This document shows positions 1 to 64,000 of a stretch of 64,000 bases of DNA, one piece after another. The stretch's first letter is position 1. Every line of letters starts with the position of its first letter. Source of the stretch: a virus. Taxonomy: Duplodnaviria; Caudoviricetes. The notes under the pieces are model-generated. The model had not been told where the DNA came from. It made no database searches and saw only the letters and a program-made list of their open reading frames with translations. The stretch lies in the IMG/VR virus record IMGVR_UViG_3300023435_000009; one strand, written 5' to 3'. The position numbers were made by a program, and so were the translations under genes.

Positions 1-6
1 GAGGGC

Positions 7-234
7 GTGACCCTGGACACTCCAAACGGTGTTTACACCGATGCCTTGGAGGGTGTAGCCGAGTTCGCTCGGGGGACAATGGAAAACTTCCATGACGGGG
101 AGTCACCTGCCGAGATCGCTCAACAGGTACGCCAGCTACGCAAAATCCTCACACCCGTTGCCTGCGACCCCCGTAGCACCATCAATCGTATTGCTTCCGT
201 TTATTTAATGATGCAGGAAGCCCACCCTCATTAG
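7..234 (+). CDS. hypothetical protein
   Basis: ORF co-oriented with downstream tdk; GTG start; no recognised motif; may be 5'-truncated by the window edge. Confidence 0.45.
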   Translation: MTLDTPNGVYTDALEGVAEFARGTMENFHDGESPAEIAQQVRQLRKILTPVACDPRSTINRIASVYLMMQEAHPH

Positions 235-271
235 CCTTTTCCGGGTAGAGTAAGAGGAACGGGAGGGGTCG

Positions 272-826
272 ATGCGATTAGGTCAGTTAGAGTTGATCTG
301 CGGCTGCATGTTTTCGGGAAAAACGGTGAAGTTGATACACCGTTTACAAAATGCACAGAACGATCAACAGCACACACTAGCAGTAAAGCCCCAAACGGAC
401 ACCCGTTCAGGGGGGCGATTAGCTTCTCATGTGCAATCCGAATTTCCTGCAACGGAGGTGGGGTGCGCTGCGGAAATCCTTAGCCTTGTTCATCGGGAAC
501 CTCACGTGGATGTTGTGGGGATAGACGAGGCTCAGTTTTTCGATTCCGACATTGTGCCCGTGTGTCAGTCCATGGTTGACCGAGGTATCCGGGTCATTGT
601 GGCAGGGTTGGATCTGGATTACCGTGGGGTGCCTTTTGGCTCGATGCCTCAACTGCTCGCCCTGGCTGACAAATTTCTCAAGCTCACTGCCATCTGCACC
701 GTGTGTGGTGGTGAGGCGACTAGATCCCAGCGTTTGACCGAGTCAACGGAACAGATAGAGTGCGGGGCTAAGGCCGAATACGCAGCCCGGTGCCACGAAC
801 ACTTCACACCCCCAAAGGAGTCCTGA
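272..826 (+). CDS. tdk: thymidine kinase
   Basis: GCMFSGKT P-loop, VGIDEAQFF Walker B, AGLDLDYRGVPF, C-terminal Zn site CTVCG...RCHEH. Confidence 0.95.
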   Translation: MRLGQLELICGCMFSGKTVKLIHRLQNAQNDQQHTLAVKPQTDTRSGGRLASHVQSEFPATEVGCAAEILSLVHREPHVDVVGIDEAQFFDSDIVPVCQSMVDRGIRVIVAGLDLDYRGVPFGSMPQLLALADKFLKLTAICTVCGGEATRSQRLTESTEQIECGAKAEYAARCHEHFTPPKES

Positions 827-2166
827 TGGATCCTGTCACTGTATTTGCTCCTCTTGGGGACGACCCCCCGAAAGCGGATCTTTACTACGGTGCTAACGTC
901 ATAGACACGCTTCGGCAATTACCCGCTGAGAGTGTCCACACCATTTGCACCAGTCCTCCTTTTTGGGGTCTTCGTGACTATGGAACGCCTCCTCAGGTGT
1001 GGGGCGGAGAACCCGGATGTGACCATCTGTGGAAGGACGCATCATGTGTTAAGTGTGGGGCATGGCTAGGGGAATTAGGTGCAGAGCCGACCCCTGCGCT
1101 CTATGTCATCCACATTATATTGGTGTTTCGCGAGTTACATCGGATACTCCGCAAAGACGGGACAGCGTGGCTGAATCTTGGGGACAGTTATGCGAATGAC
1201 GGGAAGTGGGGGGGATCAACAGGGGGTAAGCATGCCTCAGGGCTTCATGGAAAGAGTGGGATTGGTAGGGGCAAAACAACCTCTGGTTTAAAGCCTAAGG
1301 ATCTGGTTGGCACTCCCTGGAGGGTGGCCTTTGCACTTCAAGCGGATGGGTGGTGGTTACGTCAGGATATCATTTTTTGTAAACCTAACCCCATGCCAGA
1401 ACCCGTGCGGGATCGCTGCACCCGACAACATGAATACATTTTCATGTTGTCGAAATCGAAACGGTATTTCTACGACAATGAGGCACTTCGAGAGCCTGCG
1501 GTAATGAAACCATTAAGGAGACCTGTTGGGCGTCCTAAAGATGTTATTTCTCGTCAGGGACAGTTGCGTCAAGCTTGGTCAACGGTATCTCGTGAGGTAA
1601 GTGCTCAGGATACCCCTGATGGGAAACGAAATAGGCGTTCTGTTTGGACAATCAGTACACAGCCTTATAGAGGTGCTCATTTCGCCGTATGGCCGGAAGC
1701 CCTGGTTGAACCTATGATCAAAGCGGGAACGAGCGAAAAGGGTTGCTGTCCGGCCTGTGGGGCACAGTGGGAACGGGTGATAGAAAAGGAAGGGGGGCGT
1801 GACTGGCGCAAGGACAAAATGATCCCCAAGGGTATACCCGGAGAACTTGCTGGGGAGGGTAGTTACAAAAGAGGACAATCGTCGTCACCCCTAACGGACA
1901 CAATCCAAAAACGAACTGTTGGATGGCAGGCTTCCTGTGCCTGTGCCCTTGAAAAACCTATCCCTTGTACTGTACTTGATCCTTTTTCGGGTTCGGCAAC
2001 CACGGGAGTCGTAACAATGCGTTTCGGCAGGGACTACATAGGGATTGATCTTCAAGAAGATTATCTGGATCTCGCCCTGACCCGTTTAGGGGGTGCGCCC
2101 TCCTCCTCACAGAAGAGTACTGAAACTGATGAGAGCAACCTCATCCTAGACCTGTTCGGGGAGTAA
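826..2166 (+). CDS. DNA methyltransferase, N4-cytosine/N6-adenine (beta class) with Cys-rich inserts
   Basis: TSPPFWGLRDY catalytic motif near the N-terminus, DPFSGSATTG SAM motif near the C-terminus; ATG at 826 overlaps the tdk stop. Confidence 0.9.
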   Translation: MDPVTVFAPLGDDPPKADLYYGANVIDTLRQLPAESVHTICTSPPFWGLRDYGTPPQVWGGEPGCDHLWKDASCVKCGAWLGELGAEPTPALYVIHIILVFRELHRILRKDGTAWLNLGDSYANDGKWGGSTGGKHASGLHGKSGIGRGKTTSGLKPKDLVGTPWRVAFALQADGWWLRQDIIFCKPNPMPEPVRDRCTRQHEYIFMLSKSKRYFYDNEALREPAVMKPLRRPVGRPKDVISRQGQLRQAWSTVSREVSAQDTPDGKRNRRSVWTISTQPYRGAHFAVWPEALVEPMIKAGTSEKGCCPACGAQWERVIEKEGGRDWRKDKMIPKGIPGELAGEGSYKRGQSSSPLTDTIQKRTVGWQASCACALEKPIPCTVLDPFSGSATTGVVTMRFGRDYIGIDLQEDYLDLALTRLGGAPSSSQKSTETDESNLILDLFGE

Positions 2167-2180
2167 GCCCGAACCCCTAA

Positions 2181-2208
2181 GAGATCATCTTCCGGCCCCT
2201 TGGAGTAG
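2181..2208 (+). promoter_or_regulatory. conserved bipartite motif (putative phage promoter)
   Basis: GAGATCATCT-N12-GAGTAG, followed by GGAGG and ATG 2229. Confidence 0.75.
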
Positions 2209-2228
2209 TTAAGGGTACGGAGGTGCTC

Positions 2229-3569
2229 ATGAAAAAGATACTTGTCGCCGGAGGTGCCCGTTCCCTCGTGTACGGTAATCTCTCCAGGAAGCTCGAAAAG
2301 AACGACCTCACGGTCGGGTGGTACATCTCGGATTTGGATGGTGACCCTTTCAGGGGAATCCCCTCGGACTGCGATGCAGTCCTGGTCATCCGAGATATCA
2401 TCAGTCACAGCCTCTACCATGAGGTCAACAAGGCTGCGAAGGAGAAGCCCGTCCCCATTGCCGTCATCCCACGGAAGTGGAGCAAAGCCGAACCCCTCCT
2501 ACGGATGCACGGGATACTACCCCCGGCCCGACAACCGTCGAAGGGGGTGCCCAAGGGGAGGGTTACGGAGACCGCCAAGGACTACGTCCACATGGAGATG
2601 CTCGGGGGCAGGGTTCCCAAAGCAGCCGAGGTCGAAGCCGCCGTGCAAACGGCCCTGGGACCGAAGGTCACCGTCTCTGCCAAATCCGTACATGGCATCA
2701 TCTCCTGGGTGCGCCAGGGGCTGCCCGTGCAACCGGAGAAGATCGCAGAGGATCTCAAGCAGGGCCTCAAGGATGCCACCGTCATGGTGGACCTTTTCGC
2801 AGAGGACAATCCCGCTGCAGCGCTGCGGGTGCCTGACCTGATGAAGGGTGCCTCTCTCCCTACCAAGGAGATGGCTGGAGACGAGATCGATCGTCTCCGT
2901 GCCCGTTGGCTCAAGGACAAGGCATGGCGACACAAATGCCAGGGGAACTGGCTGCGACGAGTCCTGATCAAGGTACAGGCCGAGGATCTCCCCTGGCCAA
3001 ACCTCAAGCAGTTGTACGCACAATCCAGGGCGCTTTTCGGGTTGATGCTACCCCATACCCTTGCCGTGGATGTTCGGGCAGACGTGTTGGGGGAATGGGC
3101 ACGACACCTGGACGCTAATAAGGCCAGTGCCTATCTGAAGCAGCACGCTCCCGAGTTGGACCTGATCACCCTCTGCAAAACGGGTCACGTCAAGCACCTT
3201 CACATTGGCACACGATACGTGACCTCGGTGATGGCCATCACCGAGTACCTGGATGAGACCAACCCTGAGCAAGTGGAGGCTCAGGGGACGGAGGAAGCTC
3301 CCACCTCTGCCCCGGCTCCCACCCCTGCCCCCAACGATGACCTGATGACCCTGGCATCCCTGGTGGAGGAGAAGCTGGCAGGGTTGATACGCCCCTTGAT
3401 CGATGAGGTGATAGCCTTGAGGCACCGGGTCGAGGAGGTTGAGTCGGTCTCTCCCGAGGCACCTGTCACTCTGCCACCCGAGTCCCCCGTTGCCGGGGTC
3501 CTGGATTTATTCAAACATATCCACGGGTTAGAAATCCGCTTCATAACGGACCCCAAAAAGGGGGGATGA
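2229..3569 (+). CDS. hypothetical protein with N-terminal DUF2325-like domain
   Basis: KILVAGG...IPSDCDAVLVIRDIISHSLYHEVNKAAKEKPVP resembles DUF2325; C-terminal coiled coil. Confidence 0.6.
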   Translation: MKKILVAGGARSLVYGNLSRKLEKNDLTVGWYISDLDGDPFRGIPSDCDAVLVIRDIISHSLYHEVNKAAKEKPVPIAVIPRKWSKAEPLLRMHGILPPARQPSKGVPKGRVTETAKDYVHMEMLGGRVPKAAEVEAAVQTALGPKVTVSAKSVHGIISWVRQGLPVQPEKIAEDLKQGLKDATVMVDLFAEDNPAAALRVPDLMKGASLPTKEMAGDEIDRLRARWLKDKAWRHKCQGNWLRRVLIKVQAEDLPWPNLKQLYAQSRALFGLMLPHTLAVDVRADVLGEWARHLDANKASAYLKQHAPELDLITLCKTGHVKHLHIGTRYVTSVMAITEYLDETNPEQVEAQGTEEAPTSAPAPTPAPNDDLMTLASLVEEKLAGLIRPLIDEVIALRHRVEEVESVSPEAPVTLPPESPVAGVLDLFKHIHGLEIRFITDPKKGG

Positions 3570-3871
3570 TACCCCGTTACGAAGACCCAGGTGGGCACGG
3601 ACATCCCGGCTGATGCCCCTTCAGATGTTTCCGGGGATGAGCGGGAGATGATTAGGATGAGAGGGGGAAGTCCCGCCTCTGCTACGAGTTTGCCCTCACC
3701 CAGCCCCAACTTGCCCACCTCAGATGAGAACCCCGGTTGAAGTTTGACCTCTGGTGACGCAGATTTCGGTTTCTCACCCTGAAACTAGACAAGGGGGCAG
3801 AAAAGTTTTGAAAAGGCCCCAACTTATCAGACACATCCGGCGACCCCTTTAACGGGGGCTTTTGGGAGGAT

Positions 3872-4573
3872 TCAGAGAGTACGACGGTGCATGTCCAGGA
3901 ACAGATCAGGTGGGGTGAGATTCTTGATCCGGGAGGCAATACTGTCAACGGCACTCGCCCTCGATTCAGGGGTTGCCCGGTCGTCCTCCCAGGGGATCTG
4001 ATACACTGTGACGCCTTGTTGTTGGAGAACACTGATCATGTGGCTGATCTCCTGATCGAGATCCCGGAGGTACTCCAGGCTGATCCCGCTTTCACAATCC
4101 CGTCCCAGCTCAGTCCTCATCCGCTTGGCTATGCGCTCTTGGGCGACCTCTGGGGACACCAGGATGTGGAGGCACACGGTCGGGAGAAGTACTGATGCTG
4201 TCATCCCGTGGTACAGGGTCTGATAGGTTTTGAACTCCCGGTCACTCATCATCCCATTCTTGAGTTGAAGCCTGGCGAAAGCTGTGTCGCCCTGGTAACT
4301 CCGATCCAGCACGGCGTGCCCGTGGCCCTGCATGGCGTGCCACTGGGCGTGAAGGTGCATCCGGTACCTCATCGCCAACAGGTGAATTTGCATCGGGAAG
4401 GCCCAAGCCTTGGGATCCGAGTAGTAGTCCGCCAGGTAAGGATTGGCGTTGTCCTTCTCATCCGGCTCGATCAGGGTGAGGGTGCCCTCGCCCAGCGCCA
4501 CACCCAGTTCTTGAGCCAGCGTGGTTTTTCCAGCGCTGATCAGTCCTTCAACTATCACGACCTTCTTTGCCAT
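3872..4573 (-). CDS. deoxynucleoside kinase family protein
   Basis: VIVEGLISAGKTT P-loop, VLDRSYQGD motif, LEYLRDL lid-region motif. Confidence 0.9.
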   Translation of the reverse strand: MAKKVVIVEGLISAGKTTLAQELGVALGEGTLTLIEPDEKDNANPYLADYYSDPKAWAFPMQIHLLAMRYRMHLHAQWHAMQGHGHAVLDRSYQGDTAFARLQLKNGMMSDREFKTYQTLYHGMTASVLLPTVCLHILVSPEVAQERIAKRMRTELGRDCESGISLEYLRDLDQEISHMISVLQQQGVTVYQIPWEDDRATPESRASAVDSIASRIKNLTPPDLFLDMHRRTL

Positions 4574-5444
4574 TCGTATCTCCCGTGTCTATGAGGATCA
4601 TTTGGATGCTCTGGTTGAGTGTGACGTAGGGGTCGGCGTCGACCTTGAAGCCCCTGATCTCGATACAAACACGGCCTCCGAAGGCCAGGGACAAACGGGA
4701 CCGGACGGTGAGGCCCTTGGCGTACTTCCGCACCTCTGTGACCACGTCGGGCGTGGAGACTACCTTGTTCCGCATGTCCTCCGAGGAGAAGAACACGGAA
4801 CCAACGGACCCGTGCGGGTACACCACCGTCAGACCCATTTCTCGGGCAGCTCGACTGAGAAGATACCGGGCGATCCAGAGGTGGTCGGCAACCACCAGGG
4901 CGACAGGAGGCTCCGGGTCGATGTTTGTCGGCAAACTCCGGTACCCCACTTTGAAGTCCCAATGGCCGAGGATGTCATCATGTTGGGCACTGTGGATCAT
5001 GATCCCGGCGTCCACGCACATCGCCAGATGCCTTTCGGCAACGGTTTGGCAGCCCACCTTACTCTGAGGTTCCAGACAGTAGGGCTGGCAAAGGCCCCAC
5101 CAGAATCTGGAGTCCTCCGCAGCGGTGTGTTTCCTGAGGGCTGCTCGTTTGTTGTCGTCTGTTGGAACGTTCTGGGGATCCCGAACCTCACACAGGGCGA
5201 TGAAGCTGGGCTGTGGGCGTACCGGGTCCGGGAGGTAGTGGCAGACGGACAGGATGGTCTGCTCGTCTGAGGCGCTACTTGAGGTAGTCCAGGGTTCCAG
5301 GATCGGAACGTCAGCCCCTTTCCCTGAGGCGACCGGGATCGTGCGGGTTTTGACCCTGGAGGTACCTTTTTCATCTATCCAAACGTAATCGGCAACCCCG
5401 AGACGCTGGTCCTCCCTCCCGGTGATCACACGTAGTCCAGCCAT
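4548..5444 (-). CDS. glutamine synthetase type II-like protein, catalytic residues degenerate
   Basis: ADYVWID..SRVKTRT, DPVRP...LCEV, VADHLWIARYLL, DADPYVT align with the GSII fold; EQEY is replaced by CQPY. Confidence 0.75.
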   Translation of the reverse strand: MAGLRVITGREDQRLGVADYVWIDEKGTSRVKTRTIPVASGKGADVPILEPWTTSSSASDEQTILSVCHYLPDPVRPQPSFIALCEVRDPQNVPTDDNKRAALRKHTAAEDSRFWWGLCQPYCLEPQSKVGCQTVAERHLAMCVDAGIMIHSAQHDDILGHWDFKVGYRSLPTNIDPEPPVALVVADHLWIARYLLSRAAREMGLTVVYPHGSVGSVFFSSEDMRNKVVSTPDVVTEVRKYAKGLTVRSRLSLAFGGRVCIEIRGFKVDADPYVTLNQSIQMILIDTGDTNGKEGRDS

Positions 5445-5470
5445 TGCGCCTCCTGGATCATCCTACCCCG

Positions 5471-6832
5471 TACAGCTTACCTTGATAAGAAGGCTTGTGT
5501 TTTTTGTTTTTCTTTAGTAAACTGCAACCATGGGATTGAGAACTTAAGGTAGCGAAATGATTCGGTCTTCTGCTCATAGCTTGCGGTTTGCAAACCCAGG
5601 TAAGGTGAGATTGGTAGGGGAACTTATCGGAGAGTATCGCCTTTTTGTCCAACGCATTCTAAACGACATATGGGAGAATGGCTTTCCAACGTGGGACTTT
5701 TTCCCAAGCTCAAACAGACTGGATTTCAAAGGCAAGAGCCTTCTACCCACAAAGTACCTCAAGCAGTTCCCAACAGAGATATCAGCAAGGCTTCAACAAG
5801 CTGCTGGTAAACAAGCCGTTATGATGCTCAAGGCAGCCACGGAGAAACGACGGAAACAACTTTTCGTGCTGGCTAACCTTCAGCGAGAAGGTAAGAAGTA
5901 CCAGTACCTCCAGTCAAGGGTTGACCGGCAACCTCTTGTGAAACCGGACGCTTCAGGAATCAATCTGGAACTAGATTCTCGTTTTGTGGGTTTCCAAGAG
6001 ACAGACATCTTTTTGTTTGTTCAACTCTCATCCCTTGGAATCCCACACATTAGAATTCCTATCAAAAAGACCCGTTGCTCTAACAAGTGGCAGACTAGGG
6101 GACTCCTGAAAGTATGTGTTAGGATCTCTGAGGACACACTACATCTAATTTACGAAGTGCCAAACAAAAGCGCCTCAGGAAGTCAGATAGTTGGTGCAGA
6201 CCAAGGTATCACAACTGCGTTGACTCTCTCAAATGGAGAAGCAACCAAACGTTGTCCTCATGGGCATACCCTCCAAACGATCCAAGCAAAACTTGCTCGT
6301 AAGCAAAAGGGGTCGAATGGTTTTCGTCGTACCCAAGAGCATCGCAAGAACTACATCCATTGGTCCTTGAATCAACTCAACTTCAAGGACGTGAAAGAAG
6401 TTCGTTTTGAGAAAATCAAGCATCTCCGCTTATCAAAGCGGAGTTCACGCTATATGTCACATTGGCGCTATACTTTGATCAAAGACAAACTTGTTCGTCT
6501 CTCTGAGGAGGAAGGTTTCCTTTTTCGGGAGGTTGCGAACGAGTTTAGGTCTCAGAGGTGTAGCGAGTGTGGCTGGGTCCGTAAGAGTAACAGGAAAGGT
6601 AAGACGTTCAAATGTGGCAAATGTGGCTTTACCATAGATGCTGATTTGAATGCGGCTTCCAACTTGAAGCTCGATCTCTTTGAGATCCAATGGTGGGTAC
6701 GGCTAAGTCAAATAAATCGTAAAGGGTTCTTTTGGACTTCTGATGGTTTGTTTGACGAAGGGCGGGAGTCTATAGTCCCCGCCACCATAAAAGACAATGA
6801 AAGTAAGAAATTGCTACAACATTGTTGACTAT
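5471..6832 (+). mobile_element. TnpB-only IS200/IS605-superfamily element, family A copy 1
   Basis: 1362-nt segment with a close second copy at 44072-45432; shared ends TAYAGCTTACC...GTTGACTAT (exact ends uncertain by 2-3 nt). Confidence 0.85.
5557..6828 (+). CDS. tnpB: RNA-guided endonuclease TnpB
   Basis: RuvC-I GADQG, RuvC-II VRFEK, Zn ribbon CSECG..CGKCG, RuvC-III DADLNAASNL. Confidence 0.92.
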   Translation: MIRSSAHSLRFANPGKVRLVGELIGEYRLFVQRILNDIWENGFPTWDFFPSSNRLDFKGKSLLPTKYLKQFPTEISARLQQAAGKQAVMMLKAATEKRRKQLFVLANLQREGKKYQYLQSRVDRQPLVKPDASGINLELDSRFVGFQETDIFLFVQLSSLGIPHIRIPIKKTRCSNKWQTRGLLKVCVRISEDTLHLIYEVPNKSASGSQIVGADQGITTALTLSNGEATKRCPHGHTLQTIQAKLARKQKGSNGFRRTQEHRKNYIHWSLNQLNFKDVKEVRFEKIKHLRLSKRSSRYMSHWRYTLIKDKLVRLSEEEGFLFREVANEFRSQRCSECGWVRKSNRKGKTFKCGKCGFTIDADLNAASNLKLDLFEIQWWVRLSQINRKGFFWTSDGLFDEGRESIVPATIKDNESKKLLQHC

Positions 6833-6860
6833 CAGAGTAGATGGTGCAAGGGAGGTGTGA

Positions 6861-7085
6861 ATGAAACGCCCCGACATCCATTTAGATCGTGTTTACGGGA
6901 TCATCCATCAGTGGCGTGTTTGTATTGAGGCGGCGCTTCTGGGGAACACGAAACCACTTGAAGCCGAGTTGCAGGCGCTTCACGACGGGGGCATCCCTTC
7001 AGGCTGTCACGCCCTTACCGCTGCGGACAAGGGCCGTCAGTATCGGTTCCGTGAGGAGAAACCGGACTGGGTAGAGGAGAAGTAA
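6861..7085 (+). CDS. hypothetical protein
   Basis: GGAGG RBS, ATG, short ORF. Confidence 0.55.
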   Translation: MKRPDIHLDRVYGIIHQWRVCIEAALLGNTKPLEAELQALHDGGIPSGCHALTAADKGRQYRFREEKPDWVEEK

Positions 7086-7476
7086 CGTGGTTAAACTTTG
7101 GCCCCTTCCGTGGCGTTGTCCTCATTGCGGGGGCACCCACTGCGACGTACACCCGACCTCTACCGTCGCCCTCACGCTGTACGTCAACACCGGGGACATG
7201 ACGTCCACGACGAGCTATACCGCACACGGGAGCACCCTGACGTGCGGGGCAACCATCACCATCTCCAGCACGAGTAGCGGTAGCACCCATTACGAGATAG
7301 GCGACCCCGTTTCCGAGGTTGACGCACCAGCCCGTCGCAAACTCGTTTATCCTCATCCTCGGGGAAGCCCCCGCCCGACGTTGAAACCGCCGCCACGGAC
7401 CGTTCAGCGGCGTCAGAGAGGACGTTACAACGCACGTCACTGTCCGACCCGACACTTCCATCGAACCTAAATCTGT

Positions 7477-7504
7477 GGGATCATCTCCCCGACCCGCAGA
7501 GTAG
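7477..7504 (+). promoter_or_regulatory. conserved bipartite motif (putative phage promoter)
   Basis: GGGATCATCT-N12-GAGTAG upstream of ORF 7540. Confidence 0.8.
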
Positions 7505-7539
7505 GGTAAGTGAGGAGCAAATGACCCCTGGAGGAAACA

Positions 7540-7767
7540 ATGCTCATCCGAGACGCTATCTGGGCAATCAGGGAAGACCCCACCAAGTGGGTTCGCCCCG
7601 TTGAGTGGCGGGCCAAGTTTTCAGCCATCCGGTGTATCGAGGGTGGGTTGCGACGGTACAATTCTCCCGTAGGACACGAAATCTGCGCCCTCTCCGAGGT
7701 CCGCTACATTACTGGAGAGTGGGAGATCCTCACCGAAGTTCAGGTCGCTGAGATGCTGGAGCACTGA
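7540..7767 (+). CDS. hypothetical protein
   Basis: GGAGG RBS; coupled to the next gene by a TGATG overlap. Confidence 0.6.
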   Translation: MLIRDAIWAIREDPTKWVRPVEWRAKFSAIRCIEGGLRRYNSPVGHEICALSEVRYITGEWEILTEVQVAEMLEH

Positions 7768-8678
7768 TGGATAAACCAGGACTCATGGTGGCCCTAGCTA
7801 TCGGGGATGCTTACGGTGCCGGTTTTGAATTTGCCCCACCTGAGATGGTCGCCAAGACCAACACGGTGCAGGGTTATCGCCCGCACCCCAAGGGCGGGAT
7901 CAAGCCGGGACGGTACACCGACGATACTCAGTTGAGTTGCGGGGTGGCCGAGTTCATGCTCTCGGATGATCCCTGGACGACCGTGTACCTCGCTCGTCGC
8001 CTTCTCATCGCTTTCAAGCGTGACCCCCGACCGGGATACGCTTCGGGCTTCTACAACGTCCTGCTGGAGTGTCAGAATGGCACGGAGTTGGTACAAAAAC
8101 TGACCCCTCAGAGCGACAGGTCAGGAGGTGCAATGCGGGCTGGTCCTTGTGGGCTGTACCCAACCGTGTGGGAAGCGATGAATTTGGCCGTGTGGCAGGC
8201 CAGCATAACCCATGCAACGGTAGATGGAATGAATGCAGCCGCTGCCGCTGCGGCCCTGGTGTTTGCTTGCCGTGAGGGTCATGACCAGAAAGATCTCCCC
8301 CACTACCTGAACGATGTGGTGCCGGGGTACTCCTGGGCGACACCCTGGGAGGGGCCAGTCTCCAACAGGGGAATCCCGGTGCTCCGTGCGGTGGTCACGG
8401 CGCTCGCCGGTCACAAGACGATGAAGGGGATCCTCAAGGCCAGCGTCGCCTTCACCGGGGACACCGACACGGTCGCCGCCCTGGCAATGGGCGCAGCGGC
8501 GATGCACCCGGACATCCCCTGCGATCTGCCCGACGTGTTGTGGGACAAGCTGGAGAACGGTCCCTACGGGCGGGACTACCTGCGAAAGCTGGACGCACAA
8601 CTTCTCCAGTCCTTTCATGTGGTTCCACCCGTGCCCGAGGAAGACCCACCGGATGAGGAGGGTTTGTTTTATGCCTAG
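7767..8678 (+). CDS. ADP-ribosylglycohydrolase (DraG/ARH family)
   Basis: LAIGDAYG, YTDDTQL, SGGAMRAGP, GDTDTVAALA metal-binding motifs. Confidence 0.92.
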   Translation: MDKPGLMVALAIGDAYGAGFEFAPPEMVAKTNTVQGYRPHPKGGIKPGRYTDDTQLSCGVAEFMLSDDPWTTVYLARRLLIAFKRDPRPGYASGFYNVLLECQNGTELVQKLTPQSDRSGGAMRAGPCGLYPTVWEAMNLAVWQASITHATVDGMNAAAAAAALVFACREGHDQKDLPHYLNDVVPGYSWATPWEGPVSNRGIPVLRAVVTALAGHKTMKGILKASVAFTGDTDTVAALAMGAAAMHPDIPCDLPDVLWDKLENGPYGRDYLRKLDAQLLQSFHVVPPVPEEDPPDEEGLFYA

Positions 8679-8976
8679 TCCATTAGACCTTCGCCGTTTG
8701 GCTGTTCAGATCGACAACCTGATGCGAACCAGCACCCACGGGTGGCACCCCGGCGATGAGATGGAGTTCAGACGTAAACTGAGGCCCTTGGAAACCCTGA
8801 AGGAGAGCCTTCCAGAGTCCCACCGGGGTTCCCCCGAGGGGGCTAGTCTCACGATGCAGGAGTACCGGGTGGCTCTGCGAACGATCCAGGATCTAGAGGG
8901 TCTCGTTCGTGACAATGATCCTCGCAACCCGAAACGGATGATACGGGATAGGGCTCGGGGCCGATGGGTCCGGTGA
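8671..8976 (+). CDS. hypothetical protein
   Basis: ORF overlapping the ARH stop, in an operon-like arrangement. Confidence 0.55.
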   Translation: MPSPLDLRRLAVQIDNLMRTSTHGWHPGDEMEFRRKLRPLETLKESLPESHRGSPEGASLTMQEYRVALRTIQDLEGLVRDNDPRNPKRMIRDRARGRWVR

Positions 8977-9275
8977 CACCCAAAGCTCGCTACAACATCC
9001 CTGGCAGAGGGAACTTCTCCAGCTATGAGTTGGCACTGCATGAGGGGAAGCGGGGCCTCTGGGTCACAGAGGCCGGTGAACGCATTTTCTTGGATGGTGT
9101 GTTGATAGTTTCACGCTCCAGGAAAAGCTCCCACACGGGGGGTGTTCCGGCCACCTGTCCCTATTGTGGCCGCACAACCTCGACCTATCCCAATGGACGT
9201 TTTCGCCGTCATGTTGTTGAACCAGGAGTACCCTGTCCCGGTTCGGGGCGATTCCCTGCGGATCTCCCCCGTTAG
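8973..9275 (+). CDS. hypothetical protein with C-terminal Zn-ribbon-like motif
   Basis: CPYCG...H...CPGSG; GTGA overlap with the upstream stop. Confidence 0.55.
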   Translation: MTPKARYNIPGRGNFSSYELALHEGKRGLWVTEAGERIFLDGVLIVSRSRKSSHTGGVPATCPYCGRTTSTYPNGRFRRHVVEPGVPCPGSGRFPADLPR

Positions 9276-9330
9276 CCTCCCTATACAGTAGCCTTGTCGA
9301 CCAGGGGTTGCCCCAGGGTGGAGGCTCAAC

Positions 9331-9777
9331 ATGAGGAGAGGAACGGAAGAGAAGGTGCCCGGCGGACTGGCTGTCGGCAAAAAGCCCTCCGATTTCAACC
9401 CCAAGCAATTGGGGAAGGGTCGGAAGGTGGAAATGGAACACACCACCGACCCCGACCTCGCTCGTGAAATTGCAATGGATCACCTCACCGAAGACCCCGA
9501 CTATTACAAAAAGTTGGAAGTTATGGAAAGTCAGAAAAATGCAGCCCACAGAATCGCCACCCGGTATTTCCAAGAGCGCAGAGCAGCCGAGTCTGCGAAG
9601 CAAGCCTTCGCCAAACGGACTCGTGAAGTCAACACGATGTGGGCGAAGATTGAGCGCCGTATGAAGAAGAACGCCCAGGAGTTCAAAACCCAGGGAGAGA
9701 CCGACTGGGGCTACGTCGGTGACCTCGGGTATATCATCGAGCAACTGGGGCATGTGATGGAAGGGTGGGATGAGTAG
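9331..9777 (+). CDS. DUF5661-like phage protein
   Basis: GRKVEMEHTTDPDLAREIAMDHLTEDPDYYKKL, a motif typical of this phage family. Confidence 0.75.
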   Translation: MRRGTEEKVPGGLAVGKKPSDFNPKQLGKGRKVEMEHTTDPDLAREIAMDHLTEDPDYYKKLEVMESQKNAAHRIATRYFQERRAAESAKQAFAKRTREVNTMWAKIERRMKKNAQEFKTQGETDWGYVGDLGYIIEQLGHVMEGWDE

Positions 9778-10591
9778 GCGGAACAACACGATTGGCGAGG
9801 TCTACGACGTCGCCAAGGCCATGCTCCTGAAAGGGCAGTCCCCCGATGGTAAGCCGTGGAACGGGGGCGCTCCCCGGATTGGGATGAGCTACGTCAATCC
9901 CGCCGTGCGACCACCCAAGGAAACGGTTCACCCGAAGGATGGCAGTGTCACCTTCAGGACGACGTGGGTGTACGGGTACAACCGCTTCAGTGACGGCTAC
10001 TACTGCGACGACTTTCGACTGATCCAACGCTTCCGAACAGCCCACCCTGCGTATGACACCACGTTGGAGTCGGCTTTCTACGACATTGCCGAATCTCGGC
10101 AAGCGAAATTGACTCAGGAGATAAAAAAGTTCTTTCAGACCCAAACTTGGAAGCCTTTTAGTGATCTGAAGGGGGTCCATGGGTCCGCAGAATGGGAAAC
10201 CCCAACGTTAGTTAGCTTCCAGGGCATTGACTTCGAGACCCCTCCTGGTGGTATTCTGTCGATCCGGGACAAGCTCAAGCTCAAGGTCGTCGTCGGGGCC
10301 ACCATCAATGCAGTGCCCTTGGATGCTGTGACGGACAGGCCCTTCTCCAATATGTCGGACAGGGAACTGAACGAATGGGTCGCCTTCTATGAGGGCCAGG
10401 CTCCCGAGAACTTCTGGATGGACGGAGAGCTTCGGATGAGCCGCCTGGCTGTTTATGCAATGTACCGGAAACGGTGGCGTGCGATGAGCCCTCGTGCTCA
10501 GACCGAGTTGCTGAAGTCTTTCCAGCGGAACAAGAGGGCTTCAGGAACCACGAAGCTGGCGCAACGATACTTTCAGGCCCTAGAGGACTAA
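9770..10591 (+). CDS. hypothetical protein
   Basis: long ORF in operon; ends with a KLAQRYF motif shared with its neighbours. Confidence 0.65.
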   Translation: MSRRNNTIGEVYDVAKAMLLKGQSPDGKPWNGGAPRIGMSYVNPAVRPPKETVHPKDGSVTFRTTWVYGYNRFSDGYYCDDFRLIQRFRTAHPAYDTTLESAFYDIAESRQAKLTQEIKKFFQTQTWKPFSDLKGVHGSAEWETPTLVSFQGIDFETPPGGILSIRDKLKLKVVVGATINAVPLDAVTDRPFSNMSDRELNEWVAFYEGQAPENFWMDGELRMSRLAVYAMYRKRWRAMSPRAQTELLKSFQRNKRASGTTKLAQRYFQALED

Positions 10592-10594
10592 CCG

Positions 10595-11338
10595 ATGGAT
10601 AGGCAAGCATCTGCGAGTAAACTGGGATCTTTGCTGGGTTTTCTAAAGGCCCTCTACCAGCAGCACCAGTCAGCGCACTGGCAGGTGGTTGCTGACTATG
10701 GGGACCATCTCCTGTTCGAGCGGTTGTACGAGAACCTTCCTGACGAGATCGATACGCTGGCTGAGAAGATTGTAGCTTCCTACGGGGGCAGCCCCGTTGA
10801 CGCCATTAAGGTGACCGAAGCCGAACTGAAGTACCTCAAGAAGTGGGCGAAGGAAAAGGGTCCGGTCACACGGTCCCTGAAGGCGGAGCAGGAGTTTCAG
10901 AAGTTCCTGGACACGACCCTTCAGTCTTTGGCCACGGGTGCTCTGACCACCGGGATGGAGAGTTTCCTGGGTGATTTGGCTGACAAGCACGAAACAGCGA
11001 TCTACCTCCTCAAGCAACGCATGGCCCCCACCGCAGCGGGTCGCCTGGCATCACGTTACCTGGAGGCTGTCAGGGGCACACTGGAGGAAAGACGGCAAGC
11101 GGTCAAAGACCACGTTCGGAAGGACCGGACATGGTTCGAGTTTGAAGATGACGTTCACAACACTATCATTTTCACCACCCGAGATCATGGGGATGTGGCC
11201 GATGGAGAACCAGGGGGACGAGATCTTCGGGAGGCCCGCAGTCTCTACCGGGCGTTGCATCTGGCCTTCAACCACGTAATCAAAGGTGAAGTAGATGTGG
11301 TTGACGAGTGGGTCAGTCTCATCGTGACCATTAAATGA
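10595..11338 (+). CDS. ferritin/Dps-like protein with C-terminal extension
   Basis: HQSAHWQV...DHLLFERLYE...IDTLAEK...DLADKHETAIYLL four-helix ferroxidase-like pattern. Confidence 0.8.
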   Translation: MDRQASASKLGSLLGFLKALYQQHQSAHWQVVADYGDHLLFERLYENLPDEIDTLAEKIVASYGGSPVDAIKVTEAELKYLKKWAKEKGPVTRSLKAEQEFQKFLDTTLQSLATGALTTGMESFLGDLADKHETAIYLLKQRMAPTAAGRLASRYLEAVRGTLEERRQAVKDHVRKDRTWFEFEDDVHNTIIFTTRDHGDVADGEPGGRDLREARSLYRALHLAFNHVIKGEVDVVDEWVSLIVTIK

Positions 11339-12360
11339 ACACCTGGGACGCAAATTCCTTCGACTGGAAGGCCCTGGAAGAGATCTACTGGTGGGTCAAA
11401 GGGCACCAGGCCCACCACCATGGGATCTGGGAGTTACCCTCCGGGTCCGACCGACACGTTCTCATCGCAGCCGGTAACATCCTGCTGGGGATGGCCTTCC
11501 TTGACACCCTTCCGGGCTCTCGGAACATCCTCAACCCGATGACGCTTCCCCGTGAGTATTTCGCCACCTTCCCTTCAGGGGGTGAGGCCGAAGCCGATGA
11601 GTTCGAGACTCAGATGAAGGCCCAGGCAGCCTACCCGAAAGAAGCCGCCGAAGTGGCTACGGACACGGCCAGCTTCTACACCATTGCCCCGGAGCAACTC
11701 GCCACCGTCTTTGAGGACGGCAAATGGACGGAGCACGCCAAGGCGCTCTGGAAAGATCACAAGGGCGACACGACGGCTCACGTCCGGGCCATGGACAAGA
11801 TCATCAGGCAGCACGGTGGTGCTGTGTTCAACACCGGGGCGGACGGCGTGTGGGAGATGAAGGTCTTCGACATAGATGACAAACCAATGGCCGAATCCAG
11901 CAAGGGCTTGCACGTTGAGGAGAAGGGGATGCTTTCACGCAAAAGTAGCCATAGAATTGCACTCAGGTACTTAGGGGTGTTGTCACGAAACTCCTCCAGT
12001 AGAGGGACACGGCAAGCATCCAAACCTTGGATCGGAGTCAGTACTAATGATCCTGATCTTCCGAAGCCCCTCCGTTCATTAGCAAGTAAGATCGCCAAGG
12101 AGCTGGACAAACTAGTCAGTCTAAGCGTTCACATCCACTTCTTGCAACGAGGTCAGGCGTGGAGAGCAGATGTGGTGCTTGCAGAAAGTGGGCGTGGGTA
12201 TATAACACCCACAATAATGTTATCAGGATATAACGGTGAAAACACCGTAGATGTTTCAATTGGGGGGACTGACGTTATTGGAAGTCCCATCAGCATAGCG
12301 AAAAAGTATGCAAAGATCATGGCAAGAGAACACGGGGAGCACATCCGCAGGTACAGGTGA
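11335..12360 (+). CDS. hypothetical protein
   Basis: long ORF, 4-nt overlap with the upstream stop; contains HRIALRYL motif. Confidence 0.65.
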   Translation: MNTWDANSFDWKALEEIYWWVKGHQAHHHGIWELPSGSDRHVLIAAGNILLGMAFLDTLPGSRNILNPMTLPREYFATFPSGGEAEADEFETQMKAQAAYPKEAAEVATDTASFYTIAPEQLATVFEDGKWTEHAKALWKDHKGDTTAHVRAMDKIIRQHGGAVFNTGADGVWEMKVFDIDDKPMAESSKGLHVEEKGMLSRKSSHRIALRYLGVLSRNSSSRGTRQASKPWIGVSTNDPDLPKPLRSLASKIAKELDKLVSLSVHIHFLQRGQAWRADVVLAESGRGYITPTIMLSGYNGENTVDVSIGGTDVIGSPISIAKKYAKIMAREHGEHIRRYR

Positions 12361-12387
12361 GTACTGTGAGGTGTCTTCATCTCGGGG

Positions 12388-13889
12388 AGAAGGGGTACTT
12401 GACAGTATCCGACTTACTTGCTAGAGATTAATTATTCCTGCTTGAATCAGGAAGCAGAGGTTAGCAAATGAAGTGTCGCATCTTCCGACTTCACAAGGAT
12501 ACCAATCAGTCCAAGATCGATAAGTTGGAAGCCCTACACAAAGCATACGTCAAGTACGTCCGCATTTGCGTACAAACGATGCTTGACCAGCAGGTCTATA
12601 ATCTCCCGAAAGCCGCCAAACAAACGTTCTTCCCACGGGCCACCAACCTTACGTCCCAAATCGAAAAGATCGCACGAGACCACGCTATCCAAATTGTGAG
12701 CGCTTGGGCCAAAGCCACTTACGCCCGCAAGTTGAAACCGACTATCACCAACCTCAAGCACGAGGGTACCCTCACCGAACAGGACGCCAAAGCACTCTGT
12801 GTCATCGGATTAAAAGCCATCAGTAAGCCCTGGAAGTTTATCACCCAAGACCATCTCGACGCCTACCACACCCTGTTGGACACCTACGGAGGTAATAAGC
12901 CTATCGTAAGGGACAACCTGCCCATGCGGTTGTCGGAGATGACGGCTCGGTTGGAGGACGCATCTAAAGCCCCTCTCGGGGACTTCTGGTTGAGGGTGTC
13001 TTCGTTAGAAGCTCGTAAGTCCGTCTGGTTGCCTCTCGTTGGGAATCTTTACATTCAACAAGCTGATCAGGTCAGCAAAGGGATCTCAGCCCGCAAAACC
13101 AAGCGAGGCTTTTGGCGCTTTGAGGCGGTCAGTAAGGCTGAATGGGTTGTTCCCGAAGCACAGGAAGGTTGGCCTAAGTTGGGCGTTGACGTTGGTCTGA
13201 ACGTCCTTGCAGCTACATCAGATGGAGTGATTTACGGTGAACACGTCAAACCTAAGTTCGACAAACTCTACGCTCGTGTCAGAAATCTTCGAGCAAATCG
13301 CCAACGGCAGGATTTGAAGGATAACAGCCCAAAGTTGGATCACCTTGAGAGCAAATTGAGTGGGTTGATCAAGACAGAGACGGGTCGTGTGGTAAACACC
13401 CTTATCGTTCGTCATCCCGAGACGGTGTTCGTGGTCGAAGATCTCGATCTTCGAGGTTGTAGGGGTCAAAAAAGGTTTGCTTACAGGGCGTTACAGATCA
13501 ACTTGGAAAGGAAAGCTCCAACAAAGAAAGTGAACCCTGCTTACACGTCGCAGGAGTGTCCTTCTTGTGGTTATGTTCATCGAGGAAACCGAAGTTCAAT
13601 AAGGTTCCGTTGCCGCTCGTGCGGCAGGAAAGCTCATGCTGATTGGGTAGGAAGCGCTGGTGTGCTCAGACGTTCTGGAGACGAACACATCAAAGCTAAT
13701 GATCACCCACGAGGCGTAAAACGAGTGCTAAGAGAGCGATTCCGTATTAAGCGGACCAGTTCCTTGGGATTCGGACGGCAAGAGCAACCGTCATCCGAGC
13801 CCTTACCGTTGGGCCGGGAGCTTACTACCGAGGCACTTGGGTTACCAAGGATCGGCACAGCCTCAAACTTGATGCCTGTTACATTCTAG
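12388..13889 (+). mobile_element. TnpB-only element, family B full-length copy
   Basis: 5' region (AGAAGGGGTACTTGACAGTA...ACTTACT...TTCCTGCTTGAA.CAGGA) and tnpB 3' region are shared with the remnant at 63771-64000; ends approximate. Confidence 0.7.
12468..13889 (+). CDS. tnpB: RNA-guided endonuclease TnpB (family B)
   Basis: LGVDVGLN, VVEDL, CPSCG..CRSCG, HADWVG RuvC/Zn motifs. Confidence 0.9.
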   Translation: MKCRIFRLHKDTNQSKIDKLEALHKAYVKYVRICVQTMLDQQVYNLPKAAKQTFFPRATNLTSQIEKIARDHAIQIVSAWAKATYARKLKPTITNLKHEGTLTEQDAKALCVIGLKAISKPWKFITQDHLDAYHTLLDTYGGNKPIVRDNLPMRLSEMTARLEDASKAPLGDFWLRVSSLEARKSVWLPLVGNLYIQQADQVSKGISARKTKRGFWRFEAVSKAEWVVPEAQEGWPKLGVDVGLNVLAATSDGVIYGEHVKPKFDKLYARVRNLRANRQRQDLKDNSPKLDHLESKLSGLIKTETGRVVNTLIVRHPETVFVVEDLDLRGCRGQKRFAYRALQINLERKAPTKKVNPAYTSQECPSCGYVHRGNRSSIRFRCRSCGRKAHADWVGSAGVLRRSGDEHIKANDHPRGVKRVLRERFRIKRTSSLGFGRQEQPSSEPLPLGRELTTEALGLPRIGTASNLMPVTF

Positions 13890-14176
13890 CAGGTTTTAAG
13901 GAATGGTACCGTAGTGACCTCCCGAAGGGGGGGCCAGCGATGTCGGAGAGTACAAATACGACGAGATGGTGGGCGAAGAAATCAGTCGCTTCCGTAAGAA
14001 GCTGGACCCATTGTTGAAGTCCTACCGGAAGCACATCAAAGAGGTCCAGTTCGGGGGCGAAGAAAAGTCCTGGATTCACGCCTACATCGAACTCAAATAG
14101 CCTCTCCTCGGTAGAACGCCTATCTGACATCCCACAGCATTGACTCCCACAGCGAAAGTGGGCAAAGGAGAAAGAC

Positions 14177-14524
14177 ATGAAAAGGATTCTGATTGCACTG
14201 TTGACACTGATCTTGGCGGCAGCATTCGTCTTGTCCTGTAACACCACGGAAGAGAATGCCGAGGACGTGACTGTTGCCGAGGACACCCTGGCAGACCTCA
14301 TCGAGGGCGACGTGCCCCTGACGGACGGAACCGTCGAGACTGTCGCAGCCCTGGACACCGTCCCCACCGAAGACACCCTTCTGGAAGAGATGCCCACCCC
14401 GGTGGACGTGATCCAGGACGAGCACACCCCAATGGACGCCGTTGGGGATGCGCCTCCGATGTACGACAACCTGGAGGAAACGCACACCCCGGTGGACGTA
14501 CTCCCCGAGGTCGCATCCAACTAG
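14177..14524 (+). CDS. acidic lipoprotein
   Basis: signal peptide with lipobox VLSC; Asp/Glu/Pro-rich low-complexity mature part. Confidence 0.7.
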   Translation: MKRILIALLTLILAAAFVLSCNTTEENAEDVTVAEDTLADLIEGDVPLTDGTVETVAALDTVPTEDTLLEEMPTPVDVIQDEHTPMDAVGDAPPMYDNLEETHTPVDVLPEVASN

Positions 14525-15205
14525 CCCACCAGTTTGTCCAACTCACCCCTCAGATACTTCACGGCTGAGATACGTTTCCCCAGTCGATGATCTGTGACCT
14601 GATCCCTCTGGAGAGCGATAGTTCGTACCTTGTCGGACATCATGCCTCTCCCCACCTGAGCTTTCCGTTGCTGGTTACGTTGGTCCAACTGAGAGGATGC
14701 CTCTGCCTCCTGTAATCGGGCAGACAGGATTGCCTTCGCCGTTTGTAAATTCCGGTACTGTGATCGTTCGTTCTCTACTCGGACAACCAGACCCGTGGGT
14801 TTGTGTGTGAGGATTACTGCAGACGAGGTTTTATTCCGATGTTGGCCTCCAGGACCTGAGCCACGGGTCGCCTGCCACTCCAGGTCTCGCTCGTTCAGTT
14901 TGACGGTCTGCTCGTCCACGAGAGAGAGTATAGCGATAGTAACTGTTGACGTGTGTGTCCTGCCCCGTTTCTCCGTGGGGGGTACCCGCTGCCATCTCAT
15001 ACCACCGGCTTCATGCCGAAAAGCCCTTACAGCCCCCTTCCCGACCGCCTGGAAGGCAAGGAAACCGGGACGGTCCTCCAGCAACACCACGTCAAAGGGA
15101 CCTCCTCTGTGCCCATCGCACATAAACACCGTACTGTTCATGAACCAATAAGGAGGCATCCCGACCTCCCTCACCTGCTCTTATTTCTATTATGACAGTT
15201 TCCAT
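14521..15205 (-). CDS. class-1 peptide chain release factor-like protein (domains II-IV), expressed via +1 programmed frameshift; about 227 aa
   Basis: Frame 0 from ATG 15205 (GAAGGAG RBS): METVIIEIRAGEGGRDASLLVHEQYGVYVRWAQRRSL-stop. The +1 frame continues DVVLLEDRPG...RWQRVPPTEKRGRTHTS...GSGPGGQHRNKT. Confidence 0.9.
15091..15106 (-). promoter_or_regulatory. RF2-type +1 programmed ribosomal frameshift cassette
   Basis: AGGAGG-TCC-CTT-TGA-C: internal SD 3 nt upstream of CUU-UGA-C, the prfB architecture. Confidence 0.9.
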
Positions 15206-16320
15206 TAGTTTGACTCCTTCTCTAGCCCTAGTCGTCGGCAGGCCCACCCAGCCCATGCCGGGGTCATTTGAAAATGTTCCGCAATGCGTTTTTGTGTCCA
15301 GCCTTGCCCCCTCAGTTGACGGAGTTCCTTTTCGACTTGATCAATTTTTGCGGGAGCTTTACCCCTCACCTGAAGCTTGTATCGGAAGCAATCAGGACAA
15401 AAAGGTTCCGTTAGGGCCACCAGTTCCAGTCGGTGTTTTCGTTGGCTTAGGACCAGTCTAGGATTCCCTCTGTGGCTCTGCACACGAGGAGACCAACCAT
15501 AAAGTAGCCGCAGTCTAGAGGCTAGAAACTCGACATCCTCCCAGGTGAAACCGTCCGTGCAAAAGGCTACCCCATACCCTGTATTAATCAGCCCACCATC
15601 ACCCCAGTACCAATGCGCTAACGCTCGGGGGGTTAGCCGGATGTCCAGAGGAATAATTTTTTTACCCTTTGGGTACCAACGGAGGCGCTGGTCCGTAAAT
15701 GTTTTGTATTTCAGTGTCCTTAACTGTAAACTCGGGTTACCTCGGAGAACCTGTTTCCCAATGTGACCGATTCTTGCCGGACGTGGTTTTATGTTGCTTT
15801 TAACACCCCCGGCCCTAAGTTCCCTTTGAACCTGTTCAAGCCATTCCTTTCGGTCTGCTCTTTGTGCTAGTCCCAGACGACCCTCACTGCCACCTGTTTT
15901 TTCCAACCAGGCGTCACCAAGAAGTAAACCATCGATTAATTCAAGGGACTCCTCTGTGGTAGGGAAGGTCTTGTGACAAATCAGAGTATGTGCCTCCTGT
16001 ACCCCCCGTAGAGGAACACCAGCCCGCTCTAAACGGATACGCACCCAGTTGCGACTGAAACCCGTTGCCTTCGCTAACTCAGAGACAGAACGTCCTGACA
16101 GATACTCAGCGGGAAGGCTTTCCGTTGTTTTTGCATCTCGTTTGCCTTGAGCGATTGTTGCAGCCTCACTGTGGGTGCGGAAAGAAACATCTGCTTTAGC
16201 CAACCGTCGATGAATCACAGGTGCTGAAACACCTAGTGCCTTAGCAATGTGCAACTCCAGTTCCCCCGCTTGGTACCGACGAACAATGTCTGCGTCATCC
16301 AACGTGAGTCTTTTGGGCAT
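15205..16320 (-). CDS. LAGLIDADG homing endonuclease with N- and C-terminal HTH-like segments
   Basis: LIDGLLLGDAWL and ALAHWYWGDGGL motifs; GAGGAGG RBS before ATG 16320; TAATG overlap with the release-factor gene. Confidence 0.85.
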   Translation of the reverse strand: MPKRLTLDDADIVRRYQAGELELHIAKALGVSAPVIHRRLAKADVSFRTHSEAATIAQGKRDAKTTESLPAEYLSGRSVSELAKATGFSRNWVRIRLERAGVPLRGVQEAHTLICHKTFPTTEESLELIDGLLLGDAWLEKTGGSEGRLGLAQRADRKEWLEQVQRELRAGGVKSNIKPRPARIGHIGKQVLRGNPSLQLRTLKYKTFTDQRLRWYPKGKKIIPLDIRLTPRALAHWYWGDGGLINTGYGVAFCTDGFTWEDVEFLASRLRLLYGWSPRVQSHRGNPRLVLSQRKHRLELVALTEPFCPDCFRYKLQVRGKAPAKIDQVEKELRQLRGQGWTQKRIAEHFQMTPAWAGWACRRLGLEKESN

Positions 16321-16376
16321 AACGTCCTCCTCTGACAGCCCCACTCTACACGACGATCTCTGACCGGCAAGGACTT

Positions 16377-16685
16377 TCACACCCACTTGTTCCGGGGGAC
16401 AAAGATCAGGGTGACGCTGTCGTCCTCCCAATCCACACCCTGGCATCGTGCCCATGTCCTAAACTCTCGTGTTTCTCGTCGCCACCGATAGATCCGGTCA
16501 CGGCACCCGATGTCACAGATGCCCCGGCTCATACGAGGACGACCGAAAGTGCGCTTGCGGCAGTGGCAGGCTAACGATGGGGTCTTGGCGTACCGATGTG
16601 GCTCCACATCCTCGGGAGCGCTGTAGATTTCAAGACGTGAACGGATGACATTTGCTGTCCTCTGGCGGCGGGTTCCACGGTCCAT
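16377..16685 (-). CDS. hypothetical protein
   Basis: GGAGGA RBS, co-oriented. Confidence 0.5.
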   Translation of the reverse strand: MDRGTRRQRTANVIRSRLEIYSAPEDVEPHRYAKTPSLACHCRKRTFGRPRMSRGICDIGCRDRIYRWRRETREFRTWARCQGVDWEDDSVTLIFVPRNKWV

Positions 16686-16778
16686 AGCATCCTCCTCCAG
16701 CGGGCGTCACCCGCTCGGATATGAAGGCACTATCGATGTGGTTCCTCGTGTCCATTGCTGAAGGATACCTCTGTCGTG

Positions 16779-17003
16779 TCAGGCTTGTCCAGTCGTTTTC
16801 GACTTAGGACAGGTCCATCGGCCATGGGCGTCCTTGGTCAGGGTCTTCGCTCTGCGGGCGTTGAACAGGACCGCTCCCGTGGAGCGCTTGTTGGTGTAGC
16901 CCACGCTGGCGCACAGGGACACGACCTGCTTCCCGAGGATCGGTCCGTGGTGTGCAACGATACGCTGAACGAGTTCGAGTGGTGTTTTGTGTTCCATTTT
17001 CAC
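16779..17003 (-). CDS. small hypothetical protein
   Basis: overlaps the stop of the upstream HA gene; co-oriented. Confidence 0.5.
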   Translation of the reverse strand: MKMEHKTPLELVQRIVAHHGPILGKQVVSLCASVGYTNKRSTGAVLFNARRAKTLTKDAHGRWTCPKSKTTGQA

Positions 17004-17335
17004 TCCTTGGTGTCCCAGGTGAATCCGAGAGCGTTCAACTGGGCGATCCTTTCCGGGGTCATCCTGACCTTGTGCTGCCCCTCCTGGACCGTTCCGACAC
17101 GGCTTCCCAGCTTGTAGCCGTCCGGGCTGACGTAGTTGTGGGGCACGGCACAGTGGCCGTGCGCCCGCTTGAACGCCGTCAGGTGGGAAAGGAAGTTGGG
17201 GAGCCAGGGCTTCTCGGATGTCCTGTTCGTCCTCCCAAGGCGTTGCACCACACAGTGACCGTGTGCCTTTCGGTAGGCCGTCAGGCGACTCAGGAACTCG
17301 GGGAACCAGGGCGTCTCAGGTGTCTTGTTCTTCAT
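17000..17335 (-). CDS. helicase-associated (HA) repeat protein (1 partial + 1 full repeat)
   Basis: WFPEFLSRLTAYRKAHGHC...PDGYKLGSRV...LNALGFTWD. Confidence 0.8.
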   Translation of the reverse strand: MKNKTPETPWFPEFLSRLTAYRKAHGHCVVQRLGRTNRTSEKPWLPNFLSHLTAFKRAHGHCAVPHNYVSPDGYKLGSRVGTVQEGQHKVRMTPERIAQLNALGFTWDTKE

Positions 17336-17358
17336 GTTCGTCCTCCTTGTACTGGAGA

Positions 17359-17386
17359 CTACTCAGGGGTGGGCTTGGATGATCCC
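17359..17386 (-). promoter_or_regulatory. conserved bipartite motif (putative phage promoter)
   Basis: GGGATCATCC-N12-GAGTAG; its TAG is the stop of ORF 17359-18078. Confidence 0.8.
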
Positions 17387-18078
17387 CTGAGACTCCAGAC
17401 AAAACCCAGAGCGTCCAGTTCGGTGACCATTTCGGGAGTCACCTTGACCTGACCCCCACCATTACGGGATGAACGAATACTGTTTGTTCGAACACCGAGT
17501 TGGTAGCCATCGGGGCATTTGTAGGATTGCGCCGGAGAATAGTCCCCGAATTTGGCATGGTACTCCTTCAGCCTCTTCAGGAATTGGGGAAACCACTCGT
17601 TCCCATTCCAGACGAACCCAAGAAGGTCCAGCGCCGCTATCATCTCTGAGGTAGGGCTTACACGTTTCTTGTCCTTTTTTCTTGTCCGGACATCAGATAC
17701 CCTCATCCCAAGGGCGTAACCATCGGGACATTTGTAGGACTTTGGGACACGGCAGTGCCCGTGGGTCTTTTTGTACTCCTTCATGTGGGACAGGAATTCA
17801 GGGAACCATTCGCACACAACCCAAACGAACTTCAGGGCATCAAGTTCAGCGATCATTTCGGGAAGGTGTCTGGACTTGTTATGCCGGACACTACTTACAC
17901 GGGCACCCAACCTGTACCCGTCGTCACACAGGTAGGACTGCGGCACTCGGCAATGTCCATGACATTTCTGATAGGCTTTGATTTCCCCCAGGAACACATC
18001 GAACCACGCTGGCCAAGGTTTTATCCGCCCAAGCTCAGTGAGGCGTTTACGGAATTTGTTGCTGTTACTCCTGCCCAC
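17359..18078 (-). CDS. HA-repeat protein (3 repeats)
   Basis: W-F..FL..LK.Y...HGHC.VP.SY.C.DGY.LG...LD.LGFVW repeats. Confidence 0.85.
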   Translation of the reverse strand: MGRSNSNKFRKRLTELGRIKPWPAWFDVFLGEIKAYQKCHGHCRVPQSYLCDDGYRLGARVSSVRHNKSRHLPEMIAELDALKFVWVVCEWFPEFLSHMKEYKKTHGHCRVPKSYKCPDGYALGMRVSDVRTRKKDKKRVSPTSEMIAALDLLGFVWNGNEWFPQFLKRLKEYHAKFGDYSPAQSYKCPDGYQLGVRTNSIRSSRNGGGQVKVTPEMVTELDALGFVWSLRGSSKPTPE

Positions 18079-18088
18079 GGACGACCTC

Positions 18089-18742
18089 CTACCAGCCGTA
18101 GGAAAGGCGGAGGAGTTGCATCGGAATGACTCGGCTGCGGTACGTAGTGAACGCTTGCTTCGGCACCTGGACGCCGCAGTGTTTGTGGACGATGGCCTCG
18201 AACTGCCGCTTCGCCTTTTCCAAGGGAGCGCTGGCGTTGCCCCGGAGGGCTAGGTTGATGACCAGGAGGAATTGTCCCAGGCGCTGCTGTTGGGACTGGG
18301 CAAAGGCGAACATCGGAAGGAGGATGCTCTCCAGGTGGAGGTTGCTGGGACTGCGAAACCCGTCGAACACGAGGACGCCGATGTTGCGGAGGGTCGGGTC
18401 GTCCAGGTCCAGGAGGAGCCGGGACATGTCGCCGCAACGCCACTCGGTGCGGTCGTCGTTGTAGTGGGTGGCGTTGCGGTCAAGGATCCCCTGGTTGGTG
18501 TTGACGCCGATGTATCGGCCATGGTCGGGGGCAAGGACGCCTTCGTCCAGGAGGAGGCCACAGGTAGCGTCAGGGGCATCACCGCACAACTCCATCCAGT
18601 CCCTGGTCAGGTGCCCGTCGTAGAAGAGGTTCGTGGGGCACTCTGGGTCACGGAGGAGGTCGAGGGTCGTGGTCCTGGTCTTGTGCTTCTCCGGGTGTTG
18701 TTCAGGGGGGAAGGAATGGATGTCAGCCTGCGGGGTGGTCAT
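18089..18742 (-). CDS. hypothetical protein, possible degenerate methyltransferase fold
   Basis: GC-rich ORF inside the HA array; YIGVNT...WRCGDM pattern weakly MTase-like. Confidence 0.5.
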   Translation of the reverse strand: MTTPQADIHSFPPEQHPEKHKTRTTTLDLLRDPECPTNLFYDGHLTRDWMELCGDAPDATCGLLLDEGVLAPDHGRYIGVNTNQGILDRNATHYNDDRTEWRCGDMSRLLLDLDDPTLRNIGVLVFDGFRSPSNLHLESILLPMFAFAQSQQQRLGQFLLVINLALRGNASAPLEKAKRQFEAIVHKHCGVQVPKQAFTTYRSRVIPMQLLRLSYGW

Positions 18743-19624
18743 GGGGTGTTGTCCTTCTTCTGATTGCGGAGATCCCAAACGAAACCGAGGACATCAATCT
18801 GGTTGATCTGAGTGGGTGTCAGTTTACGGCCATCCGCCGGGGCAGACGTATTTTTGGGGGGGTGTCTGTCCCCCGTGTGCGTCCATGTACTCTCTGAGGT
18901 GACAAAGGAACTCCGGCCACCACTGCCCTTTCGTGGTGGCGTCCCAGACAAAGCCGAGAGCACCGAGTTGGCTCCGCATAGTGGGGGTCAAGACCCGGTG
19001 ATTTCGTACCCCCGCTGTGTGATGGCCTAGTTTGTAGCCATCATCGCATACATAGGTGCCACGCACCTGACAACGGCCATGCACGGCCTTGTACGCCTTC
19101 AAATGTTCCAGGAACTCCGGGAACCACTCTGTCGGGACATCCCACAGGAAACCTAGTTGCTCAAGTTTCTCCGCCCTGCTCGGGGTGATTTGGACGCCCA
19201 CTTTGTGCCTTTTGCCTGTCCGAACAGCATTCACTTTTGGGCCAAGTCTATACCCGTCCTGACATCTGTACTGGGTGGGCACCTGACAATGGCCGTACTC
19301 GGCTTTATAGTCCTTCAGACGCCGGAGGAACTCGTCGAACCAACAGGGGATCTCCCAAAGGAAACCGAGTTGATCCAGTACAGGCACCATTGAGGGAGTC
19401 ACTGTCCGAACACTTTTCCCTTGTCGAAACCTGCGAATGTCCCCGACCCTGTTCCCCAATGTGTACCCGTCAGTACACTTGTAAAGCTGCGGCACCTTAC
19501 AGTCCCCGTGTTCTTCCTTGTACGCCTTCAGATGTGCCAGGAACACATCGAACCACGCTGGCCAAGGTTTCATCAGCCCAAGCTTGGCGAGACGTTCACG
19601 GAATTTGTTGTTCCTTTTGCCCAC
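18739..19624 (-). pseudogene. HA-repeat protein (3 full repeats) with a frameshifted, internally deleted fourth repeat
   Basis: Frame ends YVCPGGWP* at 18824; another frame continues DGRKLTPTQINQIDVLGFVWD to a stop at 18739 with ATGA overlap of the next gene. Confidence 0.75.
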
Positions 19625-19643
19625 GGACGACCTCCTACCAAGA

Positions 19644-19671
19644 CTACTCTGTAGGTGGCCGAGATGATCCC
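19644..19671 (-). promoter_or_regulatory. conserved bipartite motif (putative phage promoter)
   Basis: GGGATCATCT-N12-GAGTAG; its TAG is the stop of ORF 19644-20648. Confidence 0.8.
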
Positions 19672-20648
19672 GTTATTCGAACATCCCACATAAAGTCGAG
19701 GGCAGCTAGATCAGCAACCATGGGCAGGGTGATTTTCCTCCGACCTGTTGCGTCCCTACGGCCCTCTCTAACGCTGTTCGTCATGGCCCCTAACTTGTAC
19801 CCATCCCGACAGCAATATCCCCTGGGCACCATGCTGTCGCCGTGCTCCCGGTAGAACTTCGTCAGGTGACTGAGGTACTTGGGGAACCATTTGCCCGTCA
19901 GGTTCCGGTCCCGCTCGAACCCGAGGGCATCCAGTTTTAAGACCATCTCTGGGGTGACCTGGAGGGGCATCGACTCATCGCTGCCCTCCTCCAACCGGCG
20001 GATGCTCGTTCGGATGCGTTGGACCCTCAGGCCTAACTTGTGTCCATCCGCACATTCAAATTTGACAGGGATCGAACAGTTCCCATGTTCCGCCTTGTAT
20101 TCACGCAAACGCTGCACAAAGTCGGGGAACCATTCCGAGGGTTCCCATTCAAATCCAAGTGCGTCCAGGTCAGCAATTATCTCATCCGTGAGTTGCCGGA
20201 ACGCCTTCTTATTCAGTGCCCTTGCCCGTTTCGCTGCCCGAACAGCGGCGGCAGTTTTACCCAGGGTGTATCCATCGGGGCACTCATAAGGAACGGGTGG
20301 GTTTTGGCCGTCGTGAGCGGTCATATATTCCACCAGACGAACCCGGAACTTTTGGAACCAGCGATCTTTTGGAGCCAGCCAGTCAAAACCGATGGCATCG
20401 AGGGCAGTACTCATCTCCTCCGTCAACACACGGTTTGATGGGCGCTTCCTTGCGGAACGGATTCGCCCCACCTTGTTCCCTAAGCGGTACCCGTCTTCAC
20501 ACTTGTAGTTGTGGGGCACTTCACAATCCCCGTGCTCCGCCTTGTACGTCTGAAGGTGGGAGTGGAACTCATCGAACCACGCTGGCCAAGGTTTCATCCG
20601 CCCAAGCTCAACGAGCCGCAGTCTGAATTTGTTGCTCCTCCTACGCAC
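19644..20648 (-). CDS. HA-repeat protein (4 repeats)
   Basis: four HA-like units after the SNKFRLRLVELG leader. Confidence 0.85.
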   Translation of the reverse strand: MRRRSNKFRLRLVELGRMKPWPAWFDEFHSHLQTYKAEHGDCEVPHNYKCEDGYRLGNKVGRIRSARKRPSNRVLTEEMSTALDAIGFDWLAPKDRWFQKFRVRLVEYMTAHDGQNPPVPYECPDGYTLGKTAAAVRAAKRARALNKKAFRQLTDEIIADLDALGFEWEPSEWFPDFVQRLREYKAEHGNCSIPVKFECADGHKLGLRVQRIRTSIRRLEEGSDESMPLQVTPEMVLKLDALGFERDRNLTGKWFPKYLSHLTKFYREHGDSMVPRGYCCRDGYKLGAMTNSVREGRRDATGRRKITLPMVADLAALDFMWDVRITGSSRPPTE

Positions 20649-21567
20649 GGATGACCTCCCACACGAAACCGATGGCGTCGAGTTCCTTGATCATCTCGGG
20701 AGTCACTTTGATCCTGCCTATGCCTCTCTTAGCTTGTCGGACACCCTTTACCCGTGTCCCGAGCTTGTACCCGTCCTCGGGACACTTGTAGGATGTGGGC
20801 ACCTGATAGTCCCCGTGCTCCTTTTTGTATTCCTTCAGCCTCACCAGGAACTCAGGGAACCACTCCTTCGGATCCCACACGAACCCGATGGCATCGAGTT
20901 CCTTGGTCATCTCGTCGGTCAGGATGACCGTCCCTTTGCCTCTCTTAGCTGACCGAACACCCCTTACCCGTTCCCCCAGATGGTATCCGTCCTCGGGCCA
21001 CTTGTAGGACGTCGGCACCTGACAGTGGCCATGCTCCCTTTTGTATTCCCTCAGCCTCACCAGGAACTCAGGGAACCACTCCCTCGGATCCCACACGATC
21101 CCAATGGCGTCGAGTTCCTTGATCATTTCGGGGGCTATTTTGAGTCTCCCTTTGTCTCTCTTAGCTTGTCGGACATTATCTACTCTGCCCCCGAGCTTGT
21201 ACCCGTCCTCGGGACACTTGTAGGATTTAGGCACCTGACAGTGCCCACGCTCCTTTTTGTATTCCTTCAGTTTCTCCAGGAACTCAGGGAACCACTCCCT
21301 CGGATCCCATACGAAACCGATGGCGTCGAGTTCCTTGGTCATCTCGTCGGTCAGTGTGACGTTCCCTTTGCCTCTCTTAGCTGACCGAACAACCATTACC
21401 CGTTCCCCCAGATGGTACCCGTCCTCGGGACACTTGTAGGATTTAGGCACCTGACAGTGCCCACGCTCCTTTTTGTATTCCTTCAGTTTCTCCAGGAAGA
21501 GGTCAAACCAAGCTGGCCAGGAAGGCACATAACCCAACACACTGAGGCGTTGCCGGAACTTGTTCAT
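20641..21567 (-). CDS. HA-repeat protein (4 repeats, 216-nt period, ABAB)
   Basis: near-identical 72-aa units visible at DNA level. Confidence 0.88.
   Translation of the reverse strand: MNKFRQRLSVLGYVPSWPAWFDLFLEKLKEYKKERGHCQVPKSYKCPEDGYHLGERVMVVRSAKRGKGNVTLTDEMTKELDAIGFVWDPREWFPEFLEKLKEYKKERGHCQVPKSYKCPEDGYKLGGRVDNVRQAKRDKGRLKIAPEMIKELDAIGIVWDPREWFPEFLVRLREYKREHGHCQVPTSYKWPEDGYHLGERVRGVRSAKRGKGTVILTDEMTKELDAIGFVWDPKEWFPEFLVRLKEYKKEHGDYQVPTSYKCPEDGYKLGTRVKGVRQAKRGIGRIKVTPEMIKELDAIGFVWEVIRA
20660..21500. repeat. tandem 216-nt coding repeat x4
   Basis: recurring GATGGCRTCGAGTTCCTTG and CCGTCCTCGGG blocks with 216-nt period. Confidence 0.85.
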
Positions 21568-22271
21568 CTCGGAACCACCCAGAGGAAACCGAGGGCATCA
21601 AGTTTGGCGATCATCTCGGGGATCACTTGGAGGAAACCTTTGCCTCGTCTCCCGCATCGAACATGGCTCGCCTTTTCTCCCAACTTGTACCCATCGGGGC
21701 ACACGTAGTCCTTCGGGATGTGGCCCACGGGGTACTTTTCCAGCACCGCTTTGATGTGGGCGTAGAACTCTGGCCACCATTTGCCAGTGTTGCAGGCGTC
21801 CCAGACAAACCCTATAGCGTCAAGCTGCTCGACCATCTCGGAGGTGACCTTGAGACTACCTATGCCCCTCCTTCCGGAACGGATCACTTGTACTCGTTTC
21901 CCCAGCTTGTATCCGTCATGGTGGACATGCGTGCCAGGGGGGGCGCAGTGACCGTGTTCCGCCTTGTACTCAATCAGACGGCGAAGGACACCTTTGAACC
22001 ACCCGTTCCCGTTCCACGGGAAGCCAATGTCATCGAGCATCCGAATCATCTCGGACGTAAGCTTATGACCAGTTCCTCGGCGGTAGCTAGTTCGGATGGA
22101 GTTGGTTTTCGACCCTAGCTTGTACCCATCTTCGCAGGCATACGTCTGAGGGGGTGTCCTCCCGTCATTTTCCTCCATGTACCGTGTCATACGGGCCACG
22201 TAGTCCAGGAACCATTCGGATACGGGTTCCACCAGCCCCATTTCGGCCAGTCTTTTGCGGAACTTGTTCAT
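21564..22271 (-). CDS. HA-repeat protein (3 repeats)
   Basis: MNKFRKRLAEMG leader plus three HA units; ATGA overlap with the helicase stop. Confidence 0.85.
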   Translation of the reverse strand: MNKFRKRLAEMGLVEPVSEWFLDYVARMTRYMEENDGRTPPQTYACEDGYKLGSKTNSIRTSYRRGTGHKLTSEMIRMLDDIGFPWNGNGWFKGVLRRLIEYKAEHGHCAPPGTHVHHDGYKLGKRVQVIRSGRRGIGSLKVTSEMVEQLDAIGFVWDACNTGKWWPEFYAHIKAVLEKYPVGHIPKDYVCPDGYKLGEKASHVRCGRRGKGFLQVIPEMIAKLDALGFLWVVPR

Positions 22272-24247
22272 GGCATCTGCCCGTAGACCTGCTTCCAGTT
22301 GATTGTGATCGGGGGGAGCTTGAAGTGAGGGGAAGCGTCGGTGTTATCAATAGGGGGTTCAACTTTGTGCTCCTCAAAGTAGGACATCAAGGCGTCATCT
22401 ATCTGAGCCAAGGTGAACTGTGGCGGAGGTATCGCAGCTTTCAGACGTTCAGCGACCTGCTTCGCTGTCCTGCCCTCGAAACGGGACAGGAAGTCAACGA
22501 CCCTGTCCGCCTGACCAATGTCCGCCGTCGCCCCTTCGAACTCTTGGATCACTGCGTCGAAGACCGGCCTCAACTCCTCTCGGATGATGCGGTAGTCAGA
22601 CAAATCCCCGCCCTGGGCCTTCCTCCACAGGGTCTTGTGAAAGTAGGAGAAGGCTCGGGTTTGTTTTTTGAGGATGCTGTACGCCAGTGCTCGTTCAGCC
22701 TGTTCCATCTGCTCCTTGGACAACCGCATCGCTGTCCTCAGGTAGTGGGCCACCTCTTTGTTGGTCGGTTTCTTGACCCCACTCTCACGGAGAAGGATAA
22801 CGGCCTTGACCATGAGACCCATGGCCTCCCGGCACTGTTGAACATCAGCCCCGATGAACTGGGTGACATCCTCCCAGGTTTCCTCCGCCGGGCGATGCTT
22901 TTTGCCCTGACGCTTGTGCCCGATGTCCTCCAAACGTCGCTGGATGTCCCCCAGGATGTAGTCCTGGCCGACACTAAAATCCGCCATGAAGCACGCCGTC
23001 AGGAAGGCATGATCCTGGTGCTGCTGTTCGAACTGGGCAAACAAGTTCTCGGTCACACAGGGTACCAGGAAGGTGAAGGTGGCCGTGTTCTTGTGCTCCT
23101 CGGGGTAGCCATCGATGGCTCCCTTGAAGCGCAACGCCCGCCCCAGGCGTTGAAGGATGCGGACGAAGGAACTGGTCAGGCCGATGTTGTAGACATGGCT
23201 GCACAGGGGCCAGTCGGTTCCCTCATTGAACCGGGCACAGGCAAGGATCACGTCTACGGTGGAGTCCTCGTAGGCTCGGACCCGACGTTCCTTTCGGAGG
23301 AGGTGCTTGAGGGCGTCGGTGGCTCGTTGCCCCCCCTTGATGGCGTTGTGTACCCTCGCTCCCTGCCTGGTGAACTCGTCCTCCAGCCGTTTAGACCACG
23401 CATCGGCACTGTTAGCGGGGACGATGATGACAGCCTTGGGGCGCTTGTCCTTGACCCACAAGTCCACGATGTCGATACAGGTTTGGAGTGGGGCAGTACT
23501 GGTCATGGACTCGCCAGCAAGCTGATTCGTCGTGTTCGCCTTTATGCCCAGAGGATGTGTGCGGAAAGAAAGCTGCCCCGGTGCGTACTGGCCTCCCTCC
23601 ATGTGGGATGCCAGCGTGCGGTCCCAGCGGGGGGCGTTGTCATCAATAAGGGTATCACCGTCCGTGCGGAAGGGCGTGGCAGTCACGTGAATGACTGTGC
23701 CCCCTCGGGTCTGCCACTCCTTGACGAAGGTACCCACACCGTTCTCGGGGGCTGTGTGGTGTGCCTCGTCCACGATCAGGAGACGCCCGGTCATGTCCTT
23801 GGGGAGAAGGTCAGGGGCAAACCAGACTGCCGCCGCCATATGTGTCGTGACCAGCACCCGGTTAACCGGGCGGACACTTCTGACGTGATCTTTGAGGTAC
23901 TCCCGGCGCTTACCATCCCGAACTTGGAACCACTGAAGGGCCGCTACCGTGAGTGGCCCCCCAACAGACACTCTTCCCTGGGGTACTTCCTCGCTGGGGC
24001 GGATCTTCAGGTCTCCCTCATAGATGAAGGCATCCGAAATCTGACACTGTGGGGCGAGAACAACGGCTAACCGAAACATCTCCGTGTTGAGCAACCGTTC
24101 GGCCAGATAGGTCACCATGAGGGATTTGCCGCTTCCGGTGGGACCACTCAGCACTACCTCTCGTCTCCCGTTGGTGACGTGCCGGAACAAGTGCCGGAAA
24201 CAGTCCTGCTGATAGGGGCGCAAGGTACGAGTTTCAGGGGTTTTCAT
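22268..24247 (-). CDS. superfamily II helicase (type III restriction Res-like DEAH)
   Basis: SGPTGSGKS, IVDEAHH, TATPFR, RFNEGTD, LQRLGRALR motifs. Confidence 0.9.
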   Translation of the reverse strand: MKTPETRTLRPYQQDCFRHLFRHVTNGRREVVLSGPTGSGKSLMVTYLAERLLNTEMFRLAVVLAPQCQISDAFIYEGDLKIRPSEEVPQGRVSVGGPLTVAALQWFQVRDGKRREYLKDHVRSVRPVNRVLVTTHMAAAVWFAPDLLPKDMTGRLLIVDEAHHTAPENGVGTFVKEWQTRGGTVIHVTATPFRTDGDTLIDDNAPRWDRTLASHMEGGQYAPGQLSFRTHPLGIKANTTNQLAGESMTSTAPLQTCIDIVDLWVKDKRPKAVIIVPANSADAWSKRLEDEFTRQGARVHNAIKGGQRATDALKHLLRKERRVRAYEDSTVDVILACARFNEGTDWPLCSHVYNIGLTSSFVRILQRLGRALRFKGAIDGYPEEHKNTATFTFLVPCVTENLFAQFEQQHQDHAFLTACFMADFSVGQDYILGDIQRRLEDIGHKRQGKKHRPAEETWEDVTQFIGADVQQCREAMGLMVKAVILLRESGVKKPTNKEVAHYLRTAMRLSKEQMEQAERALAYSILKKQTRAFSYFHKTLWRKAQGGDLSDYRIIREELRPVFDAVIQEFEGATADIGQADRVVDFLSRFEGRTAKQVAERLKAAIPPPQFTLAQIDDALMSYFEEHKVEPPIDNTDASPHFKLPPITINWKQVYGQMP

Positions 24248-24566
24248 TTGCTGTCACCTCCGTCCTCAACGGGACGTCTTCGGGTTTTCGTAATCTCCAC
24301 TGGTAGGAGGGGGACATGTATCTTGAGGGGGTGATCCATCCGACACGCAGATCCCCTGTGCGGCTCATCATGTTTTCCTGCACCCAAAAACCGACATAGC
24401 GTTTGAACCTGTTCCTGTTGTCAGCGTGGCGGAACACGAAGTCGAAGGCGTCCTCTATGGTCTCGGCCTCGATACGCCCCTCATAGAGGTGGTGTGACTG
24501 CGTGGGAGACCGAAACCCAAAAGCGTACCACATCTTCAGTTCTTTGGTGTCGTCCTTTTCCGCCAT
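24234..24566 (-). CDS. hypothetical protein
   Basis: first gene after the motif at 24588; GGAGG RBS. Confidence 0.6.
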   Translation of the reverse strand: MAEKDDTKELKMWYAFGFRSPTQSHHLYEGRIEAETIEDAFDFVFRHADNRNRFKRYVGFWVQENMMSRTGDLRVGWITPSRYMSPSYQWRLRKPEDVPLRTEVTANENP

Positions 24567-24587
24567 AGTCAGACCCTCCTACCAAGT

Positions 24588-24615
24588 CTACTCAGTGGGC
24601 CTCTCAGATGATCCC
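24588..24615 (-). promoter_or_regulatory. conserved bipartite motif (putative phage promoter) upstream of the helicase-HA operon
   Basis: GGGATCATCT-N12-GAGTAG. Confidence 0.8.
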
Positions 24616-24656
24616 TTCGTTTCCCGATGGAGTAGTACAGACAGGAGGTGCAGCAA

Positions 24657-25475
24657 ATGACGACACAAGTGATTGCAACGGATACGGAAATGGCCCAGAC
24701 TTTGACTGACATCGGTTCCCTTGGTCAGGGAACGTTGGTGTCCCTCACCCTACGGAAGAAGGGGGTCGTCCGGGGCGGACAGATCTACGGTGACGACTTC
24801 GTCCAAGTTCTCATGTGGACGGGATTCCATTATCAGGCGCTGGTAGAGCGGAGCAACGCCAAGCTCACAGCGGAGTGGAGGGGCCATTTTCTTACTGATC
24901 TTCTCGGTGAGGTTCACGCCACAGGGCACCTGGAGGCTACAATCCGGGACGTTTCCGAAGCTGTTCAGGAAATTCAGGACAACTTCAGGGAGGTAATGGG
25001 GGGTCTCAAGGCTGACAGGATGCTGGACTCGGGGGTGGAACCTTTGACTCTTCCGGGGAAGGAGATGGACGAGGGTACTACGCTGGGTGGTCCTCCCGTG
25101 TCCAAGCCCGTCTTCGAGACGCTCAAGGTGGACGGCAACGTCATCTTGGGGGCCAAGGTCTACGTCGGAGAAGGGGAGGAGGGGAACCCCAGGGCACCTA
25201 CTCCGGGTACCATCTATATTGATGGGGTGAAGCTCGGGGAAATCGTCCGGGAGCCTGCACCGAACGGTAAATGGTCTCCGAAGCAGAGTGCCAAGACCGT
25301 GGCCAAGGAGATTATCCGCAAACGCCTCCCTGTGGGCCTGTACGTCCGTTACAGCCTGGATCGGGAGAAGCTGGTCACATGCAAGGTGGGGAAGGAAGCG
25401 TCGGCACACGCAAAGGAAGCGGGCGTTCCCATCGATCCTGAAGCTATCCGGTCCCTGTTCAAGATCGCCCCGTGA
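24657..25475 (+). CDS. hypothetical protein, paralog of 27529-28308
   Basis: shared KKG.VRGG..YGD..V....TGFHY..LV.RS and PGTIY...EPAPNG...KT.AK. Confidence 0.75.
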   Translation: MTTQVIATDTEMAQTLTDIGSLGQGTLVSLTLRKKGVVRGGQIYGDDFVQVLMWTGFHYQALVERSNAKLTAEWRGHFLTDLLGEVHATGHLEATIRDVSEAVQEIQDNFREVMGGLKADRMLDSGVEPLTLPGKEMDEGTTLGGPPVSKPVFETLKVDGNVILGAKVYVGEGEEGNPRAPTPGTIYIDGVKLGEIVREPAPNGKWSPKQSAKTVAKEIIRKRLPVGLYVRYSLDREKLVTCKVGKEASAHAKEAGVPIDPEAIRSLFKIAP

Positions 25476-25481
25476 CCCTGC

Positions 25482-26054
25482 TCAGGGGATGGGCGGAGCG
25501 TCGTCCGCTGTTTCCTGCCAGTCGCTAAACTCCTGGAACTCGTTGTCCTGGAACAGGACGACCTGGACCTCCTCGATGGGGAGGCGGGCTTCCTGTTTCA
25601 TGGCCTCGTGGAGGGCGTGGGCAAAGGCCGACACGCTGCCCCCGTAGACCCCTGCTGAGATGGCGGGGAAGGCGACCCTGTTGGCTCCGATCCGGGCCGC
25701 TTCCTTCAGGCAGTTGACGATGCAGTGCATGAGTTCATTGAGGGGCCGGGGTTCGACCCGCTCGCCCGGTCGGAGGCTTCGTATGCCGTACCCAGCGAAG
25801 ATCGGCCCCGCCGTGTGGATGACGAAATCGGCGTCCAGGTCGAAGCCCTCGGTCGTCCGAACCTGTCCGACCCGAATGCGGACACCCTGTTCCAACTCGG
25901 GGAACTCCCTGCACGCAGCCCTCAGCCCCGGACCCGCCGCTCGGTGAATGGCCCCGTCGACCCCCCCACCGCCAAGCATCCTGGGGTTGGCAGCGTTCAC
26001 GATGGCGTCCACCTGTGCGTGGACGATGTTCCCCCGGTAGTAATGCAGCCTCAT
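25482..26054 (-). CDS. macrodomain protein (MacroD-like ADP-ribose hydrolase)
   Basis: GNIVHAQVDAIVNAAN..LGGGGVDGAIHRAAG, VIHTAGP, AFPAISAGVYG. Confidence 0.92.
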   Translation of the reverse strand: MRLHYYRGNIVHAQVDAIVNAANPRMLGGGGVDGAIHRAAGPGLRAACREFPELEQGVRIRVGQVRTTEGFDLDADFVIHTAGPIFAGYGIRSLRPGERVEPRPLNELMHCIVNCLKEAARIGANRVAFPAISAGVYGGSVSAFAHALHEAMKQEARLPIEEVQVVLFQDNEFQEFSDWQETADDAPPIP

Positions 26055-26095
26055 TTTGCGTGTCTCCTTGCGGGGGTCCTTTGCCCTCACCTAGA

Positions 26096-26123
26096 CTACT
26101 CTGTAGGTCGGTCAGATGATCCC
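26096..26123 (-). promoter_or_regulatory. conserved bipartite motif (putative phage promoter)
   Basis: GGGATCATCT-N12-GAGTAG upstream of the macrodomain gene. Confidence 0.8.
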
Positions 26124-26139
26124 GGTACCTATCGTTTGC

Positions 26140-26712
26140 TCACTTGTTCAGCCCATTTCCCCACCGACTTGGTGAGGGGGTGTCTTCCTGTCGTCTGTTC
26201 ATCCGTGCCAGCAGATCCCGTTTCCGGGCCAGCCGCTCGATCACAGAGGCCATGCGCTTCCGTCCTACCGGGTTGGCGGAGTGGACCCTGATATCGTTCG
26301 GGATCGGGAAATTGATGTCTCGATCGAGTTGCTCTTCCAGCCAGCACAGGACATCATATCCCGTCACCTCACGCCCCTTCTCGGGACTGTAGTCAGCGAT
26401 GTCGTGGTCCAGGGACAGGGTCCCGATGGCCTCCTGCTGGAGCATCTCGATGCACCGTGCGTAGGTGCGGACGACGAACCAATCGATACCCTCACCTGGT
26501 TCGTCTGGGATGATCTTCATGTGTCTTGATTCGTACCAGGGACCTTCCGTGTCGCCGGGAAAGGGACAACCCCGGACGTCATCCAGGTAGAGGTTGATCT
26601 TCGTTGGACGGCCCCGGTAGTTCTTCCGGGCCACCACACGACAGTGGGAACAGTCCAGGTTACAGCCGATCTGAGGGTTGCCACACAGGGGGCATCTGTT
26701 GGAAGCGGTCAT
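26140..26712 (-). CDS. cyclic-phosphate-processing receiver-like domain protein
   Basis: LYLDDVR, LSLDHDI, TGYDVLCWL, VHSANPVG motifs. Confidence 0.75.
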   Translation of the reverse strand: MTASNRCPLCGNPQIGCNLDCSHCRVVARKNYRGRPTKINLYLDDVRGCPFPGDTEGPWYESRHMKIIPDEPGEGIDWFVVRTYARCIEMLQQEAIGTLSLDHDIADYSPEKGREVTGYDVLCWLEEQLDRDINFPIPNDIRVHSANPVGRKRMASVIERLARKRDLLARMNRRQEDTPSPSRWGNGLNK

Positions 26713-27344
26713 ATGGGGATCTCCTTGCTTTGACGGGACAGGACACTCCTCGAAACCTCGTTCCCAGGAAGGCATGCTGTCAACCATTTGATGTCCTCGT
26801 CACACAGCCGCTTGGCTGCGTCTAACGTCCGCACAGGTTTCATTGGTGCAACTAGCGGTCGGTCCTGGTCTGACAGCCTCACGGGCAGGTACACGCTGTC
26901 AGGGCCTCCGAGAACCATGTGGGTGGTGGCCCCGGAACCGTCTTTGTAAAACACCGTCCGAACGTAGATCAAGGGGTTGCCCTCGGTGGCTATCCTGGTA
27001 GTGAAATTACTCCACCAATGGATACGGACCACAGCAGCTTCGATCTGGTCTCGTTGTCGTTGGTCCTGTCGCTCTGCTGTCCGCAGCACCCACTCGTCAG
27101 GGGTCTGGTGTGCCTGACATGCCCTGAGGAAGATGAACAGGAAGACCGGCCACATCCCCAGGAGAAGGAAGAGGGTCTTCGGGGTCATCGGTCTGTCCTT
27201 GGGCCTGTGGGGGTGCTCGTTCACCCAGGTGGCGTACTCGGGTCCTCGGGTGTAACTCCCAGCCAGTCCTGCGAGGAACAACAGCATCTGGACAAACCCC
27301 CCGACCACAAACCAGCTCAGGACGATCTGGATGAATGTAACCAT
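26709..27344 (-). CDS. membrane protein
   Basis: two hydrophobic N-terminal segments; start approximate. Confidence 0.55.
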   Translation of the reverse strand: MVTFIQIVLSWFVVGGFVQMLLFLAGLAGSYTRGPEYATWVNEHPHRPKDRPMTPKTLFLLLGMWPVFLFIFLRACQAHQTPDEWVLRTAERQDQRQRDQIEAAVVRIHWWSNFTTRIATEGNPLIYVRTVFYKDGSGATTHMVLGGPDSVYLPVRLSDQDRPLVAPMKPVRTLDAAKRLCDEDIKWLTACLPGNEVSRSVLSRQSKEIPI

Positions 27345-27528
27345 CAGACAGCCACCTGTTCCTGGGTTTGGGCTACGATCAATTGTTGCTTCAGACGTTC
27401 TTGTAGTGAACGGTAACACTGGAAACAGAGAGGGTGATCCTGCCGCCACCGGAAGTTTCGCCCTCGGACAGAGGAGACCGCTTTCCTTTGCTTGCACCAT
27501 TTACACTGGTGTTTGTCAGTGCCCTTCA

Positions 27529-28308
27529 TCAGATCACCTGCTGTACGATCTGGACAACCTCGTCGGTTGCAATGAAGCCATTTTCCGCTGCCATGATTTT
27601 CGCCACCCCGCCTGCAGCGAGAATGAAGCCTGTACCCGGCTCCAGGACATAGCTGACGTAGCGGCTGACCGGGAGCATTGACCGCAGGGTGTTCTTGGCG
27701 ATGGTTTTGGGTTTGCTGTTGGGCTCCGGGATTGGACCATTTGGGGCAGGTTCCAGCACCTTGGAATGTGTCTTGAGAGCGTGGAGATAAATGGTTCCCG
27801 GCAAGGCGGCACGGGGTTCTCCCGTACAGTTCCGGCAGTGGCACATCCGGTAGGCTCCATTCCTGTCCCGTGTTCCCTTTACGCAATGATAGACCTTGCT
27901 CCCCCGGACGGTCTCCCCGTCAACCACCAGCGGTTCGAATACGTGACTGTTGGTTGCGGTGCTGTCCGAGGTGTTGTTCCCGGCGAGGCTCCTCTCGAAG
28001 GAGGCAATCAACTCGCCCCGTGCCTGCTCAACGTCCGCTACCGTGATTGTGTGGCCCTCGGCTGCGGCCTTGGTGATCATGTCCGTGGCCCACACGTCCG
28101 GGAGGACATTCAGACTGCGCTGCACGAGGCGATCATAGTGGAACCCCGTAATGAGTGTAACCCAAACCCTTTCATCTCCGTACACGAGACCGCCCCGGAC
28201 CGTTCCCTTTTTTGTGATCTGCAATCCGGTGAAACCAGCGTGAGCCTTTTCGAGCATGACGGCGAGCAGTTTGCTGTTGGCGTTGGTTTTCATCTCGTTC
28301 TCCTTCAG
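27529..28308 (-). CDS. hypothetical protein, paralog of 24657-25475
   Basis: see paralog; extra CHCRNC insert; start uncertain (28308 or 28287). Confidence 0.75.
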   Translation of the reverse strand: MKENEMKTNANSKLLAVMLEKAHAGFTGLQITKKGTVRGGLVYGDERVWVTLITGFHYDRLVQRSLNVLPDVWATDMITKAAAEGHTITVADVEQARGELIASFERSLAGNNTSDSTATNSHVFEPLVVDGETVRGSKVYHCVKGTRDRNGAYRMCHCRNCTGEPRAALPGTIYLHALKTHSKVLEPAPNGPIPEPNSKPKTIAKNTLRSMLPVSRYVSYVLEPGTGFILAAGGVAKIMAAENGFIATDEVVQIVQQVI

Positions 28309-28330
28309 GGTCATTTGCCCCTCACCTCTA

Positions 28331-28358
28331 CTACTCTGGGGTCGGAGGAGATGATCCC
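28331..28358 (-). promoter_or_regulatory. conserved bipartite motif (putative phage promoter)
   Basis: GGGATCATCT-N12-GAGTAG. Confidence 0.8.
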
Positions 28359-28457
28359 AAAAGGACACCCGGCCCCGTTTTCCCTTCAATAGTGCCCCTC
28401 CAGTAGAGGTTCAAACGCCGCTCGACGCTTAGACTGCTGGAGGCACTGGGGTGTGGC

Positions 28458-28982
28458 ATGGCCGAGTTAGAACGAGAGGTGCTGTTCCAGGAGTTGCGAA
28501 CGCTATCCGATGCATTGGATACGGCGTTGCCCGAGGACGAATTGTCCTTCAACCTCCATGGGATGACTATCTCAGCGGCTTTCTGCAACGGACACGTCAT
28601 GCTTCTGTTGTGGGACTACAAGGGGGTAGAGCCTACCACCTTCCCCAAGCACGTACACAAGGACGTAATCGAAACCATTGGACTTCTGAGGGGTGGGAAA
28701 TTCATCTGTAAAACCGAGGAGGGGACCACTGTGTTGTCCCGACCTGGGGACAGCCTCATTGTCCGTGCCAACACTCCCCACGAGGTGCTCTGTAAACCTG
28801 AGGATGGCCCTTGTTCTGGTTGGGTTCTTCTCGCACCCCCCGAGCAAAACTTTGTGCTACGAGAGGAGGAAAAGGGTTCCAAAGAGCCACGGTTCTGTCT
28901 CCTACACCGATCTGGTCGTTGCGCTGCTTCTGCTTCTGTCGCTGTTGACTGCGTCAAACTCAAGCTAATACCCGTGGAGTAG
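28458..28982 (+). CDS. cupin-domain protein
   Basis: FPKHVHKDVIETI and PGDSLIVRANTPHEV cupin motifs. Confidence 0.75.
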   Translation: MAELEREVLFQELRTLSDALDTALPEDELSFNLHGMTISAAFCNGHVMLLLWDYKGVEPTTFPKHVHKDVIETIGLLRGGKFICKTEEGTTVLSRPGDSLIVRANTPHEVLCKPEDGPCSGWVLLAPPEQNFVLREEEKGSKEPRFCLLHRSGRCAASASVAVDCVKLKLIPVE

Positions 28983-29438
28983 ATGATGACTGGCACACCC
29001 CCCATTGATGCGGATCGTACCTTCTGGAAATGGCAAGGACAAGTGACCCAAGCTCTAGAACACCTGAAGGAGTCGGTTGAGAAGATAGAGACTGACAGGA
29101 CCACCAGCCGAGACTACAAGTCTCTCTGCGATAAGGTCACGAGACTACAGAAGACCGTGGACGACATCCCTGGTGCCGTCCAGAAGGCCGTCACCGATGC
29201 ATACCAGAAGGCCGAGACCTCATTTAACCAACGGATCGAGGACATCGGTCTGTTGGACCTTCGCATCAAGACGGACACAGCAGTGACCGACATTGCGACT
29301 CTGAAGGAAGCAACGGGTACCCTGAAGAAGACGGCCATGCGTTATGGTTTGATCGGGGGGGGTGGCACGGCAGTGCTTACGATACTGGCGGCGCTGATCT
29401 ACTTCTTACTCACGGGCGAGACACCACCCGGCAAATAG
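28983..29438 (+). CDS. coiled-coil protein with C-terminal transmembrane helix
   Basis: heptad-like N-terminal region; GLIGGGGTAVLTILAALIYFLL. Confidence 0.6.
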   Translation: MMTGTPPIDADRTFWKWQGQVTQALEHLKESVEKIETDRTTSRDYKSLCDKVTRLQKTVDDIPGAVQKAVTDAYQKAETSFNQRIEDIGLLDLRIKTDTAVTDIATLKEATGTLKKTAMRYGLIGGGGTAVLTILAALIYFLLTGETPPGK

Positions 29439-29523
29439 ACCTACCAGCCGCCGCTAATCACGTTCCTTCTACTCCGTATTGTCCTTTCACCGTCTCTCCC
29501 AAAGTCAGCGATGATCGATTGGT

Positions 29524-29550
29524 GGATCATCGCTGGGCCGGACAGAGTAG
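29524..29550 (+). promoter_or_regulatory. conserved bipartite motif (putative phage promoter)
   Basis: GGATCATCG-N12-GAGTAG; the upstream box lies in an 11-bp inverted repeat (29506-29535). Confidence 0.75.
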
Positions 29551-29601
29551 ATGGTGTGTTGACAACGGGGATCCCCTGGGGAACCTAAAGGCGGTGGCAT
29601 C

Positions 29602-30099
29602 ATGAACGCTGAGTACACCGAGGAACAGATCCGGGCAATGGTCGAAGGGCAGGACAAGCTCAACAAACTGGCCCAGGACTATTTCTGGGATCGGTATCAC
29701 GCCGACCCCAGGTTCCGCTGCCTCGAATGGGATGAGGATGATGCGGCGAAGGATGAGGAGGACTACGAAGGGAGAGAGTTCCTCCATACTCCCTCCATCA
29801 ACAACATCAACTTCTATGCGGACACGGTCTTCATTTACTGCGAGGCCAGGGCTTGCGGGTGTGGCTGCTGCGGTTACGACAACCACACCTTCGAGTTCCC
29901 CCTGTCCTACCTCTGGCAGGACCAGATGGAAGTCTTGGTGGACATGGCTCGGCGGCAGAAGGAGGCCGAGGAGCGTCGCAAAAAGGAACTGGAAGCGGCG
30001 GAGGAACGTCGCCGGAAGGAACGGGAGAAGGCCGAACGCAAACAGCTTCAGGAGCTTGCCAAGAAGCACCCCGACGTGCTCGACGGGAGCACCCCGTGA
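29602..30099 (+). CDS. hypothetical protein, paralog of 30096-30389
   Basis: YTEEQIRAM...HTFEFPLSYLW; charged C-terminal tail. Confidence 0.65.
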   Translation: MNAEYTEEQIRAMVEGQDKLNKLAQDYFWDRYHADPRFRCLEWDEDDAAKDEEDYEGREFLHTPSINNINFYADTVFIYCEARACGCGCCGYDNHTFEFPLSYLWQDQMEVLVDMARRQKEAEERRKKELEAAEERRRKEREKAERKQLQELAKKHPDVLDGSTP

Positions 30100-30389
30100 G
30101 CGGGTACACGAAGGCCCAGGTCGAAGCGATGCTGGAGGCATCGGCATCGCTTCAGGTCCTGGCCGAAAAGCGTTTCTGGGCACGGTGGGACAACGACCGG
30201 GAATTCAGGAAGGGAGCGGTTTACCGTCCCGAGGTCGATCACATCACCTTCGAGGATGGCGAGGTTCACGTCCACTGCCTGATGCGCCTCGCCATGTGCT
30301 CGGACTATGACCATGATACTTTCAGCTTCCCTGTGGGAAATCTGTGGGAAACGGAGACGGACAACGACGACGAAGAGGACAGTGCCTAG
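30096..30389 (+). CDS. hypothetical protein, paralog of 29602-30099
   Basis: GTG start overlapping the upstream stop; YTKAQVEAM...DTFSFPVGNLW. Confidence 0.6.
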   Translation: MSGYTKAQVEAMLEASASLQVLAEKRFWARWDNDREFRKGAVYRPEVDHITFEDGEVHVHCLMRLAMCSDYDHDTFSFPVGNLWETETDNDDEEDSA

Positions 30390-30707
30390 AACTGAGGCTC
30401 TTCATCCATCGTCGGTGCCGGACCCCTGCCGCTGTTGAGCGTCAGGATCAGTGCCGTGTCATCGAAGGTCACCTGGAGCTTGCGCTGCTGGTTGGCCATC
30501 TGGAATTTGCGCCAGAGCGTGGAGGCGTTCCCGCCGCTTCGCATCCCAACCCGCAGGGTCATGGAACCGTCAGGGGTCTTCTTCAGATCCCCGATCATCT
30601 TCCAGATCTTGTCTGCGACGGCTTCCTTCAGGATAGGAACGAGATGGGCACGGATGCCATCGGGGTTCGCTTTGGCGAGTTTCAGGATCTCTTTGCGTAG
30701 GCTCATA
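30386..30707 (-). CDS. hypothetical protein
   Basis: MSLRKEILKLAKANPDGIRAHLVPILKEA N-terminus; GGAGG RBS. Confidence 0.6.
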
Positions 30708-31115
30708 AGGCCACCTCCATTTCTACAATGAGGTGGCCTTATAGCCAGCCTAACGAGAAGAGACTCGGGTGGGCTAACGAGGACCTGTCTCCGGTGTGAA
30801 GCCCTGCATGACGGGGATGCACCCGAGGTCGGGGTGGGGCCATCCTTTGAGGCACGTCCCCGTATCCATGTCATAGATGATGTCGGCACCGTGCGCCAGG
30901 GAGATTGACCAGGGAACATCCATCAGCGTGACGGGCGTGGCGTGTCCCTCCCGTGGGGGCACCTTCCACCATTTGCCTTTGATCAGGATTGCGAACATGA
31001 CGGCTCCTTTTCTTTGTGGAGGACTTCCCACTCCAACGTTTCGATCTGTTCCTGGAGTTTGAAATACCGGGCTGTCCACTTTGGACTACCCCGTTTGGAT
31101 CCAAGGAAGCATCGA

Positions 31116-31496
31116 TCAGCCCAAGTAGCTGCCGAGATACCATTTCGGGGTCAGGTCGACCGGCTTGTCAAACACCAGGTCCATCTCGCTGAGGCAATGG
31201 TCCTGGCAAAAACGGATGAGCACCTCGGTTTCTTCCTGGGTCACCGTCAAGGCTGAGGGGTCGAATGCCTGGGGGTATCCCCGGTTCGCAATCAGACTTG
31301 TGGAAGGTGTGGAAGGAACGGCAATGACGTAGTGGGGGTACTCAGCACTGCACACGTTAACGAACTCCACGGGCAGAGGCCCGCCCGGACCGTGCTCCTC
31401 CCACCACTCCTCTTCCTCGTCATTTTCCCAGGGGAAGGGATGGTCCTCGGGGAACAATATCCCGAAACAGATGTGGCCGTCTGTAGACATACCCAT
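31116..31496 (-). CDS. hypothetical protein
   Basis: co-oriented small ORF. Confidence 0.55.
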   Translation of the reverse strand: MGMSTDGHICFGILFPEDHPFPWENDEEEEWWEEHGPGGPLPVEFVNVCSAEYPHYVIAVPSTPSTSLIANRGYPQAFDPSALTVTQEETEVLIRFCQDHCLSEMDLVFDKPVDLTPKWYLGSYLG

Positions 31497-31497
31497 G

Positions 31498-31668
31498 TTA
31501 ATTCTCCGTCAGCAAAAGGTTTACACACCGCAGCTCATCCTGAGTCAAAGCCACCCCAACGTTGTAGTCGATGAGGCCCTCCAGGAGAAGCTGTTTCATC
31601 TTGGCTGGGTCGTCCGGGAGGATGTCCACGTCACCGGGAGTCTCGAAGGAGATGAAAACGGCCCTCAC
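31498..31668 (-). CDS. small hypothetical protein absent from the ORF track
   Basis: GTG-start 56-aa ORF (MRAVFISFETPGDVDILPDDPAKMKQLLLEGLIDY...) filling the gap in a minus-strand operon. Confidence 0.5.
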   Translation of the reverse strand: MRAVFISFETPGDVDILPDDPAKMKQLLLEGLIDYNVGVALTQDELRCVNLLLTEN

Positions 31669-31854
31669 GTCAACACTCCGTCAGGAGGGCGTCTATCAAC
31701 TCCGGGTGTTGTTTCCGAAGCTGTGGGAAATCCTCCACCTGATTGTCACGGGTTTCCGCCAAAGCGGAAAGGAGAAGCTGCCTCATCGCAGCGAGGTTCT
31801 CGGACGTGGTCTCGATGCCCTCAGGCACGTTGAAGTTCAGGGAGACGGTTTTCA

Positions 31855-32526
31855 TCACCGGGGTGCGTCCATCGCTGCGTCTACCGCTGCGTTCACCTTG
31901 GAGTGGACCGATGCCCACTCGTATGCCTCGTCTTCGGTGACCTTCCGCCCGAGTTCTCCAAACAGGTAGATCAGCATCCGGTTGAGGCTGCACTTTTGGG
32001 TGCGTATGTGAGCAGCGGACGCTTCACCATCACAGGTGAGGCGTTCCCCGGACAGGCCATCGTAGCACTCGGTGATGTTCTCCAGGATCTCGTGCTCGGA
32101 ACGATCACCCTTGACCAGTTCGAGGTTGTCGACATCGCTGTTGCGATCGCCTTTGCACGTCAGGATGTTGTAACCCCGCCCCGTGGTGTACCAACTGACG
32201 ATCCCGTGGACTTTGCCATATAGTGTTGTCAGATGTACTCGGTCCTTCACGTTGAAGTCCAAACCTTTGGGGTAGTCCAGCACCGGCCTGTCCGCTGCGG
32301 TTTTCCGCTTGGGTTCTCGCTGTTGCGTGTCCGTCAGCCCGAAGAAGGCGTAGCCGTTGATCGATGCCTTCCCTGTAATGACGGAGGCGACCTTGGAGAG
32401 GGAGCCATAAGACGACCCGTCATAAATGAAGTGGTCCTCCAGCACCTGAACCAGGACGTTGGCCCCCTTGAAATCCCTGGTGAGGAAGACACCAGCCGCT
32501 GGGAGCCTGGGGTCACGGGCCTTCAT
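31855..32526 (-). CDS. DUF2924-like domain protein
   Basis: RLPAAGVFLTRDFKG..VLVQV...YGSLSKVASVITG...NGYAFFGL. Confidence 0.75.
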   Translation of the reverse strand: MKARDPRLPAAGVFLTRDFKGANVLVQVLEDHFIYDGSSYGSLSKVASVITGKASINGYAFFGLTDTQQREPKRKTAADRPVLDYPKGLDFNVKDRVHLTTLYGKVHGIVSWYTTGRGYNILTCKGDRNSDVDNLELVKGDRSEHEILENITECYDGLSGERLTCDGEASAAHIRTQKCSLNRMLIYLFGELGRKVTEDEAYEWASVHSKVNAAVDAAMDAPR

Positions 32527-32901
32527 ACTGCCACCCGGTTCAACACATGCATCGGGAACTTGAACTGTTTGCCATCGTCACGGGTGGCGGACACGGGGAA
32601 CTTGGGGCGTCGGGTGCTCAGGCCCACCACCGTGTAGGTGCGTTGCCCCTGTTTGAAGGTTTTGCCGAAACTGTCGGTGGGGACACCCAACATCTGAGCC
32701 GTGCGGGCGAAGGCAGCGGGAACGGCATCGGAGGCACCATCAGCGTGGGCCGTCATCTCCTGGAACTCGAACTTCACGGTAAGCGTGTCCTCACCGTACC
32801 GTCCGCCCCGATAGATGATCTGTATCCCAAGGGCTGCCGCCAGTTCGCTCATCGCTTCCTTCGCTTTCTCCACGATCTGATTCACTTGCGGTTTATCCAT
32901 C
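32523..32901 (-). CDS. hypothetical protein
   Basis: AGGAGG RBS before MDKPQVNQ; follows the motif at 32944. Confidence 0.6.
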
Positions 32902-32943
32902 GTGCCCTCCTGTAGTGGGGTCATTTGCCCCCGTTCACACTGA

Positions 32944-32971
32944 CTACTCCGCCACCCGGCGAGATGATCCC
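32944..32971 (-). promoter_or_regulatory. conserved bipartite motif, left member of a divergent pair
   Basis: GGGATCATCT-N12-GAGTAG. Confidence 0.8.
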
Positions 32972-32982
32972 GCAATGTTACA

Positions 32983-33010
32983 GGGATCATCTGGCGGGCG
33001 TCCAGAGTAG
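32983..33010 (+). promoter_or_regulatory. conserved bipartite motif, right member of a divergent pair
   Basis: GGGATCATCT-N12-GAGTAG, 11 nt from the opposite copy. Confidence 0.8.
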
Positions 33011-33029
33011 CTGAAGTGAGGAGGGCGTA

Positions 33030-33485
33030 ATGGAGGAACAAATCCGCTACTGCAACATCGGTTACGACCTTGACGGAGGGGGTTATTCCTTTGAGCCACC
33101 CCCTGAAGCTCTCGGGAACCTCGGTGTCGTAGTCTGGGAGGATCCGGACACAGACTACATCCCATGGGTCGTCGGGGATGACGATCATCACAGCCGCCGG
33201 GAGTTCTTCGGACTGTCAGCCCCCCTGTATGCCTTTGCCCCCAACAGTGGTCATTTCCAGCGCACGGTGTGGCCATCCAAGTACAAGGTCGGTGAGGACA
33301 CCTTCTACCTTGTACGAGATGGCACCGTGAACGAAAGTGAACGGGAATGTTCCTGTGAGGGGGACGAAGTTGACTGTGACCGTTGTGATGGTGAGGGCTA
33401 CGTCACCTCCCCTGGGGGAGAGTGGGCACTTTACGCCCTGCAGGCGGACACCAATCCAATAACAGGAACGCATAAGGAGAGTTGA
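33030..33485 (+). CDS. hypothetical protein
   Basis: GAGGAGG RBS; CSCEG..CDRCDG Zn-like motif. Confidence 0.6.
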   Translation: MEEQIRYCNIGYDLDGGGYSFEPPPEALGNLGVVVWEDPDTDYIPWVVGDDDHHSRREFFGLSAPLYAFAPNSGHFQRTVWPSKYKVGEDTFYLVRDGTVNESERECSCEGDEVDCDRCDGEGYVTSPGGEWALYALQADTNPITGTHKES

Positions 33486-33702
33486 CGATGGCAACCGCCT
33501 ACAACTGGTATGTGCAGCGAAAGTTCGGGGACAAATGGGGTTCTTACGAGTTGGACTGGCAGGGGGAAGCTCGGTTCAAGCTCACCCCGGAAGAGATTCG
33601 CTCGGTGCAGGAGGGGACGCCTCTCGTAAAGGGAGACATCCGATTCACGGCTGACCCCGTCGAGGTTCCTGACAGCTTCCTGAAGGTCTCGAAGGAACCG
33701 AC

Positions 33703-33990
33703 ATGAGCATTCACTTCATCGATCAGGGCACCCCCGAGTGGGACTACGCCTGGGACCAGTTGGCGACAGCGGACATCAACCTGGGCCAAGCGGATCCCAT
33801 TGCCTGCGAGCACCCCGAGTGTGGTGAAATCTGGCAGTACATGGGAACCGTGTACGAGAACGTGCAGGGTATCCCGGCAACAGCATGGCACCAGTTCCGG
33901 CACCGGATGCACCCGAAGACCAGGCAACGGGAAATCCGCTCAGTTTTGGCCCGTCCCGGCTGGGGGGCCTCCGTGAAGAAGACAGGATGA
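33703..33990 (+). CDS. hypothetical protein
   Basis: overlapping start/stop operon organisation; WQYMGT...HQFRHRMHP. Confidence 0.6.
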   Translation: MSIHFIDQGTPEWDYAWDQLATADINLGQADPIACEHPECGEIWQYMGTVYENVQGIPATAWHQFRHRMHPKTRQREIRSVLARPGWGASVKKTG

Positions 33991-34562
33991 ACCCCGACAC
34001 CCTATGTTTCCTGGACATCGATGGAGTGTTAAACCGCACCTCCTGGTTCAAGAAAGCGAAACGGTTGAACCTCGGACGGGACCATCTCGACCCGGTCCTA
34101 TGCCGCAGGCTCCAGCGAGTGTTGGCCCCTGTGGACGCTGCTGTGGTGATCTCCTCTACCTGGAGGCACCTGTGGCACATGAACGAACTGGTCGATATGC
34201 TGGGTGACAAGGGTCTCACAGCACCCATCATCGGACGGACTCCTGTCATCCATCTAGATGATGCTGAACTTCACAGGACTGCCGGGCGTGGGATGGAGAT
34301 CCAGTGGTTCCTCCGCACCTATCACCCGGAACCGGAAACGCTGAAGATCGCTATCCTGGATGATAACTCGGACATGGGGCAGCTTCGTTCCCGCTTGGTA
34401 CAGCCTGACACCTTCAAGGGGTTGACCTATGCGGACGCACGATCCCTTAAGGAAATGTTGGCCACGTCCCTGGGGCCGATGGAGTGGGCACCGGATGCCC
34501 TCCAGTACGAAGTTGGCACACGGGCGGTCCCCTGCTGCATCGCTGACTGGTCCCTGATTTAG
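33987..34562 (+). CDS. HAD-superfamily phosphatase, RNA-repair-associated type
   Basis: FLDIDGVLN, VVISSTWR, RGMEIQWFL, ILDD motifs. Confidence 0.85.
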   Translation: MNPDTLCFLDIDGVLNRTSWFKKAKRLNLGRDHLDPVLCRRLQRVLAPVDAAVVISSTWRHLWHMNELVDMLGDKGLTAPIIGRTPVIHLDDAELHRTAGRGMEIQWFLRTYHPEPETLKIAILDDNSDMGQLRSRLVQPDTFKGLTYADARSLKEMLATSLGPMEWAPDALQYEVGTRAVPCCIADWSLI

Positions 34563-34605
34563 TGAACGCTTTGAGGACGCAATGAGGACACGGAGCCAAA
34601 AGAAA

Positions 34606-34632
34606 GGATCATCTCCAGGACCGTTGGAGTAG
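34606..34632 (+). promoter_or_regulatory. conserved bipartite motif (putative phage promoter)
   Basis: GGATCATCT-N12-GAGTAG. Confidence 0.78.
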
Positions 34633-34693
34633 ACAAGGTAGCAGTTGCACTCGCTGAGGGTGCATGGATTGAAACCAAATGAGGAGGCACCAA

Positions 34694-35566
34694 ATGAGTG
34701 CAATCGAGATCGAAGACACCCGCAACGCCGACGCCATCGCCAACTCCCCCGACTGGAAGACCGCAGTGGAGGACCTTCTTGCCCTCTGGGCGGAAGCAGG
34801 TCGTTGCTACTCCAGCGGTGAGGTCACCGCAGTCCTGCGGGTCCATCGTTCGGACTTCGCTTTCAGGACCACCATCCTCGGTTCCTACCTGCGTGACCTG
34901 TTCTACGGGGACACCCTCCCGCAGTACGGGAACGGCAACGGTCCCTGCTCCCCGGTGCAGCGCAGCCGCTTCACGGTGGGCCTGTATCCGGACCGGACCG
35001 AGCCGGGTGTCGAGGTGTTCGTGTACGGACCGAACACCGATGCCTGCGACGCCCACGAGTTCGAGATCTTTGTCCCCCGCTGGGACCAGGGACGGATGGA
35101 GACGATGGCGGACGCCCCTCCCCCTTCCCTGACCACGACCAGCGCCGCCAGCGCACCCGGTACCCTTGCCCACGCCAACGCCCAGGCAGCGTACACGAAG
35201 AACGTGGTCATCGCCGGAGCGGCCTCCAAGCTCAAGGCAGACGACTACGTCGCCTCCGTGCGGACCGAGACCCGCCAGGAACCCCGGATGCACCTGGGGC
35301 GGGGGATCTTCGAGGCCCTCTGCCACATGAGCGGGACCAGCATCCGGGCAGGCCAGCCGGTGTTCGTCCAGGTGGAGACCGACAGCAATGTCATTGTCAC
35401 CCTGACGGATCCCGGCATCGGGGCCAAGGCGTGCAACATCTCCTCGGAAAAAGGCTGTGTACTGTTCTCCAGCGGCGACAAGGCCAACCCCTTCCCCTGC
35501 GGGAAGTACTACAAGGTCACGGTCAGCCCGACCGAGATCACGGTGGACCTGTCCCAGGCCGTGTAA
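34694..35566 (+). CDS. hypothetical protein (GC-rich)
   Basis: GAGGAGG RBS, long ORF. Confidence 0.7.
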   Translation: MSAIEIEDTRNADAIANSPDWKTAVEDLLALWAEAGRCYSSGEVTAVLRVHRSDFAFRTTILGSYLRDLFYGDTLPQYGNGNGPCSPVQRSRFTVGLYPDRTEPGVEVFVYGPNTDACDAHEFEIFVPRWDQGRMETMADAPPPSLTTTSAASAPGTLAHANAQAAYTKNVVIAGAASKLKADDYVASVRTETRQEPRMHLGRGIFEALCHMSGTSIRAGQPVFVQVETDSNVIVTLTDPGIGAKACNISSEKGCVLFSSGDKANPFPCGKYYKVTVSPTEITVDLSQAV

Positions 35567-35613
35567 CGACCGACCACCCGACTCGGAGCAATCCGGGTCG
35601 GGTAGGGTAAGGC

Positions 35614-36024
35614 ATGGCGAAGACCCCTCCTACTCCCAGGCCCGTCACTCCTACAGCCCTCCGAACGGCCTGTGAGAAAGCCTTCCCCGGTGTTGACATA
35701 CATGTGACCGAAAGTGCTGGGGTGGTGTGGGTGGCCTTCTGGGTCTGGAACTTCGAGGTCATCTTCACCGTGGTCACGGCCAAGATGCATCACAAGGACA
35801 AGGTGGGCACAGGACGCAATGAGGTGCGCTTCCGGTGGGTTGACCAGCGGGGGCACCAGCCCATCCGTGCCCTTCAGGACATCAATGATATGAGAGGCAT
35901 AGAGGAGGCCCTACGGTGGCTCCAGGAATACGTCAACGGCGTCGCCGCTGCCATCGCAATGTCACAGGTTGACCCGTTCGATCATCCTTCAGGTTTGCTG
36001 GGTGGGATTACTGATATCCCCTAG
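35614..36024 (+). CDS. hypothetical protein
   Basis: co-oriented ORF. Confidence 0.55.
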   Translation: MAKTPPTPRPVTPTALRTACEKAFPGVDIHVTESAGVVWVAFWVWNFEVIFTVVTAKMHHKDKVGTGRNEVRFRWVDQRGHQPIRALQDINDMRGIEEALRWLQEYVNGVAAAIAMSQVDPFDHPSGLLGGITDIP

Positions 36025-36801
36025 CCGGTGCCTTTTGTTGCTTTTCAGTGCCTGTTCTAGGATGGACAGTTGGACACCGTTGGCGAAGGCGAACTCCACC
36101 AGGGCTTCTGAGTCTTTGGGTAGGCAGGCACCCCCGAAACCGAGCTTCCCGTCCGGTCCAGGCACGTCACAGTGCATAGGGTTGATCCAACCTCCCGCCA
36201 GAGCGCCCTGCTTCACCCTGTCAAACGTCACGCCGAGTTTCTGGCACAGGGCATACATCTCGTTCCACCACGCCACCTTGGTAGTGTAGAACGTGTTACG
36301 GGCGTACTTCACCAGTTCGGCCTCCTCCCACGTCATCTGGAGGATCGGTACGTCCGGCCACAGTTCCTGGAAAAGGCCCACAGTGGGCGGCTGTGGGCCT
36401 TCAGTGCCGAGGATTATGCTGGTCGGTGACGCAAAGTCCTGGTCCGCAGTCCGGGCGGTCAGGAACTCAGGGCTGAACACGAGGTTCGGAAGATCAAACT
36501 GGGAGGCCAGCTTGAAACACGTCCCCGGCAACACAGTGCTCTTCAGCACCACGATGCTGCTCGTCCCCTGGAGGTGGCGGAAGGCTTCGTAGACGTGTTT
36601 CAGATCCTGACCTTGTTCCCCAGTCGGGGTTGGGACACAGACGAAGATCAAAGGACACTCTTTGACCGTCCCCATGGCGTAGGTAGATCTGTCCGGGTTG
36701 GTGTCGTGTACCCGGACGATATAGCCTTTGCTTCGTAGGAAAGCGTGGACAGCACCCCCCACGTAACCGTTTCCGATGAGTCCACCCAGAAGCTGTGACA
36801 T
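35989..36801 (-). CDS. UDP-glucose/GDP-mannose dehydrogenase family protein (short form)
   Basis: LIGNGYVG, FVCVPTP, KSTVLPGT, SPEFL, AELVKY, GFGGACLPKD. Confidence 0.9.
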   Translation of the reverse strand: MSQLLGGLIGNGYVGGAVHAFLRSKGYIVRVHDTNPDRSTYAMGTVKECPLIFVCVPTPTGEQGQDLKHVYEAFRHLQGTSSIVVLKSTVLPGTCFKLASQFDLPNLVFSPEFLTARTADQDFASPTSIILGTEGPQPPTVGLFQELWPDVPILQMTWEEAELVKYARNTFYTTKVAWWNEMYALCQKLGVTFDRVKQGALAGGWINPMHCDVPGPDGKLGFGGACLPKDSEALVEFAFANGVQLSILEQALKSNKRHRLGDISNPTQQT

Positions 36802-36820
36802 GGATCCCCCCTTTGCTCTC

Positions 36821-37447
36821 CTACTCCGATGCGGGTGCCACCGGACGGAAGAGGACCCAGTCGTGGAACATCCGAGGCAGCGCTGCTTCGCACTTGTCAC
36901 GGATAGCACTCCGCAGTTCAACGGTGTAGCCCTCCTGCTTAGACGTCGCTTCCAGCGTTTCAAGGCTGAACTCGACTGCCCTGGGATACGTCCAAGTATC
37001 GGTAGCGGTGTCCTTCTCCCCAAGGCGTAAGGATGCCAGGATGAGGCTACCTTCCCGCAAATGAGGCCGGATGTTGTGGAGGAACTCAGGTAACTGGGGT
37101 GCCCCAATGTGCGTCAGTACGGAGTGTGCAAACACGATATCAAAGGTCCGCTCTGCCTCTGATGAGTCGAAATCGGAACAGGTCAGCAGGATGGTGTCCC
37201 GATCCGGGTCCAGGGGGGCCACAGCGCCCGTTACGTCCTCGTTCGGCTCGATTCCGGTGTACCCCCCCTCATTCAGGTAGGGAACCAGCAAACGGGCAAG
37301 GCCGAGGCATCCGGCACCCACCTCCAAAACCGAAGACGAAGGTGTCAGTCCGTGGTCTCTCAGGACTTTGAACTGTAGTTCGGAAGCTACAGCCCACTCC
37401 TTGGGGTTGCCTCCGCCGACATGCACAATGGCCTCATCTATCCTCAT
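36821..37447 (-). CDS. class I SAM-dependent methyltransferase
   Basis: VLEVGAGCLG, YTGIEP, FDIVFAHSVLTH. Confidence 0.85.
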   Translation of the reverse strand: MRIDEAIVHVGGGNPKEWAVASELQFKVLRDHGLTPSSSVLEVGAGCLGLARLLVPYLNEGGYTGIEPNEDVTGAVAPLDPDRDTILLTCSDFDSSEAERTFDIVFAHSVLTHIGAPQLPEFLHNIRPHLREGSLILASLRLGEKDTATDTWTYPRAVEFSLETLEATSKQEGYTVELRSAIRDKCEAALPRMFHDWVLFRPVAPASE

Positions 37448-37546
37448 TTGTTCATCCTTTGTGACTTAGATGTCGCACCCCAAATCCTTCCCGAAGGGGC
37501 GAGGCAGTCACTGTAGGGGTTTGGATCCCATTGAGGTTTGATCATC

Positions 37547-38362
37547 CTAAACCTCAATGGGATCCAGATGCGGGTTTTTCAGAAGACTGCTCCCCAATAC
37601 CGCTGTCAGATCAGAGTCCCGGTGCAGCACTCTCGGTTGGAGAACCTTCTCCCGCCCCATCAGTTTGAGAATCGCTGCCTTATCCCCTGTTACGTTCGGG
37701 AGTGGCTCCGGTATAGTCCGGGCGAGCCAGCGAGCGTGGACGGCACCCACGAACTGACTCTGGGTCAGGTCCAGAATGTGGGATGAGATCGCCCCGTCCC
37801 AGGTCTGACCTGGCGCAAGAGTTGGAATCTCCACCAACATCACCTGACTGCGGGCACACACAAAGTCCAGGAGAGCGAGGCAGTCTTCAGTGGAGATGTG
37901 TTCTATAGCATGGGAGGATACGAAGATGTCGAATGTTCCCATATCGGACATCTCCCAAAGAGGCTTGTCCGCAGCGATGTTCAGGACCCCTCGTCCGATG
38001 GCCTCTGGGCTCGTCTGTTGAACGGCGTAGGGGACCATTTCGTACCCGGTCCACCCTGCAATGGGGAAGACCCTCATACACTCTGCTGCCAGCCACCCAT
38101 CATAGGAGCCGAACTCAACGACCCGTGCCTGAGAAAGGTCCATCCCCCAGTCCTTTAGTTGTTGGAAGGACCGGAGGAACCACTGCACGTCAGCGCAGTG
38201 CTGCTGTTTGAGTTTGGGGTACAGTGTGTCCCAGATCTCACGGTGCTCAGCATAGGTGAACTCAGGGTAATGTGCCCGCCAGAGATCCCATATTCGGGAC
38301 GATGTCAGGAAGTCCTGTGCTCCCTTGATCTTATCGACGATGTTCCGATTTTCTCCTACCAT
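37547..38362 (-). CDS. class I SAM-dependent methyltransferase
   Basis: VVEFGSYDG, WTGYEM, FDIFVSSHAIEH. Confidence 0.8.
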   Translation of the reverse strand: MVGENRNIVDKIKGAQDFLTSSRIWDLWRAHYPEFTYAEHREIWDTLYPKLKQQHCADVQWFLRSFQQLKDWGMDLSQARVVEFGSYDGWLAAECMRVFPIAGWTGYEMVPYAVQQTSPEAIGRGVLNIAADKPLWEMSDMGTFDIFVSSHAIEHISTEDCLALLDFVCARSQVMLVEIPTLAPGQTWDGAISSHILDLTQSQFVGAVHARWLARTIPEPLPNVTGDKAAILKLMGREKVLQPRVLHRDSDLTAVLGSSLLKNPHLDPIEV

Positions 38363-39399
38363 GGTATCAACTCGTCCGGGGTTTCCTCTGCGGGCACCCC
38401 GTCTAGAATTTGGGTGAGTCGTTCAGTAAGCAACCCGACCCGTGCCGAACAGGTGTGGTTTCGTTGGATAAGCCGAGCAGCATTACGAGTGATCCTTCTC
38501 CGTTCAGTGTTGTTCTTCAGATAGTATCTTAGCTTGTCCAGGTAATTTAGGTGGTCAATGACCACCATCGTTTCTCCGTCCACGAACCCGTTGATTGCTG
38601 CGTCCTTGGGCAGAGGGGCCATAACGAGGCATCCGCAGGCCATTGACTCATAGAACTTCTGAACGGGGACATTGATGATGCTCCCACAAAAAAGGATCGT
38701 TTTAGACTGTCTCAGACAATCAGCATACCAGTTTTGGTGCTTGTCGAAAACAGGGATATCGCTGGTCTTCTCTCGGGGCGTTGTGGAAATCAATCTAAAA
38801 ATGATGTCCTTAGCCTCACGAGACCGGAGATGATTTGTTACAAGGATTCGAATGGGATAGAAACGTCCTATGGCTCCGGTAAAAAACACGTCAAAGGGAC
38901 GCTCTTCCTCCAAGGTTGTGTGGAAAAACCATTCAGGCACACAGAAGGGTACCCGGAGGAAAGGGAGATCCGAAGCCGGTTGGAGGATCCGTTTGTAAGG
39001 ATCCGTCATCCAGGCTGTCATCACGTCCCACCCTTTACCCTTGGTGGGAAAAGGATTCTGGGGAAAAGGATGCTCATCTATGTTTCTCACCCAGTGCAGC
39101 CACTGAGCGAGGAAGGCACTGGAGAGAGTGGGGACCATTTTCACAGCTTGGGTCATGGCAGGTTCCGCCCAGTCCACGATCATCTCTGAAACAGGCCGAA
39201 GGTGTGACAAAGCATGAGGGTCGCTTTGGACACGGAAAACATTCAGGGTTGCGGGACCTTCATTAAAAGCGACATCAGCGGACTGTCCCTCATCGACTTG
39301 TGTCAGATGAGGAGAGCGACCCATTGCTTCGAACAGATGTCGAGAGTGGGATCGGTCACTGATGGTTGACACTGGGATGCGTACACGCAGTTTGGTCAT
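38356..39399 (-). CDS. glycosyltransferase, GT-B (CgeB-like)
   Basis: DVFFTGA...YADCLRQSK...KFYESMACGCLV...GFVDGE. Confidence 0.8.
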   Translation of the reverse strand: MTKLRVRIPVSTISDRSHSRHLFEAMGRSPHLTQVDEGQSADVAFNEGPATLNVFRVQSDPHALSHLRPVSEMIVDWAEPAMTQAVKMVPTLSSAFLAQWLHWVRNIDEHPFPQNPFPTKGKGWDVMTAWMTDPYKRILQPASDLPFLRVPFCVPEWFFHTTLEEERPFDVFFTGAIGRFYPIRILVTNHLRSREAKDIIFRLISTTPREKTSDIPVFDKHQNWYADCLRQSKTILFCGSIINVPVQKFYESMACGCLVMAPLPKDAAINGFVDGETMVVIDHLNYLDKLRYYLKNNTERRRITRNAARLIQRNHTCSARVGLLTERLTQILDGVPAEETPDELIPW

Positions 39400-39400
39400 C

Positions 39401-40435
39401 TTAGCGTTTCCATGCCAGCAGCGTTCGCATCAATCCACTACCACGTTCTGCGACCACAGAACCTTCTCCAGCGGCCCCCGATTTGCGGCACCAATCGAAG
39501 ACAGCTTCAGGTTTCACGAATGAGGAGTTTCCTCCTACGGGATCTTCGGGAGCAGGACAGTCGAGGAACACAGTGGGAGCCTTTGCCACCAACCGCCGGA
39601 AGATCTCATGTCCCTGTTCATCCCGCCCATCCACTTGGTGGTGATTGAGCAGGGATAGGCAGACGATGAAGTCAGTTCGTTTCTGATGTTCGGTCACGTC
39701 CGGGATGTTGCCACATTTGTGGAAGCTGGCCCGAGGTGCCTTGTCCTCGTCACACCAGGCCCCGATGACCTTCATCCACGCCAGCGCATTGCCCGTGGCG
39801 ACACACTTGGCGTCGAGATCGATCCCGACCATACTGTGACCCCGCCGGGCGAGGCCGCATGTCAGTACGCCCGAGTTACACGCCACATCCATACCGTAGG
39901 TTGCGTTTGGGAGATGTTTCGCCAGGTAGTCCCCCAGGACGGCAGCCCGGAATTCCGAGTCCCTCCGCCATCCCCTCCAGAGAGACAAGTCGGGATGCTC
40001 CACCCATTGGTATAGGCTCAGACCCCCGTTCTGGGCAAACAGAGCTTCCTTCAAACGCCACCACTCCGAGGCTCGGTAAACAACTTCCACGGGTACTTTG
40101 GGCAACCCCAGGGCGAGGGCTGTGCAGGATCGGTGCAACCCGTCAGTGATGATAATCTGACCATGCGGATTGATCGCCACCTTGATCCGTTGCTTAGGAT
40201 CGAAACCCTTGGTCTGGATAGACCGCAACAGTTCCTTGACGCCTTCCAGATCCCGGTCATGACCCGAGGGAGTGTATTCCTCAGGGTCCTTTCCGGCGAT
40301 GAGTCCTTCTATAACGGAGGACCGGGTGTGTAGGGCCAGTGCCCTGACTCCAAGGCCACCTTCCTGCCACCAGAGCCAGTGAGGGGGCACTTCGATGTGG
40401 TTACCAAAATAGATCTCTGCTTCTTTCGGGTTCAT
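39401..40435 (-). CDS. ParB/Srx-like domain fused to a methyltransferase
   Basis: SIQTKGF...IIITDGLHR; MDVACNSG...GIDLD. Confidence 0.75.
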   Translation of the reverse strand: MNPKEAEIYFGNHIEVPPHWLWWQEGGLGVRALALHTRSSVIEGLIAGKDPEEYTPSGHDRDLEGVKELLRSIQTKGFDPKQRIKVAINPHGQIIITDGLHRSCTALALGLPKVPVEVVYRASEWWRLKEALFAQNGGLSLYQWVEHPDLSLWRGWRRDSEFRAAVLGDYLAKHLPNATYGMDVACNSGVLTCGLARRGHSMVGIDLDAKCVATGNALAWMKVIGAWCDEDKAPRASFHKCGNIPDVTEHQKRTDFIVCLSLLNHHQVDGRDEQGHEIFRRLVAKAPTVFLDCPAPEDPVGGNSSFVKPEAVFDWCRKSGAAGEGSVVAERGSGLMRTLLAWKR

Positions 40436-40437
40436 CT

Positions 40438-43400
40438 CTATCCCTTCCAGTTTCCAAAGCAACCCTGACACGCCGGGTGAGCGTTCGGCTGGTCCCCCGT
40501 TACGGACAGCCGCAGTTGAGCATAGTGGTTGTTCTGCCAAGTACCTCCGAGCCGTATGTTACCGGAGGACTCAGATGGGGGATCTATCCGTCTGCACCCC
40601 GAAATCGCTCCCTTGGCGTCCAACCCCAGAGAGACCATCGGTGACATACATTTGCCTGGGGCACCCTCTGGCCCCAGGATCACCTCAGGCCACACCTCGA
40701 CCAATTCCGCCCCCGGACAAGTTTTGGCGTGTGCTATTTCCGCTAACGCTTTGTCAGATCTGGGGGTTAAGACGTCGTTCAAGAAGTCCTTGTCCAATGG
40801 GCCATTGTGAGGCAACACATTGATCAGGTGTACGAATTGAACTCTAAGTTCCTTTGCCAGAGCTAGGAGGGCAGGGATCCTGTGTGCATTGCTATTCGTT
40901 ACGACATAGGACACTCCCGAGCGGATCGGGGAGGCACTCATTAATCGGATCCCCTCTAATACCTTGAGCCAGAAATCGGTGCGGGTCGTGGCCTGGTGCT
41001 CCTCCGCCGTGGTGGCATTCAAGGACACGGAAAGGTAGCTGATGGGAAGCCCCTGAAGCTCCGCAGCATTTTTCCAGAGGAGACTGCCGTTGGTGATGAG
41101 CCCGACAACAACCTTATGTGACCCGCAGATGCGAATCAACTCCGGCAACTGTGGATGCAGCAGCGGTTCCCCGAAACCAGCGATACAGCAGCCCCGGATG
41201 GTGGGATACCTGTTCAAAGCTGTCGTCAGGGTTGCGGGGGTGATATCCCCTTGTTGAGGCACGCCTTCGGGAGTTTGTCGTTTGCAGGGGGTTGTACCGA
41301 ACACACATTTGAAATTGCACTTGTCTGTGAGGTAAAGGGTCATCTCACGGGGTCCATGGCTGAACTCCCCTACGTAGGAAGCAAGGCGACGGTAGTCCTG
41401 ATCTGCAGCCCGGAAGTCCATCTCCTTGTCCTCCGGTTGTTCCCCAGTCAGCCCCACGGTAGCACCCAAAAACTTGGCCTGGCGAATTTCGTTGCCTGGT
41501 TCAGCCAACCACTCCTGCATCAACATCTGAGGGTACTTTGACAACCAACCCATCCAGGATAACTTCCGATGTTTCTGCATCAGTCGCTTCCAACGGACGA
41601 AAGCCATCTCGGGTGTCTGGGATGCGAGATGCGTTCCAAAGATCTCGGCAGTCCGGGTGTATTCCTCGGTCCACACCCCATTAGTTTCTTTGCGGACTCT
41701 ACCAGGGGAGTTGTCGGCCACGATCTCGTGGCCGTTTGTACGCAGTAGCTCATTCTGGCCCATCTCACAGGAGAGGGCTTCTTTGTACGGGTACTGTTTA
41801 CAGATAGCGTGATTGTATATTTTGACACCCTGAATGGGTCGGTGAACGTCATCGTCCCACAACCACCCAACATACTGAGCAGCTTTCGTTGTCGTGATCT
41901 TTTCATAAAGGCGTCTGATAGCAGAGGGATCTAATAGCATATCAGCATCGATCTGAACGTAATAGGGTGTCTGACAACGATCCATCATCTGCTGGAAGGC
42001 CCGCCACATAGGGGCTACATTACGAATATCCTCCCGAAGAAATAGGGAATCCTGGTTGTCTAAGTGTTTGTGACAGGTCGGTGTTGATGGTTCTCCGCTA
42101 GAGATAACAAATACGGTCACAAAGTTTTGCAGATCCTGTTTGCCATTTGCCATTTCTGATTCCTTTGCCGGGTGTGCAGGAGGATTTACCCTAATAGGGT
42201 GTACGGGAGGGTTTACCAGGGCAGGAGTGGAAAGCGACAAAGCTGGGGCTGTGACCGCCGCTGGGACGGGTTCCTGTGGCATCATGGGGAAGCCTAACCC
42301 TTGCAGAATGTCAGTAGCCTCCGCCTTGTACTGGAGGGACAACCTGTCAAGCAGTTCCCTTTGGGCATGAAGCAGTTTAATCCTGTCCGCCGGATGATCA
42401 AGAAGATGCTGGGTAAGCCTTCGGATTTCATCACTAGCAATGGCTGGTCGGACACAACATAGTTCCTGTGCCCATTTTGGCAGATCCTTGACCCAACGAA
42501 TAGTATCACACAAAACTACGGGGGTGCCTGCGTAGATGGCCTCCATCACGAGGTAAGGCCAGGTGTCCGACAGGCTCGTGTGGATCATCACGTCCATAGA
42601 GGACACGAGTTTGACGGCTGCTCCACGGGAAAGTACACCGTATGTTTTCCAACTCTGAGCGGCAACGAGAAGAGCCTGAACGGCAGCCCCCCGCAGTTCT
42701 AATGTTGATGACGTTGACAGGTGTAAGTGTCCACTGGTCTGGGTTGCTCCTGCAACGCATGCCAAAATATTTTTAGCATTCGAAGGGTAATGTCCGCAAA
42801 ACCCCACCATCACAGAGCCTGGCTTTTTTGGTGCCCTCCCTAATGACTGAAGTCGTTGGGAGTCCCATACGGGGACCATTCGGGTAGCTCCTACAGGAAG
42901 AACATCTCGGGTTTCAAGCCACAGGAACCGGCCCTGTCCACTGGCTGACATCCGTAGAGCTTCGCTTAATGTTCCTCCCTCACCCATCAGATCAGAGCCA
43001 GCAAAGCCACTGTGCCACAGAATGTGTGCAAGTTTGGGGTAGTAGGCACAGAGTTTTCGTGCTCCTGTCCACCAGCCATGGAACAAAACGGGTTGACCCG
43101 AACGGAGTGCCTCATCCGCTTCTGCACGAGAGACTGCTTTGAACCCGATGCTCAAAAGACCGTCAGTGAAGGCTTGTTGTCCGGCCCCTCCGGGGACACA
43201 TGTGAGCGGGACGTTGCCTTGGGGTACGAGGATGGGGGGTGGTCTGGGTGTGATCACTTGGGGAGTAGCCGAAATCTTTTTGGGTGCTTCTTTAGGGGGG
43301 TTTGGAGCTACCCACGTGCCGTCCAAAACACCTAGCCCCCGGCGAAGGAGTTCCTTAGCTTCAGACTCCGCCCATGTTGCTCTGTTTCCTTTACCTGTCA

Positions 43401-44046
43401 CTATAAAGCGACCCCGGACCATTGAGCGTTCTGACTCCAGCACAGGCCGGTCCCAGATGTTTTCCCCATGCTGAAGGCATACGGGCATCCCTTCGAGCAA
43501 CGAAGTGATATCCTTGTGCGCTGGTTTCCGGGGGAGCCTGCGGATTCTATATGCAGCCTTGGCATCCTTGCCATTCGGGATTGGGGGCCACCCTCGGATT
43601 TCCCTCAGGAGCTTCGTGGTGTAGGACATAGAGGTGCCCACCAAGCCATCCTTGTCCCCCTTCCAGAAGGTTACACAATCGTGGATCATGTCATAGAAGT
43701 AACAGTTTCGAGTGCCCGACCATTCATAACCCTCCAAGAAGGCTTGGATAGAAGCCGCAGCCCTGTTCGGAGGTTGAAGGTCATCATCATCCGCCAGCAT
43801 CACCAGTTCAGCGTCGGTCCTGGCCACCAAGGCGTTCAGCTTCACCGTGACCTTGGGATCGGCAACAACCTGATAGGGAACATCTGCTTCAGCGGCCACC
43901 TCTTTGCCAGGGTCCTCAGCCTCTCCCGCCACCAAGATCTCAACATCCCAACCGTCAGGAATGCCCTGCTGTTGCTGGAGAGAGTCCAGGCACGCTCGGA
44001 GAAGCTGCGGCCTGTGATGTGTAGCGACTAGGAAAGCGGCTTTCAT
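40438..44046 (-). CDS. multidomain protein: GT2 + GT-B + GT-A-like + radical SAM/SPASM (about 1200 aa)
   Basis: VATHHRP..LADDDD; HTSLSDTWPYLVMEAIYAGTPVV; YVQIDADMLL; LTDKCNFKCVFGTTPC, GFGEPLLHP, C-terminal CMSP..GC..CQGC. Confidence 0.85.
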   Translation of the reverse strand: MKAAFLVATHHRPQLLRACLDSLQQQQGIPDGWDVEILVAGEAEDPGKEVAAEADVPYQVVADPKVTVKLNALVARTDAELVMLADDDDLQPPNRAAASIQAFLEGYEWSGTRNCYFYDMIHDCVTFWKGDKDGLVGTSMSYTTKLLREIRGWPPIPNGKDAKAAYRIRRLPRKPAHKDITSLLEGMPVCLQHGENIWDRPVLESERSMVRGRFIVTGKGNRATWAESEAKELLRRGLGVLDGTWVAPNPPKEAPKKISATPQVITPRPPPILVPQGNVPLTCVPGGAGQQAFTDGLLSIGFKAVSRAEADEALRSGQPVLFHGWWTGARKLCAYYPKLAHILWHSGFAGSDLMGEGGTLSEALRMSASGQGRFLWLETRDVLPVGATRMVPVWDSQRLQSLGRAPKKPGSVMVGFCGHYPSNAKNILACVAGATQTSGHLHLSTSSTLELRGAAVQALLVAAQSWKTYGVLSRGAAVKLVSSMDVMIHTSLSDTWPYLVMEAIYAGTPVVLCDTIRWVKDLPKWAQELCCVRPAIASDEIRRLTQHLLDHPADRIKLLHAQRELLDRLSLQYKAEATDILQGLGFPMMPQEPVPAAVTAPALSLSTPALVNPPVHPIRVNPPAHPAKESEMANGKQDLQNFVTVFVISSGEPSTPTCHKHLDNQDSLFLREDIRNVAPMWRAFQQMMDRCQTPYYVQIDADMLLDPSAIRRLYEKITTTKAAQYVGWLWDDDVHRPIQGVKIYNHAICKQYPYKEALSCEMGQNELLRTNGHEIVADNSPGRVRKETNGVWTEEYTRTAEIFGTHLASQTPEMAFVRWKRLMQKHRKLSWMGWLSKYPQMLMQEWLAEPGNEIRQAKFLGATVGLTGEQPEDKEMDFRAADQDYRRLASYVGEFSHGPREMTLYLTDKCNFKCVFGTTPCKRQTPEGVPQQGDITPATLTTALNRYPTIRGCCIAGFGEPLLHPQLPELIRICGSHKVVVGLITNGSLLWKNAAELQGLPISYLSVSLNATTAEEHQATTRTDFWLKVLEGIRLMSASPIRSGVSYVVTNSNAHRIPALLALAKELRVQFVHLINVLPHNGPLDKDFLNDVLTPRSDKALAEIAHAKTCPGAELVEVWPEVILGPEGAPGKCMSPMVSLGLDAKGAISGCRRIDPPSESSGNIRLGGTWQNNHYAQLRLSVTGDQPNAHPACQGCFGNWKG

Positions 44047-44071
44047 GTCCCTTACCTTTGGTAGAGGAACT

Positions 44072-45432
44072 ATAGTCAACAATGCTGTAGCAATTTCTTG
44101 CTTTCATTGTCTTTTATGGTAACGGGGACTATAGGCTCCCGCCCTTCATCAAACAAACCATCAGAAGTCCAGAAGAACCCTTTACGATTTATTTGACTTA
44201 GCCGCACCCACCATTGGATCTCAAAGAGATCGAGTTTCAAGTTGGAAGCCGCATTCAAGTCAGCATCGGTGATAAAACCACATTTGCCGCATCTGAACGT
44301 CTTACCTTTCCTGTTACTCTTACGGACCCAGCCACATTGGCTACACCTCTGAGACCTAAACTCATTCGCTACCTCCCGAAAAAGGAAACCTTCCTCCTCA
44401 GAGAGACGAACAAGTTTGTCTTTGATCAAAGTGTAACGCCAGTGTGACATATAACGTGAACTCCGTTCACCCCTACGGAGATGCTTGATCTTCTCAAAAC
44501 GAACTTCTTTCACGTCCTTGAAGTTAAGTTGATTCAAGGACCAATGGATGTAGTTCTTGCGATGCTCTTGGGTACGACGAAAGCCATTCGATCCCTTTTG
44601 CTTACGAGCAAGTTTTGCTTGGATCGTTTGGAGGTTATGCCCATGGGGACACGACAGTGTCGTTGCACCATTTGAAAGAGTCAACGCAGTAACTAATCCC
44701 TGGTCTGCCCCAACTATCTGACTTCCTGAAACGTTTTTGTTTGGTACTTCGTAAATTAGATGTAGTGTGTCTTCAGAGATCCTAACACACACTTTCAGGA
44801 TTCCTTTAGTCTGCCACTTGTTGGAGCATCGAGTTCTTTTGATGGGGACTCTAATGTGTGGAATACCAAGGGATGAGAGTTGGACAAACAAAAGATGTCT
44901 GTCTCTTGGAAACTCACAAAGCGAGAGTCTAGTTCCAGATTGATTCCTGAAGCATCTGGCTTAACAAGAGGTTGCCGGTCAACCTTTGACTGAAGTCGTT
45001 TGTACTTGCCACCTTCTCGCTGAAGGTTGGCCAACACGAAAAGTTGTTTCCGTCGTTTCTCTGTGGCTGCCTTGAGCATCATAATGGCTTGTTTTCCAGC
45101 AGCTTGCTGAAGCCTTGCTGACATCCACGTTGGGAACTGCTTGAGATATTTTGTGGGTAAATGATTCTTGCCCTTGAAGTCCAGTCTGTTTGAGCTTGGG
45201 AAAATGTTCCACGCTGGAAACCCCTTCTCCCATATGTCGTTTATGATGCATTGGACAAAAAGGCGGTACTCTCCGATAAGTTCGCCTACCAATCTCACCT
45301 TACCTGGGTTTGCAAACCGCAAACTATGGGCAGAAGACCGAATCATTTAGCCACCTTAAGTTCTCAATCCCATGGTTGCAGTTTACTAAAGAAAAACAAA
45401 AAACACAAGCCTTCTTATCAAGGTAAGCTATA
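44072..45432 (-). mobile_element. TnpB-only element, family A copy 2
   Basis: 1361 nt, collinear with 5471-6832, same ends. Confidence 0.85.
44076..45346 (-). pseudogene. tnpB: frameshifted tnpB
   Basis: the T5 run of copy 1 (6010-6014) is T4 here (44890-44893), splitting the ORF. Confidence 0.85.
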
Positions 45433-46050
45433 CCACCCAGAGGAGTTCTCAGCACCTATGAATATGGCGGAGAGTTCCACGGCACGCCTGATGCGGTCAA
45501 TAGTGTCCTGGATGAGAGCCTTCGCTTTGTCAGACGGTCCTGAAGCGGCCCTGAGAAGGTACGCCGGATGGTAAATCGGCACGATAGGGATCCCACCAGC
45601 CTCATAGATCAGATCCGTTACCTTGAGCAGCGAACCCATCGCACCCCACTGCTGGGACAATTTACTGGTGGCATGCCTTCCCAACGTGATCAGGACTCTC
45701 GGACCGATGGCGGCGATCTGACGTTGGAGGAAGGGGTAGCAAACAGCAACCTCGTCAGGCTGGGGGTCACGGTTCCCCGGAGGCCGACATTTGAGCACGT
45801 TGGCGATGTAACACTCATCCCGTGTCACCCCCGCCCTTGTCAGGAGAACGTCCAGGATGCCCCCCGCACGGCCCACAAAGGGCACTCCCTGCTCATCCTC
45901 GTGTTGACCGGGTGCCTCTCCTACGATCATGATGCGGGCGTTGGGGTCACCGGCTCCGAAGACGACATTATGTCGATCTTTTTGGAGCCTGCATCGGGGG
46001 CAGTTCACCAGGGCTTTCTGGATGTGTTTCAGGGTCTCTTTCGACATCAT
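45418..46050 (-). CDS. udg: uracil-DNA glycosylase family 4
   Basis: CPRC, VGEAPGQHE, FVGRAG, NVLKCRPP, LGRHA, IYHPAYLLR; its stop lies inside the IS left end. Confidence 0.93.
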   Translation of the reverse strand: MMSKETLKHIQKALVNCPRCRLQKDRHNVVFGAGDPNARIMIVGEAPGQHEDEQGVPFVGRAGGILDVLLTRAGVTRDECYIANVLKCRPPGNRDPQPDEVAVCYPFLQRQIAAIGPRVLITLGRHATSKLSQQWGAMGSLLKVTDLIYEAGGIPIVPIYHPAYLLRAASGPSDKAKALIQDTIDRIRRAVELSAIFIGAENSSGWYSLP

Positions 46051-46194
46051 TTCTCCTTGGGGCGATTTATCATCCATTTGGGAAGGGTTCAAAGGCGACC
46101 TTCATTCGTGCCCTTGCAGTAACAGCGGGGACAGACCAGTCCTTGGTTTTTATGGCCATTGTGTTCTCTCCCATTGTGATGGGGCCTCTAAGAT

Positions 46195-46878
46195 TCAGGG
46201 GGTGACATCGGGCTGAAACGTCGGTGTGACGACGGCGGGTCTCCCTGGGAGCATAATTCTGTTGTCCTGAAGGGGGAGGCCCACTACATCCACGAGGGGG
46301 CTCTGGGCCAGCAACTCGTTGGCGGAGGATTCGTCCAGATCGAACAGGTACTCGTCCTCCTCAGCGTAGGCTCGTAACGTGTCGTTCTCCCAACGCACCT
46401 CTCGAACCATCTCATAAGGTCCGAGTACCCGACGCCGAGCACGTTCTGCCCACTCTGTGTCCACGTAAATCCTATCAGGTGGGGTGCCCGGATCCGCTTG
46501 GTGGGTAACGGAGAGAAGGGCAGACCCAAATCGGATTCTGTTCCTGGAGGGGGGAACCACACCACCGTCCCCTCCCATGGGGCGATTAAGGGTCTGCATG
46601 ATCGCCCGTGCCTGGATGAACAGCTCGTCTCGGTCGTCCTGGCAGTCAGCGATAAGGAAGCAACTTTGACTTTGCCTAAGGTCCATGCACGCTCGGACAC
46701 ACATCCAGGTGCTGGCCCCAAGCTGACGGAAACAATCGTCGGTAGGAACTTGGGGTTTTGTGGAAAGCAACCCGCCACTACTATGACGAGAGACGTTCAT
46801 CAGGAAAGCATCCTGCATGAACTCATCCAAGGGACGCAGACCCAGTCTGCTATACGCCCTCTCCAATCCACTCCACAT
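46195..46878 (-). CDS. hypothetical protein
   Basis: long ORF co-oriented with udg. Confidence 0.55.
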   Translation of the reverse strand: MWSGLERAYSRLGLRPLDEFMQDAFLMNVSRHSSGGLLSTKPQVPTDDCFRQLGASTWMCVRACMDLRQSQSCFLIADCQDDRDELFIQARAIMQTLNRPMGGDGGVVPPSRNRIRFGSALLSVTHQADPGTPPDRIYVDTEWAERARRRVLGPYEMVREVRWENDTLRAYAEEDEYLFDLDESSANELLAQSPLVDVVGLPLQDNRIMLPGRPAVVTPTFQPDVTP

Positions 46879-46892
46879 CGGTGCTTGTTTGA

Positions 46893-47498
46893 TCAGGGAT
46901 CACCTCCGGTAGTCAATTCCAAAATAGTACGGAGCCGTGGTTCTCTAAACAGGGGAAAGCCATAGGCCACGTCATCCAGGAACGACCCCGTCGCCCCAAT
47001 ACGGTGCATCCGGGCAAGGAGGGAGTCCGTATCAAAGGTGGCCCCATAGTAGGCCCAGTCTTCGGGGATGGTACCCCAGATCCGATTTCGTAACCTTCCC
47101 CTGTGCCTGGGTTTCTCAGTTTTCCAGGTCAGGTCGACCACTTTGCCGTTGATGGAGGCCCACCCGTGGAGGGTGGGGACGCTGTTCAACCCGATGGCCC
47201 ACCCCTCGCAGTAAATTAGTTCCCGTGATGTATCGAAAGCCACCAAGAGTTGGGCGTTGTAATAGCAATGCCCCAATCTGAAGTGTTTCTCGGGGCACAG
47301 GGTAAGAGCTTGCAGGACTGTGGTCCTTTCCTGCGGGGTCAAAGGACCAGAGGAAAAGGGTGAACCCCTGTCCAGGACATAATCCTCGCCACCTTGGTAG
47401 TTGTAGCCCTCCGGGAAGACGAGTCCGAGCCTCTTCTTGAAACGGACGGTCTCCCTCAGATACTGGAGCAGTGTTTCCTTGACGGTCCCCACGGACAC
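46893..47498 (-). CDS. hypothetical protein (Cys-His, papain/transglutaminase-like pattern)
   Basis: GHCYYNAQ...YCEGWA...LHGW. Confidence 0.55.
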   Translation of the reverse strand: MSVGTVKETLLQYLRETVRFKKRLGLVFPEGYNYQGGEDYVLDRGSPFSSGPLTPQERTTVLQALTLCPEKHFRLGHCYYNAQLLVAFDTSRELIYCEGWAIGLNSVPTLHGWASINGKVVDLTWKTEKPRHRGRLRNRIWGTIPEDWAYYGATFDTDSLLARMHRIGATGSFLDDVAYGFPLFREPRLRTILELTTGGDP

Positions 47499-47769
47499 CT
47501 CCTGTCACTGTTCTACTCGGATGGGATAGAAAAGCGCACCGGCTCAGGAGGATTGTCGTCCTCGGTCAGTTCCCAAAACCTGTAGGGGGCCTGGGAGTCA
47601 TCATCCGTGTGGCTCACCCACCAAGTGTCAGGGTGTCCCTCTACTGGTTTCAAGACGACCCCGTGTGTTGCCCGGCGTTTGGCGAGACTGGCTTTGACAG
47701 CCACAATATCACAGGTGAGGTCGGGATTTGTCAGTACAGGTAAATCTGGCCTGATTGATGTGACGTTCA

Positions 47770-48642
47770 TTAGAAGAGCCACAGAACTTGGCCAGGTAGC
47801 GCCCCATGATAACCATCTCTGAAGCGGACATTTGCGGGTACTGGTTCCGGGGTCACCTGTCCGACCTTGATTGTGTAGGAACACGATCCCGTACAGGTGA
47901 CGGCAAAATAGTTAGGAACGTGCGCCTGTCGTATCTCTACCAGCTCGTTATAGAGCACCTCGGGTGTCTGATGTCCCCCATACGGTAGTTCTTCCCAAGC
48001 AAAGAGCACCTTTCCTTTGTGGCGCACCTGCCCCAGGAAGACGGCTTGCTTGTGGGCCTGCAACCCTTTATAGATGCCACCCACGACGAGATCCTTGACC
48101 CGTAGCTTCCCACCACGGGGGAGCCGCCGTTGCGCCTCTACTTTCTCCAGATCCTTGTAGAGGAGAGAGTTCATCGGGGCCAGTCGCATCGAAGATCCGA
48201 GCTTCACCCACCTGAACGGTCCCTCCAGGATCCCGTCCGGGGGAATCCCCTGGGTGAAGATGATGTAGAGGATCACATCCTCCCGCAGATCCACAAGGTG
48301 GTTTTCGGGGGTCATTACCTTCCAGGCACGTCCACCTTCCGCCCGGAGGTCAAGCCCCACGAGCTTCAGGTAGGGGATCGGGTCATTGTCCCGCAGGTCG
48401 AAGGTGGCGTCGTCGGCCCTGTCCACCACACCACCGACGTTACCCAACGTCCAGTAACGAGCGGTGGTGTCCTTTTTGGACTTGGCGTCAACGACCATGA
48501 CGGGGGTGGCATGCACCATCCCCACGTACATCTGCTGCTCGATAGGTTCCCTGGCGAAGACTTTGAGCTTCTCCGGGATGCCCCCGCTGTTGCCTCTCTT
48601 GGCGTAGATGTTCATATCCCCCTCCTCAGCACCAGTAGGCAT
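47770..48642 (-). CDS. hypothetical protein
   Basis: long ORF in a minus-strand operon. Confidence 0.65.
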   Translation of the reverse strand: MPTGAEEGDMNIYAKRGNSGGIPEKLKVFAREPIEQQMYVGMVHATPVMVVDAKSKKDTTARYWTLGNVGGVVDRADDATFDLRDNDPIPYLKLVGLDLRAEGGRAWKVMTPENHLVDLREDVILYIIFTQGIPPDGILEGPFRWVKLGSSMRLAPMNSLLYKDLEKVEAQRRLPRGGKLRVKDLVVGGIYKGLQAHKQAVFLGQVRHKGKVLFAWEELPYGGHQTPEVLYNELVEIRQAHVPNYFAVTCTGSCSYTIKVGQVTPEPVPANVRFRDGYHGALPGQVLWLF

Positions 48643-49498
48643 AGAGCAGCGGCCTCAACTGATCGAGGAAAGCCGCAGGGTCGATCACACAGTCCAACCA
48701 CAAGACCAGGGCCACCACGGTCATTGGCAGGGGTGGGCGGAAGTCCCGCTTCAGGTGCCGTAGGAGGGCTCCTGTGGCCATAGGTCCGTATAGGTCGTCC
48801 CCTCGTACCCTTGGACCCCTCCGGACCCCTGTAAGGTAGGAGTAGGTCGAGTCACAGAGCTTCACCGGCCCCAACTCGTCCACGATGTTCCCCAATTCAT
48901 CCGGCGAGGGCACGGGGGCGGTGGGATCCAACCTGAAACTCCGTGCTGGTTTGCGGAACCGGATGCGGAAGCCGTTGTAGGGATAGATGCCGGATTGCCT
49001 GAGGCGACGCACCCTCGTCTGTTGTCCGTGCCACTGGGACTCCTCGACCCAATCCAGGGTGTTGTCCCTGCGGTGCCACTGGGTGGAGCACTCAGGTGGG
49101 ACGAACATCAGCACCTGGGGATCGCCACCCTCCGTTTCATGGATGAAACACTGTTCCGGTGCCACCCCGAACATCCGCTGGGGATCACGCTCCAGCATCT
49201 GTTCAATCATCTGGATGTCCCACTGGAAGCTGTGCCCCGAGATCGCACGGGGATCCTCCCTGCGGTGAAGCTCGATGATGTCAGCCTTGTTCCGTTGCAT
49301 CCAGGACATGAAATCCTGAAGGCTCGTGGCACACCGCTCCTCGGCGGTAGCGGCGAGCTTCTCCCAGTCTAGCCGGGGGTCCAACATCGTTGGATTGAGG
49401 GTGTCGGGGGAATCGATCTTCAGGTTGGTGATCCCGTAGCCGACAGTTTTGTGGACCCGGATACCCATCAGATCTCCCCGATCTTTGCCGCCAGCCAC
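48626..49498 (-). CDS. hypothetical protein
   Basis: long ORF in a minus-strand operon. Confidence 0.65.
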   Translation of the reverse strand: MAGGKDRGDLMGIRVHKTVGYGITNLKIDSPDTLNPTMLDPRLDWEKLAATAEERCATSLQDFMSWMQRNKADIIELHRREDPRAISGHSFQWDIQMIEQMLERDPQRMFGVAPEQCFIHETEGGDPQVLMFVPPECSTQWHRRDNTLDWVEESQWHGQQTRVRRLRQSGIYPYNGFRIRFRKPARSFRLDPTAPVPSPDELGNIVDELGPVKLCDSTYSYLTGVRRGPRVRGDDLYGPMATGALLRHLKRDFRPPLPMTVVALVLWLDCVIDPAAFLDQLRPLLYAYWC

Positions 49499-49842
49499 CG
49501 GGCCATATTCCAGCCCACCTCGGTGGGTTCAAATCGAGCCGTGGGGGAGAAGTGTTCCGTGTTTTCCGAGAAGTGAGGGTCGATCTTCCCCTGTCGGAGC
49601 AACTGTGCCAGGGTCACGTTCAGGAACAGGAGCACCTTGCGGCCCTCGTAGTTGGTGCAGTCCAGGTACTCGATCTCGATGATCAACGCCCCTGGGTGGT
49701 CTTCATCCCAACGCAGGACTTTGTAGCGGGACGGGTCAGGGTTGGGGAGAGGAGGCGCAGGGGTTGAGGGTTGGGGGCAACAGCCGCCACGGGGTTTGTC
49801 AAAGGAACTCATGCTGTTACTGAACCCAATGTGAAGACCCAT
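49468..49842 (-). CDS. hypothetical phage protein
   Basis: IEYLDCTNYEGRKVLL motif. Confidence 0.6.
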   Translation of the reverse strand: MGLHIGFSNSMSSFDKPRGGCCPQPSTPAPPLPNPDPSRYKVLRWDEDHPGALIIEIEYLDCTNYEGRKVLLFLNVTLAQLLRQGKIDPHFSENTEHFSPTARFEPTEVGWNMARWLAAKIGEI

Positions 49843-50015
49843 CTAAAACCTCTCGATGAAGACGTGTGTGACGGTGATCCGCCGCACCAATCCTCTTTGA
49901 GCGTCCCTGACCTTTCCCGTTTCAGAGAAGCGTATCACCTCATCTACTCGAAGCCTGCCTTTGATGATCAAAACACGCTGCGTGGAGTGGGTTCCGACCT
50001 TGGCTATTATCCATT

Positions 50016-50729
50016 TCAAGGGGCTTCACCGATGGCCTCCTGCTGGAGCTTGTCCAGGTTGAGTACCAGCCCGCAGCGGTTGCATCTCATGTCGCAGAGG
50101 TTGCGGGTCACGGTCTCGGGGCTGTCCCACACGGTCCCGATAGGGTGGCACGAGGATGCTTCCCCGGCGACCACGGTGCCGTCCGGATTGATAGAGGGCG
50201 TACAGAACTTCCCCAGACCCCAGAGGTATGCCAGCGCCTGCCCCACGTTCCCGAAAGATCGGGCACAGCTTCGAAGGTTGAAGCAGTAAGGGGTGAGCCG
50301 GTTGCACAGGAGCTTATTGGTCAAAGCCCGCCCGAAGGGGGCAACCTGTCGGATCTGGTTTTCGTATTTGACCTTGGGGTGGGGGAACACCTTGATCGTG
50401 TCGGGGTAGAATCGGGGATCGTTGGTGACCTGGACACCCCACACCTGGGGAAGCACCTGCTCCCGTAGTTCCTCATTGGCCAAGAAGAGTCCGTTGGACA
50501 TCAGAAGCACCTTCAGCCCCATCGTGTTGGCGACACTCAGGAAGGTCAACAGATTGGGGTTCTCCGTGGGCTCCCCGCCGCTCAGGAACACCACGGGGGC
50601 GTCCAGACTGCGAAGGAAGTTCAGGGCCATTAGGTACGTGTTGAAGGCCATGTGCGCCCCGTTGTGGCTGGCCTCAATCAGGCAGTGGGTGCAGCCCATC
50701 GTGCAGCAGTTGGTGATTCGGATCAGCAA
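50016..50729 (-). CDS. radical SAM protein
   Basis: ITNCCTMGCTHC (CxxxCxxC), SGGEPT, SNG; C-terminal Cys cluster. Confidence 0.85.
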   Translation of the reverse strand: MLIRITNCCTMGCTHCLIEASHNGAHMAFNTYLMALNFLRSLDAPVVFLSGGEPTENPNLLTFLSVANTMGLKVLLMSNGLFLANEELREQVLPQVWGVQVTNDPRFYPDTIKVFPHPKVKYENQIRQVAPFGRALTNKLLCNRLTPYCFNLRSCARSFGNVGQALAYLWGLGKFCTPSINPDGTVVAGEASSCHPIGTVWDSPETVTRNLCDMRCNRCGLVLNLDKLQQEAIGEAP

Positions 50730-51929
50730 AGTTACCTCCTAAAGAGGGGTTTCCGTTGTGTTGCACATCACGCTTCCCTTAACCGTTCACCCGCTTCATA
50801 CAGGATAATGCCTCGTCGGTCGTCCCACTCTATGTCCAACGCCATCGTTAACAGGATGTCAGCTAGTAGCGTGTTTGGGACAGCCCCCAAGAACGGTGGG
50901 TCTATCGTTTTGTCCAGCCATCCTCGTATGCGTTTCTCTTGCAAAGGTTCTAACGGAAACCGCCCCAAAAGTACCAGCATTTCTTTGACCGTTGCCATTA
51001 GCAGCTTCCTTTTGGCTGTATGGCCCCGGCCCTCACGGAAACGTCCTGGCCGTCCAGCGAAAGGGTCACGGCCCCACCCTCACAGAGGCGGCAAAGGAGT
51101 TTGTTGGCGTCTTTGACGTAGATGGGGATGCCTGTAATCGCCCGGAACACCACGAACCCTTTCCGAGTCTGGCGGTCCTCCTGGTGGTATCTCTCCTGAA
51201 CCAATCTGGACTCATCGAGGGGTTCCCATTTGGGATGGCCATAGCCAGGAGCGAACTGACTGACGGAACGAGGGATGAAGTCCCCGATGGAAATCGTATG
51301 TTTAGGGAAGCCCGTCATGTGTTTATAGTCCTGTGATAACGGATCTCACAAGCAGCCACAGCGTCCGCACCCGTATTGTAGCCTTCGAACTCTCTAACCG
51401 TATTGAGCCCGCAAGTCCAGTGCTTCCCTACGTTGCAGATCATCCCCACGTGCCTGTGTCCTTCCAGCACAATGTATGCTTCCTGAGTGTCCTCCTGCCA
51501 AGCTCCCGTTTCCGAAGTACCCTCGAAGGACACGGGACGAAGATGGTAACGATCAGGCAACTTGGGACGAGACCCCGAAAGCACAGAGCGTGTCAACGCT
51601 TTTACTTTGCGCTGGTAGCGGACAACCTCGAACAGGCCAAGGATCAGGAAGGCAATGCCAACAACGACATAGGCATTCATCACTCTACCTCCCAACCGGG
51701 CTGGACCCACATGACCTCGTTGCGTTCCTTCACGATGACTTTGCAGATTTCGTCATCGGCGGACATCTTGATCCCGTCACGGGAACAGCCGACCACTTCC
51801 TTCGTGGCGGTGTCCTTGTAAACGGTCGGGACGTCGGACAGGACGAACAGTAGAGCGACAAAGGCGAACGCCGCCAGGATACCAAGGGTACGAAGGGGAT
51901 GTTTCATTTTGTTATGCCTCCTACCCTGT

Positions 51930-51957
51930 CTACTCAGGGGTCGGCTCAGATGATCCC
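51930..51957 (-). promoter_or_regulatory. conserved bipartite motif (putative phage promoter)
   Basis: GGGATCATCT-N12-GAGTAG; its TAG is the stop of the MTase gene. Confidence 0.8.
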
Positions 51958-53672
51958 TCATCATCACCCCACAGATCTTGGAACGTTTGTTGGTCCCAAA
52001 CCCTGTCGTTATCCTTCTTGCGTAAAATGTAAATTGGATCCGGGAGTGGAACATACTCTTCCCGAGGGCGGTAGAGGGGTAACAAAGGCTTCTTCCCCCT
52101 CTCATAGTCGTCCCAGGACAAAACCTGGATCCGGGGACACCTCGGATTAGGAGAAACCGGAAGAGCGTCGTTGGTTTCCTTCAGATACCGTGCATCTGAA
52201 TCATTCATGGGATACAGGCTGTAGGTTACGAAATAGGGTGGACGAGAACGCACACCACGGATCAAACCGTCCTCTAACTTGGCACGAGCCTTCCCAATCT
52301 TATTCTGAAGTGACCCGGTCTGTGCCGTGATGTCCACCCAGGCCAGTAAAGTCCCGTCCTCCCTGTACAACCTTCCGTCTTTACCCCCATCAGCACCAAG
52401 GGAGTCTGATCCCTCCGCCTCCAATAAAGCCACCCACACTTGTTCCAGTTTTTTATGTCCCTTCAACCCTTTGAGCACCTTGCTGTTGAAGGCTGGATTG
52501 GTGCTCAATTTATGCGCTCCGGCGTAGGTGCGAGGTGACCCGGTCAATTCGATTTTGTCTAACGCAGGTGACTCAGGAAAAGCCTTCGTCAGACGCTCCA
52601 ATGCAAACTCCGGGAAGTGGATGTTCACATCGGAGACCCAGAACCGGCGGTTTGTTCTCATCGCAGCCACCGCCGTTGTTCCTGTTCCTCCAAAGGGATC
52701 GATAACCAGATCGCCTTCTTTGGTGGTGGCTTTAATGAGGGCCTCCACCAGAGCTTCCGGTTTCTGTGTACTATTGGCCCATTTGCCTTTCACTTTTTCT
52801 TTGGGTGTGAGGAAAAGGTTATCCCAAAAATGGGATGCATTTTTAAGGATGCCCCCGTCGCCCACGTAAACCTTCTTCCAGGGACGCCGGTAGATCCCTC
52901 CGTCCTTTGCCTTACTGTCCGTGTAGTCCAACAGCCCTTGATCCTCGTACTCTTGCATCGTTTTCCGGGTGATGCCCCTGATGCATTTGTACCCCGTCCA
53001 TTCATAGGTATAGGCGGGATGTCCTCCGATCAGGTCCGAGCGTGTGTACTCTCCAATTGCGTCCGTGTAGGTTTGCCTTCGGCACTTTAGGGGGATCTGA
53101 TGGCTCTCCCAATAGGGTTTGGCTCCCCCCTTCCAGATCACTGTCAACGTGTCCACGCAACGTCCCTGCCACTGGGTGTTGGGGCGTTCCTTAGAGGTTC
53201 TTCTCCAGTAGATGGGCTCTGCTGGGGTGTTGAAAATATAACGGCAGAGGGTGTGTATGGTAGTCCCGAACTTGTCATCCGCATGGAAGATCAAAGCGTG
53301 ACCGGGTCTCAGTGCCCGGTGGGACTTCCAGATGATATAGGCCACATTGATCAGAAAGGCCCATTCTGAATTGGGCCTTAGTACCTTCTCCATCTCAAGG
53401 AAGTCCAGTAGGCCCGTACACTTTTGAAGGGCCTTTTCTGCTCTCACTGTTTCCTCCGAGGCCATTTTGGACAAGGCGCTAAAAGCCTTGTTCTGAGCTT
53501 CGTCCGCTCCCTCTAACCCATAAACAGGGTTAAGGGTGTACGGTGGATCCAGGTAGATGCACCCCGCTACATTCTCGGGCGTTAACAGAGGGGACAGAAC
53601 GTCCCCAACATGACCGAAACCGAGCCAATTGCCATCATCGTAAAGCATTTTGAGCACCTCCTTTTCAGACAC
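51930..53672 (-). CDS. N6-adenine DNA methyltransferase with C-terminal restriction-endonuclease-like region
   Basis: IYLDPPY, TQKPEAL, DPFGGTGTT; C-terminal ADGGKDG...WVDI segment. Confidence 0.85.
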   Translation of the reverse strand: MSEKEVLKMLYDDGNWLGFGHVGDVLSPLLTPENVAGCIYLDPPYTLNPVYGLEGADEAQNKAFSALSKMASEETVRAEKALQKCTGLLDFLEMEKVLRPNSEWAFLINVAYIIWKSHRALRPGHALIFHADDKFGTTIHTLCRYIFNTPAEPIYWRRTSKERPNTQWQGRCVDTLTVIWKGGAKPYWESHQIPLKCRRQTYTDAIGEYTRSDLIGGHPAYTYEWTGYKCIRGITRKTMQEYEDQGLLDYTDSKAKDGGIYRRPWKKVYVGDGGILKNASHFWDNLFLTPKEKVKGKWANSTQKPEALVEALIKATTKEGDLVIDPFGGTGTTAVAAMRTNRRFWVSDVNIHFPEFALERLTKAFPESPALDKIELTGSPRTYAGAHKLSTNPAFNSKVLKGLKGHKKLEQVWVALLEAEGSDSLGADGGKDGRLYREDGTLLAWVDITAQTGSLQNKIGKARAKLEDGLIRGVRSRPPYFVTYSLYPMNDSDARYLKETNDALPVSPNPRCPRIQVLSWDDYERGKKPLLPLYRPREEYVPLPDPIYILRKKDNDRVWDQQTFQDLWGDDEGSSEPTPE

Positions 53673-54193
53673 TTCTACCCCAACGGGTGTGAAAGGAACG
53701 GAAAACCAGCGCTTTGGGTGGCTGTGTTAGGAGGCGGGAGGTACCTTCCGACCCGGACCCCAGATGCCGTGCTCAAATCCCGTGGTGCTTTACGAGCCCG
53801 TATGGTCCCACACACCGTCGCCCAGGTATGTGATGTCGTCCCAGATCGTGCCATGGGATTTTCCCACGTCGGTACTGAAACTGTAGATCATCACGGTGCC
53901 ATCGTTCAGTCGGCAATAGGAGTTGGTCTTTCTGCCCACGAAAGTGCTCAGTTTAGAGCTTTCCGCCAGGGCCGAAAACCAGAAGGATCTCTGATCAGTC
54001 CTATTTCGCATGGGGGTAATCTCCTCTTTGTTGAAGACCGCTGCATCGCAGAGGGGCTCGAAGAAGCCACCCTCGGACAGTGGTTTGCAAGCGTATTGAT
54101 CTGGATCTGCCGGAGTCCCTCTGTTCCATTCCGCTGCACAATGGAGAACGTGCTTGCAGTCCTTACAACGGAGTAGGTCCTTTCGGGACGACA

Positions 54194-54598
54194 TCACTCC
54201 TCGACCTGAACGATGATGACCTTCGCCACGTTGCCCATGGGGAAGGTTTCCTTCAGGGCCTTGTGCGGACCACGAGCCGGGACCAACACCTCGATGTGGT
54301 GCTCCGAGAAGGAGATCAGCGTACCACGGGCACCCGTCGCCCCAGGCCCCTTGGTCCGGGGGACCACCTCGACGGTGTCGCCCCGCCTGTAGGACACGCA
54401 GGTGCTGTATATGGACTTCGAGGGCAGGCTGTCTTTGAGGACCTGGATCAGGGCCGGTCTCAGTATGTCCCCGAGGATGGTGGCGAAGTGTTTCGTCAGC
54501 GTCTTCATCCGTTCCTCGGGGTACCCCCCGAAGATGTCCCACACGGCCCTGCTAACCCCCGTCCTCACGAGGTCTTTCTGGTCTTCCATCGACAACAT
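54194..54598 (-). CDS. hypothetical protein
   Basis: AAGGAG RBS; follows rtcB. Confidence 0.55.
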   Translation of the reverse strand: MLSMEDQKDLVRTGVSRAVWDIFGGYPEERMKTLTKHFATILGDILRPALIQVLKDSLPSKSIYSTCVSYRRGDTVEVVPRTKGPGATGARGTLISFSEHHIEVLVPARGPHKALKETFPMGNVAKVIIVQVEE

Positions 54599-54619
54599 AG
54601 CGACGCTCCTTCGGGGCTG

Positions 54620-55807
54620 TTACGCCCCTGCCTTGAAGTTGTAGACCGGCTTCAACCGGGCCTTGATTTCGACCGTGTCCCCGATGCAGTCCTCAACGGT
54701 CTGCGAGTCCTTATATGCCATCGGAGCTTCATCCAAGGTTTTCCGGGTCACACAGGAGGTCCAAACGTCCTTCATCGTGTCCCTGAATTCCTCCAGGGAC
54801 AACTCCCGCTTGGCCCTTCCCCGAGCCATCTTCCGTCCGGCCCCGTGGGGTGCCGAGTTGTTCCAGTCCTCGTTACCTTTGCCTTCGCCCAAAATACACC
54901 CATCCCGCATATTCCAGGGTATGATGAGTTCTTCCCCTGCCTTGGCCGAGATGGCACCCTTGCGGATGATGTCGTCGTTCCCGATGAAGTTGTGTACCGA
55001 TGTGACCATTTCCAGGTCTGCCAGTTTCAACCCGAAAAAGCGTACCAGTTCTGTAGCCATCACCAAACGGTTCAGGGCTGCCAACTGTTGGGCCAGACGC
55101 ATTTCACGAAGATAGGACCGAGCGTCATCTCCAGTCAGCCAAGCGAGACCACCCCAGGAACCCAACTTGGTCTTGGCAACATTTTGATGCTTCTCAGCTA
55201 CCCGTAGACCGAAATTCCGGGAACCGGAATGGATAATCAGCCAAACATCTGCACCGTCCTTTTCCTGATCCAGTTCTAAGAAGTGGTTCCCTGACCCCAA
55301 AGAACCAAGAGAATGCCACACCTTACTCCCATCTCCTCGGGCACTCCAGTCCACATCATTCACGGTGTCCTGAAAATCAGACCAGGAAGGGCCTCTCCCC
55401 AAGTAGTGTTTGAACAAGTATGGGAGGTCTTTGGACACCTCTGTTCGGTTCCGAAACCCCGAAGGGACATGGGTTCGCAAATGCTTATCGAAAGCTTCGA
55501 AATCAGTCTGATCTTTGGTTGTGCCCGTTAACCGAACAGCGTTTACGCCGCACCCAATATCGACCCCAACAAGAGAGGGCACAACAGCCAAGTCCTCCTC
55601 ATCCAGGGGGCAGGTGAATCCGATCACACAACCAAAGCCTGCGTGATGATCGGGCATGATCCTCACTTTGGCCCCCGCAAAAGCGGGGAGATCCAAGAGT
55701 GCGTAGATCTGCTGAGCCTCCAATTGATCTGGGTAGTCCCCGTAAACAACAGCCGTTGTCCGGCCTCCCTGAATGGTGTGTCCTATACTCATTAAACCCT
55801 CCGTCAC
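54620..55807 (-). CDS. rtcB: RNA ligase RtcB
   Basis: IMPDHHAG, GVDIGCG, SLGSGNHFLE, IHSGSRNFG, HNF, PHGAGR, LDEAPMAYK. Confidence 0.95.
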   Translation of the reverse strand: MTEGLMSIGHTIQGGRTTAVVYGDYPDQLEAQQIYALLDLPAFAGAKVRIMPDHHAGFGCVIGFTCPLDEEDLAVVPSLVGVDIGCGVNAVRLTGTTKDQTDFEAFDKHLRTHVPSGFRNRTEVSKDLPYLFKHYLGRGPSWSDFQDTVNDVDWSARGDGSKVWHSLGSLGSGNHFLELDQEKDGADVWLIIHSGSRNFGLRVAEKHQNVAKTKLGSWGGLAWLTGDDARSYLREMRLAQQLAALNRLVMATELVRFFGLKLADLEMVTSVHNFIGNDDIIRKGAISAKAGEELIIPWNMRDGCILGEGKGNEDWNNSAPHGAGRKMARGRAKRELSLEEFRDTMKDVWTSCVTRKTLDEAPMAYKDSQTVEDCIGDTVEIKARLKPVYNFKAGA

Positions 55808-55813
55808 AAGGGT

Positions 55814-55841
55814 CTACTCAAGTGGGACCACGGATGATCCC
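55814..55841 (-). promoter_or_regulatory. conserved bipartite motif upstream of rtcB
   Basis: GGGATCATCC-N12-GAGTAG; its TAG is the stop of the endonuclease gene. Confidence 0.8.
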
Positions 55842-56626
55842 ACTTGGTGTTTTAAACGCCAAGCACGGGCAGTGACACTTTTTTCTGTTCTCCCAAGCCG
55901 TTGTGCCGCTACATAAGGGAGTTCGGCCCAAACAACGGCATCTTCTTCCGGGGTCCACCTTTTGTAGGGTGGCCTTTGTCGCATTTCAGGAGGTCTCTGC
56001 CAAAGTAGGACAGTGGCTGATGCCTTCTGTTTGCGCTCTAAGGCCAATGCTCCTGGATAATAAAAGGCTTGCACCAAGGACTGAGCATCCTCCTTCAAGT
56101 ACATTATATTGAACATGTTGTCTCTTTTGTTAGGCTGTAATTTTCGGGGCTTACCCGTGATGGCTTGACAAAAACTCATGAAGGCGGCAGCGATGTGGGG
56201 GCTTTTCGTGCCGAAACTGACAAAAGGAAAACCTTTTCCTGTGATGCCTACGGATCCATCTGCATCAAGCCACCCCCGAAAATAGTCAGAAGCAGAAAAG
56301 GGGGTCTCGGGGGTTTTTACAGAGGTAGACTTTTTACCCGCAGGAAGTCCTAATCTCTGCAACTCCTTTCTGAAATGCCAATTGGACACCCTGAGGCTAC
56401 AGGACTCATAACCCTGTTTGAAGTTTGTGTCCCGGCAACGTGTAGACACACTAGAGTAAAAAGGGATGAGCTTCTGAAAGGCACACAAAAGAGGCTTATC
56501 CGAAATCTGAAGTTCGATTGTTAATTTGCCCTTGTTACCTGGACCTTGCCACAGGTGGCCGTCTGCCTGTGTAAAACCGAAAAAGTAGGCCCATTGGGGA
56601 TCCCTGAGATCAATGTTGTAAGTCAT
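55814..56626 (-). CDS. double-motif LAGLIDADG homing endonuclease
   Basis: YFFGFTQADG and YFRGWLDADGS motifs. Confidence 0.9.
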   Translation of the reverse strand: MTYNIDLRDPQWAYFFGFTQADGHLWQGPGNKGKLTIELQISDKPLLCAFQKLIPFYSSVSTRCRDTNFKQGYESCSLRVSNWHFRKELQRLGLPAGKKSTSVKTPETPFSASDYFRGWLDADGSVGITGKGFPFVSFGTKSPHIAAAFMSFCQAITGKPRKLQPNKRDNMFNIMYLKEDAQSLVQAFYYPGALALERKQKASATVLLWQRPPEMRQRPPYKRWTPEEDAVVWAELPYVAAQRLGRTEKSVTARAWRLKHQVGSSVVPLE

Positions 56627-56648
56627 GGTGACAACCTCCTGTCACCAT
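56625..56648 (-). promoter_or_regulatory. hairpin sequestering the translation start
   Basis: ATGGTGACA-GGAGGT-TGTCACCAT: perfect 9-bp stem with the SD in the loop and the AT of ATG in the stem. Confidence 0.75.
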
Positions 56649-56738
56649 TTCCTTGTGGATAGCCATTTTATTGAGATGCCTTTAGGACCCGTTCCCTGTT
56701 GTAGAACGCTGCAGTGGGGAATGGGACTATGGGGTCCG

Positions 56739-57668
56739 CTAACGGACGCAGCGTGTGCCGATACCGTCGTTGTCTATGTAAACACCGTTGACGCTGGCCT
56801 CTAGGAAATTCACGGACCAGGCATACAGATCACTGCCCGCCATCATAGCCGAAGACCAGTAGGAGGTGCAGCCCCCCTCCATCTCTTCCGGCCAATAGCA
56901 GCCCCCTTCTCCGGGGCCGTCCTTCCAGGAGCAGCCAGCGCACTGGTCTCCGTCATCGCAAAAGACGTCAAGGCAACCATCCTCCTCAACTTCGCAGCTA
57001 TCACTTCCAAGTTCTGTGTCCGCACAGCCCCGGATCAAACTCCTAAACTCCGAGATCGTTGGTAGCCGCCAACCTGCACCCTCACCCGCACAGTGCTCCG
57101 ACGCCCCAGCCCAGGACAGAGCCACAGAGGCAGAGAGCTTTGTCTCCCAGGTCAGCCCCGTTGCGGAGTCCATCCAAGTACCGTCATCCTGAATCCCCCG
57201 ATGGTCGGGCTCGTAACAAATACAGACCTCGTAAAACCCATCAGACCCACATTGTTGTAGTCCCGCTAGGGCACCGGGACAGGGGCAGGCTATTGTCTCT
57301 CCCTGCGAACAAGGACAAGCGCATGTCGTGTAAAAGAACCCGTCAAGATTGCACGTTTGATCGGACATATAGCCGTCACTACACACACAGGATTGAGACA
57401 CCCCCGGAATACACTGTGGGAAACGGGGCTCCTCAACGCAGAAGAAACCCACGCACACGTAGTCGCTGTCGCAGTCCGACGTCTTCGTGCAACTCTCCTT
57501 CTGATTGACCTCGGGTTCAGGCTCCTCGCAGACAAGGTCCACACAGATCAGACCGCTGTCACAGTCATCCGTCCTCGTGCAGCTCTCTCCTTCGCCACTT
57601 GTGCGGCCCACCTCCTCGTCACAAGACGTGAAAGCCAACAGAGCCAACAGCACAACCAGATACCTCAT
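56739..57668 (-). CDS. Cys-rich lipoprotein with C-terminal DUF1566/Lcl-like domain
   Basis: lipobox FTSC; repeated SCT.T.DC.S...C units; DSATGLTWE, WRLPTISEFRSL, AWSVNF, RCVR. Confidence 0.85.
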   Translation of the reverse strand: MRYLVVLLALLAFTSCDEEVGRTSGEGESCTRTDDCDSGLICVDLVCEEPEPEVNQKESCTKTSDCDSDYVCVGFFCVEEPRFPQCIPGVSQSCVCSDGYMSDQTCNLDGFFYTTCACPCSQGETIACPCPGALAGLQQCGSDGFYEVCICYEPDHRGIQDDGTWMDSATGLTWETKLSASVALSWAGASEHCAGEGAGWRLPTISEFRSLIRGCADTELGSDSCEVEEDGCLDVFCDDGDQCAGCSWKDGPGEGGCYWPEEMEGGCTSYWSSAMMAGSDLYAWSVNFLEASVNGVYIDNDGIGTRCVR

Positions 57669-58333
57669 CTCTACCCCCCCCTTTGTTTTATAAATCAGCC
57701 ACAATGAGCACCACGGTGCCCCAGTGCAATCCCTCATATTCTAATGCATCCATCTTCTAGCGCTCCTTCGAACCATACGAGATCACAGTACAGGGAGGAT
57801 CCACCTTGCCATCCAGTCGTGTGAATACGTCAACAGACCAGTGGGGGAGTTTGGAGGGGACAATCAACATCTTCACCCTTCTCTTACTGTCCAGCCAGAA
57901 GTAACGGAGGTTCCAGCGTTCTTGGCCGGAAACGTCCACCCAGCGGGTAGACGGTCCAAAGGCCTTGACGTGAGGGAAATCCAGCCCTCTCTGGTAGATG
58001 ACTCGGTTCAGTACCCGACTTCCGGTGCGGAAATCGAAGTGGCCTTCGGGAGTTCTCCCCCGGTAGATGGGTCGTTCCTTCTCACAAAAGATAGGGCCAC
58101 CCTTTAACGAACGACCCCAGGCGTCCTTGTCCTGCTCCTTTGCACTCCTGGATGTCAACGTTCGGAGCACCCTGGCGTGTGGCGTGGCCAAGCATTCCTG
58201 GGCCTTCCTCCTGAAACCGTCGAGGGACACCAACGTGCCCTCCTTGTAGTCTTCTAGGAGAACCTCCCATACTCTCTTGTTCTTTTTAGCCTGTCCCATC
58301 TTGACCTCCAGGATCATTCGTCCCTTACACCTA

Positions 58334-58361
58334 CTACTCTGCGGGTCAGGGAGATGATCCC
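58334..58361 (-). promoter_or_regulatory. conserved bipartite motif (putative phage promoter)
   Basis: GGGATCATCT-N12-GAGTAG. Confidence 0.8.
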
Positions 58362-59711
58362 TCGACCTTGGGCAGGACAGGCGAATACCGGGTGTTATCC
58401 AGGCACTCACGGAGGAGGGCGTCCAGGGTGGCATCGTTATCCTCGGTGAACTCTACGGCAACAGCGTCCCGCAGGAGTCTGAGGCACTCGGTGATGTTGA
58501 CCACGTGCGGTCCTTGGCGAACCTCCTCCTTGAAGATCTTGCGGAGCATCCATCGTTGGAAACGGGTCATGTCAGCCCTCCTCGATGTCGTCGTTGCCCC
58601 GTCCGGAAAAGCGCTTGCCCTCGTGTATCACGGTCCCAGACGGATCGACATAGATGCGCCCGGTCTGACAGAGGTCCCCGTTCACGGAGATGGTCCTCGG
58701 TCCCCTGACACATACCTCGTGAGCAACCAGCCACGCCTCTATTGCCGTGGCCACCTCCTCGCCCGTAAATTCGATGTTCACACCGGGGCCGAACTCGGTT
58801 TCCCCACTCCCCAGTTGCACCTTCATTGGGACACCTTCACCTTGTGGGTGCTCATCCACCTGGGGCCGTCCTTGTGGTACCCGCCTGTCACGACCTCATA
58901 GTAGCGGTCGCCTGCCTTGATGCGCCCACCCTTATGGTCCTTCCGGGCCGTCCGCACTTTGCTCTGGCGGGAGAAGGTCTCGACCATGAAGCCGAGGTCG
59001 CACCGGCAGTTGTCTTGGGTTTCGTCACAAAAGGCACAACGTGCGCCGTCACCTTCCCCGTCGAAACAACCACACTCGGGGGCGTCGCCATCGGTGTAGT
59101 CATACCATCCGCAATGCGGGCAACGCATCCGGCGGTATCCGTGGTCGTCAGCCCATTGCTCTCTGTCGGTGTGTGTGCTCATCGTGTGTTCTCCTATGCC
59201 TCGGTCAGGATGTCTATGGTCCGATAGGACCCCTTGTTGTCCCACCCTGCGATGGTGCTGATGCTGATGTCGACGTTGCACATGTCGTTGAGGAATTCGA
59301 GAGTGCCGTGCGGACCTTCCCCGCTGTAGCCCCATCCGAATCCCGTGTAGACCATCAGGACAATCTCCTGTATGTCTGTGTCACGATACGCCGCTTCCGT
59401 GCGGTAATCCGAACCATCAGTGTGGAATACCACGGTCTCAGGTATCCCGTAACGGGCCTGCATGTAGCGAGCGTTATCCAAGGAGATGTTGGTCACACCG
59501 CACTCATCCTTGAGGGACTTGGGAACCTTGCGGTTGGCCCGTCTCCAGGAACGGGCAGCAGCCTCGGCTTTCCTTTTGGTCCTCATGGTCACAACACCGT
59601 GGGGAGAGCGGAACTTCCACTCGTGGTCCCGTTCCTTCCACACTTCATAGAGTTCCTTGGTGTGTTTCTTCACGGTGTCTCCCCTGCGGGGTCATTTGCC
59701 CCTCACCCTTA

Positions 59712-59739
59712 CTACTCTGAGGTCGGAGGAGATGATCCC
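59712..59739 (-). promoter_or_regulatory. conserved bipartite motif (putative phage promoter)
   Basis: GGGATCATCT-N12-GAGTAG. Confidence 0.8.
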
Positions 59740-60052
59740 ACTACTTTGTTTCCCAAGGTCCTCGGGGAAGTCGTTCCTTCCACGAATCCTGGACGGCCTC
59801 GCTCTCGTACTTCCGGCACCCACAAACGAATGCCTCCTCCCCGCTGGGGGAAAGCTCGGTGTGGCCGAAACTGTCCTGGAGCCACCCATGATGGATCAAG
59901 GACCGCCACGTTGCGATGTAGGTCTTTTGCTTGGCCAGGGAGGTGCTAAGGACACGCCTGAGGGCCTGGTACTGACGTTTGGTGGGTTTCAGGTTTTTGC
60001 TTGTGATCGTCATCAAGGTGCTCCTTGCAGGGATCATTTGCCCTCACAAGTA

Positions 60053-60080
60053 CTACTCTGGTCCTGACAACGATGATCCC
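60053..60080 (-). promoter_or_regulatory. conserved bipartite motif (putative phage promoter)
   Basis: GGGATCATCG-N12-GAGTAG. Confidence 0.8.
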
Positions 60081-60146
60081 ACCTTGATCCCACCTTGTGC
60101 CAGGGACACGACGGTAGAGTAGATGATATAAGGCTGGGGGGCATCT

Positions 60147-60665
60147 ATGGGAAACAAAGAGCAGGAGAAAGAGAAACGGCGTAGGAAGGCAGCACAGCGC
60201 CGTGCAACCAAGCGTAAGGAAAGGACAGCCAAGGCCAGACAAACAAAGCCCAAGGGGCTTGCCGATGTGACCCTGGAGGAGTTTCCAGATGAGCAATTGC
60301 TTTTCTGGCTGGCTCAGGGTGTCAACTATCTCGTATCCGACTACGACAATGGAGTCTGGTCCCCGTTGGTAGAGGGCATCTACGAAGGCAAGGTACCTTC
60401 AGCGGAGGAGCTTGCCCGGCTGGTGATGGCTCGGTTCGCTGACGAAAAGGAATGGCCCATAGAGGCTAAGGCTGCAGTTGCCTGGTCCGTGAGTGACCGG
60501 AACATCGTCTACATCTACTACAAGGAGGTGCTCCGCCGCCTCCGAACAACCTATCCCGATGTGGATGACATCGAGGCACTCGCACGGCAACCGCATCAAC
60601 CCCAGGTCTGGCAAGTGTTCAAATTCCTCCGTGACAAGCTGCTGAAGAAGAGTGTTGGCCGATGA
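60147..60665 (+). CDS. hypothetical protein with basic N-terminus
   Basis: first ORF of a plus-strand operon ending in thyX. Confidence 0.65.
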   Translation: MGNKEQEKEKRRRKAAQRRATKRKERTAKARQTKPKGLADVTLEEFPDEQLLFWLAQGVNYLVSDYDNGVWSPLVEGIYEGKVPSAEELARLVMARFADEKEWPIEAKAAVAWSVSDRNIVYIYYKEVLRRLRTTYPDVDDIEALARQPHQPQVWQVFKFLRDKLLKKSVGR

Positions 60666-60954
60666 GTGACGGAACAGGCTCCACCAACCGTTTGGCCCGT
60701 AAAATCCGAGCAGGAGGCTGTTGCCCTGTTGGCAGTTACGAGCATCAGGTGCCCATGGCCCTTCGGGGACGTCGGCAGGAGATTGACATCTGTATTGCTG
60801 ATATTGTAGCCGCCCTGAACGCAGCCAACATCATCACCGTGGCAAGTTGCTGTGGGCACGGCGGGGAGAGGCTCGGAGACATCCTGTTGGAGGATGGGCG
60901 TGTGCTGTCTATTCAGATGCCCGAAAGGTCTACGGACACAACGGAGATCAGGTA

Positions 60955-61548
60955 ATGAGCACAGGAATTCGATTCGTAGACGTTCTTTTGCCTAAGCTGA
61001 GAGATGACAGCAAGACCCAAACCCGTAGGGTGGTGAAACCGCAACCCGACCAAGGGGGTGTCATTCGTCAGGGGCAAAACGAAGATGATCAACCTGTGTT
61101 TGTTGTGACCGAGTCTGGTTGCGGCGGGGAGTGGCACCACAACATCCAACCCCGTTATCTTACTGGTGACAGTGTCTACCTTCAGGAGCCCTTTTGGAGT
61201 AATGTGACAGGAAGCTCTATTCGGTTCTACCAGCCAAAGGGCAATGGTTGGGTTCCTGTATCTGGAAAGGGCTTGTCGGCGGCATATGCCCGCACCTGGC
61301 TCCGCATCACCAACGTGAGTGTCGAACGGTTGCAGGACATTAGCGAGGACGACTGCATTGCGGAAGGGATCGAGATGCAGGACGTGCGCCCCGGCAAATG
61401 GTTATTTCACGCTCCGGGTGTTGACGCTGATTTCTACTCAGCCCAAACTGCCTTCGCAGCCCTTTGGGACAGCCTCGCCAAACCTGATTTCCGTTGGAAG
61501 GACAACCCCTGGGTCTGGGTCTACACCTTCAAAAGGAAGACCTCATGA
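60955..61548 (+). CDS. ASCH-like phage protein
   Basis: KTQTRRVVKPQP, LRITNVSVERLQDISEDDCIAEG, NPWVWVYTF. Confidence 0.8.
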   Translation: MSTGIRFVDVLLPKLRDDSKTQTRRVVKPQPDQGGVIRQGQNEDDQPVFVVTESGCGGEWHHNIQPRYLTGDSVYLQEPFWSNVTGSSIRFYQPKGNGWVPVSGKGLSAAYARTWLRITNVSVERLQDISEDDCIAEGIEMQDVRPGKWLFHAPGVDADFYSAQTAFAALWDSLAKPDFRWKDNPWVWVYTFKRKTS

Positions 61549-62270
61549 TCCTGTTGAAACCCAGCTTCCACATCGAAGAGGGACTGTTCGGTGATGATGC
61601 ACTGCGTCTCATCGAGCGTGCCGGGCGTATCTGCTACAAGAGCGAGCCGAGGGGCAACCCGAAGGCCTTCGTGCGGAAGCGCCTCAGGCAAGGTCACGAA
61701 TCCATCCTGGAGCACGCTGGGTTCACCGTGCGGTTCGTGGTTGATCGGGGGATCTCGCACGAGTTGGTTCGACACAGGCTTGCGTCCTTCTCCCAGGAAA
61801 GCAGCCGTTACGTGGATTACACAGGAATGAAGTCGGACGGCCACTGCCAGTTCATCATCCCATCTTGGTTCGGTTCCGAGTACGAGGGTGGCTACTGGTT
61901 ACATTGGGAACAGGACAACTACCGCCGGGTCTGGCAGACGAAGGAAGGCGAAGCTTTCTATCAGGACGTCTGGTTGATGCCCGAGGACCCTGTCAGAATG
62001 TGGCTGAACGCTATGCTCCAGGCTGAAGGTCACTACCAGGCCCTTCGGGGAGCACAGTGGACACCACAGCAGGCCCGGAGCGTTCTACCCAACTCCACCA
62101 AGACCGAGATCTTTGTCACGGCAAACATCAGGGAATGGCGTCTCATAAGGAAACAACGGACAGCCCACGCTGCCCACCCGCAGATGCGGGAGGTGACGAT
62201 CCCCCTGTTGAAGGAGCTACGAACACGGACCCCTGTCCTGTTTGAGGACATCGAAGGAGCACCTGAATGA
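61545..62270 (+). CDS. thyX: FAD-dependent thymidylate synthase
   Basis: GHESILEH, SHELVRHRLASFSQESSRY signature. Confidence 0.95.
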   Translation: MILLKPSFHIEEGLFGDDALRLIERAGRICYKSEPRGNPKAFVRKRLRQGHESILEHAGFTVRFVVDRGISHELVRHRLASFSQESSRYVDYTGMKSDGHCQFIIPSWFGSEYEGGYWLHWEQDNYRRVWQTKEGEAFYQDVWLMPEDPVRMWLNAMLQAEGHYQALRGAQWTPQQARSVLPNSTKTEIFVTANIREWRLIRKQRTAHAAHPQMREVTIPLLKELRTRTPVLFEDIEGAPE

Positions 62271-62490
62271 CACTGGATGAGGCAATAGAGCACGCTGAGG
62301 ACACAGCCCGCCAGAAGCACAAGGATGGCCCCGACTGCACCTGTGCGGTGGAGCACCAGCAATTGGCTGAGTGGCTCAAAGAACTCAAGGCCCTCCGGGA
62401 ACGGGACGCTACAAAAATCGGCTCCGAGGTGGTCACCGAGACCCCTTAAAGTAGGTCGTGTCCTTTAGAAATGGATGCGTGGATTGAAAT

Positions 62491-63066
62491 CTAGCCCAGC
62501 ATCACCTTGTCCCGCCAGTAGTAGTAGGAGGCCTTCAGAGCGGCCTCGAAAGCCTCCGGCGACATCCCCGTGGCCGAGCCACCGTCATCCCCGAAGTGGT
62601 TGGCCATCAGGGTTTGAGGGATCATCGGCTCCTCATCCTCCGCAGAACAGAACTTCCCCAGCACACAGATGACGTTCCACTCGGTCTCGACGTAGGTTTC
62701 GTCCTCGGCCAGGACATCCCGATGGTAGAGCACGACGTCCACCGACCGGGGCGTCACCTTGGCCTCCGAGATGGGCGTGGGGCACTCGTACCCAACGGAC
62801 ATGCGGGGCGTCTCGCCGTCCCTCCGGGCCTTGTAGGACCCCCGGAGCTTGTCCCCCTCCTGGAGCACACGGATCCCTGCTTTGAAACCATCGGGTGAGA
62901 CGGGCACCAAGACGACGCCGTCCCGGTAGCCAGGGCGCTGGAGGTCGAAGTTCTCCTGGACCCGTTTGAGCAGTTCCTCGTCCGTGATCTCCCAGTGGGT
63001 GAGTCCGCTGTTGGGATCCCGTTGCCGGTCCACGAAAGGGCTCATTGCGATGCTTGGTGTCTTCAT
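62491..63066 (-). CDS. DUF3228-like protein
   Basis: GYRDGVVLVPV...ARRDGETP...VDVVLYHRDVL. Confidence 0.6.
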   Translation of the reverse strand: MKTPSIAMSPFVDRQRDPNSGLTHWEITDEELLKRVQENFDLQRPGYRDGVVLVPVSPDGFKAGIRVLQEGDKLRGSYKARRDGETPRMSVGYECPTPISEAKVTPRSVDVVLYHRDVLAEDETYVETEWNVICVLGKFCSAEDEEPMIPQTLMANHFGDDGGSATGMSPEAFEAALKASYYYWRDKVMLG

Positions 63067-63124
63067 GTTTCCTCCTGCCTGACAGGACGGACGGGGCTGT
63101 CAGGTTGTGACAGTTATACTGCCG

Positions 63125-63550
63125 TCACCTGTCTTCTAGGGGGATGCACGTTGCACGGGATGCCCCCCGAAGGCGACCATCGGCACCTTTCCACAGGAGC
63201 ACCCAGGAGGAATGCTCCTTCTCAAGCCAAGGGAGACGTCCATTAACGGCCCCTCTGGTTCGCACGATGGTCGAGCTTTCGCTGTCCCCTTGTGCTACGA
63301 GACCTTCCACATCCCAGATGTAGATGTGTGTGCCTCGTGGGACTCGGAAGAAACGGGTTTCCATAAAGATGTCGAAATACCCCGCTACCACCATGTCTTT
63401 GCGAGATGGGATCTTATCCGGTTCATACCCCATGTCCTCCATGCATTCAGCCCATTCCTCGTCTGTGTAGGAAGCAGGGGCTACTGTGATTTCGTTAATG
63501 CAGCGGCCATCCACTATTTTGTTTGGGCAGCGAGCACTACAGGGTATCAT
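63125..63550 (-). CDS. hypothetical protein
   Basis: first gene downstream of the motif at 63603. Confidence 0.55.
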   Translation of the reverse strand: MIPCSARCPNKIVDGRCINEITVAPASYTDEEWAECMEDMGYEPDKIPSRKDMVVAGYFDIFMETRFFRVPRGTHIYIWDVEGLVAQGDSESSTIVRTRGAVNGRLPWLEKEHSSWVLLWKGADGRLRGASRATCIPLEDR

Positions 63551-63602
63551 TTTGTCTCCTGGCCCTTCGGGTATCCATTAGCGTCCTCATGTACACCATT
63601 AA

Positions 63603-63630
63603 CTACTCGGACGGTCCCCCAGATGATCCC
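63603..63630 (-). promoter_or_regulatory. conserved bipartite motif (putative phage promoter)
   Basis: GGGATCATCT-N12-GAGTAG. Confidence 0.8.
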
Positions 63631-63770
63631 ACTAGTCGCCTTGGTGCGACTTCCCCGTCGTCTGAACTCCTGGTAGCGGGTGACCCCCAGGTGTTCCTTG
63701 AGGTACCTCGCCGTGTCTTTCCTTGGGATTGTGAAACTGAGGGTTAACGACAAGTCTCCGTCGTCCTCAA

Positions 63771-64000
63771 AGAAGGGGTACTTGACAGTACCCCTCAAAC
63801 TTACTAAAGTCTAATTGTTCCTGCTTGAAACAGGAGGCTGTTATGGCAGGAAGGCTTATGCTGATTGGGTAGGAGGTTCTGGTGTGCCCAGATGTTCTGG
63901 GGGTGAACACATTGGTACTAACGATCACCCACGAGGCGTAAAACGAGTGCTGAGAGAGCGATTCCGTCTTCGACGGACCAGTTCCTTGGGATTCGGACGG
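63771..64000 (+). mobile_element. internally deleted miniature derivative of the family-B TnpB element (runs off the window)
   Basis: left-end hairpins joined directly to sequence homologous to about 13622-13779 of the full tnpB. Confidence 0.85.

Follow-up and report, generated by a model that had tools for sequence, protein, structure and literature searches.

A near-invariant two-box motif ahead of genes in a megaphage fragment: a probable phage-specific promoter class

Copies and anatomy of the motif

The window (the whole 64-kb stretch of phage DNA analysed here) carries, immediately 5' of approximately one gene in five, a near-invariant two-box signal consisting of GGGATCAT, 14 free bases and GAGTAG. 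Written as GATCATC-N13-GAGTAG, it is present in 18 exact copies (0.00 expected from 100 dinucleotide-preserving shuffles of the window), and a 19th copy has been broken in two by a 1.36-kb TnpB element. The copies and their neighboring genes are as follows:

Copy 1, 2183..2208 (+): GAGATCATC...GAGTAG, in the gap separating an N6/N4 DNA methylase gene (826-2166) from the gene at 2223/2229-3569
Split copy, left half, 5456..5470 (+): GATCATC and 8 spacer nt, interrupted by the TnpB element (5471-6829)
Split copy, right half, 6830..6840 (+): 5 spacer nt and GAGTAG; the start codon at 6861 is 20 nt on
Copy 2, 7479..7504 (+): before a 75-aa gene (7540-7767), then an ADP-ribosylglycohydrolase gene (7767-8678); further downstream box at 7514-7528
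Copy 3, 17359..17384 (-): before an HA-domain gene (17000-17335); its TAG also terminates the gene at 17359-18078
Copy 4, 19644..19669 (-): before an HA-repeat gene (18824-19624); its TAG also terminates the gene at 19644-20648
Copy 5, 24588..24613 (-): heads a minus-strand block, the gene at 24234-24566 and then an SF2 helicase gene (22268-24247)
Copy 6, 26096..26121 (-): before a Macro-domain gene (25482-26054); further downstream box at 26072-26087
Copy 7, 28331..28356 (-): before a gene ending at 27529 (start 28293 or 28314); further downstream box at 28308-28322
Copy 8, 29525..29550 (+): TGGATCATC; before the gene at 29602/29638-30099
Copy 9, 32944..32969 (-): minus arm of a back-to-back pair, before the gene at 32523-32897/32924; further downstream box at 32917-32932
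Copy 10, 32985..33010 (+): plus arm of the same pair, before the gene at 33030-33485
Copy 11, 34607..34632 (+): AGGATCATC; before a 290-aa gene (34694-35566)
Copy 12, 49944..49969 (-): TTGATCATCA; the only copy ahead of a minus-strand run of about 14 kb (49842 to 35989)
Copy 13, 51930..51955 (-): before the gene at 51680-51907; its TAG also terminates a DNA methylase gene (51930-53648)
Copy 14, 55814..55839 (-): before rtcB (54620-55792); its TAG also terminates a LAGLIDADG-like gene (55814-56626)
Copy 15, 58334..58359 (-): before the gene at 57757-58299; further downstream box at 58311-58325
Copy 16, 59712..59737 (-): before the gene at 59194-59673; further downstream box at 59688-59703
Copy 17, 60053..60078 (-): heads a long minus-strand block (first gene 59741-60013); further downstream box at 60030-60044
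Copy 18, 63603..63628 (-): before the gene at 63125-63550; also in an identical IMG/VR fragment (L019)

The TAG of the motif thus doubles as the stop codon of the upstream gene in four window copies. The run headed by copy 12 contains glycosyltransferase and radical-SAM genes. The two halves of the split copy (8 + 5 = 13 spacer nt) would give an exact N13 once rejoined on excision; the TnpB-type protein between them (5557-6828) carries a Cas12f1-like_TNB domain.

The 17 copies listed in a preliminary description are all present, its plus-strand coordinates falling 1-2 nt early because the preceding G(G) had been included. Its total missed the copy at 49944-49969(-), whose eighth base is A, outside the class [TCG] that had been allowed. 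The spacer, described as invariant, largely is so: in the window and three relatives, GATCATC is followed by N13 in 89 copies, N12 in two and N14 in one.

The two boxes stand at a set distance of about 16-17 bp, written equivalently as GGGATC-N16-GAGTAG or GATCAT-N14-GAGTAG: the upstream box is GG-GATCAT(C), with GATC invariant in the window, the spacer is 14 free, rather C-rich bases, and the downstream box is GAGTAG. The extended consensus of 89 copies has GG at -2/-1, T at position 8 and C at position 19 (position 29 is unconserved); counted after GAGTAG, G occurs at +6 in 62/89 copies and T at +7 in 61/89. This G-T-purine, kept 6-8 nt 3' of GAGTAG, is followed directly by a Shine-Dalgarno sequence or, in approximately 40% of copies, by a conserved box, GGGGCAAATGACCCC, that comes before the Shine-Dalgarno sequence.

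The motif is all-or-none: the window holds no additional copies at up to two mismatches across GGGATCATC..GAGTAG. Neither box is enriched there by itself; GAGTAG occurs 37 times (19.8 expected), an excess equal to the number of full copies, and 17 of the 21 occurrences of GGATCATC lie within full or split copies. The window spacers are mutually unrelated, so recent duplication of a mobile unit does not account for the copies. The two boxes share no complementarity, and the motif has no match to an Rfam family.

Position relative to genes

Each window copy points, as previously described, to a ribosome binding site and start codon, which lie 12-101 nt downstream in a Shine-Dalgarno-anchored scan (19-101 nt by gene calls). 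Orientation is clearly non-random: in the window and three related fragments (G001-G003), 87/106 copies lie at most 120 nt upstream of a same-strand start, compared with 15/106 in a strand-flipped control and 9.7% of random sites. Distances from motif to start are concentrated at 17-25 and 33-42 nt, and 78/106 copies lie wholly outside called genes. The one divergent pair that had been reported, 32944(-)/32985(+), is real, and G001 has further back-to-back copies in divergent gaps (13483/13524 and 69346/69406). In G001 and G002, copies also precede genes for tRNA-Lys (by 16 nt), tRNA-Arg (21 nt) and tRNA-Asp (67 nt). The heading of tRNA genes, together with the back-to-back copies between divergent genes, points to a transcription start signal, and a signal for transcription rather than translation is further suggested by the divergent gaps, which can have no upstream transcript.

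We consider it very probable, from these sequence patterns, that the motif is a promoter. The interval from GAGTAG to the ribosome binding site is too short in the window to hold another promoter, and sigma-70-type promoters are not enriched between 17 and 36 kb (four found, 5.0 expected). A housekeeping sigma-70 promoter (TTGACA-N17-TATAAT) was rejected as an identity for the motif, which has no TAnnnT and is unconserved at position 29. Pfam matches confirm the ADP-ribosylglycohydrolase, Macro, RtcB and HA-repeat genes that had been named downstream of the motif; the accompanying view of it as an anti-defence and accessory signal is too narrow, the motif not being confined to these genes and heading tRNA genes in relatives. 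An anti-defence role for the downstream genes is itself something we infer.

Related phages and sister motifs

GATCATC-N13-GAGTAG has 48, 15 and 8 copies in three relatives, IMG/VR fragments of phages of about 0.5 Mb (0 for the reversed pattern). More distant relatives, among them the complete 536-kb genome G008, have sister motifs of the same two-box build and identical geometry: GCTTAC-N14-GCGTAG in L060 (nine copies, 0 expected) and GCTTAG-N14-[GC]AGTAG in L057 (six copies, 0 expected). The upstream box differs between lineages, whereas G-N-GTAG is constant, the downstream box varying as GAGTAG versus GCGTAG.

G008 contains 40 copies of GCTTAC-N14-GCGTAG, of which 37 are at most 150 nt from a same-strand start (seven when flipped) and 38 lie within 214-524 kb, the small-gene part. 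Most of this small-gene half is headed by the motif, and homologues of 22 window proteins are encoded there. In G008 the sister motif takes the place of GATCATC...GAGTAG in the gap before the orthologue of gene 2229-3569, and likewise in the gap before the orthologue of the Macro gene. Sister motifs at the heads of orthologous genes suggest that the whole promoter set is exchanged together with its reader.

They also bear on the proposal that methylation of the GATC in the upstream box, by Dam for example, gates the regulon, as at the GATC-methylation-gated promoters of the pap and IS10 type. This idea is unsupported, because functionally equivalent sister motifs at orthologous sites contain no GATC; GATC sites in the window (386, compared with 420 expected from trinucleotide context) are neither avoided nor enriched.

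Candidate readers and competing explanations

There is no sigma-like gene within the 64-kb window, and searches of G001-3, G006-7 and the complete G008 for an RNA polymerase beta subunit found none. Relatives that carry the motif or one of its sisters encode very divergent ECF-like sigma proteins, one of a family that we call A1 (P0001-P0007) and a second ECF-like protein (330 aa in G008, with an orthologue in G001). The A1 profile matches sigma-H in the PDB across both domains (E 0.0025), SigR (0.0038) and SigE; in Pfam, A1 reaches 19.3 bits for Sigma70_r4_2, below the cut-off of 25.7, and has no region-2 match. An AF2 model (pLDDT 71.7) retrieves sigma chains almost exclusively among its top 50 Foldseek matches (SigH, RpoE, SigE, CnrH, SigL and SigW; probability up to 0.99 with ECF sigmas, E from 6e-3), and all VIA matches with Z of 8.9-8.3 are sigma chains, mostly group-1. 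Because helical proteins easily reach such Z values non-specifically, the model lends moderate support to a two-domain sigma fold for A1.

Conservation within A1 is higher in the sigma-2-like part than in the sigma-4-like part (34.5% versus 21.6%), a contrast mirrored in the motif, where G-N-GTAG is conserved and the upstream box is specific to each lineage. In relatives other than G008 the A1 gene lies inside motif-headed operons; in G008 no motif stands upstream of it. G008 also encodes a tandem sigma-4-only protein (Sigma70_r4 at 46 bits) and, among its sigma-related proteins, a weak region-2 match. With several sigma-related proteins in one genome, the assignment of the motif to A1 draws on general divergence rates and on a weak covariation seen across few lineages, and A1 as its specific reader is a tentative proposal toward which we are somewhat skeptical. 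That the reader is some phage sigma-family protein seems to us reasonably probable.

The near-total invariance of the boxes (sigma promoters do not usually have 13-14 fully invariant positions) is more like that of phage polymerase promoters, and T7-type promoters likewise occur as near-identical copies genome-wide, directly before gene starts. A single-subunit or very divergent multisubunit phage RNA polymerase might have escaped recognition, most proteins of these phages having no family assignment. We nevertheless regard a polymerase of this kind as unlikely. T7-type promoters form one contiguous block of about 20 bp (17-23 bp) read by a single-subunit polymerase, and to our knowledge the promoters of phage single-subunit polymerases are contiguous, whereas two short boxes with a free 14-nt spacer are typical of sigma recognition; sigma-like genes are present in the relatives, and no beta-type polymerase match was found in the five fragments and the complete 536-kb relative (a search with PF00940, the T7-type polymerase, gave no match either, but was uninformative because its control also gave none). 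A similarly low probability attaches to sigma appropriation, in which a phage activator would occupy the upstream box and the host primary (or remodelled) sigma would use GAGTAG plus downstream bases as an unusual -10 element. The tandem sigma-4-only protein of G008 is a candidate activator, the upstream box varies across lineages while G-N-GTAG stays, and the sister-class box cTGCTTAG resembles the T4 MotA box TGCTTtA. T4 middle promoters, where MotA/AsiA act, combine a MotA box at -30 with a sigma-70 -10 element, and there too a phage-specific upstream box replaces the -35 element at a fixed distance from the downstream box. The megaphage downstream box differs in having no TAnnnT signature (the would-be -7 position is unconserved) and in changing between GAGTAG and GCGTAG by lineage, which is unexpected for a conserved host sigma.

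The ECF-like two-box geometry could also be that of a host alternative (ECF) sigma exploited by the phage, lineage differences then reflecting different hosts. This is less probable still: a scan of 185,579 bacterial and archaeal species genomes gave only single hits per contig, and no clustered regulon, among the matches listed; a 46%-GC contig (L055) has exactly the motif of the 56%-GC window and of 56-60%-GC relatives from other samples, and itself carries a phage-borne A1 homologue; and a phage would take a risk in making approximately one promoter per 3.5 kb depend on an inducible host factor. Least probable in our estimate is a DNA or RNA site that acts after initiation, whether a repressor operator, an RNA processing site that would separate cistrons, an antitermination or pause site for a phage NusG paralogue, or a recombination site for cassette shuffling. 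Processing sites or cassette borders might well lie as the copies do, between cistrons and sometimes over the upstream stop codon; GAGTAG-N4-GGTG bears a loose likeness to the RfaH ops element GGCGGTAGnnTG; and a TnpB element has inserted in one copy. Such a site is difficult to reconcile with back-to-back copies in divergent gaps and with copies that open strand blocks, both being places without an upstream transcript (the divergent gaps also hold no alternative promoter), and with non-complementary boxes, unrelated spacers and the lack of an Rfam match.

The most likely reading is that the motif is the phage's own promoter type, used through a phage-encoded sigma-like factor; we hold the combined claim, that this is a promoter and that a phage sigma-family protein serves to read it, with rather more belief than doubt. 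A promoter class with a phage-encoded ECF-like sigma, as first proposed, is the best-supported interpretation, albeit with no sigma gene in the window; gene co-orientation, tRNA heads, divergent pairs, conservation among megaphages, sister motifs and the sigma genes of relatives all argue for it. The carrier is an uncultured megaphage, about 0.3-0.5 Mb in size and known from salt-lake metagenomes, and the motif would be the promoter of a phage-specific transcription class. A highly divergent ECF-like member of the sigma-70 family would act on the host core RNA polymerase, its sigma-4 domain binding the upstream box as a -35 element (GGGATC-N16-GAGTAG being an ECF-type geometry) and its sigma-2 domain binding GAGTAG as a -10 element, with RNA probably starting at the conserved GT(R), which would give very short leaders of approximately 11-35 nt. 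The class may serve tRNA operons and the accessory small-gene part rather than the large-gene (structural) part. Related lineages would have retained the architecture and changed the sequences of the boxes simultaneously in every copy, implying that reader and promoters co-evolve within each phage lineage.

This would add one more case to a kind of control that is already known and would involve no new mechanism. Phage sigma cascades with their own promoters are those of Bacillus phage SPO1 (gp28 and gp33/34; middle promoters AGGAGA-N17-TTTNTTT) and of phiEco32 (gp36). As in these, the consensus is phage-specific and unlike the host's, two boxes stand at fixed spacing, copies have a class-specific spread over the genome, and a small divergent sigma-70-family protein from the phage (here, candidates in relatives) is proposed to work with the host core enzyme. 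What differs from these is that the boxes have new sequences and their copies vary far less, that the candidate sigmas fall below Pfam thresholds, and that the genome is large and the phage uncultured. Bacterial ECF (group 4) promoters, such as those of sigmaE (GGAACTT-N16-TCAAA) and sigmaW (TGAAAC-N16-CGTA), share the geometry, strict spacing and strong dependence on both boxes, and ECF structures are the best matches of the A1 model and profile. The window class, GGGATCAT and GAGTAG, differs in lacking the ECF signature bases (AAC in the -35 and CGT in the -10 element), CGTA being contained in the sister-class box GCGTAG alone; no anti-sigma partner was identified, and tens of targets per genome resemble a general transcription class rather than an ECF stress regulon. 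In L055 an exact GATCATC-N13-GAGTAG lies 24 nt before the start of the A1 homologue, so that a sigma-like gene stands behind what would be its own promoter type, as in ECF autoregulation.

Copies and anatomy of the two-box motif

The 64-kb window holds 18 copies of the signal GATCATC-N13-GAGTAG, compared with the 0.00 expected from dinucleotide-preserving shuffles. All 17 copies listed in the preliminary description are present, but one at 49944-49969 (minus strand) had been missed; it has A as its eighth base, so the T, C or G proposed to follow GATCATC holds for the 17 listed copies and not for this one. Allowing up to two mismatches over GGGATCATC..GAGTAG yields no extra copy in the window, where the motif is all-or-none. 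Taken singly, GAGTAG is found there 37 times (19.8 expected) and GGATCATC 21 times (3.1 expected), the surplus in each case equalling the count of full copies. A motif scan of IMG/VR found multi-copy contigs, and the reversed pattern, used as a control, gave 0 matches in each of these three relatives:

G001, 188 kb, CheckV 36% complete: 48 copies
G002, 74 kb: 15 copies
G003, 30 kb: 8 copies

The completeness of G001 at this length implies a genome of about 0.5 Mb. The window and G001 have only 4 proteins in common, and this scarcity of common genes indicates that the motif belongs to a regulatory system and not to particular genes.

We derived a consensus from 89 aligned copies (window plus the three relatives). 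Its 5' part reads GG, then GATCATC, then T at position 8; the spacer is C-rich, with C at position 19; the base right after GAGTAG is A or T; and a G at 6 nt (62 of 89 copies) and a T at 7 nt (61 of 89) after GAGTAG precede a purine-rich GGG. The flanks upstream of the motif show no conservation. Across the same sequences 89 copies have an N13 spacer, two have N12 and one has N14; because the seventh base is C or T in two relatives, the real core is GGGATCAT-N14-GAGTAG. Downstream of the conserved GT(R), two layouts are found: either a Shine-Dalgarno sequence follows directly, with the start codon 17-25 nt from GAGTAG, or a box (A/G)GGGGCAAATGACCC(C) intervenes before it, with the start at 33-42 nt. 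Of the 18 window copies, 7 have this box, at 8-12 nt downstream of GAGTAG:

7514-7528, 26072-26087, 28308-28322, 32917-32932, 58311-58325, 59688-59703 and 60030-60044: box (A/G)GGGGCAAATGACCC(C)

In the window and G001 it is almost confined to sites downstream of motif copies, and it is absent from G002 and G003. A stable stem-loop at the box finds little support, since the folding energies of its 3-4-bp GC stems do not beat those of shuffled sequences (z -1.9 to +1.2); on the other side, the analogous box of L060, a stretch from a further relative, shows stem covariation and keeps the loop C-R-R-A-Y-G-A. We rejected the ATG of the box as a general true start: four of 6 window copies have it in frame, but it is out of frame or stopped in the G001 examples.

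A 19th copy is split within its spacer:

5456-5470: left half, GATCATC plus 8 nt
5471-6829: 1.36-kb element encoding a TnpB-type protein with a Cas12f1-like TNB domain
6830-6840: right half, 5 nt plus GAGTAG

Removal of the element rejoins the halves with exactly 13 spacer bases, restoring GATCATC-N13-GAGTAG. The protein of a second TnpB gene (12468-13889) is 92% identical to one in G001; the window's two TnpB elements have no nucleotide similarity to each other.

Gene context and the kind of signal

That the copies point into a ribosome-binding site and start codon holds for 18 of 18 in the window, with GAGTAG-to-start distances of 12-101 nt by a Shine-Dalgarno-anchored scan (19-101 nt by gene calls). 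The TAG of GAGTAG is the upstream gene's stop codon in four copies (17359, 19644, 51930 and 55814), strand blocks are headed by those at 24588, 28331, 32944, 32985 and 60053, and behind copy 49944 extends a 14-kb run with genes for glycosyltransferases and radical-SAM proteins. Orientation is non-random: among 106 copies from the window and G001-G003, 87 lie no more than 120 nt upstream of a same-strand start, compared with 15 when the strand is flipped and with 9.7% of random sites. Pfam bears out the earlier gene labels (ADP-ribosylglycohydrolase [ARH], Macro, RtcB, HA repeats and SF2 helicase), and the other motif-headed genes mostly have no family assignment.

The stretch 17000-24247 (minus strand) holds an SF2 helicase gene and, behind it, a row of stand-alone HA-repeat genes; two of these carry a copy each, which overlaps the preceding gene's stop codon. 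Three divergent unit heads have GAGTAG or CAGTAG only, 21-51 nt before the start codon (24630-24635, 28401-28406 and 60117-60122, all plus strand); at 24610 the upstream box is GATCCC, its GATC being common to the opposite promoter. GAGTAG alone also stands 19-20 nt before starts at 36821-36826 and 47513-47518 (minus strand). Such sites may form a weak subclass independent of the upstream box.

The motif is very probably a promoter, rather than a signal for translation or RNA processing. In G001 and G002, which have 36 and 41 tRNA genes, respectively, and one tmRNA gene each, copies precede tRNA-Lys by 16 nt, tRNA-Arg by 21 nt and tRNA-Asp by 67 nt. The divergent pair in the window (32944/32985) is real, and back-to-back copies occupy divergent gaps in G001 and G003 as well, a position in which no upstream transcript could supply an RNA. 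The two boxes have no complementarity, and no Rfam family matched in the window. As to a different promoter nearby, the space between GAGTAG and the ribosome-binding site is too small for one, and between 17 and 36 kb sigma-70-type promoters number 4 where chance predicts 5.0. The system would act in the manner of the phage-sigma promoter classes of SPO1 or phiEco32. The geometry is also that of ECF promoters, but their sequence signature is absent here, and the motif likewise lacks the signatures of housekeeping sigma-70, T7-type and T4 MotA-type promoters. A scan of species genomes pointed to no cellular regulon, giving only single hits per contig among the matches listed. Both boxes have new sequences that are unusually uniform from copy to copy, and we found no paper on this motif.

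Several tRNA genes in G001 (L039-L041) and G002 (L049-L051) are directly headed by the motif; the tmRNA tag peptides are ANTPVAMAA and ANSNEAPMAMAA. Downstream of a copy at G001 38211 and G002 38815 (both minus strand), the two genomes retain comparable non-coding DNA (GGGGGAGC..GCATTTGC/GTTTTGC..GCTCTCGAA) that has no start codon close by and may be a small RNA.

Sister motifs at orthologous gene heads

Relatives at a greater distance carry motifs of the same build in place of the window's:

L060, taken from a 418-kb contig of a freshwater phage: 9 copies of GGCTTAC-N14-GCGTAGAT over 20.7 kb
L057, a stretch from another relative: 6 copies of CTGCTTAG-N14-[GC]AGTAG over 20.6 kb

For each, 0 copies are expected, and every copy is co-oriented with genes; CTGCTTAG-N14-GAGTAG gave single matches only in IMG/VR, with no multi-copy contig. 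In the complete IMG/VR relative G008 (536 kb, CheckV 100%), GCTTAC-N14-GCGTAG occurs 40 times and the window's motif not at all. Of the 40 copies, 37 lie no more than 150 nt upstream of a same-strand start (7 with the strand flipped) and 38 fall within 214-524 kb, the small-gene part; the first approximately 200 kb, with very large co-oriented genes, holds two. Homologues of 22 window proteins are encoded in the motif-rich part (29-57% identity), and the motifs swap at orthologous gene heads, among them:

Window 2183, G008 523982: gap between methylase and next gene
Window 26096, G008 261779: head of the Macro gene

For ARH and RtcB, too, the unit is headed by the respective lineage's motif, which stands one or two small genes further up. 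The swap at orthologous heads indicates that the classes are functionally equivalent and that whole sets differ in a coordinated way per lineage, which in turn argues for a lineage-specific, phage-encoded reader. Gating of the regulon by GATC methylation, raised in the preliminary description, is not borne out and stays speculative: the window has 386 GATC sites, compared with 420 expected from trinucleotide context, and the equivalent sister motifs contain no GATC.

Candidate reader and wider reading

On balance we favor recognition through a phage sigma-family protein. For the polymerase alternative, no RNA polymerase beta subunit was matched in five fragments or in the complete G008, and T7-type RNA polymerase (PF00940) gave no match in a search whose control also gave none anywhere. 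In the window itself, tblastn and a maximum-sensitivity HMM of the family described here found no sigma-like gene, only the HTH repeats of a LAGLIDADG protein. A 216-aa protein of G001 shows weak matches to sigma-4, and from it an exhaustive HMMER search gave a small family, A1 (P0001-P0007); a homologous-protein search with this candidate returned only itself, and a metagenome scan only identical copies. The candidates score below Pfam thresholds. Against the PDB, the A1 profile matched sigma-H over both domains, and SigR and SigE too. The AlphaFold model (pLDDT 71.7) retrieves almost exclusively sigma chains, with ECF sigmas found by Foldseek (probability up to 0.99, E from 6e-3) and VIA matches (Z 8.9) that are all sigma chains, and the region 2 signature residues ED..Q and AR are conserved.

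In G001, L057 and L060 the local motif heads the operons that contain the A1 gene, and in L055 (46% GC), a relative with the window's motif, the A1 homologue starts 24 nt after an exact GATCATC-N13-GAGTAG. A1-bearing contigs come from huge phages and also carry a split gene for a mini-release factor, as does the window. Mean identity is 34.5% in the sigma-2-like part and 21.6% in the sigma-4-like part, a pattern that parallels the two boxes, of which G-N-GTAG is conserved and the upstream one is lineage-specific. Assignment to A1 specifically is tentative, and we put it somewhat below even chances; it is not secure because G008 encodes several sigma-related proteins:

194654-195172 (L322), plus strand: A1-type region, at the C-terminal end of a 408-aa open frame, no motif upstream
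161903-162292 (L323:1189-1815:-), minus strand: 209-aa tandem sigma-4-only protein (Sigma70_r4 46 bits, two HTH units, no region 2), a possible activator or appropriator

G008 also has a second ECF-like protein (330 aa; G001 orthologue at 40% identity, with a fairly conserved sigma-4 helix) and a weak region-2 match. Its A1-type gene alone is encoded on the plus strand in an otherwise minus-strand stretch, where the motif-poor part of the genome meets the motif-rich part.

The mechanism itself is expected biology in large phages. With the motif, transcription units can be mapped over much of an uncultured phage of approximately 0.3-0.5 Mb and of its relatives, in which most genes have no assigned function. 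It marks the genes that are probably switched on together, among them those for ADP-ribose-processing enzymes, RtcB and methylases, the helicase-associated genes and the tRNA operons. Different, equally built motifs at orthologous heads are a clear natural example of co-change in promoter and reader specificity, and the sister classes are candidate orthogonal promoter/sigma pairs. A bolder reading, which we hold to be unlikely, is that the clade has a self-contained orthogonal transcription layer. Fast-evolving minimal sigma-like factors and their approximately 40-150 promoters per genome would have switched recognition concertedly (GATCAT/GAGTAG, GCTTAG/[GC]AGTAG and GCTTAC/GCGTAG), and the transcript-proximal box (GGGGCAAATGACCCC or GGGCA-CGGACGA-TGCCC) would serve a second phage factor, for example a NusG paralogue or RNA-binding regulator. 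If true, nature would here offer sets of sigma/promoter pairs that are orthogonal to one another, and the clade could serve as a case study in how the promoters of an entire regulon are re-coded.

As to the origin of the DNA, no known phage has nucleotide similarity (7.9 kb against 50,697 phage records) and an exact 40-mer taken from the window had no match in metagenome contigs. The DNA is present in many salt-lake metagenome runs (24 DNA runs are listed; no RNA run is listed among them or in a query restricted to RNA), and 60513-64000 is identical in a 6.5-kb IMG/VR fragment. The release-factor-like gene of the window is in two pieces:

14521-15205, minus strand: small release-factor-like gene, split into 37-aa and 189-aa pieces

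The same arrangement is found in L060/L061, from distant relatives (PCRF/RF-1 matches), and in G008 (48-59% identity); being kept across the clade, the split is not an assembly error.

Follow-up and report, generated by a model that had tools for sequence, protein, structure and literature searches.

A transposase-less TnpB element splits a promoter-like motif in a huge phage and is predicted to take its guide from the motif

A TnpB element lying in the middle of a repeated upstream motif raises the question of what its RNA-guided nuclease would recognize, i.e., whether its guide derives from the motif, and whether it could act on the uninterrupted site of relatives or on the other copies of the motif. 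The window (the whole stretch of DNA analysed, 64,000 nt) is part of a metagenomic contig of 528,260 bp (JGI 3300025697, Ga0208769_1000001), and the public runs containing its sequence are salt-lake metagenomes. The source genome is that of a huge phage. Genes of the window include DNA methyltransferases, a helicase, RtcB, a LAGLIDADG endonuclease and a deoxynucleoside kinase, and a rIIB-like gene is located elsewhere on the 528-kb contig. No DNA similarity to the window was found among deposited phages.

The motif GGATCATC-N14-AGTAG has 16 exact copies in the window (0.00 expected), with a spacer of exactly 14 nt in every case, and two near copies (at 2182 and 49970). The form given in the original prediction, GGATCATCC-N12-GAGTAG, describes the same 27-nt frame. 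An ORF start follows each of the exact copies (16/16) at 5-52 nt, in the same orientation and with a Shine-Dalgarno in between. Position, orientation, fixed spacing and conservation in a relative (see below), i.e., the features by which a phage promoter was judged, are all found, and the motif is considered as promoter-like on that basis. Several copies are followed by a near-identical leader of the type GTGAGGGGCAAATGACCCC, start codon included (7505-7545, 28290-28330, 32900-32943, 59670-59711 and 60010-60052), thus unrelated genes have the leader and the first codons in common. At 32944-33010 two copies stand back to back on opposite strands, 13 nt apart, and form a divergent promoter pair.

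One further copy is split by the element. The features of this site are the following, all on the + strand:

5455..5462, +: upstream box GGATCATC of the split motif (sequence, motif count and matrix).
5463..5470, +: left part, CTACCCCG, of the 14-nt spacer; its terminal G is also found in the left flanks of element copies 2 and 3.
5471..5473, +: junction trinucleotide TAC, the counterpart of TAT at 6830-6832; whether it is counted with the target or with the element is a 3-nt ambiguity of the register.
5474..5556, +: non-coding left end of the element, without tnpA and with 97% identity to copy 2.
6836..6840, +: AGTAG, the downstream box belonging to the split motif.
6861..7470, +: a pair of small genes, of 74 and 127 aa, which would have been under the control of the split motif; an intact motif copy follows at 7478-7504.

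The flanking sequence is GGATCATCCTACCCCG on the left (5455-5470) and TATCAGAGTAG (TATCAG-AGTAG) on the right (6830-6840); a Shine-Dalgarno and the ATG at 6861 follow on the 3' side. Deletion of 1359 bp (5471-6829 or, equally, 5474-6832) gives GGATCATC-CTACCCCGTA(T/C)CAG-AGTAG with the exact spacing. Any 1359-bp register leads to the same spacing, and the sole ambiguity is the eleventh spacer base (T or C). With a matrix built from the 16 exact copies, the rebuilt site scores 23.2-23.8 bits, to be compared with 6.3 for the best background score in the window and with 14.7 to 48.5 for the leave-one-out scores of the exact copies themselves. The claim that the flanks rejoin to an intact motif when the element is removed is thus confirmed, both by the exact spacing and by 23 bits vs. 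a background maximum of 6. The site had also been described as the 18th copy of the motif: a split copy it is, but the tally was slightly off (17 others were announced, vs. 16 exact and two near copies). The insert (~1.36 kb) has a G+C content of 0.45-0.48 vs. ~0.58 for its surroundings.

Three copies of the element are present on the 528-kb contig, each with different flanks. The homology between copies 1 and 2 extends from 5470/5471 to 6832. Copy 2 is as follows:

44072..45433, -: element copy 2 (90.7% identity); a 1-nt deletion disrupts the tnpB frame.

Copy 3 is intact, lies at ~449.5 kb and also appears on an IMG/VR fragment that comes from this phage or one like it. The junctions (marked ^) are CCCCG^TAC...GACTAT^CAGAGTAG for copy 1, GGTGG^TAT...GACTAT^AGTTCC for copy 2 and GGGGG^TAT...GACTAT^GAAGACG for copy 3. 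TA(T/C) is thus read at both junctions, and a G precedes TA at the three insertion sites (3/3). Contigs of the salt-lake runs provide further right flanks, starting after 6832 or 6833. Judging from at least five different right junctions and from a conservation extending to the whole family, the right end of the element is placed at 6832. Other subfamilies likewise start with TA and end with CTAT. A left-end pattern searched in viral contigs gave two hits, the known copy 3 and a chance match in a coding region; the motif adjacent to the target must thus be deduced from three left flanks. Copies 2 and 3 are not inserted inside promoter motifs. At copy 3 the ATG of the downstream ORF (L143:3770-4190, ~450.8 kb) straddles the right junction, AT coming from GACTAT and G from the flank; by eye, this ORF resembles an HNH endonuclease.

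In copy 1, the insertion site is 28 nt upstream of gene 6861 and the two boxes are now 1359 bp further apart. This separation should inactivate the split motif copy, and it is plausible that the 6861 operon was cut off from the regulon. Since the next motif copy is found at 7478, only the 74-aa and 127-aa genes would depend on the split one.

An uninterrupted counterpart of the site was found through the 298-aa flanking protein, for which a protein search gave a 91%-identical relative on two contigs (L146, from ENA, and L147, from JGI 3300031601). Both have the gene order of the window and lack the element. Their intergenic region reads CCTCCTG-TGATCATC-GTGCCGCTTGTCAG-AGTAG, then 20 nt, then ATGAAACGCCC. 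The motif, TGATCATC-N14-AGTAG, is unbroken, and it is aligned without gap, across the junction, to the rebuilt site of the window; the removal of 1359 bp is thus scarless, i.e., no target duplication is seen beyond the shared core. This site is an ortholog and not an identical empty allele: 6 of the 14 spacer bases differ, the GTAT of the window is replaced by TTGT, and only 9 nt of the predicted guide are matched beyond the box. The expectation that empty sites in relatives keep the spacer length therefore holds for an unbroken ortholog with its 14-nt spacer, whereas the exact empty allele was not found. On L146 (reverse strand, 4185-3660, vs. window 6861-7470) the ortholog of the 74-aa gene is internally deleted and out of frame. 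The 127-aa protein is 100% identical there, vs. only 91% for its 298-aa neighbour, and this jump in identity suggests a recombination boundary.

The exact empty allele (GGATCATC-N11-17-AGTAGATGGTGCAAGGGAGG) was not found in JGI metagenome contigs, nor were relatives of the 298-aa flanking gene in viral contigs. Four salt-lake runs show no joint across the element in the region 5300-7100, on contigs, i.e., in a material from which rare variants would be lost. Identical flanking proteins are found in 40-48 index blocks; for each protein, the 24 longest contigs were read and come down to one or two similar places, where the element is present or the contig breaks inside it. The insertion is thus found in every examined assembly holding the locus. 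It appears old and fixed, in view of the missing empty allele and joining contig, of the ~10% divergence between copies and of the decay of copy 2.

The coding and RNA parts of the element are the following:

5557..6828, +: tnpB, 423 aa, with the RuvC triad D215/E285/D363 and a zinc finger CxxC...CxxC (335/338/353/356).
6672..6832, +: predicted omega-RNA scaffold, wholly in the 3' end of tnpB and ending with GACTAT (conservation, covariation and fold).

The ORF matches Pfam PF07282 (Cas12f1-like TNB domain) with E 4e-13, above the cut-off of this family. Cas12f/TnpB proteins are its best solved relatives (E 2e-14, Cas12f 7wju), and the alignment includes the zinc finger as well as the glutamate of RuvC-II and the aspartate of RuvC-III. 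Among its homologs (757 at E <= 1e-10), an alignment of 30 shows D215, E285, D363, C335, C338, C353 and C356 as invariant. Both the assignment to TnpB and the integrity of the nuclease motifs, as originally predicted, are thus supported: the triad and the four Cys are kept. Copies 1 and 3, which have full 423-aa frames, give a dN/dS of 0.13. No sigma-70-like promoter was detected for tnpB by a simple scan of 5380-6900. A second and unrelated TnpB family is present at 12388-13889 of the window (473 aa, PF07282, E 6e-13), and a miniature derivative of this family lies at 63771-64000, its left end being joined directly to the 3' part (repeat families D7 and D10).

In 46 relatives, the conservation that follows the RuvC-III motif continues past the tnpB stop and ends abruptly at AACTAT (GACTAT here), with random columns beyond. 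The stop is usually 20-40 nt upstream of this conserved end, while here the TGA is inside the terminal TTGACTAT. Four other loci (L114, L022, L095 and L021) likewise have their stop inside the terminal (A/G)ACTAT, which indicates that reading through to the element end recurs in the family. A hairpin at ~6768-6790 keeps its pairing through many double changes (e.g., GC:27/CG:17 at one pair). When the fold of the window is projected on the 46 relatives, the covariation is 0.214 vs. 0.130 for shuffles (0/500 reach the observed value) and no more than 0.137 for slid controls; with RNAalifold, the gappy alignment yields one hairpin only, the other helices being taken from the window's own fold, which favours that structure as regards the cells paired. 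The terminal stem (helix 12) shows double changes at all five of its pairs, and so does the outer part of the long central stem (helix 8). The 161 nt of 6672-6832 have a minimum free energy of -54 kcal/mol (z -4.75). Moreover, the synonymous divergence (dS) of copies 1 and 3 falls to 0.17 over the last 189 nt of tnpB, from 0.44 over the remainder.

A conserved structured RNA at the 3' end of the gene, ending at the right end of the element, is thus present, and its pattern of conservation is the signature of a putative omega-RNA/reRNA scaffold. Searching 5300-7000 against Rfam gave no family apart from a chance miRNA hit; RAGATH-18, the RNA linked to IS607 TnpB (PMC13565253), was not matched. 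In the salt-lake runs, the summed contig depth over 6581-6824 is 3-8x that of the flanks (up to 54.6 vs. ~7). From this raised depth over the omega-RNA region, the 3' scaffold seems common to more element variants of the community than the rest of the element.

In many relatives an ORF is found directly upstream of tnpB and ends in a motif like ...ITSFCARLYGQRR... The two upstream ORFs that were tested are ~190-aa proteins with a Resolvase domain (PF00239, E 1e-18 and 1e-15). Because relatives carry this serine recombinase, the element is classified, from sequence comparison, as IS607-type. None of the three phage copies has a tnpA beside it (only 83-86 nt precede tnpB), hence the element is filed as a transposase-less, non-autonomous derivative, for which excision and new insertion may have ceased. 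The serine-recombinase TnpA next to tnpB is thus a property of the relatives and not of the phage copies. The GG core dinucleotide of IS607 is not found either, the junctions being G^TA(C/T)...GACTAT^ at the three sites. An IS605-type element (Y1 transposase, insertion 3' of a tetranucleotide), the customary model for such elements, was considered and dropped, since relatives encode a serine recombinase. Neither the Y1/HUH transposase nor the subterminal hairpins of IS200/IS605 were found: the left end (5471-5560) has no significant RNA fold, with a z of +0.83, no better than shuffles.

The RNA of IS607 TnpB systems extends beyond the right end into the flanking DNA, and the scaffold includes the fixed base(s) on the right of the crossover (ISXfa1, PMC10711439). 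From this mechanism, and with conservation ending at 6832, C6833 is expected to be the first base of the guide, which would read CAGAGTAGATGGTGCA(AGGG). The features concerned are:

6833..6852, +: predicted guide (16-20 nt), CAGAGTAG plus leader up to the first Shine-Dalgarno bases (deduced with PMC10711439).
29524..29556, +: intact sibling promoter, sharing the first 14 nt of the predicted guide (29543-29556), preceded by CGGA.

The first 8 nt of the predicted guide are those of the motif downstream box and the rest is leader. The guide had previously been given as approximately (TAT)CAGAGTAG...; its start was close, but TAT would belong to the scaffold or core rather than to the guide, the conserved end being at 6832. 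Published IS607 elements have a GG core and adjacent motifs such as GGG, TGGG, AGGAG and GAGGG. Here the adjacent motif is probably G-TA-T, as a guess that three sites cannot fix: copy 1 has CCCCG on its left, which is poorer in G than the GGTGG of copy 2 and the GGGGG of copy 3, and TA(T/C) is found rather than GG. At the right end, the C before TAT (GAC-TAT) would protect the filled site from self-cutting.

As originally reported, the 14-mer CAGAGTAGATGGTG is also present at 29543-29556. The initial 12 nt of the predicted guide are found at just two places of the window, 6833 and 29543, and the other promoter copies have at most 9 nt in common with it. Action on sibling promoters, one of the roles envisaged for the nuclease, is not supported, given the CGGA found at 29524 vs. 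GTA(T/C) at 3/3 insertion sites, and the matches of 9 nt or less elsewhere. The other role, cutting of the empty allele in co-infecting relatives, is not sustained by the sole uninterrupted relative allele, with its 9-nt match preceded by TTGT. The predicted guide appears to have no evident second target in the window, and no current target was found.

Taken together, the data are best explained, with a good degree of confidence, by a non-autonomous IS607-type tnpB/omega-RNA element which split one motif copy and whose guide would come from the downstream box and the leader. The element would have inserted at TA(T) within the 14-nt spacer. Its omega-RNA, if expressed, would have as scaffold the last ~160 nt of tnpB, ending with GACTAT (6832), and as guide the next 16-20 nt, CAGAGTAGATGGTGCAAGGG, i.e., downstream box and mRNA leader of the motif. 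Given the right adjacent motif, probably G-TA-T, in front of the guide sequence, an uninterrupted allele would be cut by this complex. The filled copy would then serve as repair template and the element would be put back, leading either to retention after excision or to homing in co-infection. The retention role has a precedent, as IS607 TnpB promotes transposon retention (10.1101/2023.11.20.567912). Direct observations cover the inserted element with its two ends, its intact nuclease motifs, its conserved RNA structure and the purifying selection on it, as well as the uninterrupted ortholog of the relative; the expression of the RNA, the length of its guide, the adjacent motif, cleavage and the loss of promoter function are inferred.

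Other explanations were weighed against this one. The element may be a fixed and immobile relic, passively carried after the loss of its transposase partner, in which case the promoter-derived guide is a by-product of the landing site and TnpB and its RNA may still be made, without target or role. The presence of the insertion in every examined assembly with the locus, the lack of a joining contig in the four salt-lake runs, the ~10% divergence of the three copies with the frameshift in copy 2, and the lack of an adjoining tnpA all point that way; on the contrary, copies 1 and 3 keep full 423-aa frames with a dN/dS of 0.13, synonymous sites are additionally conserved in the RNA region and all the catalytic and zinc-binding residues are retained, so that the relic is held to be rather unlikely. 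The purifying selection on TnpB and RNA may reflect a current function, for which homing in co-infection is the obvious candidate, or it may predate the insertions, the copies being ~10% diverged (dS ~0.4) and copy 2 frameshifted. A more ambitious proposal, which we consider quite doubtful, is that transposase-less TnpB elements are kept by selection as RNA-guided homing genes: the 5471-6832 copy, with its guide from promoter box and leader, would cut strains with the uninterrupted promoter in co-infection, drive itself and linked genes into them, and might hinder the promoter copies of competitors.

There is very little probability that the element was exapted as an RNA-guided regulator, or as an anti-competitor weapon, acting on the sibling 29524 or on promoters of co-infecting relatives. 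The recurrence of the first 14 nt of the predicted guide at 29543-29556, the identity of its first 8-9 nt with the conserved box of many copies and the published precedent of TnpB-derived transcription factors (TldR, 10.1101/2023.11.30.569447) would fit such a role. Yet the nuclease triad is intact, while in TldR the RuvC catalytic residues are lost; the 29543 match follows CGGA and not the GTA(T/C) of the 3/3 insertion sites; other motif copies match over 9 nt or less; the relative's uninterrupted site also matches over 9 nt, after TTGT; and element copies 2 and 3 are outside promoter motifs. Finally, the motif itself could be another upstream signal, e.g., a regulator binding site, and the insertion would then split an operator-like site. 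Its boxes are unlike sigma-70 hexamers; nevertheless, the place of 16/16 exact copies at 5-52 nt before a co-oriented ORF start with a Shine-Dalgarno between, the invariant 14-nt spacing and the retention of the motif at orthologous places in the relative make this improbable. Such a change would alter the label of the site alone and leave the transposon anatomy unaffected.

With the non-autonomous IS607-type element retained as the preferred explanation, the locus is a known kind of element and brings no new mechanism; in other respects current models would predict the same biology for any TnpB insertion. Its interest is that of a natural case where (i) the filled site, (ii) the uninterrupted ortholog, (iii) the element ends and (iv) the RNA scaffold are all in hand, for an RNA-guided transposon nuclease whose predicted guide comes from a regulatory motif of a huge phage. 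It is thus a concrete substrate for asking whether TnpB-only elements act as phage homing genes.

The comparison with known systems can be drawn as follows. Like the free-standing homing endonuclease genes of T-even phages (PMC13565253), the element is a selfish nuclease gene in an intergenic position of a large phage and could spread in co-infection; a LAGLIDADG gene is also found in the window. Unlike them, recognition would be by RNA, and a recipient allele with a matching target was not found. Like TldR (10.1101/2023.11.30.569447), it encodes a phage-borne TnpB relative whose predicted guide matches a promoter region; however, its RuvC triad is intact and the guide matches its own insertion site, as for any transposon copy, and not a host promoter.

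As in ISDra2 and the IS200/IS605 TnpB systems (PMC8612924; PMC10055086), the guide would be the DNA adjoining the right end, and, as for ISDra2, the proposed role is the cutting of the empty site so that the element is copied back. The differences are the serine recombinase of the relatives instead of a Y1 transposase, the left end without significant hairpin and, for ISDra2, a weak similarity of the phage TnpB (E 0.01).

The closest correspondence is with IS607 elements (ISXfa1, PMC10711439; the C. botulinum IStron, 10.1101/2023.11.20.567912): the small serine recombinase of the relatives is directly upstream, the structured RNA overlaps the 3' end of tnpB and reaches the right end, removal is scarless apart from a short sequence shared by the junctions, and two of the three left flanks are G-rich. 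The three phage copies differ from them by the lack of tnpA and by a scaffold wholly inside the ORF, whose stop codon is part of the terminal motif. They also differ by the shared bases, TA(T/C), with a right end CTAT, whereas the GG core of IS607 is described as strict. The case also points to a subfamily of IS607 type, numbering hundreds of members in metagenomes, in which the ends are TA...CTAT rather than GG.

What the first reader, a model, noticed from the sequence alone, without database searches (positions are those of the whole stretch)
14521..15205. Hidden mini release factor: RF1-type PxT motif under control of an RF2-type UGA-sensing +1 frameshift
Seen in sequence: the ORF track starts this protein in the wrong frame. 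The real N-terminus (METVIIEIRAGEGGRDASLL..., ATG 15205 with a strong RBS) ends after 37 codons at AGGAGG-TCC-CTT-TGA-C, and the +1 frame continues into RWQRVPPTE...GPGGQ. Established: CUU-UGA-C with an SD 3 nt upstream is the prfB autoregulatory frameshift, where low RF2 activity raises shifting; PxT is the RF1 (UAA/UAG) determinant, SPF the RF2 one. Inference: the factor lacks domain I and carries PPT, so it probably cannot terminate at its own UGA. That makes it a cross-regulatory switch producing a phage termination or ribosome-rescue factor when host RF2 or UGA decoding is depleted, for example by a defence toxin or by infection. I do not know of this combination having been described in a phage.
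Basis: partly seen in the sequence, partly recalled or inferred. Interest (0 to 1): 0.92.

Follow-up and report, generated by a model that had tools for sequence, protein, structure and literature searches.

The report
Frameshift-gated short phage release factor
A large salt-lake phage carries a shortened RF1-type translation-termination factor that can be made in full only if the ribosome slips one base forward at an internal UGA, the trick known from bacterial RF2; dozens of distant relatives keep the same signal, and I found no paper that describes it.

Summary
On the minus strand, ATG 15205 opens 37 codons that end in AGGAGG-TCC-CTT-TGA-C. The +1 frame then runs 190 codons to TAG 14521.

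The joined 227-aa protein aligns without a break to RF1 domains 2-4 (PDB E 3e-49) and folds at pLDDT 93.7. Its model has TM 0.92 to ribosome-bound RF1. It has no domain 1. It keeps GGQ and the RF1 reading head (Q72, PPT 75-77, H84-T85).

It is not a sequencing error. Independent assemblies from other samples, including a 3%-diverged marine variant, keep the base count.

It is programmed. 35 relatives at 40-59% identity all have CTT-stop, mostly at this same codon. The stop is TGA in 28, TAG in 7 and TAA in none. About 26 have a GGAGG-like element 3 nt upstream, and 25 have C after the stop. Other relatives have an in-frame TGA instead.

Half of the relatives lie inside phage tRNA arrays; this copy does not.

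UAG-gated relatives with the same PPT head show that RF2 sensing is not the family rule.

I found no published description. This scan has met the same family several times on other DNA.

The parts
15214..15220 (-). Shine-Dalgarno-like GAAGGAG, 8 nt before the start codon. It lies in the last codons of the upstream LAGLIDADG gene, whose TAA overlaps the ATG (TAATG).
15095..15205 (-). Frame-0 segment, codons 1-37. It encodes the first strand and the helix of RF domain 2 and includes G13, G14 and D16, the element that RF1 uses to read U1.
   Evidence: Mean pairwise identity among 30 relatives is 57%, higher than the rest of the protein. The model has a strand at 2-10 and a helix at 15-34.
15101..15106 (-). 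Internal SD-like AGGAGG (codons R34, R35), 3 nt upstream of the slippery codon.
   Evidence: The same hexamer position reads CGGAGG in 19 of 35 relatives, and about 26 of 35 are SD-like.
15091..15097 (-). Shift site CTT-TGA-C. The P-site Leu tRNA would re-pair from CUU to UUU, and the next codon read is GAC (D38).
   Evidence: CTT in 35 of 35 relatives; TGA in 28, TAG in 7; C after the stop in 25 of 35. The base count is the same in independent assemblies.
14521..15093 (-). +1-frame segment, residues 38-227 plus the TAG stop. It encodes the rest of domain 2, domain 3 and domain 4.
14974..14982 (-). Tripeptide P75-P76-T77 (RF1-type PxT). It is flanked by Q72 and H84-T85, which align with Q181 and H193-T194 of T. 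thermophilus RF1.
14842..14850 (-). GGQ motif (residues 119-121), the peptidyl-tRNA hydrolysis loop.

Best explanation
The gene encodes a 227-aa class I release factor of RF1 type that lacks domain 1. It is expressed through a programmed +1 ribosomal frameshift. Ribosomes start at ATG 15205 and read 37 codons. They then pause with CUU in the P site and UGA-C in the A site, while AGGAGG three bases upstream pairs with the 16S anti-SD. Either RF2 terminates, giving a 37-aa peptide, or the Leu tRNA slips to UUU and translation continues in the +1 frame from GAC. The yield is therefore set by the race between RF2 action at this weak UGA-C and slippage, and it should rise when UGA termination is slow. 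The product keeps the RF1 decoding residues and GGQ, so it most likely releases peptides at UAA and UAG. It cannot read its own UGA gate, and without domain 1 it should work without RF3-assisted recycling. Shown here: the anatomy, the conservation of the gate, RF1 kinship and the fold. Inferred: slippage efficiency, dependence on RF2, and codon specificity.
For: The cassette and both frames are present. The joined protein matches the Pfam PCRF and RF-1 domains above their cut-offs. It matches NCBIfam RF1 (213 bits) better than RF2 (141) or PrfH (87), in one unbroken alignment to model positions 105-335. In the PDB it matches RF1 at E 3e-49 and RF2 at about 1e-25. The residues aligned to T. thermophilus RF1 G116, E119, Q181, PVT, H193 and T194 are G13, D16, Q72, PPT, H84 and T85. 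The AlphaFold model has pLDDT 93.7, and residue 37 sits in the loop between helix 15-34 and strand 38-45. Its TM score is 0.92 to ribosome-bound RF1, 0.87 to RF2 and 0.66 to PrfH. Conservation: 35 relatives from IMG/VR and from genomes have CTT-stop, 31 of them at codon 37. About 26 have an SD-like element at N3 and 25 have C after the stop. The frame-0 part is 57% identical across relatives. The gate persists across a tree with branch lengths above one change per site. Independent assemblies and a diverged natural variant keep the site and the frame. SD-like motifs are enriched before starts in the window, 24 of 66 against 11 of 66 in a control position, so the host ribosome probably uses SD pairing. 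From papers: domain 1 is described as not essential for release activity (PMC1586002, citing Mora 2003).
Against: There are no expression or protein data. The host, its RF2 level and its anti-SD are unknown. Nine of 35 relatives lack an SD-like element, so the SD is not obligatory. An RF1-type product cannot close a feedback loop on UGA, so the purpose of sensing RF2 is unclear. Seven relatives use UAG with the same reading head, so the stop that is sensed is not fixed in the family. D replaces the E119 equivalent in 29 of 30 frameshifted relatives, and its effect on U1 reading is unknown. Loss of domain 1 may slow turnover on the ribosome.
Confidence: 0.7

Rival explanations
1. The gate is a fixed attenuator, not a sensor. 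The frameshift only keeps the output of a potentially harmful extra release factor low and roughly constant, whatever the RF2 or RF1 level.
For: The gate stop switched between TGA and TAG at least three times with an unchanged PPT head. Some relatives lost the gate altogether (L004 is nested among gated genes; also L036 and L086). Over-expressed RFs harm cells according to PMC12421855.
Against: A weak promoter or a weak RBS would attenuate more cheaply. The full prfB-like stimulator set is kept (SD at N3, CTT, and C after the stop in 25 of 35). TAA is absent among 35 gates. Both point to selection on the termination-versus-slippage race itself.
Confidence: 0.17
2. The product is a ribosome-rescue or repair-coupled factor like PrfH or ArfB. 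It would act on stalled or damaged ribosomes rather than at ordinary stop codons, perhaps together with the phage RtcB ligase.
For: It lacks domain 1, as PrfH does. An RtcB gene lies in the same window at 54620-55807. RtcB lies 1.8 kb upstream of the mini-RF in L085 and directly downstream of it in L087.
Against: It scores 87 bits against the PrfH model, whose cut-off is 167, and TM 0.66 to PrfH against 0.92 to RF1. The RF1 reading head is fully kept across the family. No RtcB lies within 3 kb in the 43 IMG/VR loci. It has no ArfB-type tail.
Confidence: 0.08
3. There is no frameshift. The functional product starts inside the gene in the +1 frame (GTG 15174, or GTG/GTG/TTG just after the TGA with AGGAGG as its RBS), and the 37-codon ORF is separate.
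For: AGGAGG lies 10 nt before a GTG in the +1 frame. The ORF list gives a 217-aa +1 ORF from GTG 15174.
Against: Start codons after the site are not conserved in relatives, while CTT-stop is. The frame-0 peptide is the most conserved part and supplies the first strand and helix of domain 2, with the GG-x-D element. The +1 reading upstream of the site gives no RF-like sequence.
Confidence: 0.03
4. It is a pseudogene or an assembly error, that is, a 1-nt insertion in a once continuous gene.
For: A single extra base would give the same picture in one sequence taken alone.
Against: The base count is the same in independent assemblies, and a 3%-diverged variant keeps the frame open. The identical device is present in 35 relatives at 40-59% identity.
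Confidence: 0.02

Closest known systems
Bacterial prfB (RF2) autoregulatory +1 programmed frameshift, SD-N3-CUU-UGA-C
   Same: The same cis elements with the same spacing: an SD-like hexamer, a 3-nt spacer, CUU in the P site, UGA followed by C, and Asp (GAC) as the first +1 codon. The gene also encodes a class I release factor.
   Different: The protein is RF1-type, not RF2-type, so it should not read its own UGA gate. The site is at codon 37 in domain 2, equivalent to about residue 140 of RF1, whereas in prfB it is at codon 25/26 in domain 1, which this protein lacks. That points to an independent origin. Relatives also use UAG. PMC12421855 reports that UAG was never seen in prfB, and that no programmed shift is known for prfA.
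Bacterial RF1 (prfA)
   Same: Best sequence and fold match. It shares the PxT head, Q181, H193-T194 equivalents, GGQ and the switch-loop region.
   Different: It has no domain 1 (it starts at about RF1 residue 105). Two short loop deletions lie in domain 2. D stands where RF1 has E119. It scores 213 bits against an equivalog cut-off of 400. It needs recoding to be made.
PrfH (RFH), the domain-1-less release factor paired with RtcB2
   Same: Similar size, no domain 1, GGQ kept.
   Different: It is below the PrfH model cut-off (87 against 167 bits). It keeps the canonical RF1 decoding motifs. It is not in an operon with RtcB in this window. True RtcB-PrfH operons appear only as the weak hits L090-L160.
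Phage-encoded full-length RF1 and RF2 in stop-codon-recoded phages (Lak, crAss-like, Jade; Borges et al. preprint 10.1101/2021.08.26.457843)
   Same: A phage supplies its own class I release factor together with tRNAs.
   Different: Those are described without a frameshift or an internal stop. This window shows no sign of stop-codon reassignment: ORFs of 120 aa or more cover 88% under code 11.
Release factor gene of a giant amoeba virus, whose expression needs readthrough and, separately, frameshifting (mentioned in PMC5009743)
   Same: A viral release-factor gene whose expression depends on recoding.
   Different: I take this to be a eukaryote-type factor in a eukaryotic virus (my inference; the review does not state the factor type). 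I did not read the primary paper. The same review states that an early in-frame UGA in RF2 genes, and the UAG counterpart in RF1 genes, are unknown.

Membership tests
Bacterial class I release factor (RF1/RF2 superfamily) | RF-1 (GGQ) domain and PCRF domain above the Pfam gathering scores | tested here: met
   PF00472 scores 101.8 bits (cut-off 35). PF03462 scores 64.8 bits (cut-off 24), but only profile positions 101-194 are matched.
Bacterial class I release factor (RF1/RF2 superfamily) | GGQ catalytic motif | tested here: met
   G119-G120-Q121. GGQ is present in all family members examined.
Bacterial class I release factor (RF1/RF2 superfamily) | N-terminal domain 1 (contact with RF3 and the L11 stalk) | tested here: not met
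   The alignment starts at RF1 model position 105 of 347. The open frame upstream of the ATG is only 45 codons and is unrelated, and relatives are all 215-230 aa.
RF1 (prfA) subtype | PxT tripeptide with the Q181, H193 and T194 equivalents | tested here: met
   Q72, P75-P76-T77, H84, T85 aligned to T. thermophilus RF1. What each residue does is taken from published RF1-ribosome structures, recalled and not re-read here.
RF1 (prfA) subtype | NCBIfam equivalog score | tested here: not met
   212.8 bits against a cut-off of 400 (NF001859). This is expected for a protein lacking a third of the model.
RF1 (prfA) subtype | Peptide release at UAA and UAG but not UGA | not testable with these tools
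   Needs an in vitro release assay.
prfB-type programmed +1 frameshift | CUU-UGA with C after the stop | tested here: met
   CTT TGA C at 15097-15091.
prfB-type programmed +1 frameshift | SD-like element 3 nt upstream of CUU | tested here: met
   AGGAGG at 15106-15101, followed by the spacer TCC.
prfB-type programmed +1 frameshift | Conservation of the site among diverged homologues | tested here: met
   35 of 35 frameshifted relatives have CTT-stop, 31 of them at the same codon.
prfB-type programmed +1 frameshift | Autoregulation: the product reads the gate codon | tested here: inconclusive
   The head is RF1-type and the gate is UGA, so by the established tripeptide rule the product should not read it. 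UAG-gated relatives could autoregulate. There is no functional test.
prfB-type programmed +1 frameshift | Homologous position (codon 25/26 in domain 1 of RF2) | tested here: not met
   The site lies in domain 2, in the loop after the first helix.
PrfH (RFH) | TIGR03072 equivalog score and an operon with RtcB | tested here: not met
   86.7 bits against a cut-off of 166.65. The nearest RtcB is 40 kb away.
ArfB | GGQ domain alone plus a basic C-terminal tail, with no decoding domain | tested here: not met
   Only residues 98-133 match ArfB (40 bits, cut-off 100). The decoding superdomain is present.

The most novel reading that the evidence does not exclude
Huge phages may run their own termination regime. 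An RF3-independent RF1-type factor sits in the phage tRNA module and is dosed by a stop-codon gate that reports the host's termination capacity: RF2 through UGA gates, and RF1 or the factor itself through UAG gates. In relatives the same gate appears as a frameshift or as plain UGA readthrough. Three complete carrier genomes also encode a tRNA with the amber anticodon CUA, so the factor may be set against, or timed with, phage-driven UAG suppression.
Probability: 0.3. Interest if true: 0.9.

Novelty: new variant of a known kind. Interest (0 to 1): 0.78.

Why it matters
The prfB frameshift is the textbook case of a gene that measures its own product's activity on the ribosome. Reviews and a 2025 survey state that nothing comparable is known for RF1 genes, that UAG never serves as the gate, and that the once-predicted early in-frame stop read by readthrough has never been found. 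This phage family shows all three. They occur in an RF1-type factor that has shed domain 1, with the cassette rebuilt at a new position.

It offers a natural test of whether the cassette senses termination capacity when the product cannot read the gate. It also offers a compact RF that should work without RF3, and a new part of the translation toolkit of huge phages alongside their 40-50 tRNAs. The frameshift is easy to miss: the plain ORF list here splits the gene into a 217-aa ORF and a separate 54-aa ORF.

Tried and rejected
- No whole genome is held for this window, so the phage's tRNA set and any suppressor tRNA could not be examined.
- No RNA holder is listed among the public runs, so expression was not addressed.
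- Clustering of neighbouring proteins across 51 loci found no conserved protein partner. It gave only scattered HNH endonucleases, NADAR, SLOG and PMM.
- The gate type (TGA or TAG) does not track stop-codon usage or GC of the flanks.
- Tests for general TGA reassignment in relatives with an in-frame TGA were weak. ORF coverage rises under code 4, as it does in any GC-rich DNA. TGAs with long open frames on both sides are not enriched. I read this as no evidence for reassignment, not as proof against it.
- RtcB linkage of the PrfH kind is rejected for the family.
- No opal-suppressor tRNA (anticodon UCA) was found in three complete carrier genomes, so how the in-frame UGA of relatives is read stays open.
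- Transcriptional slippage was considered and dropped, because the T run has only three bases.
- Reading UGA as sense in frame 0 gives unrelated sequence and soon another stop.
- Two literature queries failed on syntax and were re-run.

Full report
**What is in the sequence**

On the minus strand a GAAGGAG lies 8 nt before ATG 15205. This ATG overlaps the TAA of the upstream LAGLIDADG gene (TAATG). Thirty-seven codons follow (METVIIEIRAGEGG...RWAQRRSL) and end in AGG-AGG-TCC-CTT-TGA-C: CTT at 15097-15095, TGA at 15094-15092.

The +1 frame starting at GAC 15093 is open for 190 codons to TAG 14523-14521. Reading CTTT as one step gives a 227-aa protein with the junction RRSL-DVVLL. The mechanical ORF list instead shows a 217-aa ORF that begins at a GTG in the +1 frame and a separate 54-aa ORF. 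The pattern GGAGG-N3-CTTTGA occurs once in the whole window, counting both strands.

**What the protein is**

- The joined protein passes the Pfam cut-offs for the RF-1 (GGQ) domain and for the C-terminal half of PCRF.
- It aligns in one piece to NCBIfam RF1 positions 105-335 of 347. The scores are 213 bits for RF1, 141 for RF2 and 87 for PrfH.
- Against solved structures the best matches are RF1 of T. maritima and T. thermophilus (E 3e-49 and 1e-44). RF2 is near 1e-25 and PrfH near 1e-14.
- In the T. thermophilus alignment, the positions that read the stop codon in RF1 are occupied as follows. Their roles are recalled from the published RF1-70S structures.

| T. thermophilus RF1 | This protein |
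|---|---|
| G116 | G13 |
| E119 | D16 |
| Q181 | Q72 |
| P184-V185-T186 | P75-P76-T77 |
| H193-T194 | H84-T85 |

- GGQ is at residues 119-121.
- An AlphaFold model built on 63 natural family sequences and fragments has mean pLDDT 93.7.
- Residues 2-10 form a strand and 15-34 a helix. Both are encoded in frame 0 and pack into domain 2. The junction residue 37 lies in the loop before strand 38-45.
- The model superposes on ribosome-bound RF1 at TM 0.92 (2.0 Å), on RF2 at about 0.87 and on PrfH at 0.66.
- There is no domain 1. The frame upstream of the ATG is short and unrelated, and all relatives are 215-230 aa.

**Not an error**

The stretch is present in at least 24 salt-lake metagenome runs from 2017-2019 and in one marine run. 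Logan contigs from runs not marked as possible sources (X15, X16) are identical across the shift site.

The marine contig (X19) differs by 30 substitutions and no indel. Applied to the gene, these give eight amino-acid changes, seven of them in residues 92-106. They leave the cassette and the +1 frame intact.

**Programmed, not accidental**

A scan of IMG/VR returned 80 loci and a scan of species genomes returned more. Walking each homologue from its N-terminus gave the following.

| Feature | Count |
|---|---|
| Genes that stop after CTT and continue in +1 | 35 |
| - at the same codon 37 | 31 |
| - at codon 47-49 | 3 |
| Stop is TGA / TAG / TAA | 28 / 7 / 0 |
| Leu codon is CTT (16% of Leu codons in the window) | 35 of 35 |
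| Base after the stop is C | 25 of 35 |
| Hexamer three bases upstream is CGGAGG | 19 |
| Hexamer three bases upstream is SD-like | about 26 |
| Further relatives with an in-frame TGA at codon 36-50, staying in one frame | 7 |
| Relatives with no interruption | 5 |

The frame-0 segment is the best conserved part of the protein: 57% mean pairwise identity against 49% for the rest. E7, G13, G14, L20 and L37 are invariant.

On a maximum-likelihood tree the codon-37 gate spans nearly the whole family. TGA and TAG gates interchanged at least three times. Gate loss is nested within gated clades. One clade mixes the codon-47 frameshift with in-frame TGA.

The residue after Leu follows the gate: D or E after TGA, S after TAG. 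The PPT (sometimes PPN) head and GPGGQ do not change with the gate type.

**Context**

The window is phage-like: a helicase, DNA methyltransferases, transposases, a radical-SAM protein and RtcB. It uses the standard code. The mini-RF here is flanked by mobile genes, with a LAGLIDADG endonuclease directly upstream and TnpB downstream. No tRNA gene lies in the 64 kb.

In the relatives the picture differs. 27 of 51 family loci have tRNA genes within 3-4 kb, often whole arrays. In the nearest relative (L001/L002, 59% identity) the gene sits between tRNA genes.

Three complete carrier genomes of 345-395 kb encode 44-50 tRNAs each. Each includes a tRNA-Leu(GAG), which I take to be the CUU reader (by analogy with E. 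coli), and one tRNA with the amber anticodon CUA. None has UCA.

Two hits labelled as MAGs of cellular phyla (L085, L087) carry tRNA arrays and RtcB, and look like phage contigs binned with bacteria. The copies in Archangium gephyra and Pyxidicoccus fallax (CGGAGG-GGN-CTT-TAG-C) lie in ordinary chromosomal surroundings.

**Mechanism**

The cis elements and their spacing are those of prfB. The most economical reading is the prfB mechanism: a pause at a weak UGA-C, SD/anti-SD pairing that destabilises the E site, and re-pairing of the Leu tRNA from CUU to UUU. Enrichment of SD-like motifs before starts in the window (24 of 66 against 11 of 66) suggests the host ribosome uses SD pairing.

Output should then depend inversely on RF2 action at this codon. 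Because the reading head is RF1-type, the product should not act on its own gate, so this copy is at most cross-regulated. In the UAG-gated relatives the product could autoregulate.

What the family shares is thus a stop-codon gate on an RF1-type factor. I put 0.7 on this overall reading. The programmed frameshift itself is above 0.9. RF1-type codon-dependent release is about 0.65. Real responsiveness to RF2, as opposed to a fixed attenuator, is about 0.5.

**Comparison with what is known**

- A 2025 survey of 12,753 genomes states that a programmed frameshift is shown for prfB but not for prfA, and that TAG is not detected as the gate (PMC12421855).
- A 2016 review states that an early in-frame UGA read by readthrough in RF2 genes, and the UAG counterpart in RF1 genes, are unknown. 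It mentions only a giant amoeba virus whose release factor gene needs readthrough and frameshifting (PMC5009743).
- Work on recoded phages lists full-length phage RF1 and RF2 without any gate.
- Searches for CUU-UAG, for phage RF frameshifts and for domain-1-less phage RFs found nothing relevant.
- PrfH is the known domain-1-less factor, but this protein fails its model cut-off and keeps canonical decoding motifs.

This scan has already reported the same family several times on other DNA. Those notes agree with what I tested here.

**Verdict**

This is a real, conserved, programmed recoding site in a phage gene for a short RF1-type release factor. It is a new variant of a known kind.

Noticed in passing
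window 54620-55807 (-): An RtcB RNA ligase gene (PHROG 1075, E 1e-115) lies 40 kb from the mini-RF. RtcB is 1.8 kb upstream of the mini-RF in L085 and directly downstream of it in L087, but absent within 3 kb in the 43 IMG/VR loci.
   Followed up: partly
window 15205-16455 (-): A free-standing LAGLIDADG endonuclease gene with HTH domains. Its TAA overlaps the mini-RF ATG (TAATG). HNH endonuclease genes sit near the mini-RF in L010, L019 and L034, so the gene neighbourhood attracts homing elements.
   Followed up: partly
window 12468-13889 (+): A TnpB / Cas12f-like (OrfB_IS605) gene about 630 bp beyond the mini-RF stop. A similar TnpB lies near the mini-RF in L085.
   Followed up: no
window 14177-14524 (+): A 115-aa ORF convergent with the mini-RF has a signal peptide, a lipobox-like VLSC and a very acidic T/E/D/P-rich tail. 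Its TAG and the mini-RF TAG share the palindrome CTAG. The competing 213-aa minus-strand ORF 13879-14520 looks less gene-like.
   Followed up: no
window 14869-14947: In the marine-metagenome variant (run X19), 25 of 30 substitutions fall within 80 nt. They change residues 92-106 (the linker between domains 2 and 3) toward the family consensus AVLP. This looks like a recombination patch rather than even divergence.
   Followed up: partly
whole window: Stop-codon use in 68 ORFs of 120 aa or more: TGA 32, TAG 23, TAA 13. The TAG share of 34% seems high to me for a 56% GC genome. An earlier unchecked note attributes several TAG stops to a recurring promoter motif.
   Followed up: partly
L197:5460-5537, L198:918-993 (-), L166:1501-1575: Each of three complete huge-phage genomes that carry a mini-RF also encodes one tRNA with the amber anticodon CUA among 44-50 tRNAs, and none with UCA. 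An RF1-type factor and an amber suppressor in one genome is unexplained.
   Followed up: partly
L001-L043, L081-L087: In 27 of 51 family loci the mini-RF gene lies within 3-4 kb of tRNA genes, often inside arrays of 10-25 tRNAs. The copy in this window has no tRNA within 64 kb.
   Followed up: yes
L087:666-747: ARAGORN reports a tRNA-like gene with a four-base anticodon (caaa) inside the tRNA array next to a mini-RF with the codon-49 cassette. Odd two-base 'tc' anticodon calls occur in L012 and in G002.
   Followed up: no
window 17359-19624 (-): Two adjacent genes are made of Helicase-associated (HA) domain repeats (Pfam PF03457, three stretches each).
   Followed up: no

Follow-up and report, generated by a model that had tools for sequence, protein, structure and literature searches.

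The window, a 64,000-nucleotide stretch of DNA from a ~528-kb salt-lake phage, contains a locus in which all of the genes lie on the minus strand: a helicase, six genes encoding only HA units (HA1–HA6), and a partner with a methyltransferase fold. The features of the locus are as follows.

22268..24247, minus strand: SF2 (ResIII-type) helicase, 659 aa (Pfam ResIII, DEAD, and Helicase_C; PHROG 16; motifs)
22271..22417, minus strand: helicase tail, residues 611-659, a truncated T-type repeat (T-unit HMM; complex model)
22230..22268, minus strand: HA1 leader helix, residues 2-14, NKFRKRLAEMGLV; equivalents start HA2-HA5 (alignment A3; complex model)
21564..22271, minus strand: HA1, 235 aa, leader and three HA units (PF03457, 3.8e-24), in ATGA overlap with the helicase stop
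20641..21567, minus strand: HA2, 308 aa, leader and four HA units (PF03457, 2.8e-53)
19644..20648, minus strand: HA3, 334 aa, leader and four HA units (PF03457, 5.4e-39)
18824..19624, minus strand: HA4, 266 aa, leader, three HA units, and a truncated fourth (PF03457, 4.2e-36)
18743..18823, minus strand: remnant of the last HA4 unit, out of frame, ending in …KLTPTQINQIDVLGFVWDLRNQKKDNTP and a stop (three-frame translation)
18089..18742, minus strand: partner, 217 aa, class I SAM-methyltransferase-like fold (AF2 fold; homologues beside helicases)
17998..18018, plus strand: exact 21-nt block (PWPAWFD on the minus strand), with other copies at 19547-19567 and 20571-20591
17359..18078, minus strand: HA5, 239 aa, leader and three HA units (PF03457, 1.1e-32)
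17000..17335, minus strand: HA6, 111 aa, leaderless, one internally deleted and one full unit (PF03457, 2.4e-20)

The helicase matches Pfam ResIII (1.6e-11, residues 8-194) and Helicase_C (1.4e-5, residues 319-374), as well as PHROG 16, a DNA helicase family (4e-29). Its ATPase motifs are intact (Walker A GPTGSGKS at 35, DEAH at 160, TAT at 189, and QRLGRALR at 366); Walker A, DExH, motifs III and VI, and the RecA-like domains define it as an SF2 helicase of the ResIII/DEAD-like type. No nuclease family was detected on it by the Pfam, PHROG, and NCBIfam searches.

All six HA genes score above the PF03457 gathering threshold of 28.4 bits (73-178 bits, E 2e-20 to 3e-53). The ORF layout and the HMM matches to PF03457 and ResIII thus bear out the first-pass annotation, which had described six stand-alone HA genes after one Res-like helicase, and its estimate of about 18 full HA-like repeats agrees with our segmentation, which yields 18 full units and two broken ones (the last of HA4 and the first of HA6). 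The HA2 units are encoded by four 216-nt tandem repeats that are 82-87% identical (repeat family D1). In the AF2 model of HA1 residues 1-95, each unit folds into three helices with pLDDT values above 90; this model has no Foldseek match in the PDB below E=1, and a phmmer search of the HA sequence against the PDB sequences found no match. The HA proteins are basic (pI 9.3-10.1), and nucleic-acid binding by these particular units is predicted. HA repeats are common, and to our knowledge functional work on them is almost nil. A solved HA example, cited in PMC12191111 (Mills et al. 2013), consists of residues 627-691 of BVU_0683 from Bacteroides vulgatus; the reference for the three-helix HA fold is PDB 2KTA.

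The genes are closely spaced. The ATGA overlaps that had been noted earlier hold for the helicase/HA1 and HA1/HA2 junctions but not for the others, since the HA2/HA3 overlap measures 8 nt and the remaining genes are separated by short gaps with AGGAGG-type ribosome sites. The HA4 remnant finishes in an ATGA overlap with the start of the partner gene. This partner gene, which is absent from the first-pass annotation, lies inside the array, so that four HA genes are upstream of it and two downstream. A strong ribosome site precedes every gene (AAGGAGG in the case of HA6), and all of the reading frames are intact. The internal promoters proposed earlier found no support, as the coding strand carries no sigma-70-like site inside the array and the whole region is at background.

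Five of the six HA genes (HA1-HA5) open with the leader (M/x1-5)NKFRxRLxxxG, and four of these five continue with (P/S)WPAWF, as the alignment confirms. In alignment A3, N2 and L8 are at least 90% conserved and G12 is invariant. The 12-residue leader helix is amphipathic. HA6 and the partner in the window lack it, and a scan of 41 loci (4557 ORFs) located the motif in these genes only. The leader is locus-specific yet common to the paralogues within a locus: NKFRxRL in the window, N(T/A)LGxKL in L001, KALGRHL in L003, and NL(Y/H)EYAV in L024. At the DNA level, the block said to be common to three HA genes is indeed there: ATCGAACCACGCTGGCCAAGG is present exactly three times, with none expected from shuffles, and the identity at the 5′ ends of HA3, HA4, and HA5 spans 21-27 nt (alignment A4). 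Around the exact block, paralogous 5′ sequence extends over 197 nt at 68-77% identity.

Where might the leader dock? An HMM of the T unit, a repeat type distinct from HA, was built from relatives and has 73 positions. The tail of the window helicase covers positions 1-42, corresponding to helices 1 and 2 with no helix 3, and the tails in L024, L001, and L003 likewise match only up to position 42 or 47. When the leader of the next gene is appended, the alignment reaches position 69 in L001 and L003. The gain is small, between +1 and +4 bits, with HA1 itself gaining nothing, and by sequence alone the equivalence of the leader with T-unit helix 3 is weak. Modelling the helicase C-terminus together with the leader set the leader on the last ~45 helicase residues, with F4, L8, and M11 against the unfinished unit, at a score of 0.62 (best of three controls, 0.00). 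In the calibration, 58 of 80 solved complexes and 2 of 110 mismatched pairs scored this high, counts that are only approximate because our own alignments were used for the complex model. Three runs agree in 100% of the contacts, the pLDDT of the partner chain in the model is at least 77, and the expected error for the leader on the helicase tail is 1-2 Å. The modelled interface comprises leader residues 2-5, 7-8, 11, and 13-14 and helicase residues 616-617, 620-621, 624, 630-631, 633, 651, 655, and 658. The prediction may only reflect how readily a familiar three-helix fold is completed. The leader, described earlier as a non-repeat sequence, rather resembles the helix 3 that the terminal repeat of the helicase lacks. 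Docking of the HA proteins on the helicase through the leader, also suggested in that description, is predicted in silico by this model, and the fused and complete-unit relatives described below point the same way.

Through comparison with the collected helicase homologues (P0001-P0045), we found that the relatives carry a C-terminal array of 0-14 small helical repeats, of either the HA or the uncatalogued T type, fused or on separate genes. In P0005 of locus L002, which is 42% identical to the window helicase, the helicase runs directly into five HA units, with neither tail nor leader. The helicases of L010, L018, L020, L025, L027, L028, and L037 end in a complete last unit (…SSLxKLxxEMGL), and the genes downstream of them are leaderless, while the four helicases with a truncated last unit are followed by leader-bearing genes.

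The partner adopts a class I SAM-dependent methyltransferase fold, Rossmann-like with seven strands, in an AF2 model with a pLDDT of 79. Its PDB and AFDB matches are all methyltransferases; the top 50 PDB matches have E values of ~1e-6 and TM scores of 0.4-0.55, and the best AFDB cluster is A0A354GYH7 (TM 0.65). No Pfam, NCBIfam, or PADLOC model matches it. Where SAM-binding motif I would have GxGxG, the alignment has ELCGDxxD, and the end of strand 2, normally an Asp or Glu, is an invariant Asn (IGVN); G66, D70, IGxN93, and D139 are its sole conserved elements, and it contains no N6A, N4C, or C5 DNA-methyltransferase motifs. The partner is 51% and 35% identical to the genes that follow the helicase/HA block in L001 and L002, respectively. 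It adjoins the helicase in about 25 big-phage loci, is fused to it in L033, P0061, and P0133—the last a triple fusion of helicase, HA, and partner—and no other companion of the helicase is as well conserved. The family is rare, with 157 clusters among 1.84 billion representatives. A module of SF2 helicase, C-terminal array of small, basic helical repeats predicted to bind nucleic acid, and methyltransferase-fold partner is thus conserved in very large phages.

Starting from the natural fusions of the module components, the truncated terminal unit, and the conservation and exclusivity of the leader, we propose an explanation to which we give an even prospect of being right. The HA-type array would have moved off the helicase onto six separate, co-oriented, and tightly coupled genes, and the helicase would have retained one unfinished terminal repeat, helices 1 and 2, as a socket. 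The leader helix would insert as helix 3 and complete the three-helix bundle, tethering each HA array to the motor non-covalently, as a detachable counterpart of the covalent tails of the relatives. With one socket and five plugs, the HA arrays would be alternative tails and presumably mutually exclusive on the helicase, and the diverged arrays of three or four units could make the translocase bind DNA in different ways. The methyltransferase-fold partner would act together with the helicase, with modification, remodelling, or counter-defence as candidate outcomes on the DNA. A broader version, which we regard as possible but tentative, treats the unfinished repeat as a general socket for which the five HA arrays, and in relatives also the partner, compete by donating a helix.

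The leader might instead serve no docking function, being an N-terminal cap or a duplicated 5′ end, with HA proteins that bind nucleic acid alone and an operon that merely ensures co-regulation. The stand-alone T-type arrays of L004, L015, and L016 also open with a leader-like segment resembling helix 3, so that such a helix might cap the N-terminus of free arrays in general; the L002 partner retains a leader-like N-terminus beside a helicase lacking an unfinished T unit; stand-alone HA proteins occur elsewhere without helicases; and the 197-nt block common to HA3, HA4, and HA5 takes in the ribosome site, as a duplicated 5′ end would. However, in the monomer model of the HA protein the leader is helical with a pLDDT of just 61, while the HA domain exceeds 90, so that no confident packing onto its own chain is predicted, whereas the complex model sets it on the helicase tail with a low expected error and controls at 0.00. 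Moreover, the truncated helicase ends co-occur with leader-bearing downstream genes, and the leader is kept across loci whose helicases are just ~45% identical. Considering both sides, we find the cap or duplicated end rather unlikely. It is improbable that some products are covalent helicase-HA1 fusions, made through a -1 frameshift at the ATGA overlap or through reinitiation there without release. A -1 shift at …CAG ATG CCA TGA, as the first-pass annotation had envisaged, would read …GQ(M)AMNKFRKRL… and bring the leader right after helix 2, and L039 offers a frameshift-like case, with helix 1 of a unit on the helicase side of the helicase/array boundary and helix 2 on the array side. Yet the junction at the helicase stop has neither an X XXY YYZ slippery heptamer nor downstream structure, and ATGA is the commonest coupling overlap among prokaryotes. 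The same leader on HA2-HA5 would also be left unexplained, because the genes preceding them end in complete units.

Two further readings concern the array itself. It is quite improbable that the extra HA genes are decaying duplicates without function, although HA4 and HA6 each contain a broken unit, HA6 lacks the leader, and the L024 array is fragmented across reading frames. Every consensus residue is retained in all eighteen full units, the frames and ribosome sites are preserved as described above, and L001 and L024 also have several HA genes with leaders; the dN/dS ratio between paralogous segments is below 1 throughout (0.14-0.70), even for the internal units of HA2, where it is highest and comes closest to favoring decay. 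Exchange of the HA genes as cassettes by programmed recombination, a specificity switch resembling phase variation, is very improbable. The exact 5′ block of HA3, HA4, and HA5 would suit it, as would a strain variant in L042, in which HA2 has 236 aa and three units after the loss of one 216-nt unit; this loss, however, is ordinary tandem-repeat slippage. At least 24 contigs of this phage have the same gene order and content, with intact genes, and no rearranged joints were found in these contigs, which hide rare variants, or in four runs. In addition, the genes are co-oriented, the locus contains no inverted repeats of at least 18 nt with good complementarity, and no recombinase adjoins the array. 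Of the cassette idea put forward earlier, the variable number stands, with 0, 1, 3, 3, 5 (fused), and 6 (here) in related loci, while swapping does not.

The locus is a previously undescribed split form of the known HA-tailed SF2 helicases (PF03457). It shares with them the ResIII-type motor and the tandem three-helix HA units reported to bind DNA, and P0005 provides a direct fused relative. It differs in that the HA units reside on six separate polypeptides, five with a common leader, the end of the helicase is an unfinished repeat of the other type, and a methyltransferase-fold protein is part of the module. As in type I and III restriction-modification systems, a ResIII-family SF2 translocase lies beside a methyltransferase-fold protein and separate, here predicted, DNA-binding subunits, and alternative specificity subunits per enzyme are known for HsdS. 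The likeness to HsdS drawn earlier nevertheless fails on content: apart from HA, no Pfam family is significant on the six proteins, which lack the two target-recognition domains (Methylase_S, PF01420) that conserved helices separate in HsdS. The helicase has no PD-(D/E)xK endonuclease domain as in type III Res, the DPPY and FxGxG motifs of Mod are not among the conserved elements of the partner, and the module resides in a phage rather than a defence island. A defence role received no support from PADLOC-DB, in which no system was matched over the full length; the best match, PbeA (34.5 bits), covers only the N-terminal ATPase part of the helicase, and the HA proteins match nothing.

The donation of a missing element is known from donor-strand complementation in chaperone-usher pili, PKS/NRPS docking helices, and split inteins. 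These systems likewise have an incomplete fold on one chain, a missing piece supplied by another, and several alternative donors per acceptor. Here, in contrast, the predicted donated piece is the third helix of a ~70-residue DNA-binding-type repeat, and a helicase serves as the acceptor. Conservation and natural fusions tie the HA repeats of this locus to a three-part module in the largest known phages, and the locus offers a simple assembly rule, in which one helix is donated to an incomplete repeat. If true, this rule would explain the easy gain, loss, splitting, and type-swapping of repeat tails on SF2 helicases and would provide a small natural docking pair of ~45 and 12 residues. If the general-socket reading were also true, one motor could be combinatorially reprogrammed with DNA-binding tails or enzymatic heads, which would be a previously undescribed principle by which giant phages build modular machines for DNA targeting.

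Two uncatalogued families emerge from this analysis, the T-type repeat and the methyltransferase-fold partner. The closest resemblance of the T unit that we noted is to the homing-endonuclease-associated HNH_repeat (PF18780), which occurs on HNH nucleases rather than helicases. Matches are marginal: the window tail has none, the L001 tail reaches E 0.11 (threshold 26 bits), and the fused seven-unit array of L025 gives 38.7 summed bits with no single stretch above 26 bits. The layout of the two repeats is nonetheless alike, with a helix ending in …G..P, a …W… helix, and a …L..L..(A/M)GL helix.

The SF2 helicase and all seven genes that follow it lie on the minus strand of the window.

The helicase, the HA-repeat genes and the partner gene in the window
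22268-24247, minus: SF2 helicase, 659 aa (ResIII and Helicase_C in Pfam; PHROG 16 "DNA helicase")
21564-22271, minus: HA1, HA-repeat gene (PF03457)
20641-21567, minus: HA2, HA-repeat gene (PF03457)
19644-20648, minus: HA3, HA-repeat gene (PF03457)
18824-19624, minus: HA4, HA-repeat gene (PF03457)
18089-18742, minus: partner, a non-HA gene within the array
17359-18078, minus: HA5, HA-repeat gene (PF03457)
17000-17335, minus: HA6, HA-repeat gene (PF03457)

Six of the seven genes consist of HA repeats only (PF03457, E = 2e-20 to 3e-53). The first-pass annotation was right about the helicase, the six HA genes and the leader common to five of them, and it overlooked the seventh, non-HA gene (18089-18742), hereafter called the partner. 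In the helicase, Walker A, DEAH, motif III and motif VI are all intact, and a phmmer search against the PDB sequences gave just weak RIG-I-like matches, over the Helicase_C region. The 110-aa gene upstream (24234-24566) was considered as a further member of the module and rejected, because it is not conserved in the related loci.

The six HA genes contain 18 full and two broken HA units. HA2 is composed of four 216-nt tandem units, which are 82-87% identical, and the first unit of HA6 carries an internal deletion. In the last unit of HA4 the middle is gone and the frame is changed; the rest (…KLTPTQINQIDVLGFVWDLRNQKKDNTP*) is readable in another frame and terminates in the ATGA overlap with the next gene. 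This truncation is identical across all contigs examined. A C7A5 homopolymer run (CCCCCCCAAAAA; window 18860-18880, minus) stands just before the truncation point. The genes are joined by ATGA or 8-nt overlaps, or else by short gaps with AGGAGG-type ribosome sites. HA1-HA5 start with the leader, NKFRxRLxxxG, which is followed in HA2-HA5 by (S/P)WPAWF. The DNA block reported as shared by three of these genes is borne out: a 21-nt block is present in exactly three copies, where none is expected, and sits within a paralogous 5′ segment of 197 nt with 68-77% identity. The internal promoters proposed for the array did not hold up, as its coding strand has no sigma-70-like site, and neither sigma-70 promoters nor terminators exceeded the background. 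Neither the Rfam scan nor the tRNA scan of the window gave a match.

With a pI of 9.3-10.1, the HA proteins are basic, and they keep all of the consensus positions; their genes have strong ribosome sites, and the dN/dS values of the paralogous HA segments are 0.14-0.70. The signs of decay are the two degraded units and the missing leader of HA6. We consider it very improbable that the extra HA genes are simply decaying duplicates.

Which genes accompany this helicase elsewhere? It has few homologues, which are of metagenomic origin. According to their neighbourhoods and to a scan of 40 retrieved loci with our own HMMs, it is the partner gene that constantly accompanies the helicase. It lies 3′ of the helicase in about 25 loci, mostly with a 4-nt overlap, and is fused to it in three cases (L033, P0061 and P0133): P0061 is arranged as ResIII … partner, and P0133 combines a helicase of 28% identity (E = 2e-67) with an HA unit at 605-662 and the partner at 921-1078. 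The window partner is 51% identical to that of locus L001 and 35% identical to that of L002. The family is rare, with 157 clusters among 1.84 billion representatives, and the partner had no match in Pfam, PHROG, NCBIfam or PADLOC. Its AF2 model (pLDDT 79) has the class I SAM-methyltransferase fold. The usual SAM motifs are altered: ELCGDxxD replaces GxGxG, and strand 2 closes with an invariant Asn. By its modelled fold the partner is a putative methyltransferase, which, given these changes, may or may not be active.

In the relatives, arrays of small helical repeats stand between the helicase core and the partner. Some consist of HA units: five fused units in P0005/L002/L008, one separate HA gene in L003, three in L001, three upstream on the P0004 contig, and an eight-unit HA gene with further fragments in L024, which is the closest relative of the window (helicase 54% identical). 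Others consist of a unit of about 70 residues, LTLEDIKKAILKYFKEHGKxP…SGDASKYFGFxITWxxVDxRLRxG…GGSSLxKLCxEMGL, which we call the T-type. It is fused to the helicase in 4-14 copies in L010, L014, L020, L025, L027, L028 and L037, and occurs in separate downstream genes in L004, L015, L016 and L020.

T-type repeat regions in related loci
L004, 10815-14389
L015, 5282-7572
L016, 9387-16288
L027, 170-4279
L020, 9983-13291

Judged by sequence, the T-type appears to be an uncatalogued repeat, at best a marginal relative of PF18780; at loose Pfam thresholds, the tails and partners gave chance-level matches apart from HNH_repeat. An hhalign comparison of T units with HA units reached 12% probability, over helix 1, and homology between the two does not appear demonstrable at this level. 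We had considered the helicase tail (residues 611-659) as a split HA domain, and dropped this idea because of this low probability and because the tail is also present in relatives without HA genes. In L039 (98-2810), a repeat unit is divided between two overlapping ORFs: the helicase ORF stops after its helix 1, and the next one opens with its helices 2 and 3. This is a frameshift, genuine or introduced by the assembly, or else another type of split.

In the window, L024, L001 and L003, the helicase has a single T unit at its end, which runs up to position 42-47 of the 73-position HMM and breaks off after helix 2. The gene that comes after each truncated helicase opens with a segment similar to the absent helix 3. 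The other HA genes start in this way too, as does the partner in L001 and L003. The segments compare as SLSKLCIEMGL in the T unit, TLGRKLIEMGL in L001 and KFRKRLAEMGL in the window. When the leader is appended to the tail, the HMM alignment reaches position 69 in L001 and L003. Since the gain is just 1-4 bits, this evidence is weak by itself, and we give greater weight to three other features. Leaderless genes come after the helicases with a complete last unit, and the genes after the four truncated helicases carry a leader. Tail and leader are both missing from the fused relative P0005, whose first HA unit begins exactly at the tail's start position. Moreover, the leader motif is confined to these genes among the 4557 ORFs of 41 loci; it differs between loci and is common to all paralogues of one locus.

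We modelled the complex of helicase residues 430-659 with HA1 residues 1-95, using our own alignments. The complex scored 0.62 (0.65, 0.43 and 0.62 in three runs), and the best of three controls scored 0.00; in calibration, which is a rough guide here since we used our own alignments, 58 of 80 solved complexes reached the mark, as did 2 of 110 mismatched pairs. The contacts agreed completely (100%) among the three runs, with a partner-chain pLDDT of at least 77. On the leader side, the interface comprises residues 2-5, 7-8, 11 and 13-14, with F4, L8 and M11 at the center. On the helicase side, it comprises I616, D617, L620, M621 and F624 of helix 1, E630, P631 and I633, and W651, Y655 and M658 of helix 2. 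This is the interface that had been predicted beforehand. In the monomer model, the leader is helical with a pLDDT of 61, as compared to >90 for the HA domain, and a Foldseek search of the PDB with the model of the HA1 N-terminus had no hit at E < 1. The complex model supports the predicted binding of the leader to the tail, and may also be mere completion of a three-helix fold.

We propose, at about even odds, that the HA proteins act as DNA-binding tails that are detachable and alternative to one another: the leader would donate the missing helix 3 to the unfinished T unit at the helicase end, and the HA arrays would thereby attach to the motor. DNA binding by HA repeats is claimed by Mills et al., as cited in PMC12191111. 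However, three observations speak against docking. The L002 partner has a leader-like start and yet no socket, the free T-type arrays of L004, L015 and L016 also open with such a helix, and the window's own partner lacks a leader. The leader might instead be a helix that acts in cis as a cap, or a scar left by duplication, which we consider rather unlikely but weightier than the remaining alternatives. Joining of the helicase and HA proteins by frameshifting, as the first-pass annotation suggested, is highly unlikely: a slippery site is absent, and such a fusion would leave HA2-HA5 unexplained.

Programmed exchange of HA cassettes by recombination, also raised at first, is the least probable of these readings. 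The same genes occur in the same order in at least 24 contigs, the sole variant being L042, in which HA2 has three units instead of four, and we found no meaningful inverted repeats. Contigs from four further salt-lake DNA runs were identical to the window and had no joints, although rare variants are not visible in this way. In independent runs, the Logan contigs all break at common 26-nt blocks of HA3, HA4 and HA5 (window 17992-18017 and 19541-19566, and a matching block around 20571-20591). Short-read assemblies of the locus are therefore fragmented, and could miss variants in copy number or gene order.

Among known systems, the HA-tailed SF2 helicases come nearest. The likeness to type I/III restriction-modification, including the HsdS analogy drawn previously, fails, since target-recognition domains, nuclease and DNA-methyltransferase motifs are all absent here. 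New are the three-part module of helicase, repeat tail and methyltransferase-fold partner, the split running through a repeat unit, the common leader with its predicted socket, and the five-fold multiplication of the leader-bearing arrays.

The window DNA is present in many salt-lake metagenomes, and the exact HA1 protein on contigs up to 528 kb. A DNA search of the phage database with the window and single-protein scans of IMG/VR gave no match; scanning with an alignment of the helicase was successful. The gene content (TnpB, LAGLIDADG, RtcB, a release-factor-like gene and a Macro domain) marks the source as a very large phage. Neighbours of the relatives include NADAR, SIR2, NUDIX, HU and Lar-like genes, and the window has a Macro-domain gene, which would fit, by association only, an early or counter-defence region. 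This gene and a cREC_REC-domain gene (25482-26787, minus) lie just upstream of the helicase operon and, together with the NADAR, SIR2, NUDIX and Lar-like genes of the relatives, suggest an ADP-ribose and counter-defence neighbourhood. The release-factor-like gene (14521-15205, minus; PCRF and RF-1 in Pfam, from a 212-aa call in L041) sits just downstream of a LAGLIDADG/HTH homing-endonuclease gene (15205-16455). Two TnpB/Cas12f-like transposase genes (5557-6828 and 12468-13889, plus) were assigned by PHROG transposase matches and by Pfam Cas12f1-like_TNB on the L041 call. A 1214-aa ORF (40438-44082, minus) combines a radical-SAM region (~909-1208) with a weak glycosyltransferase-like stretch (PHROG), a pairing that is unusual in a phage.
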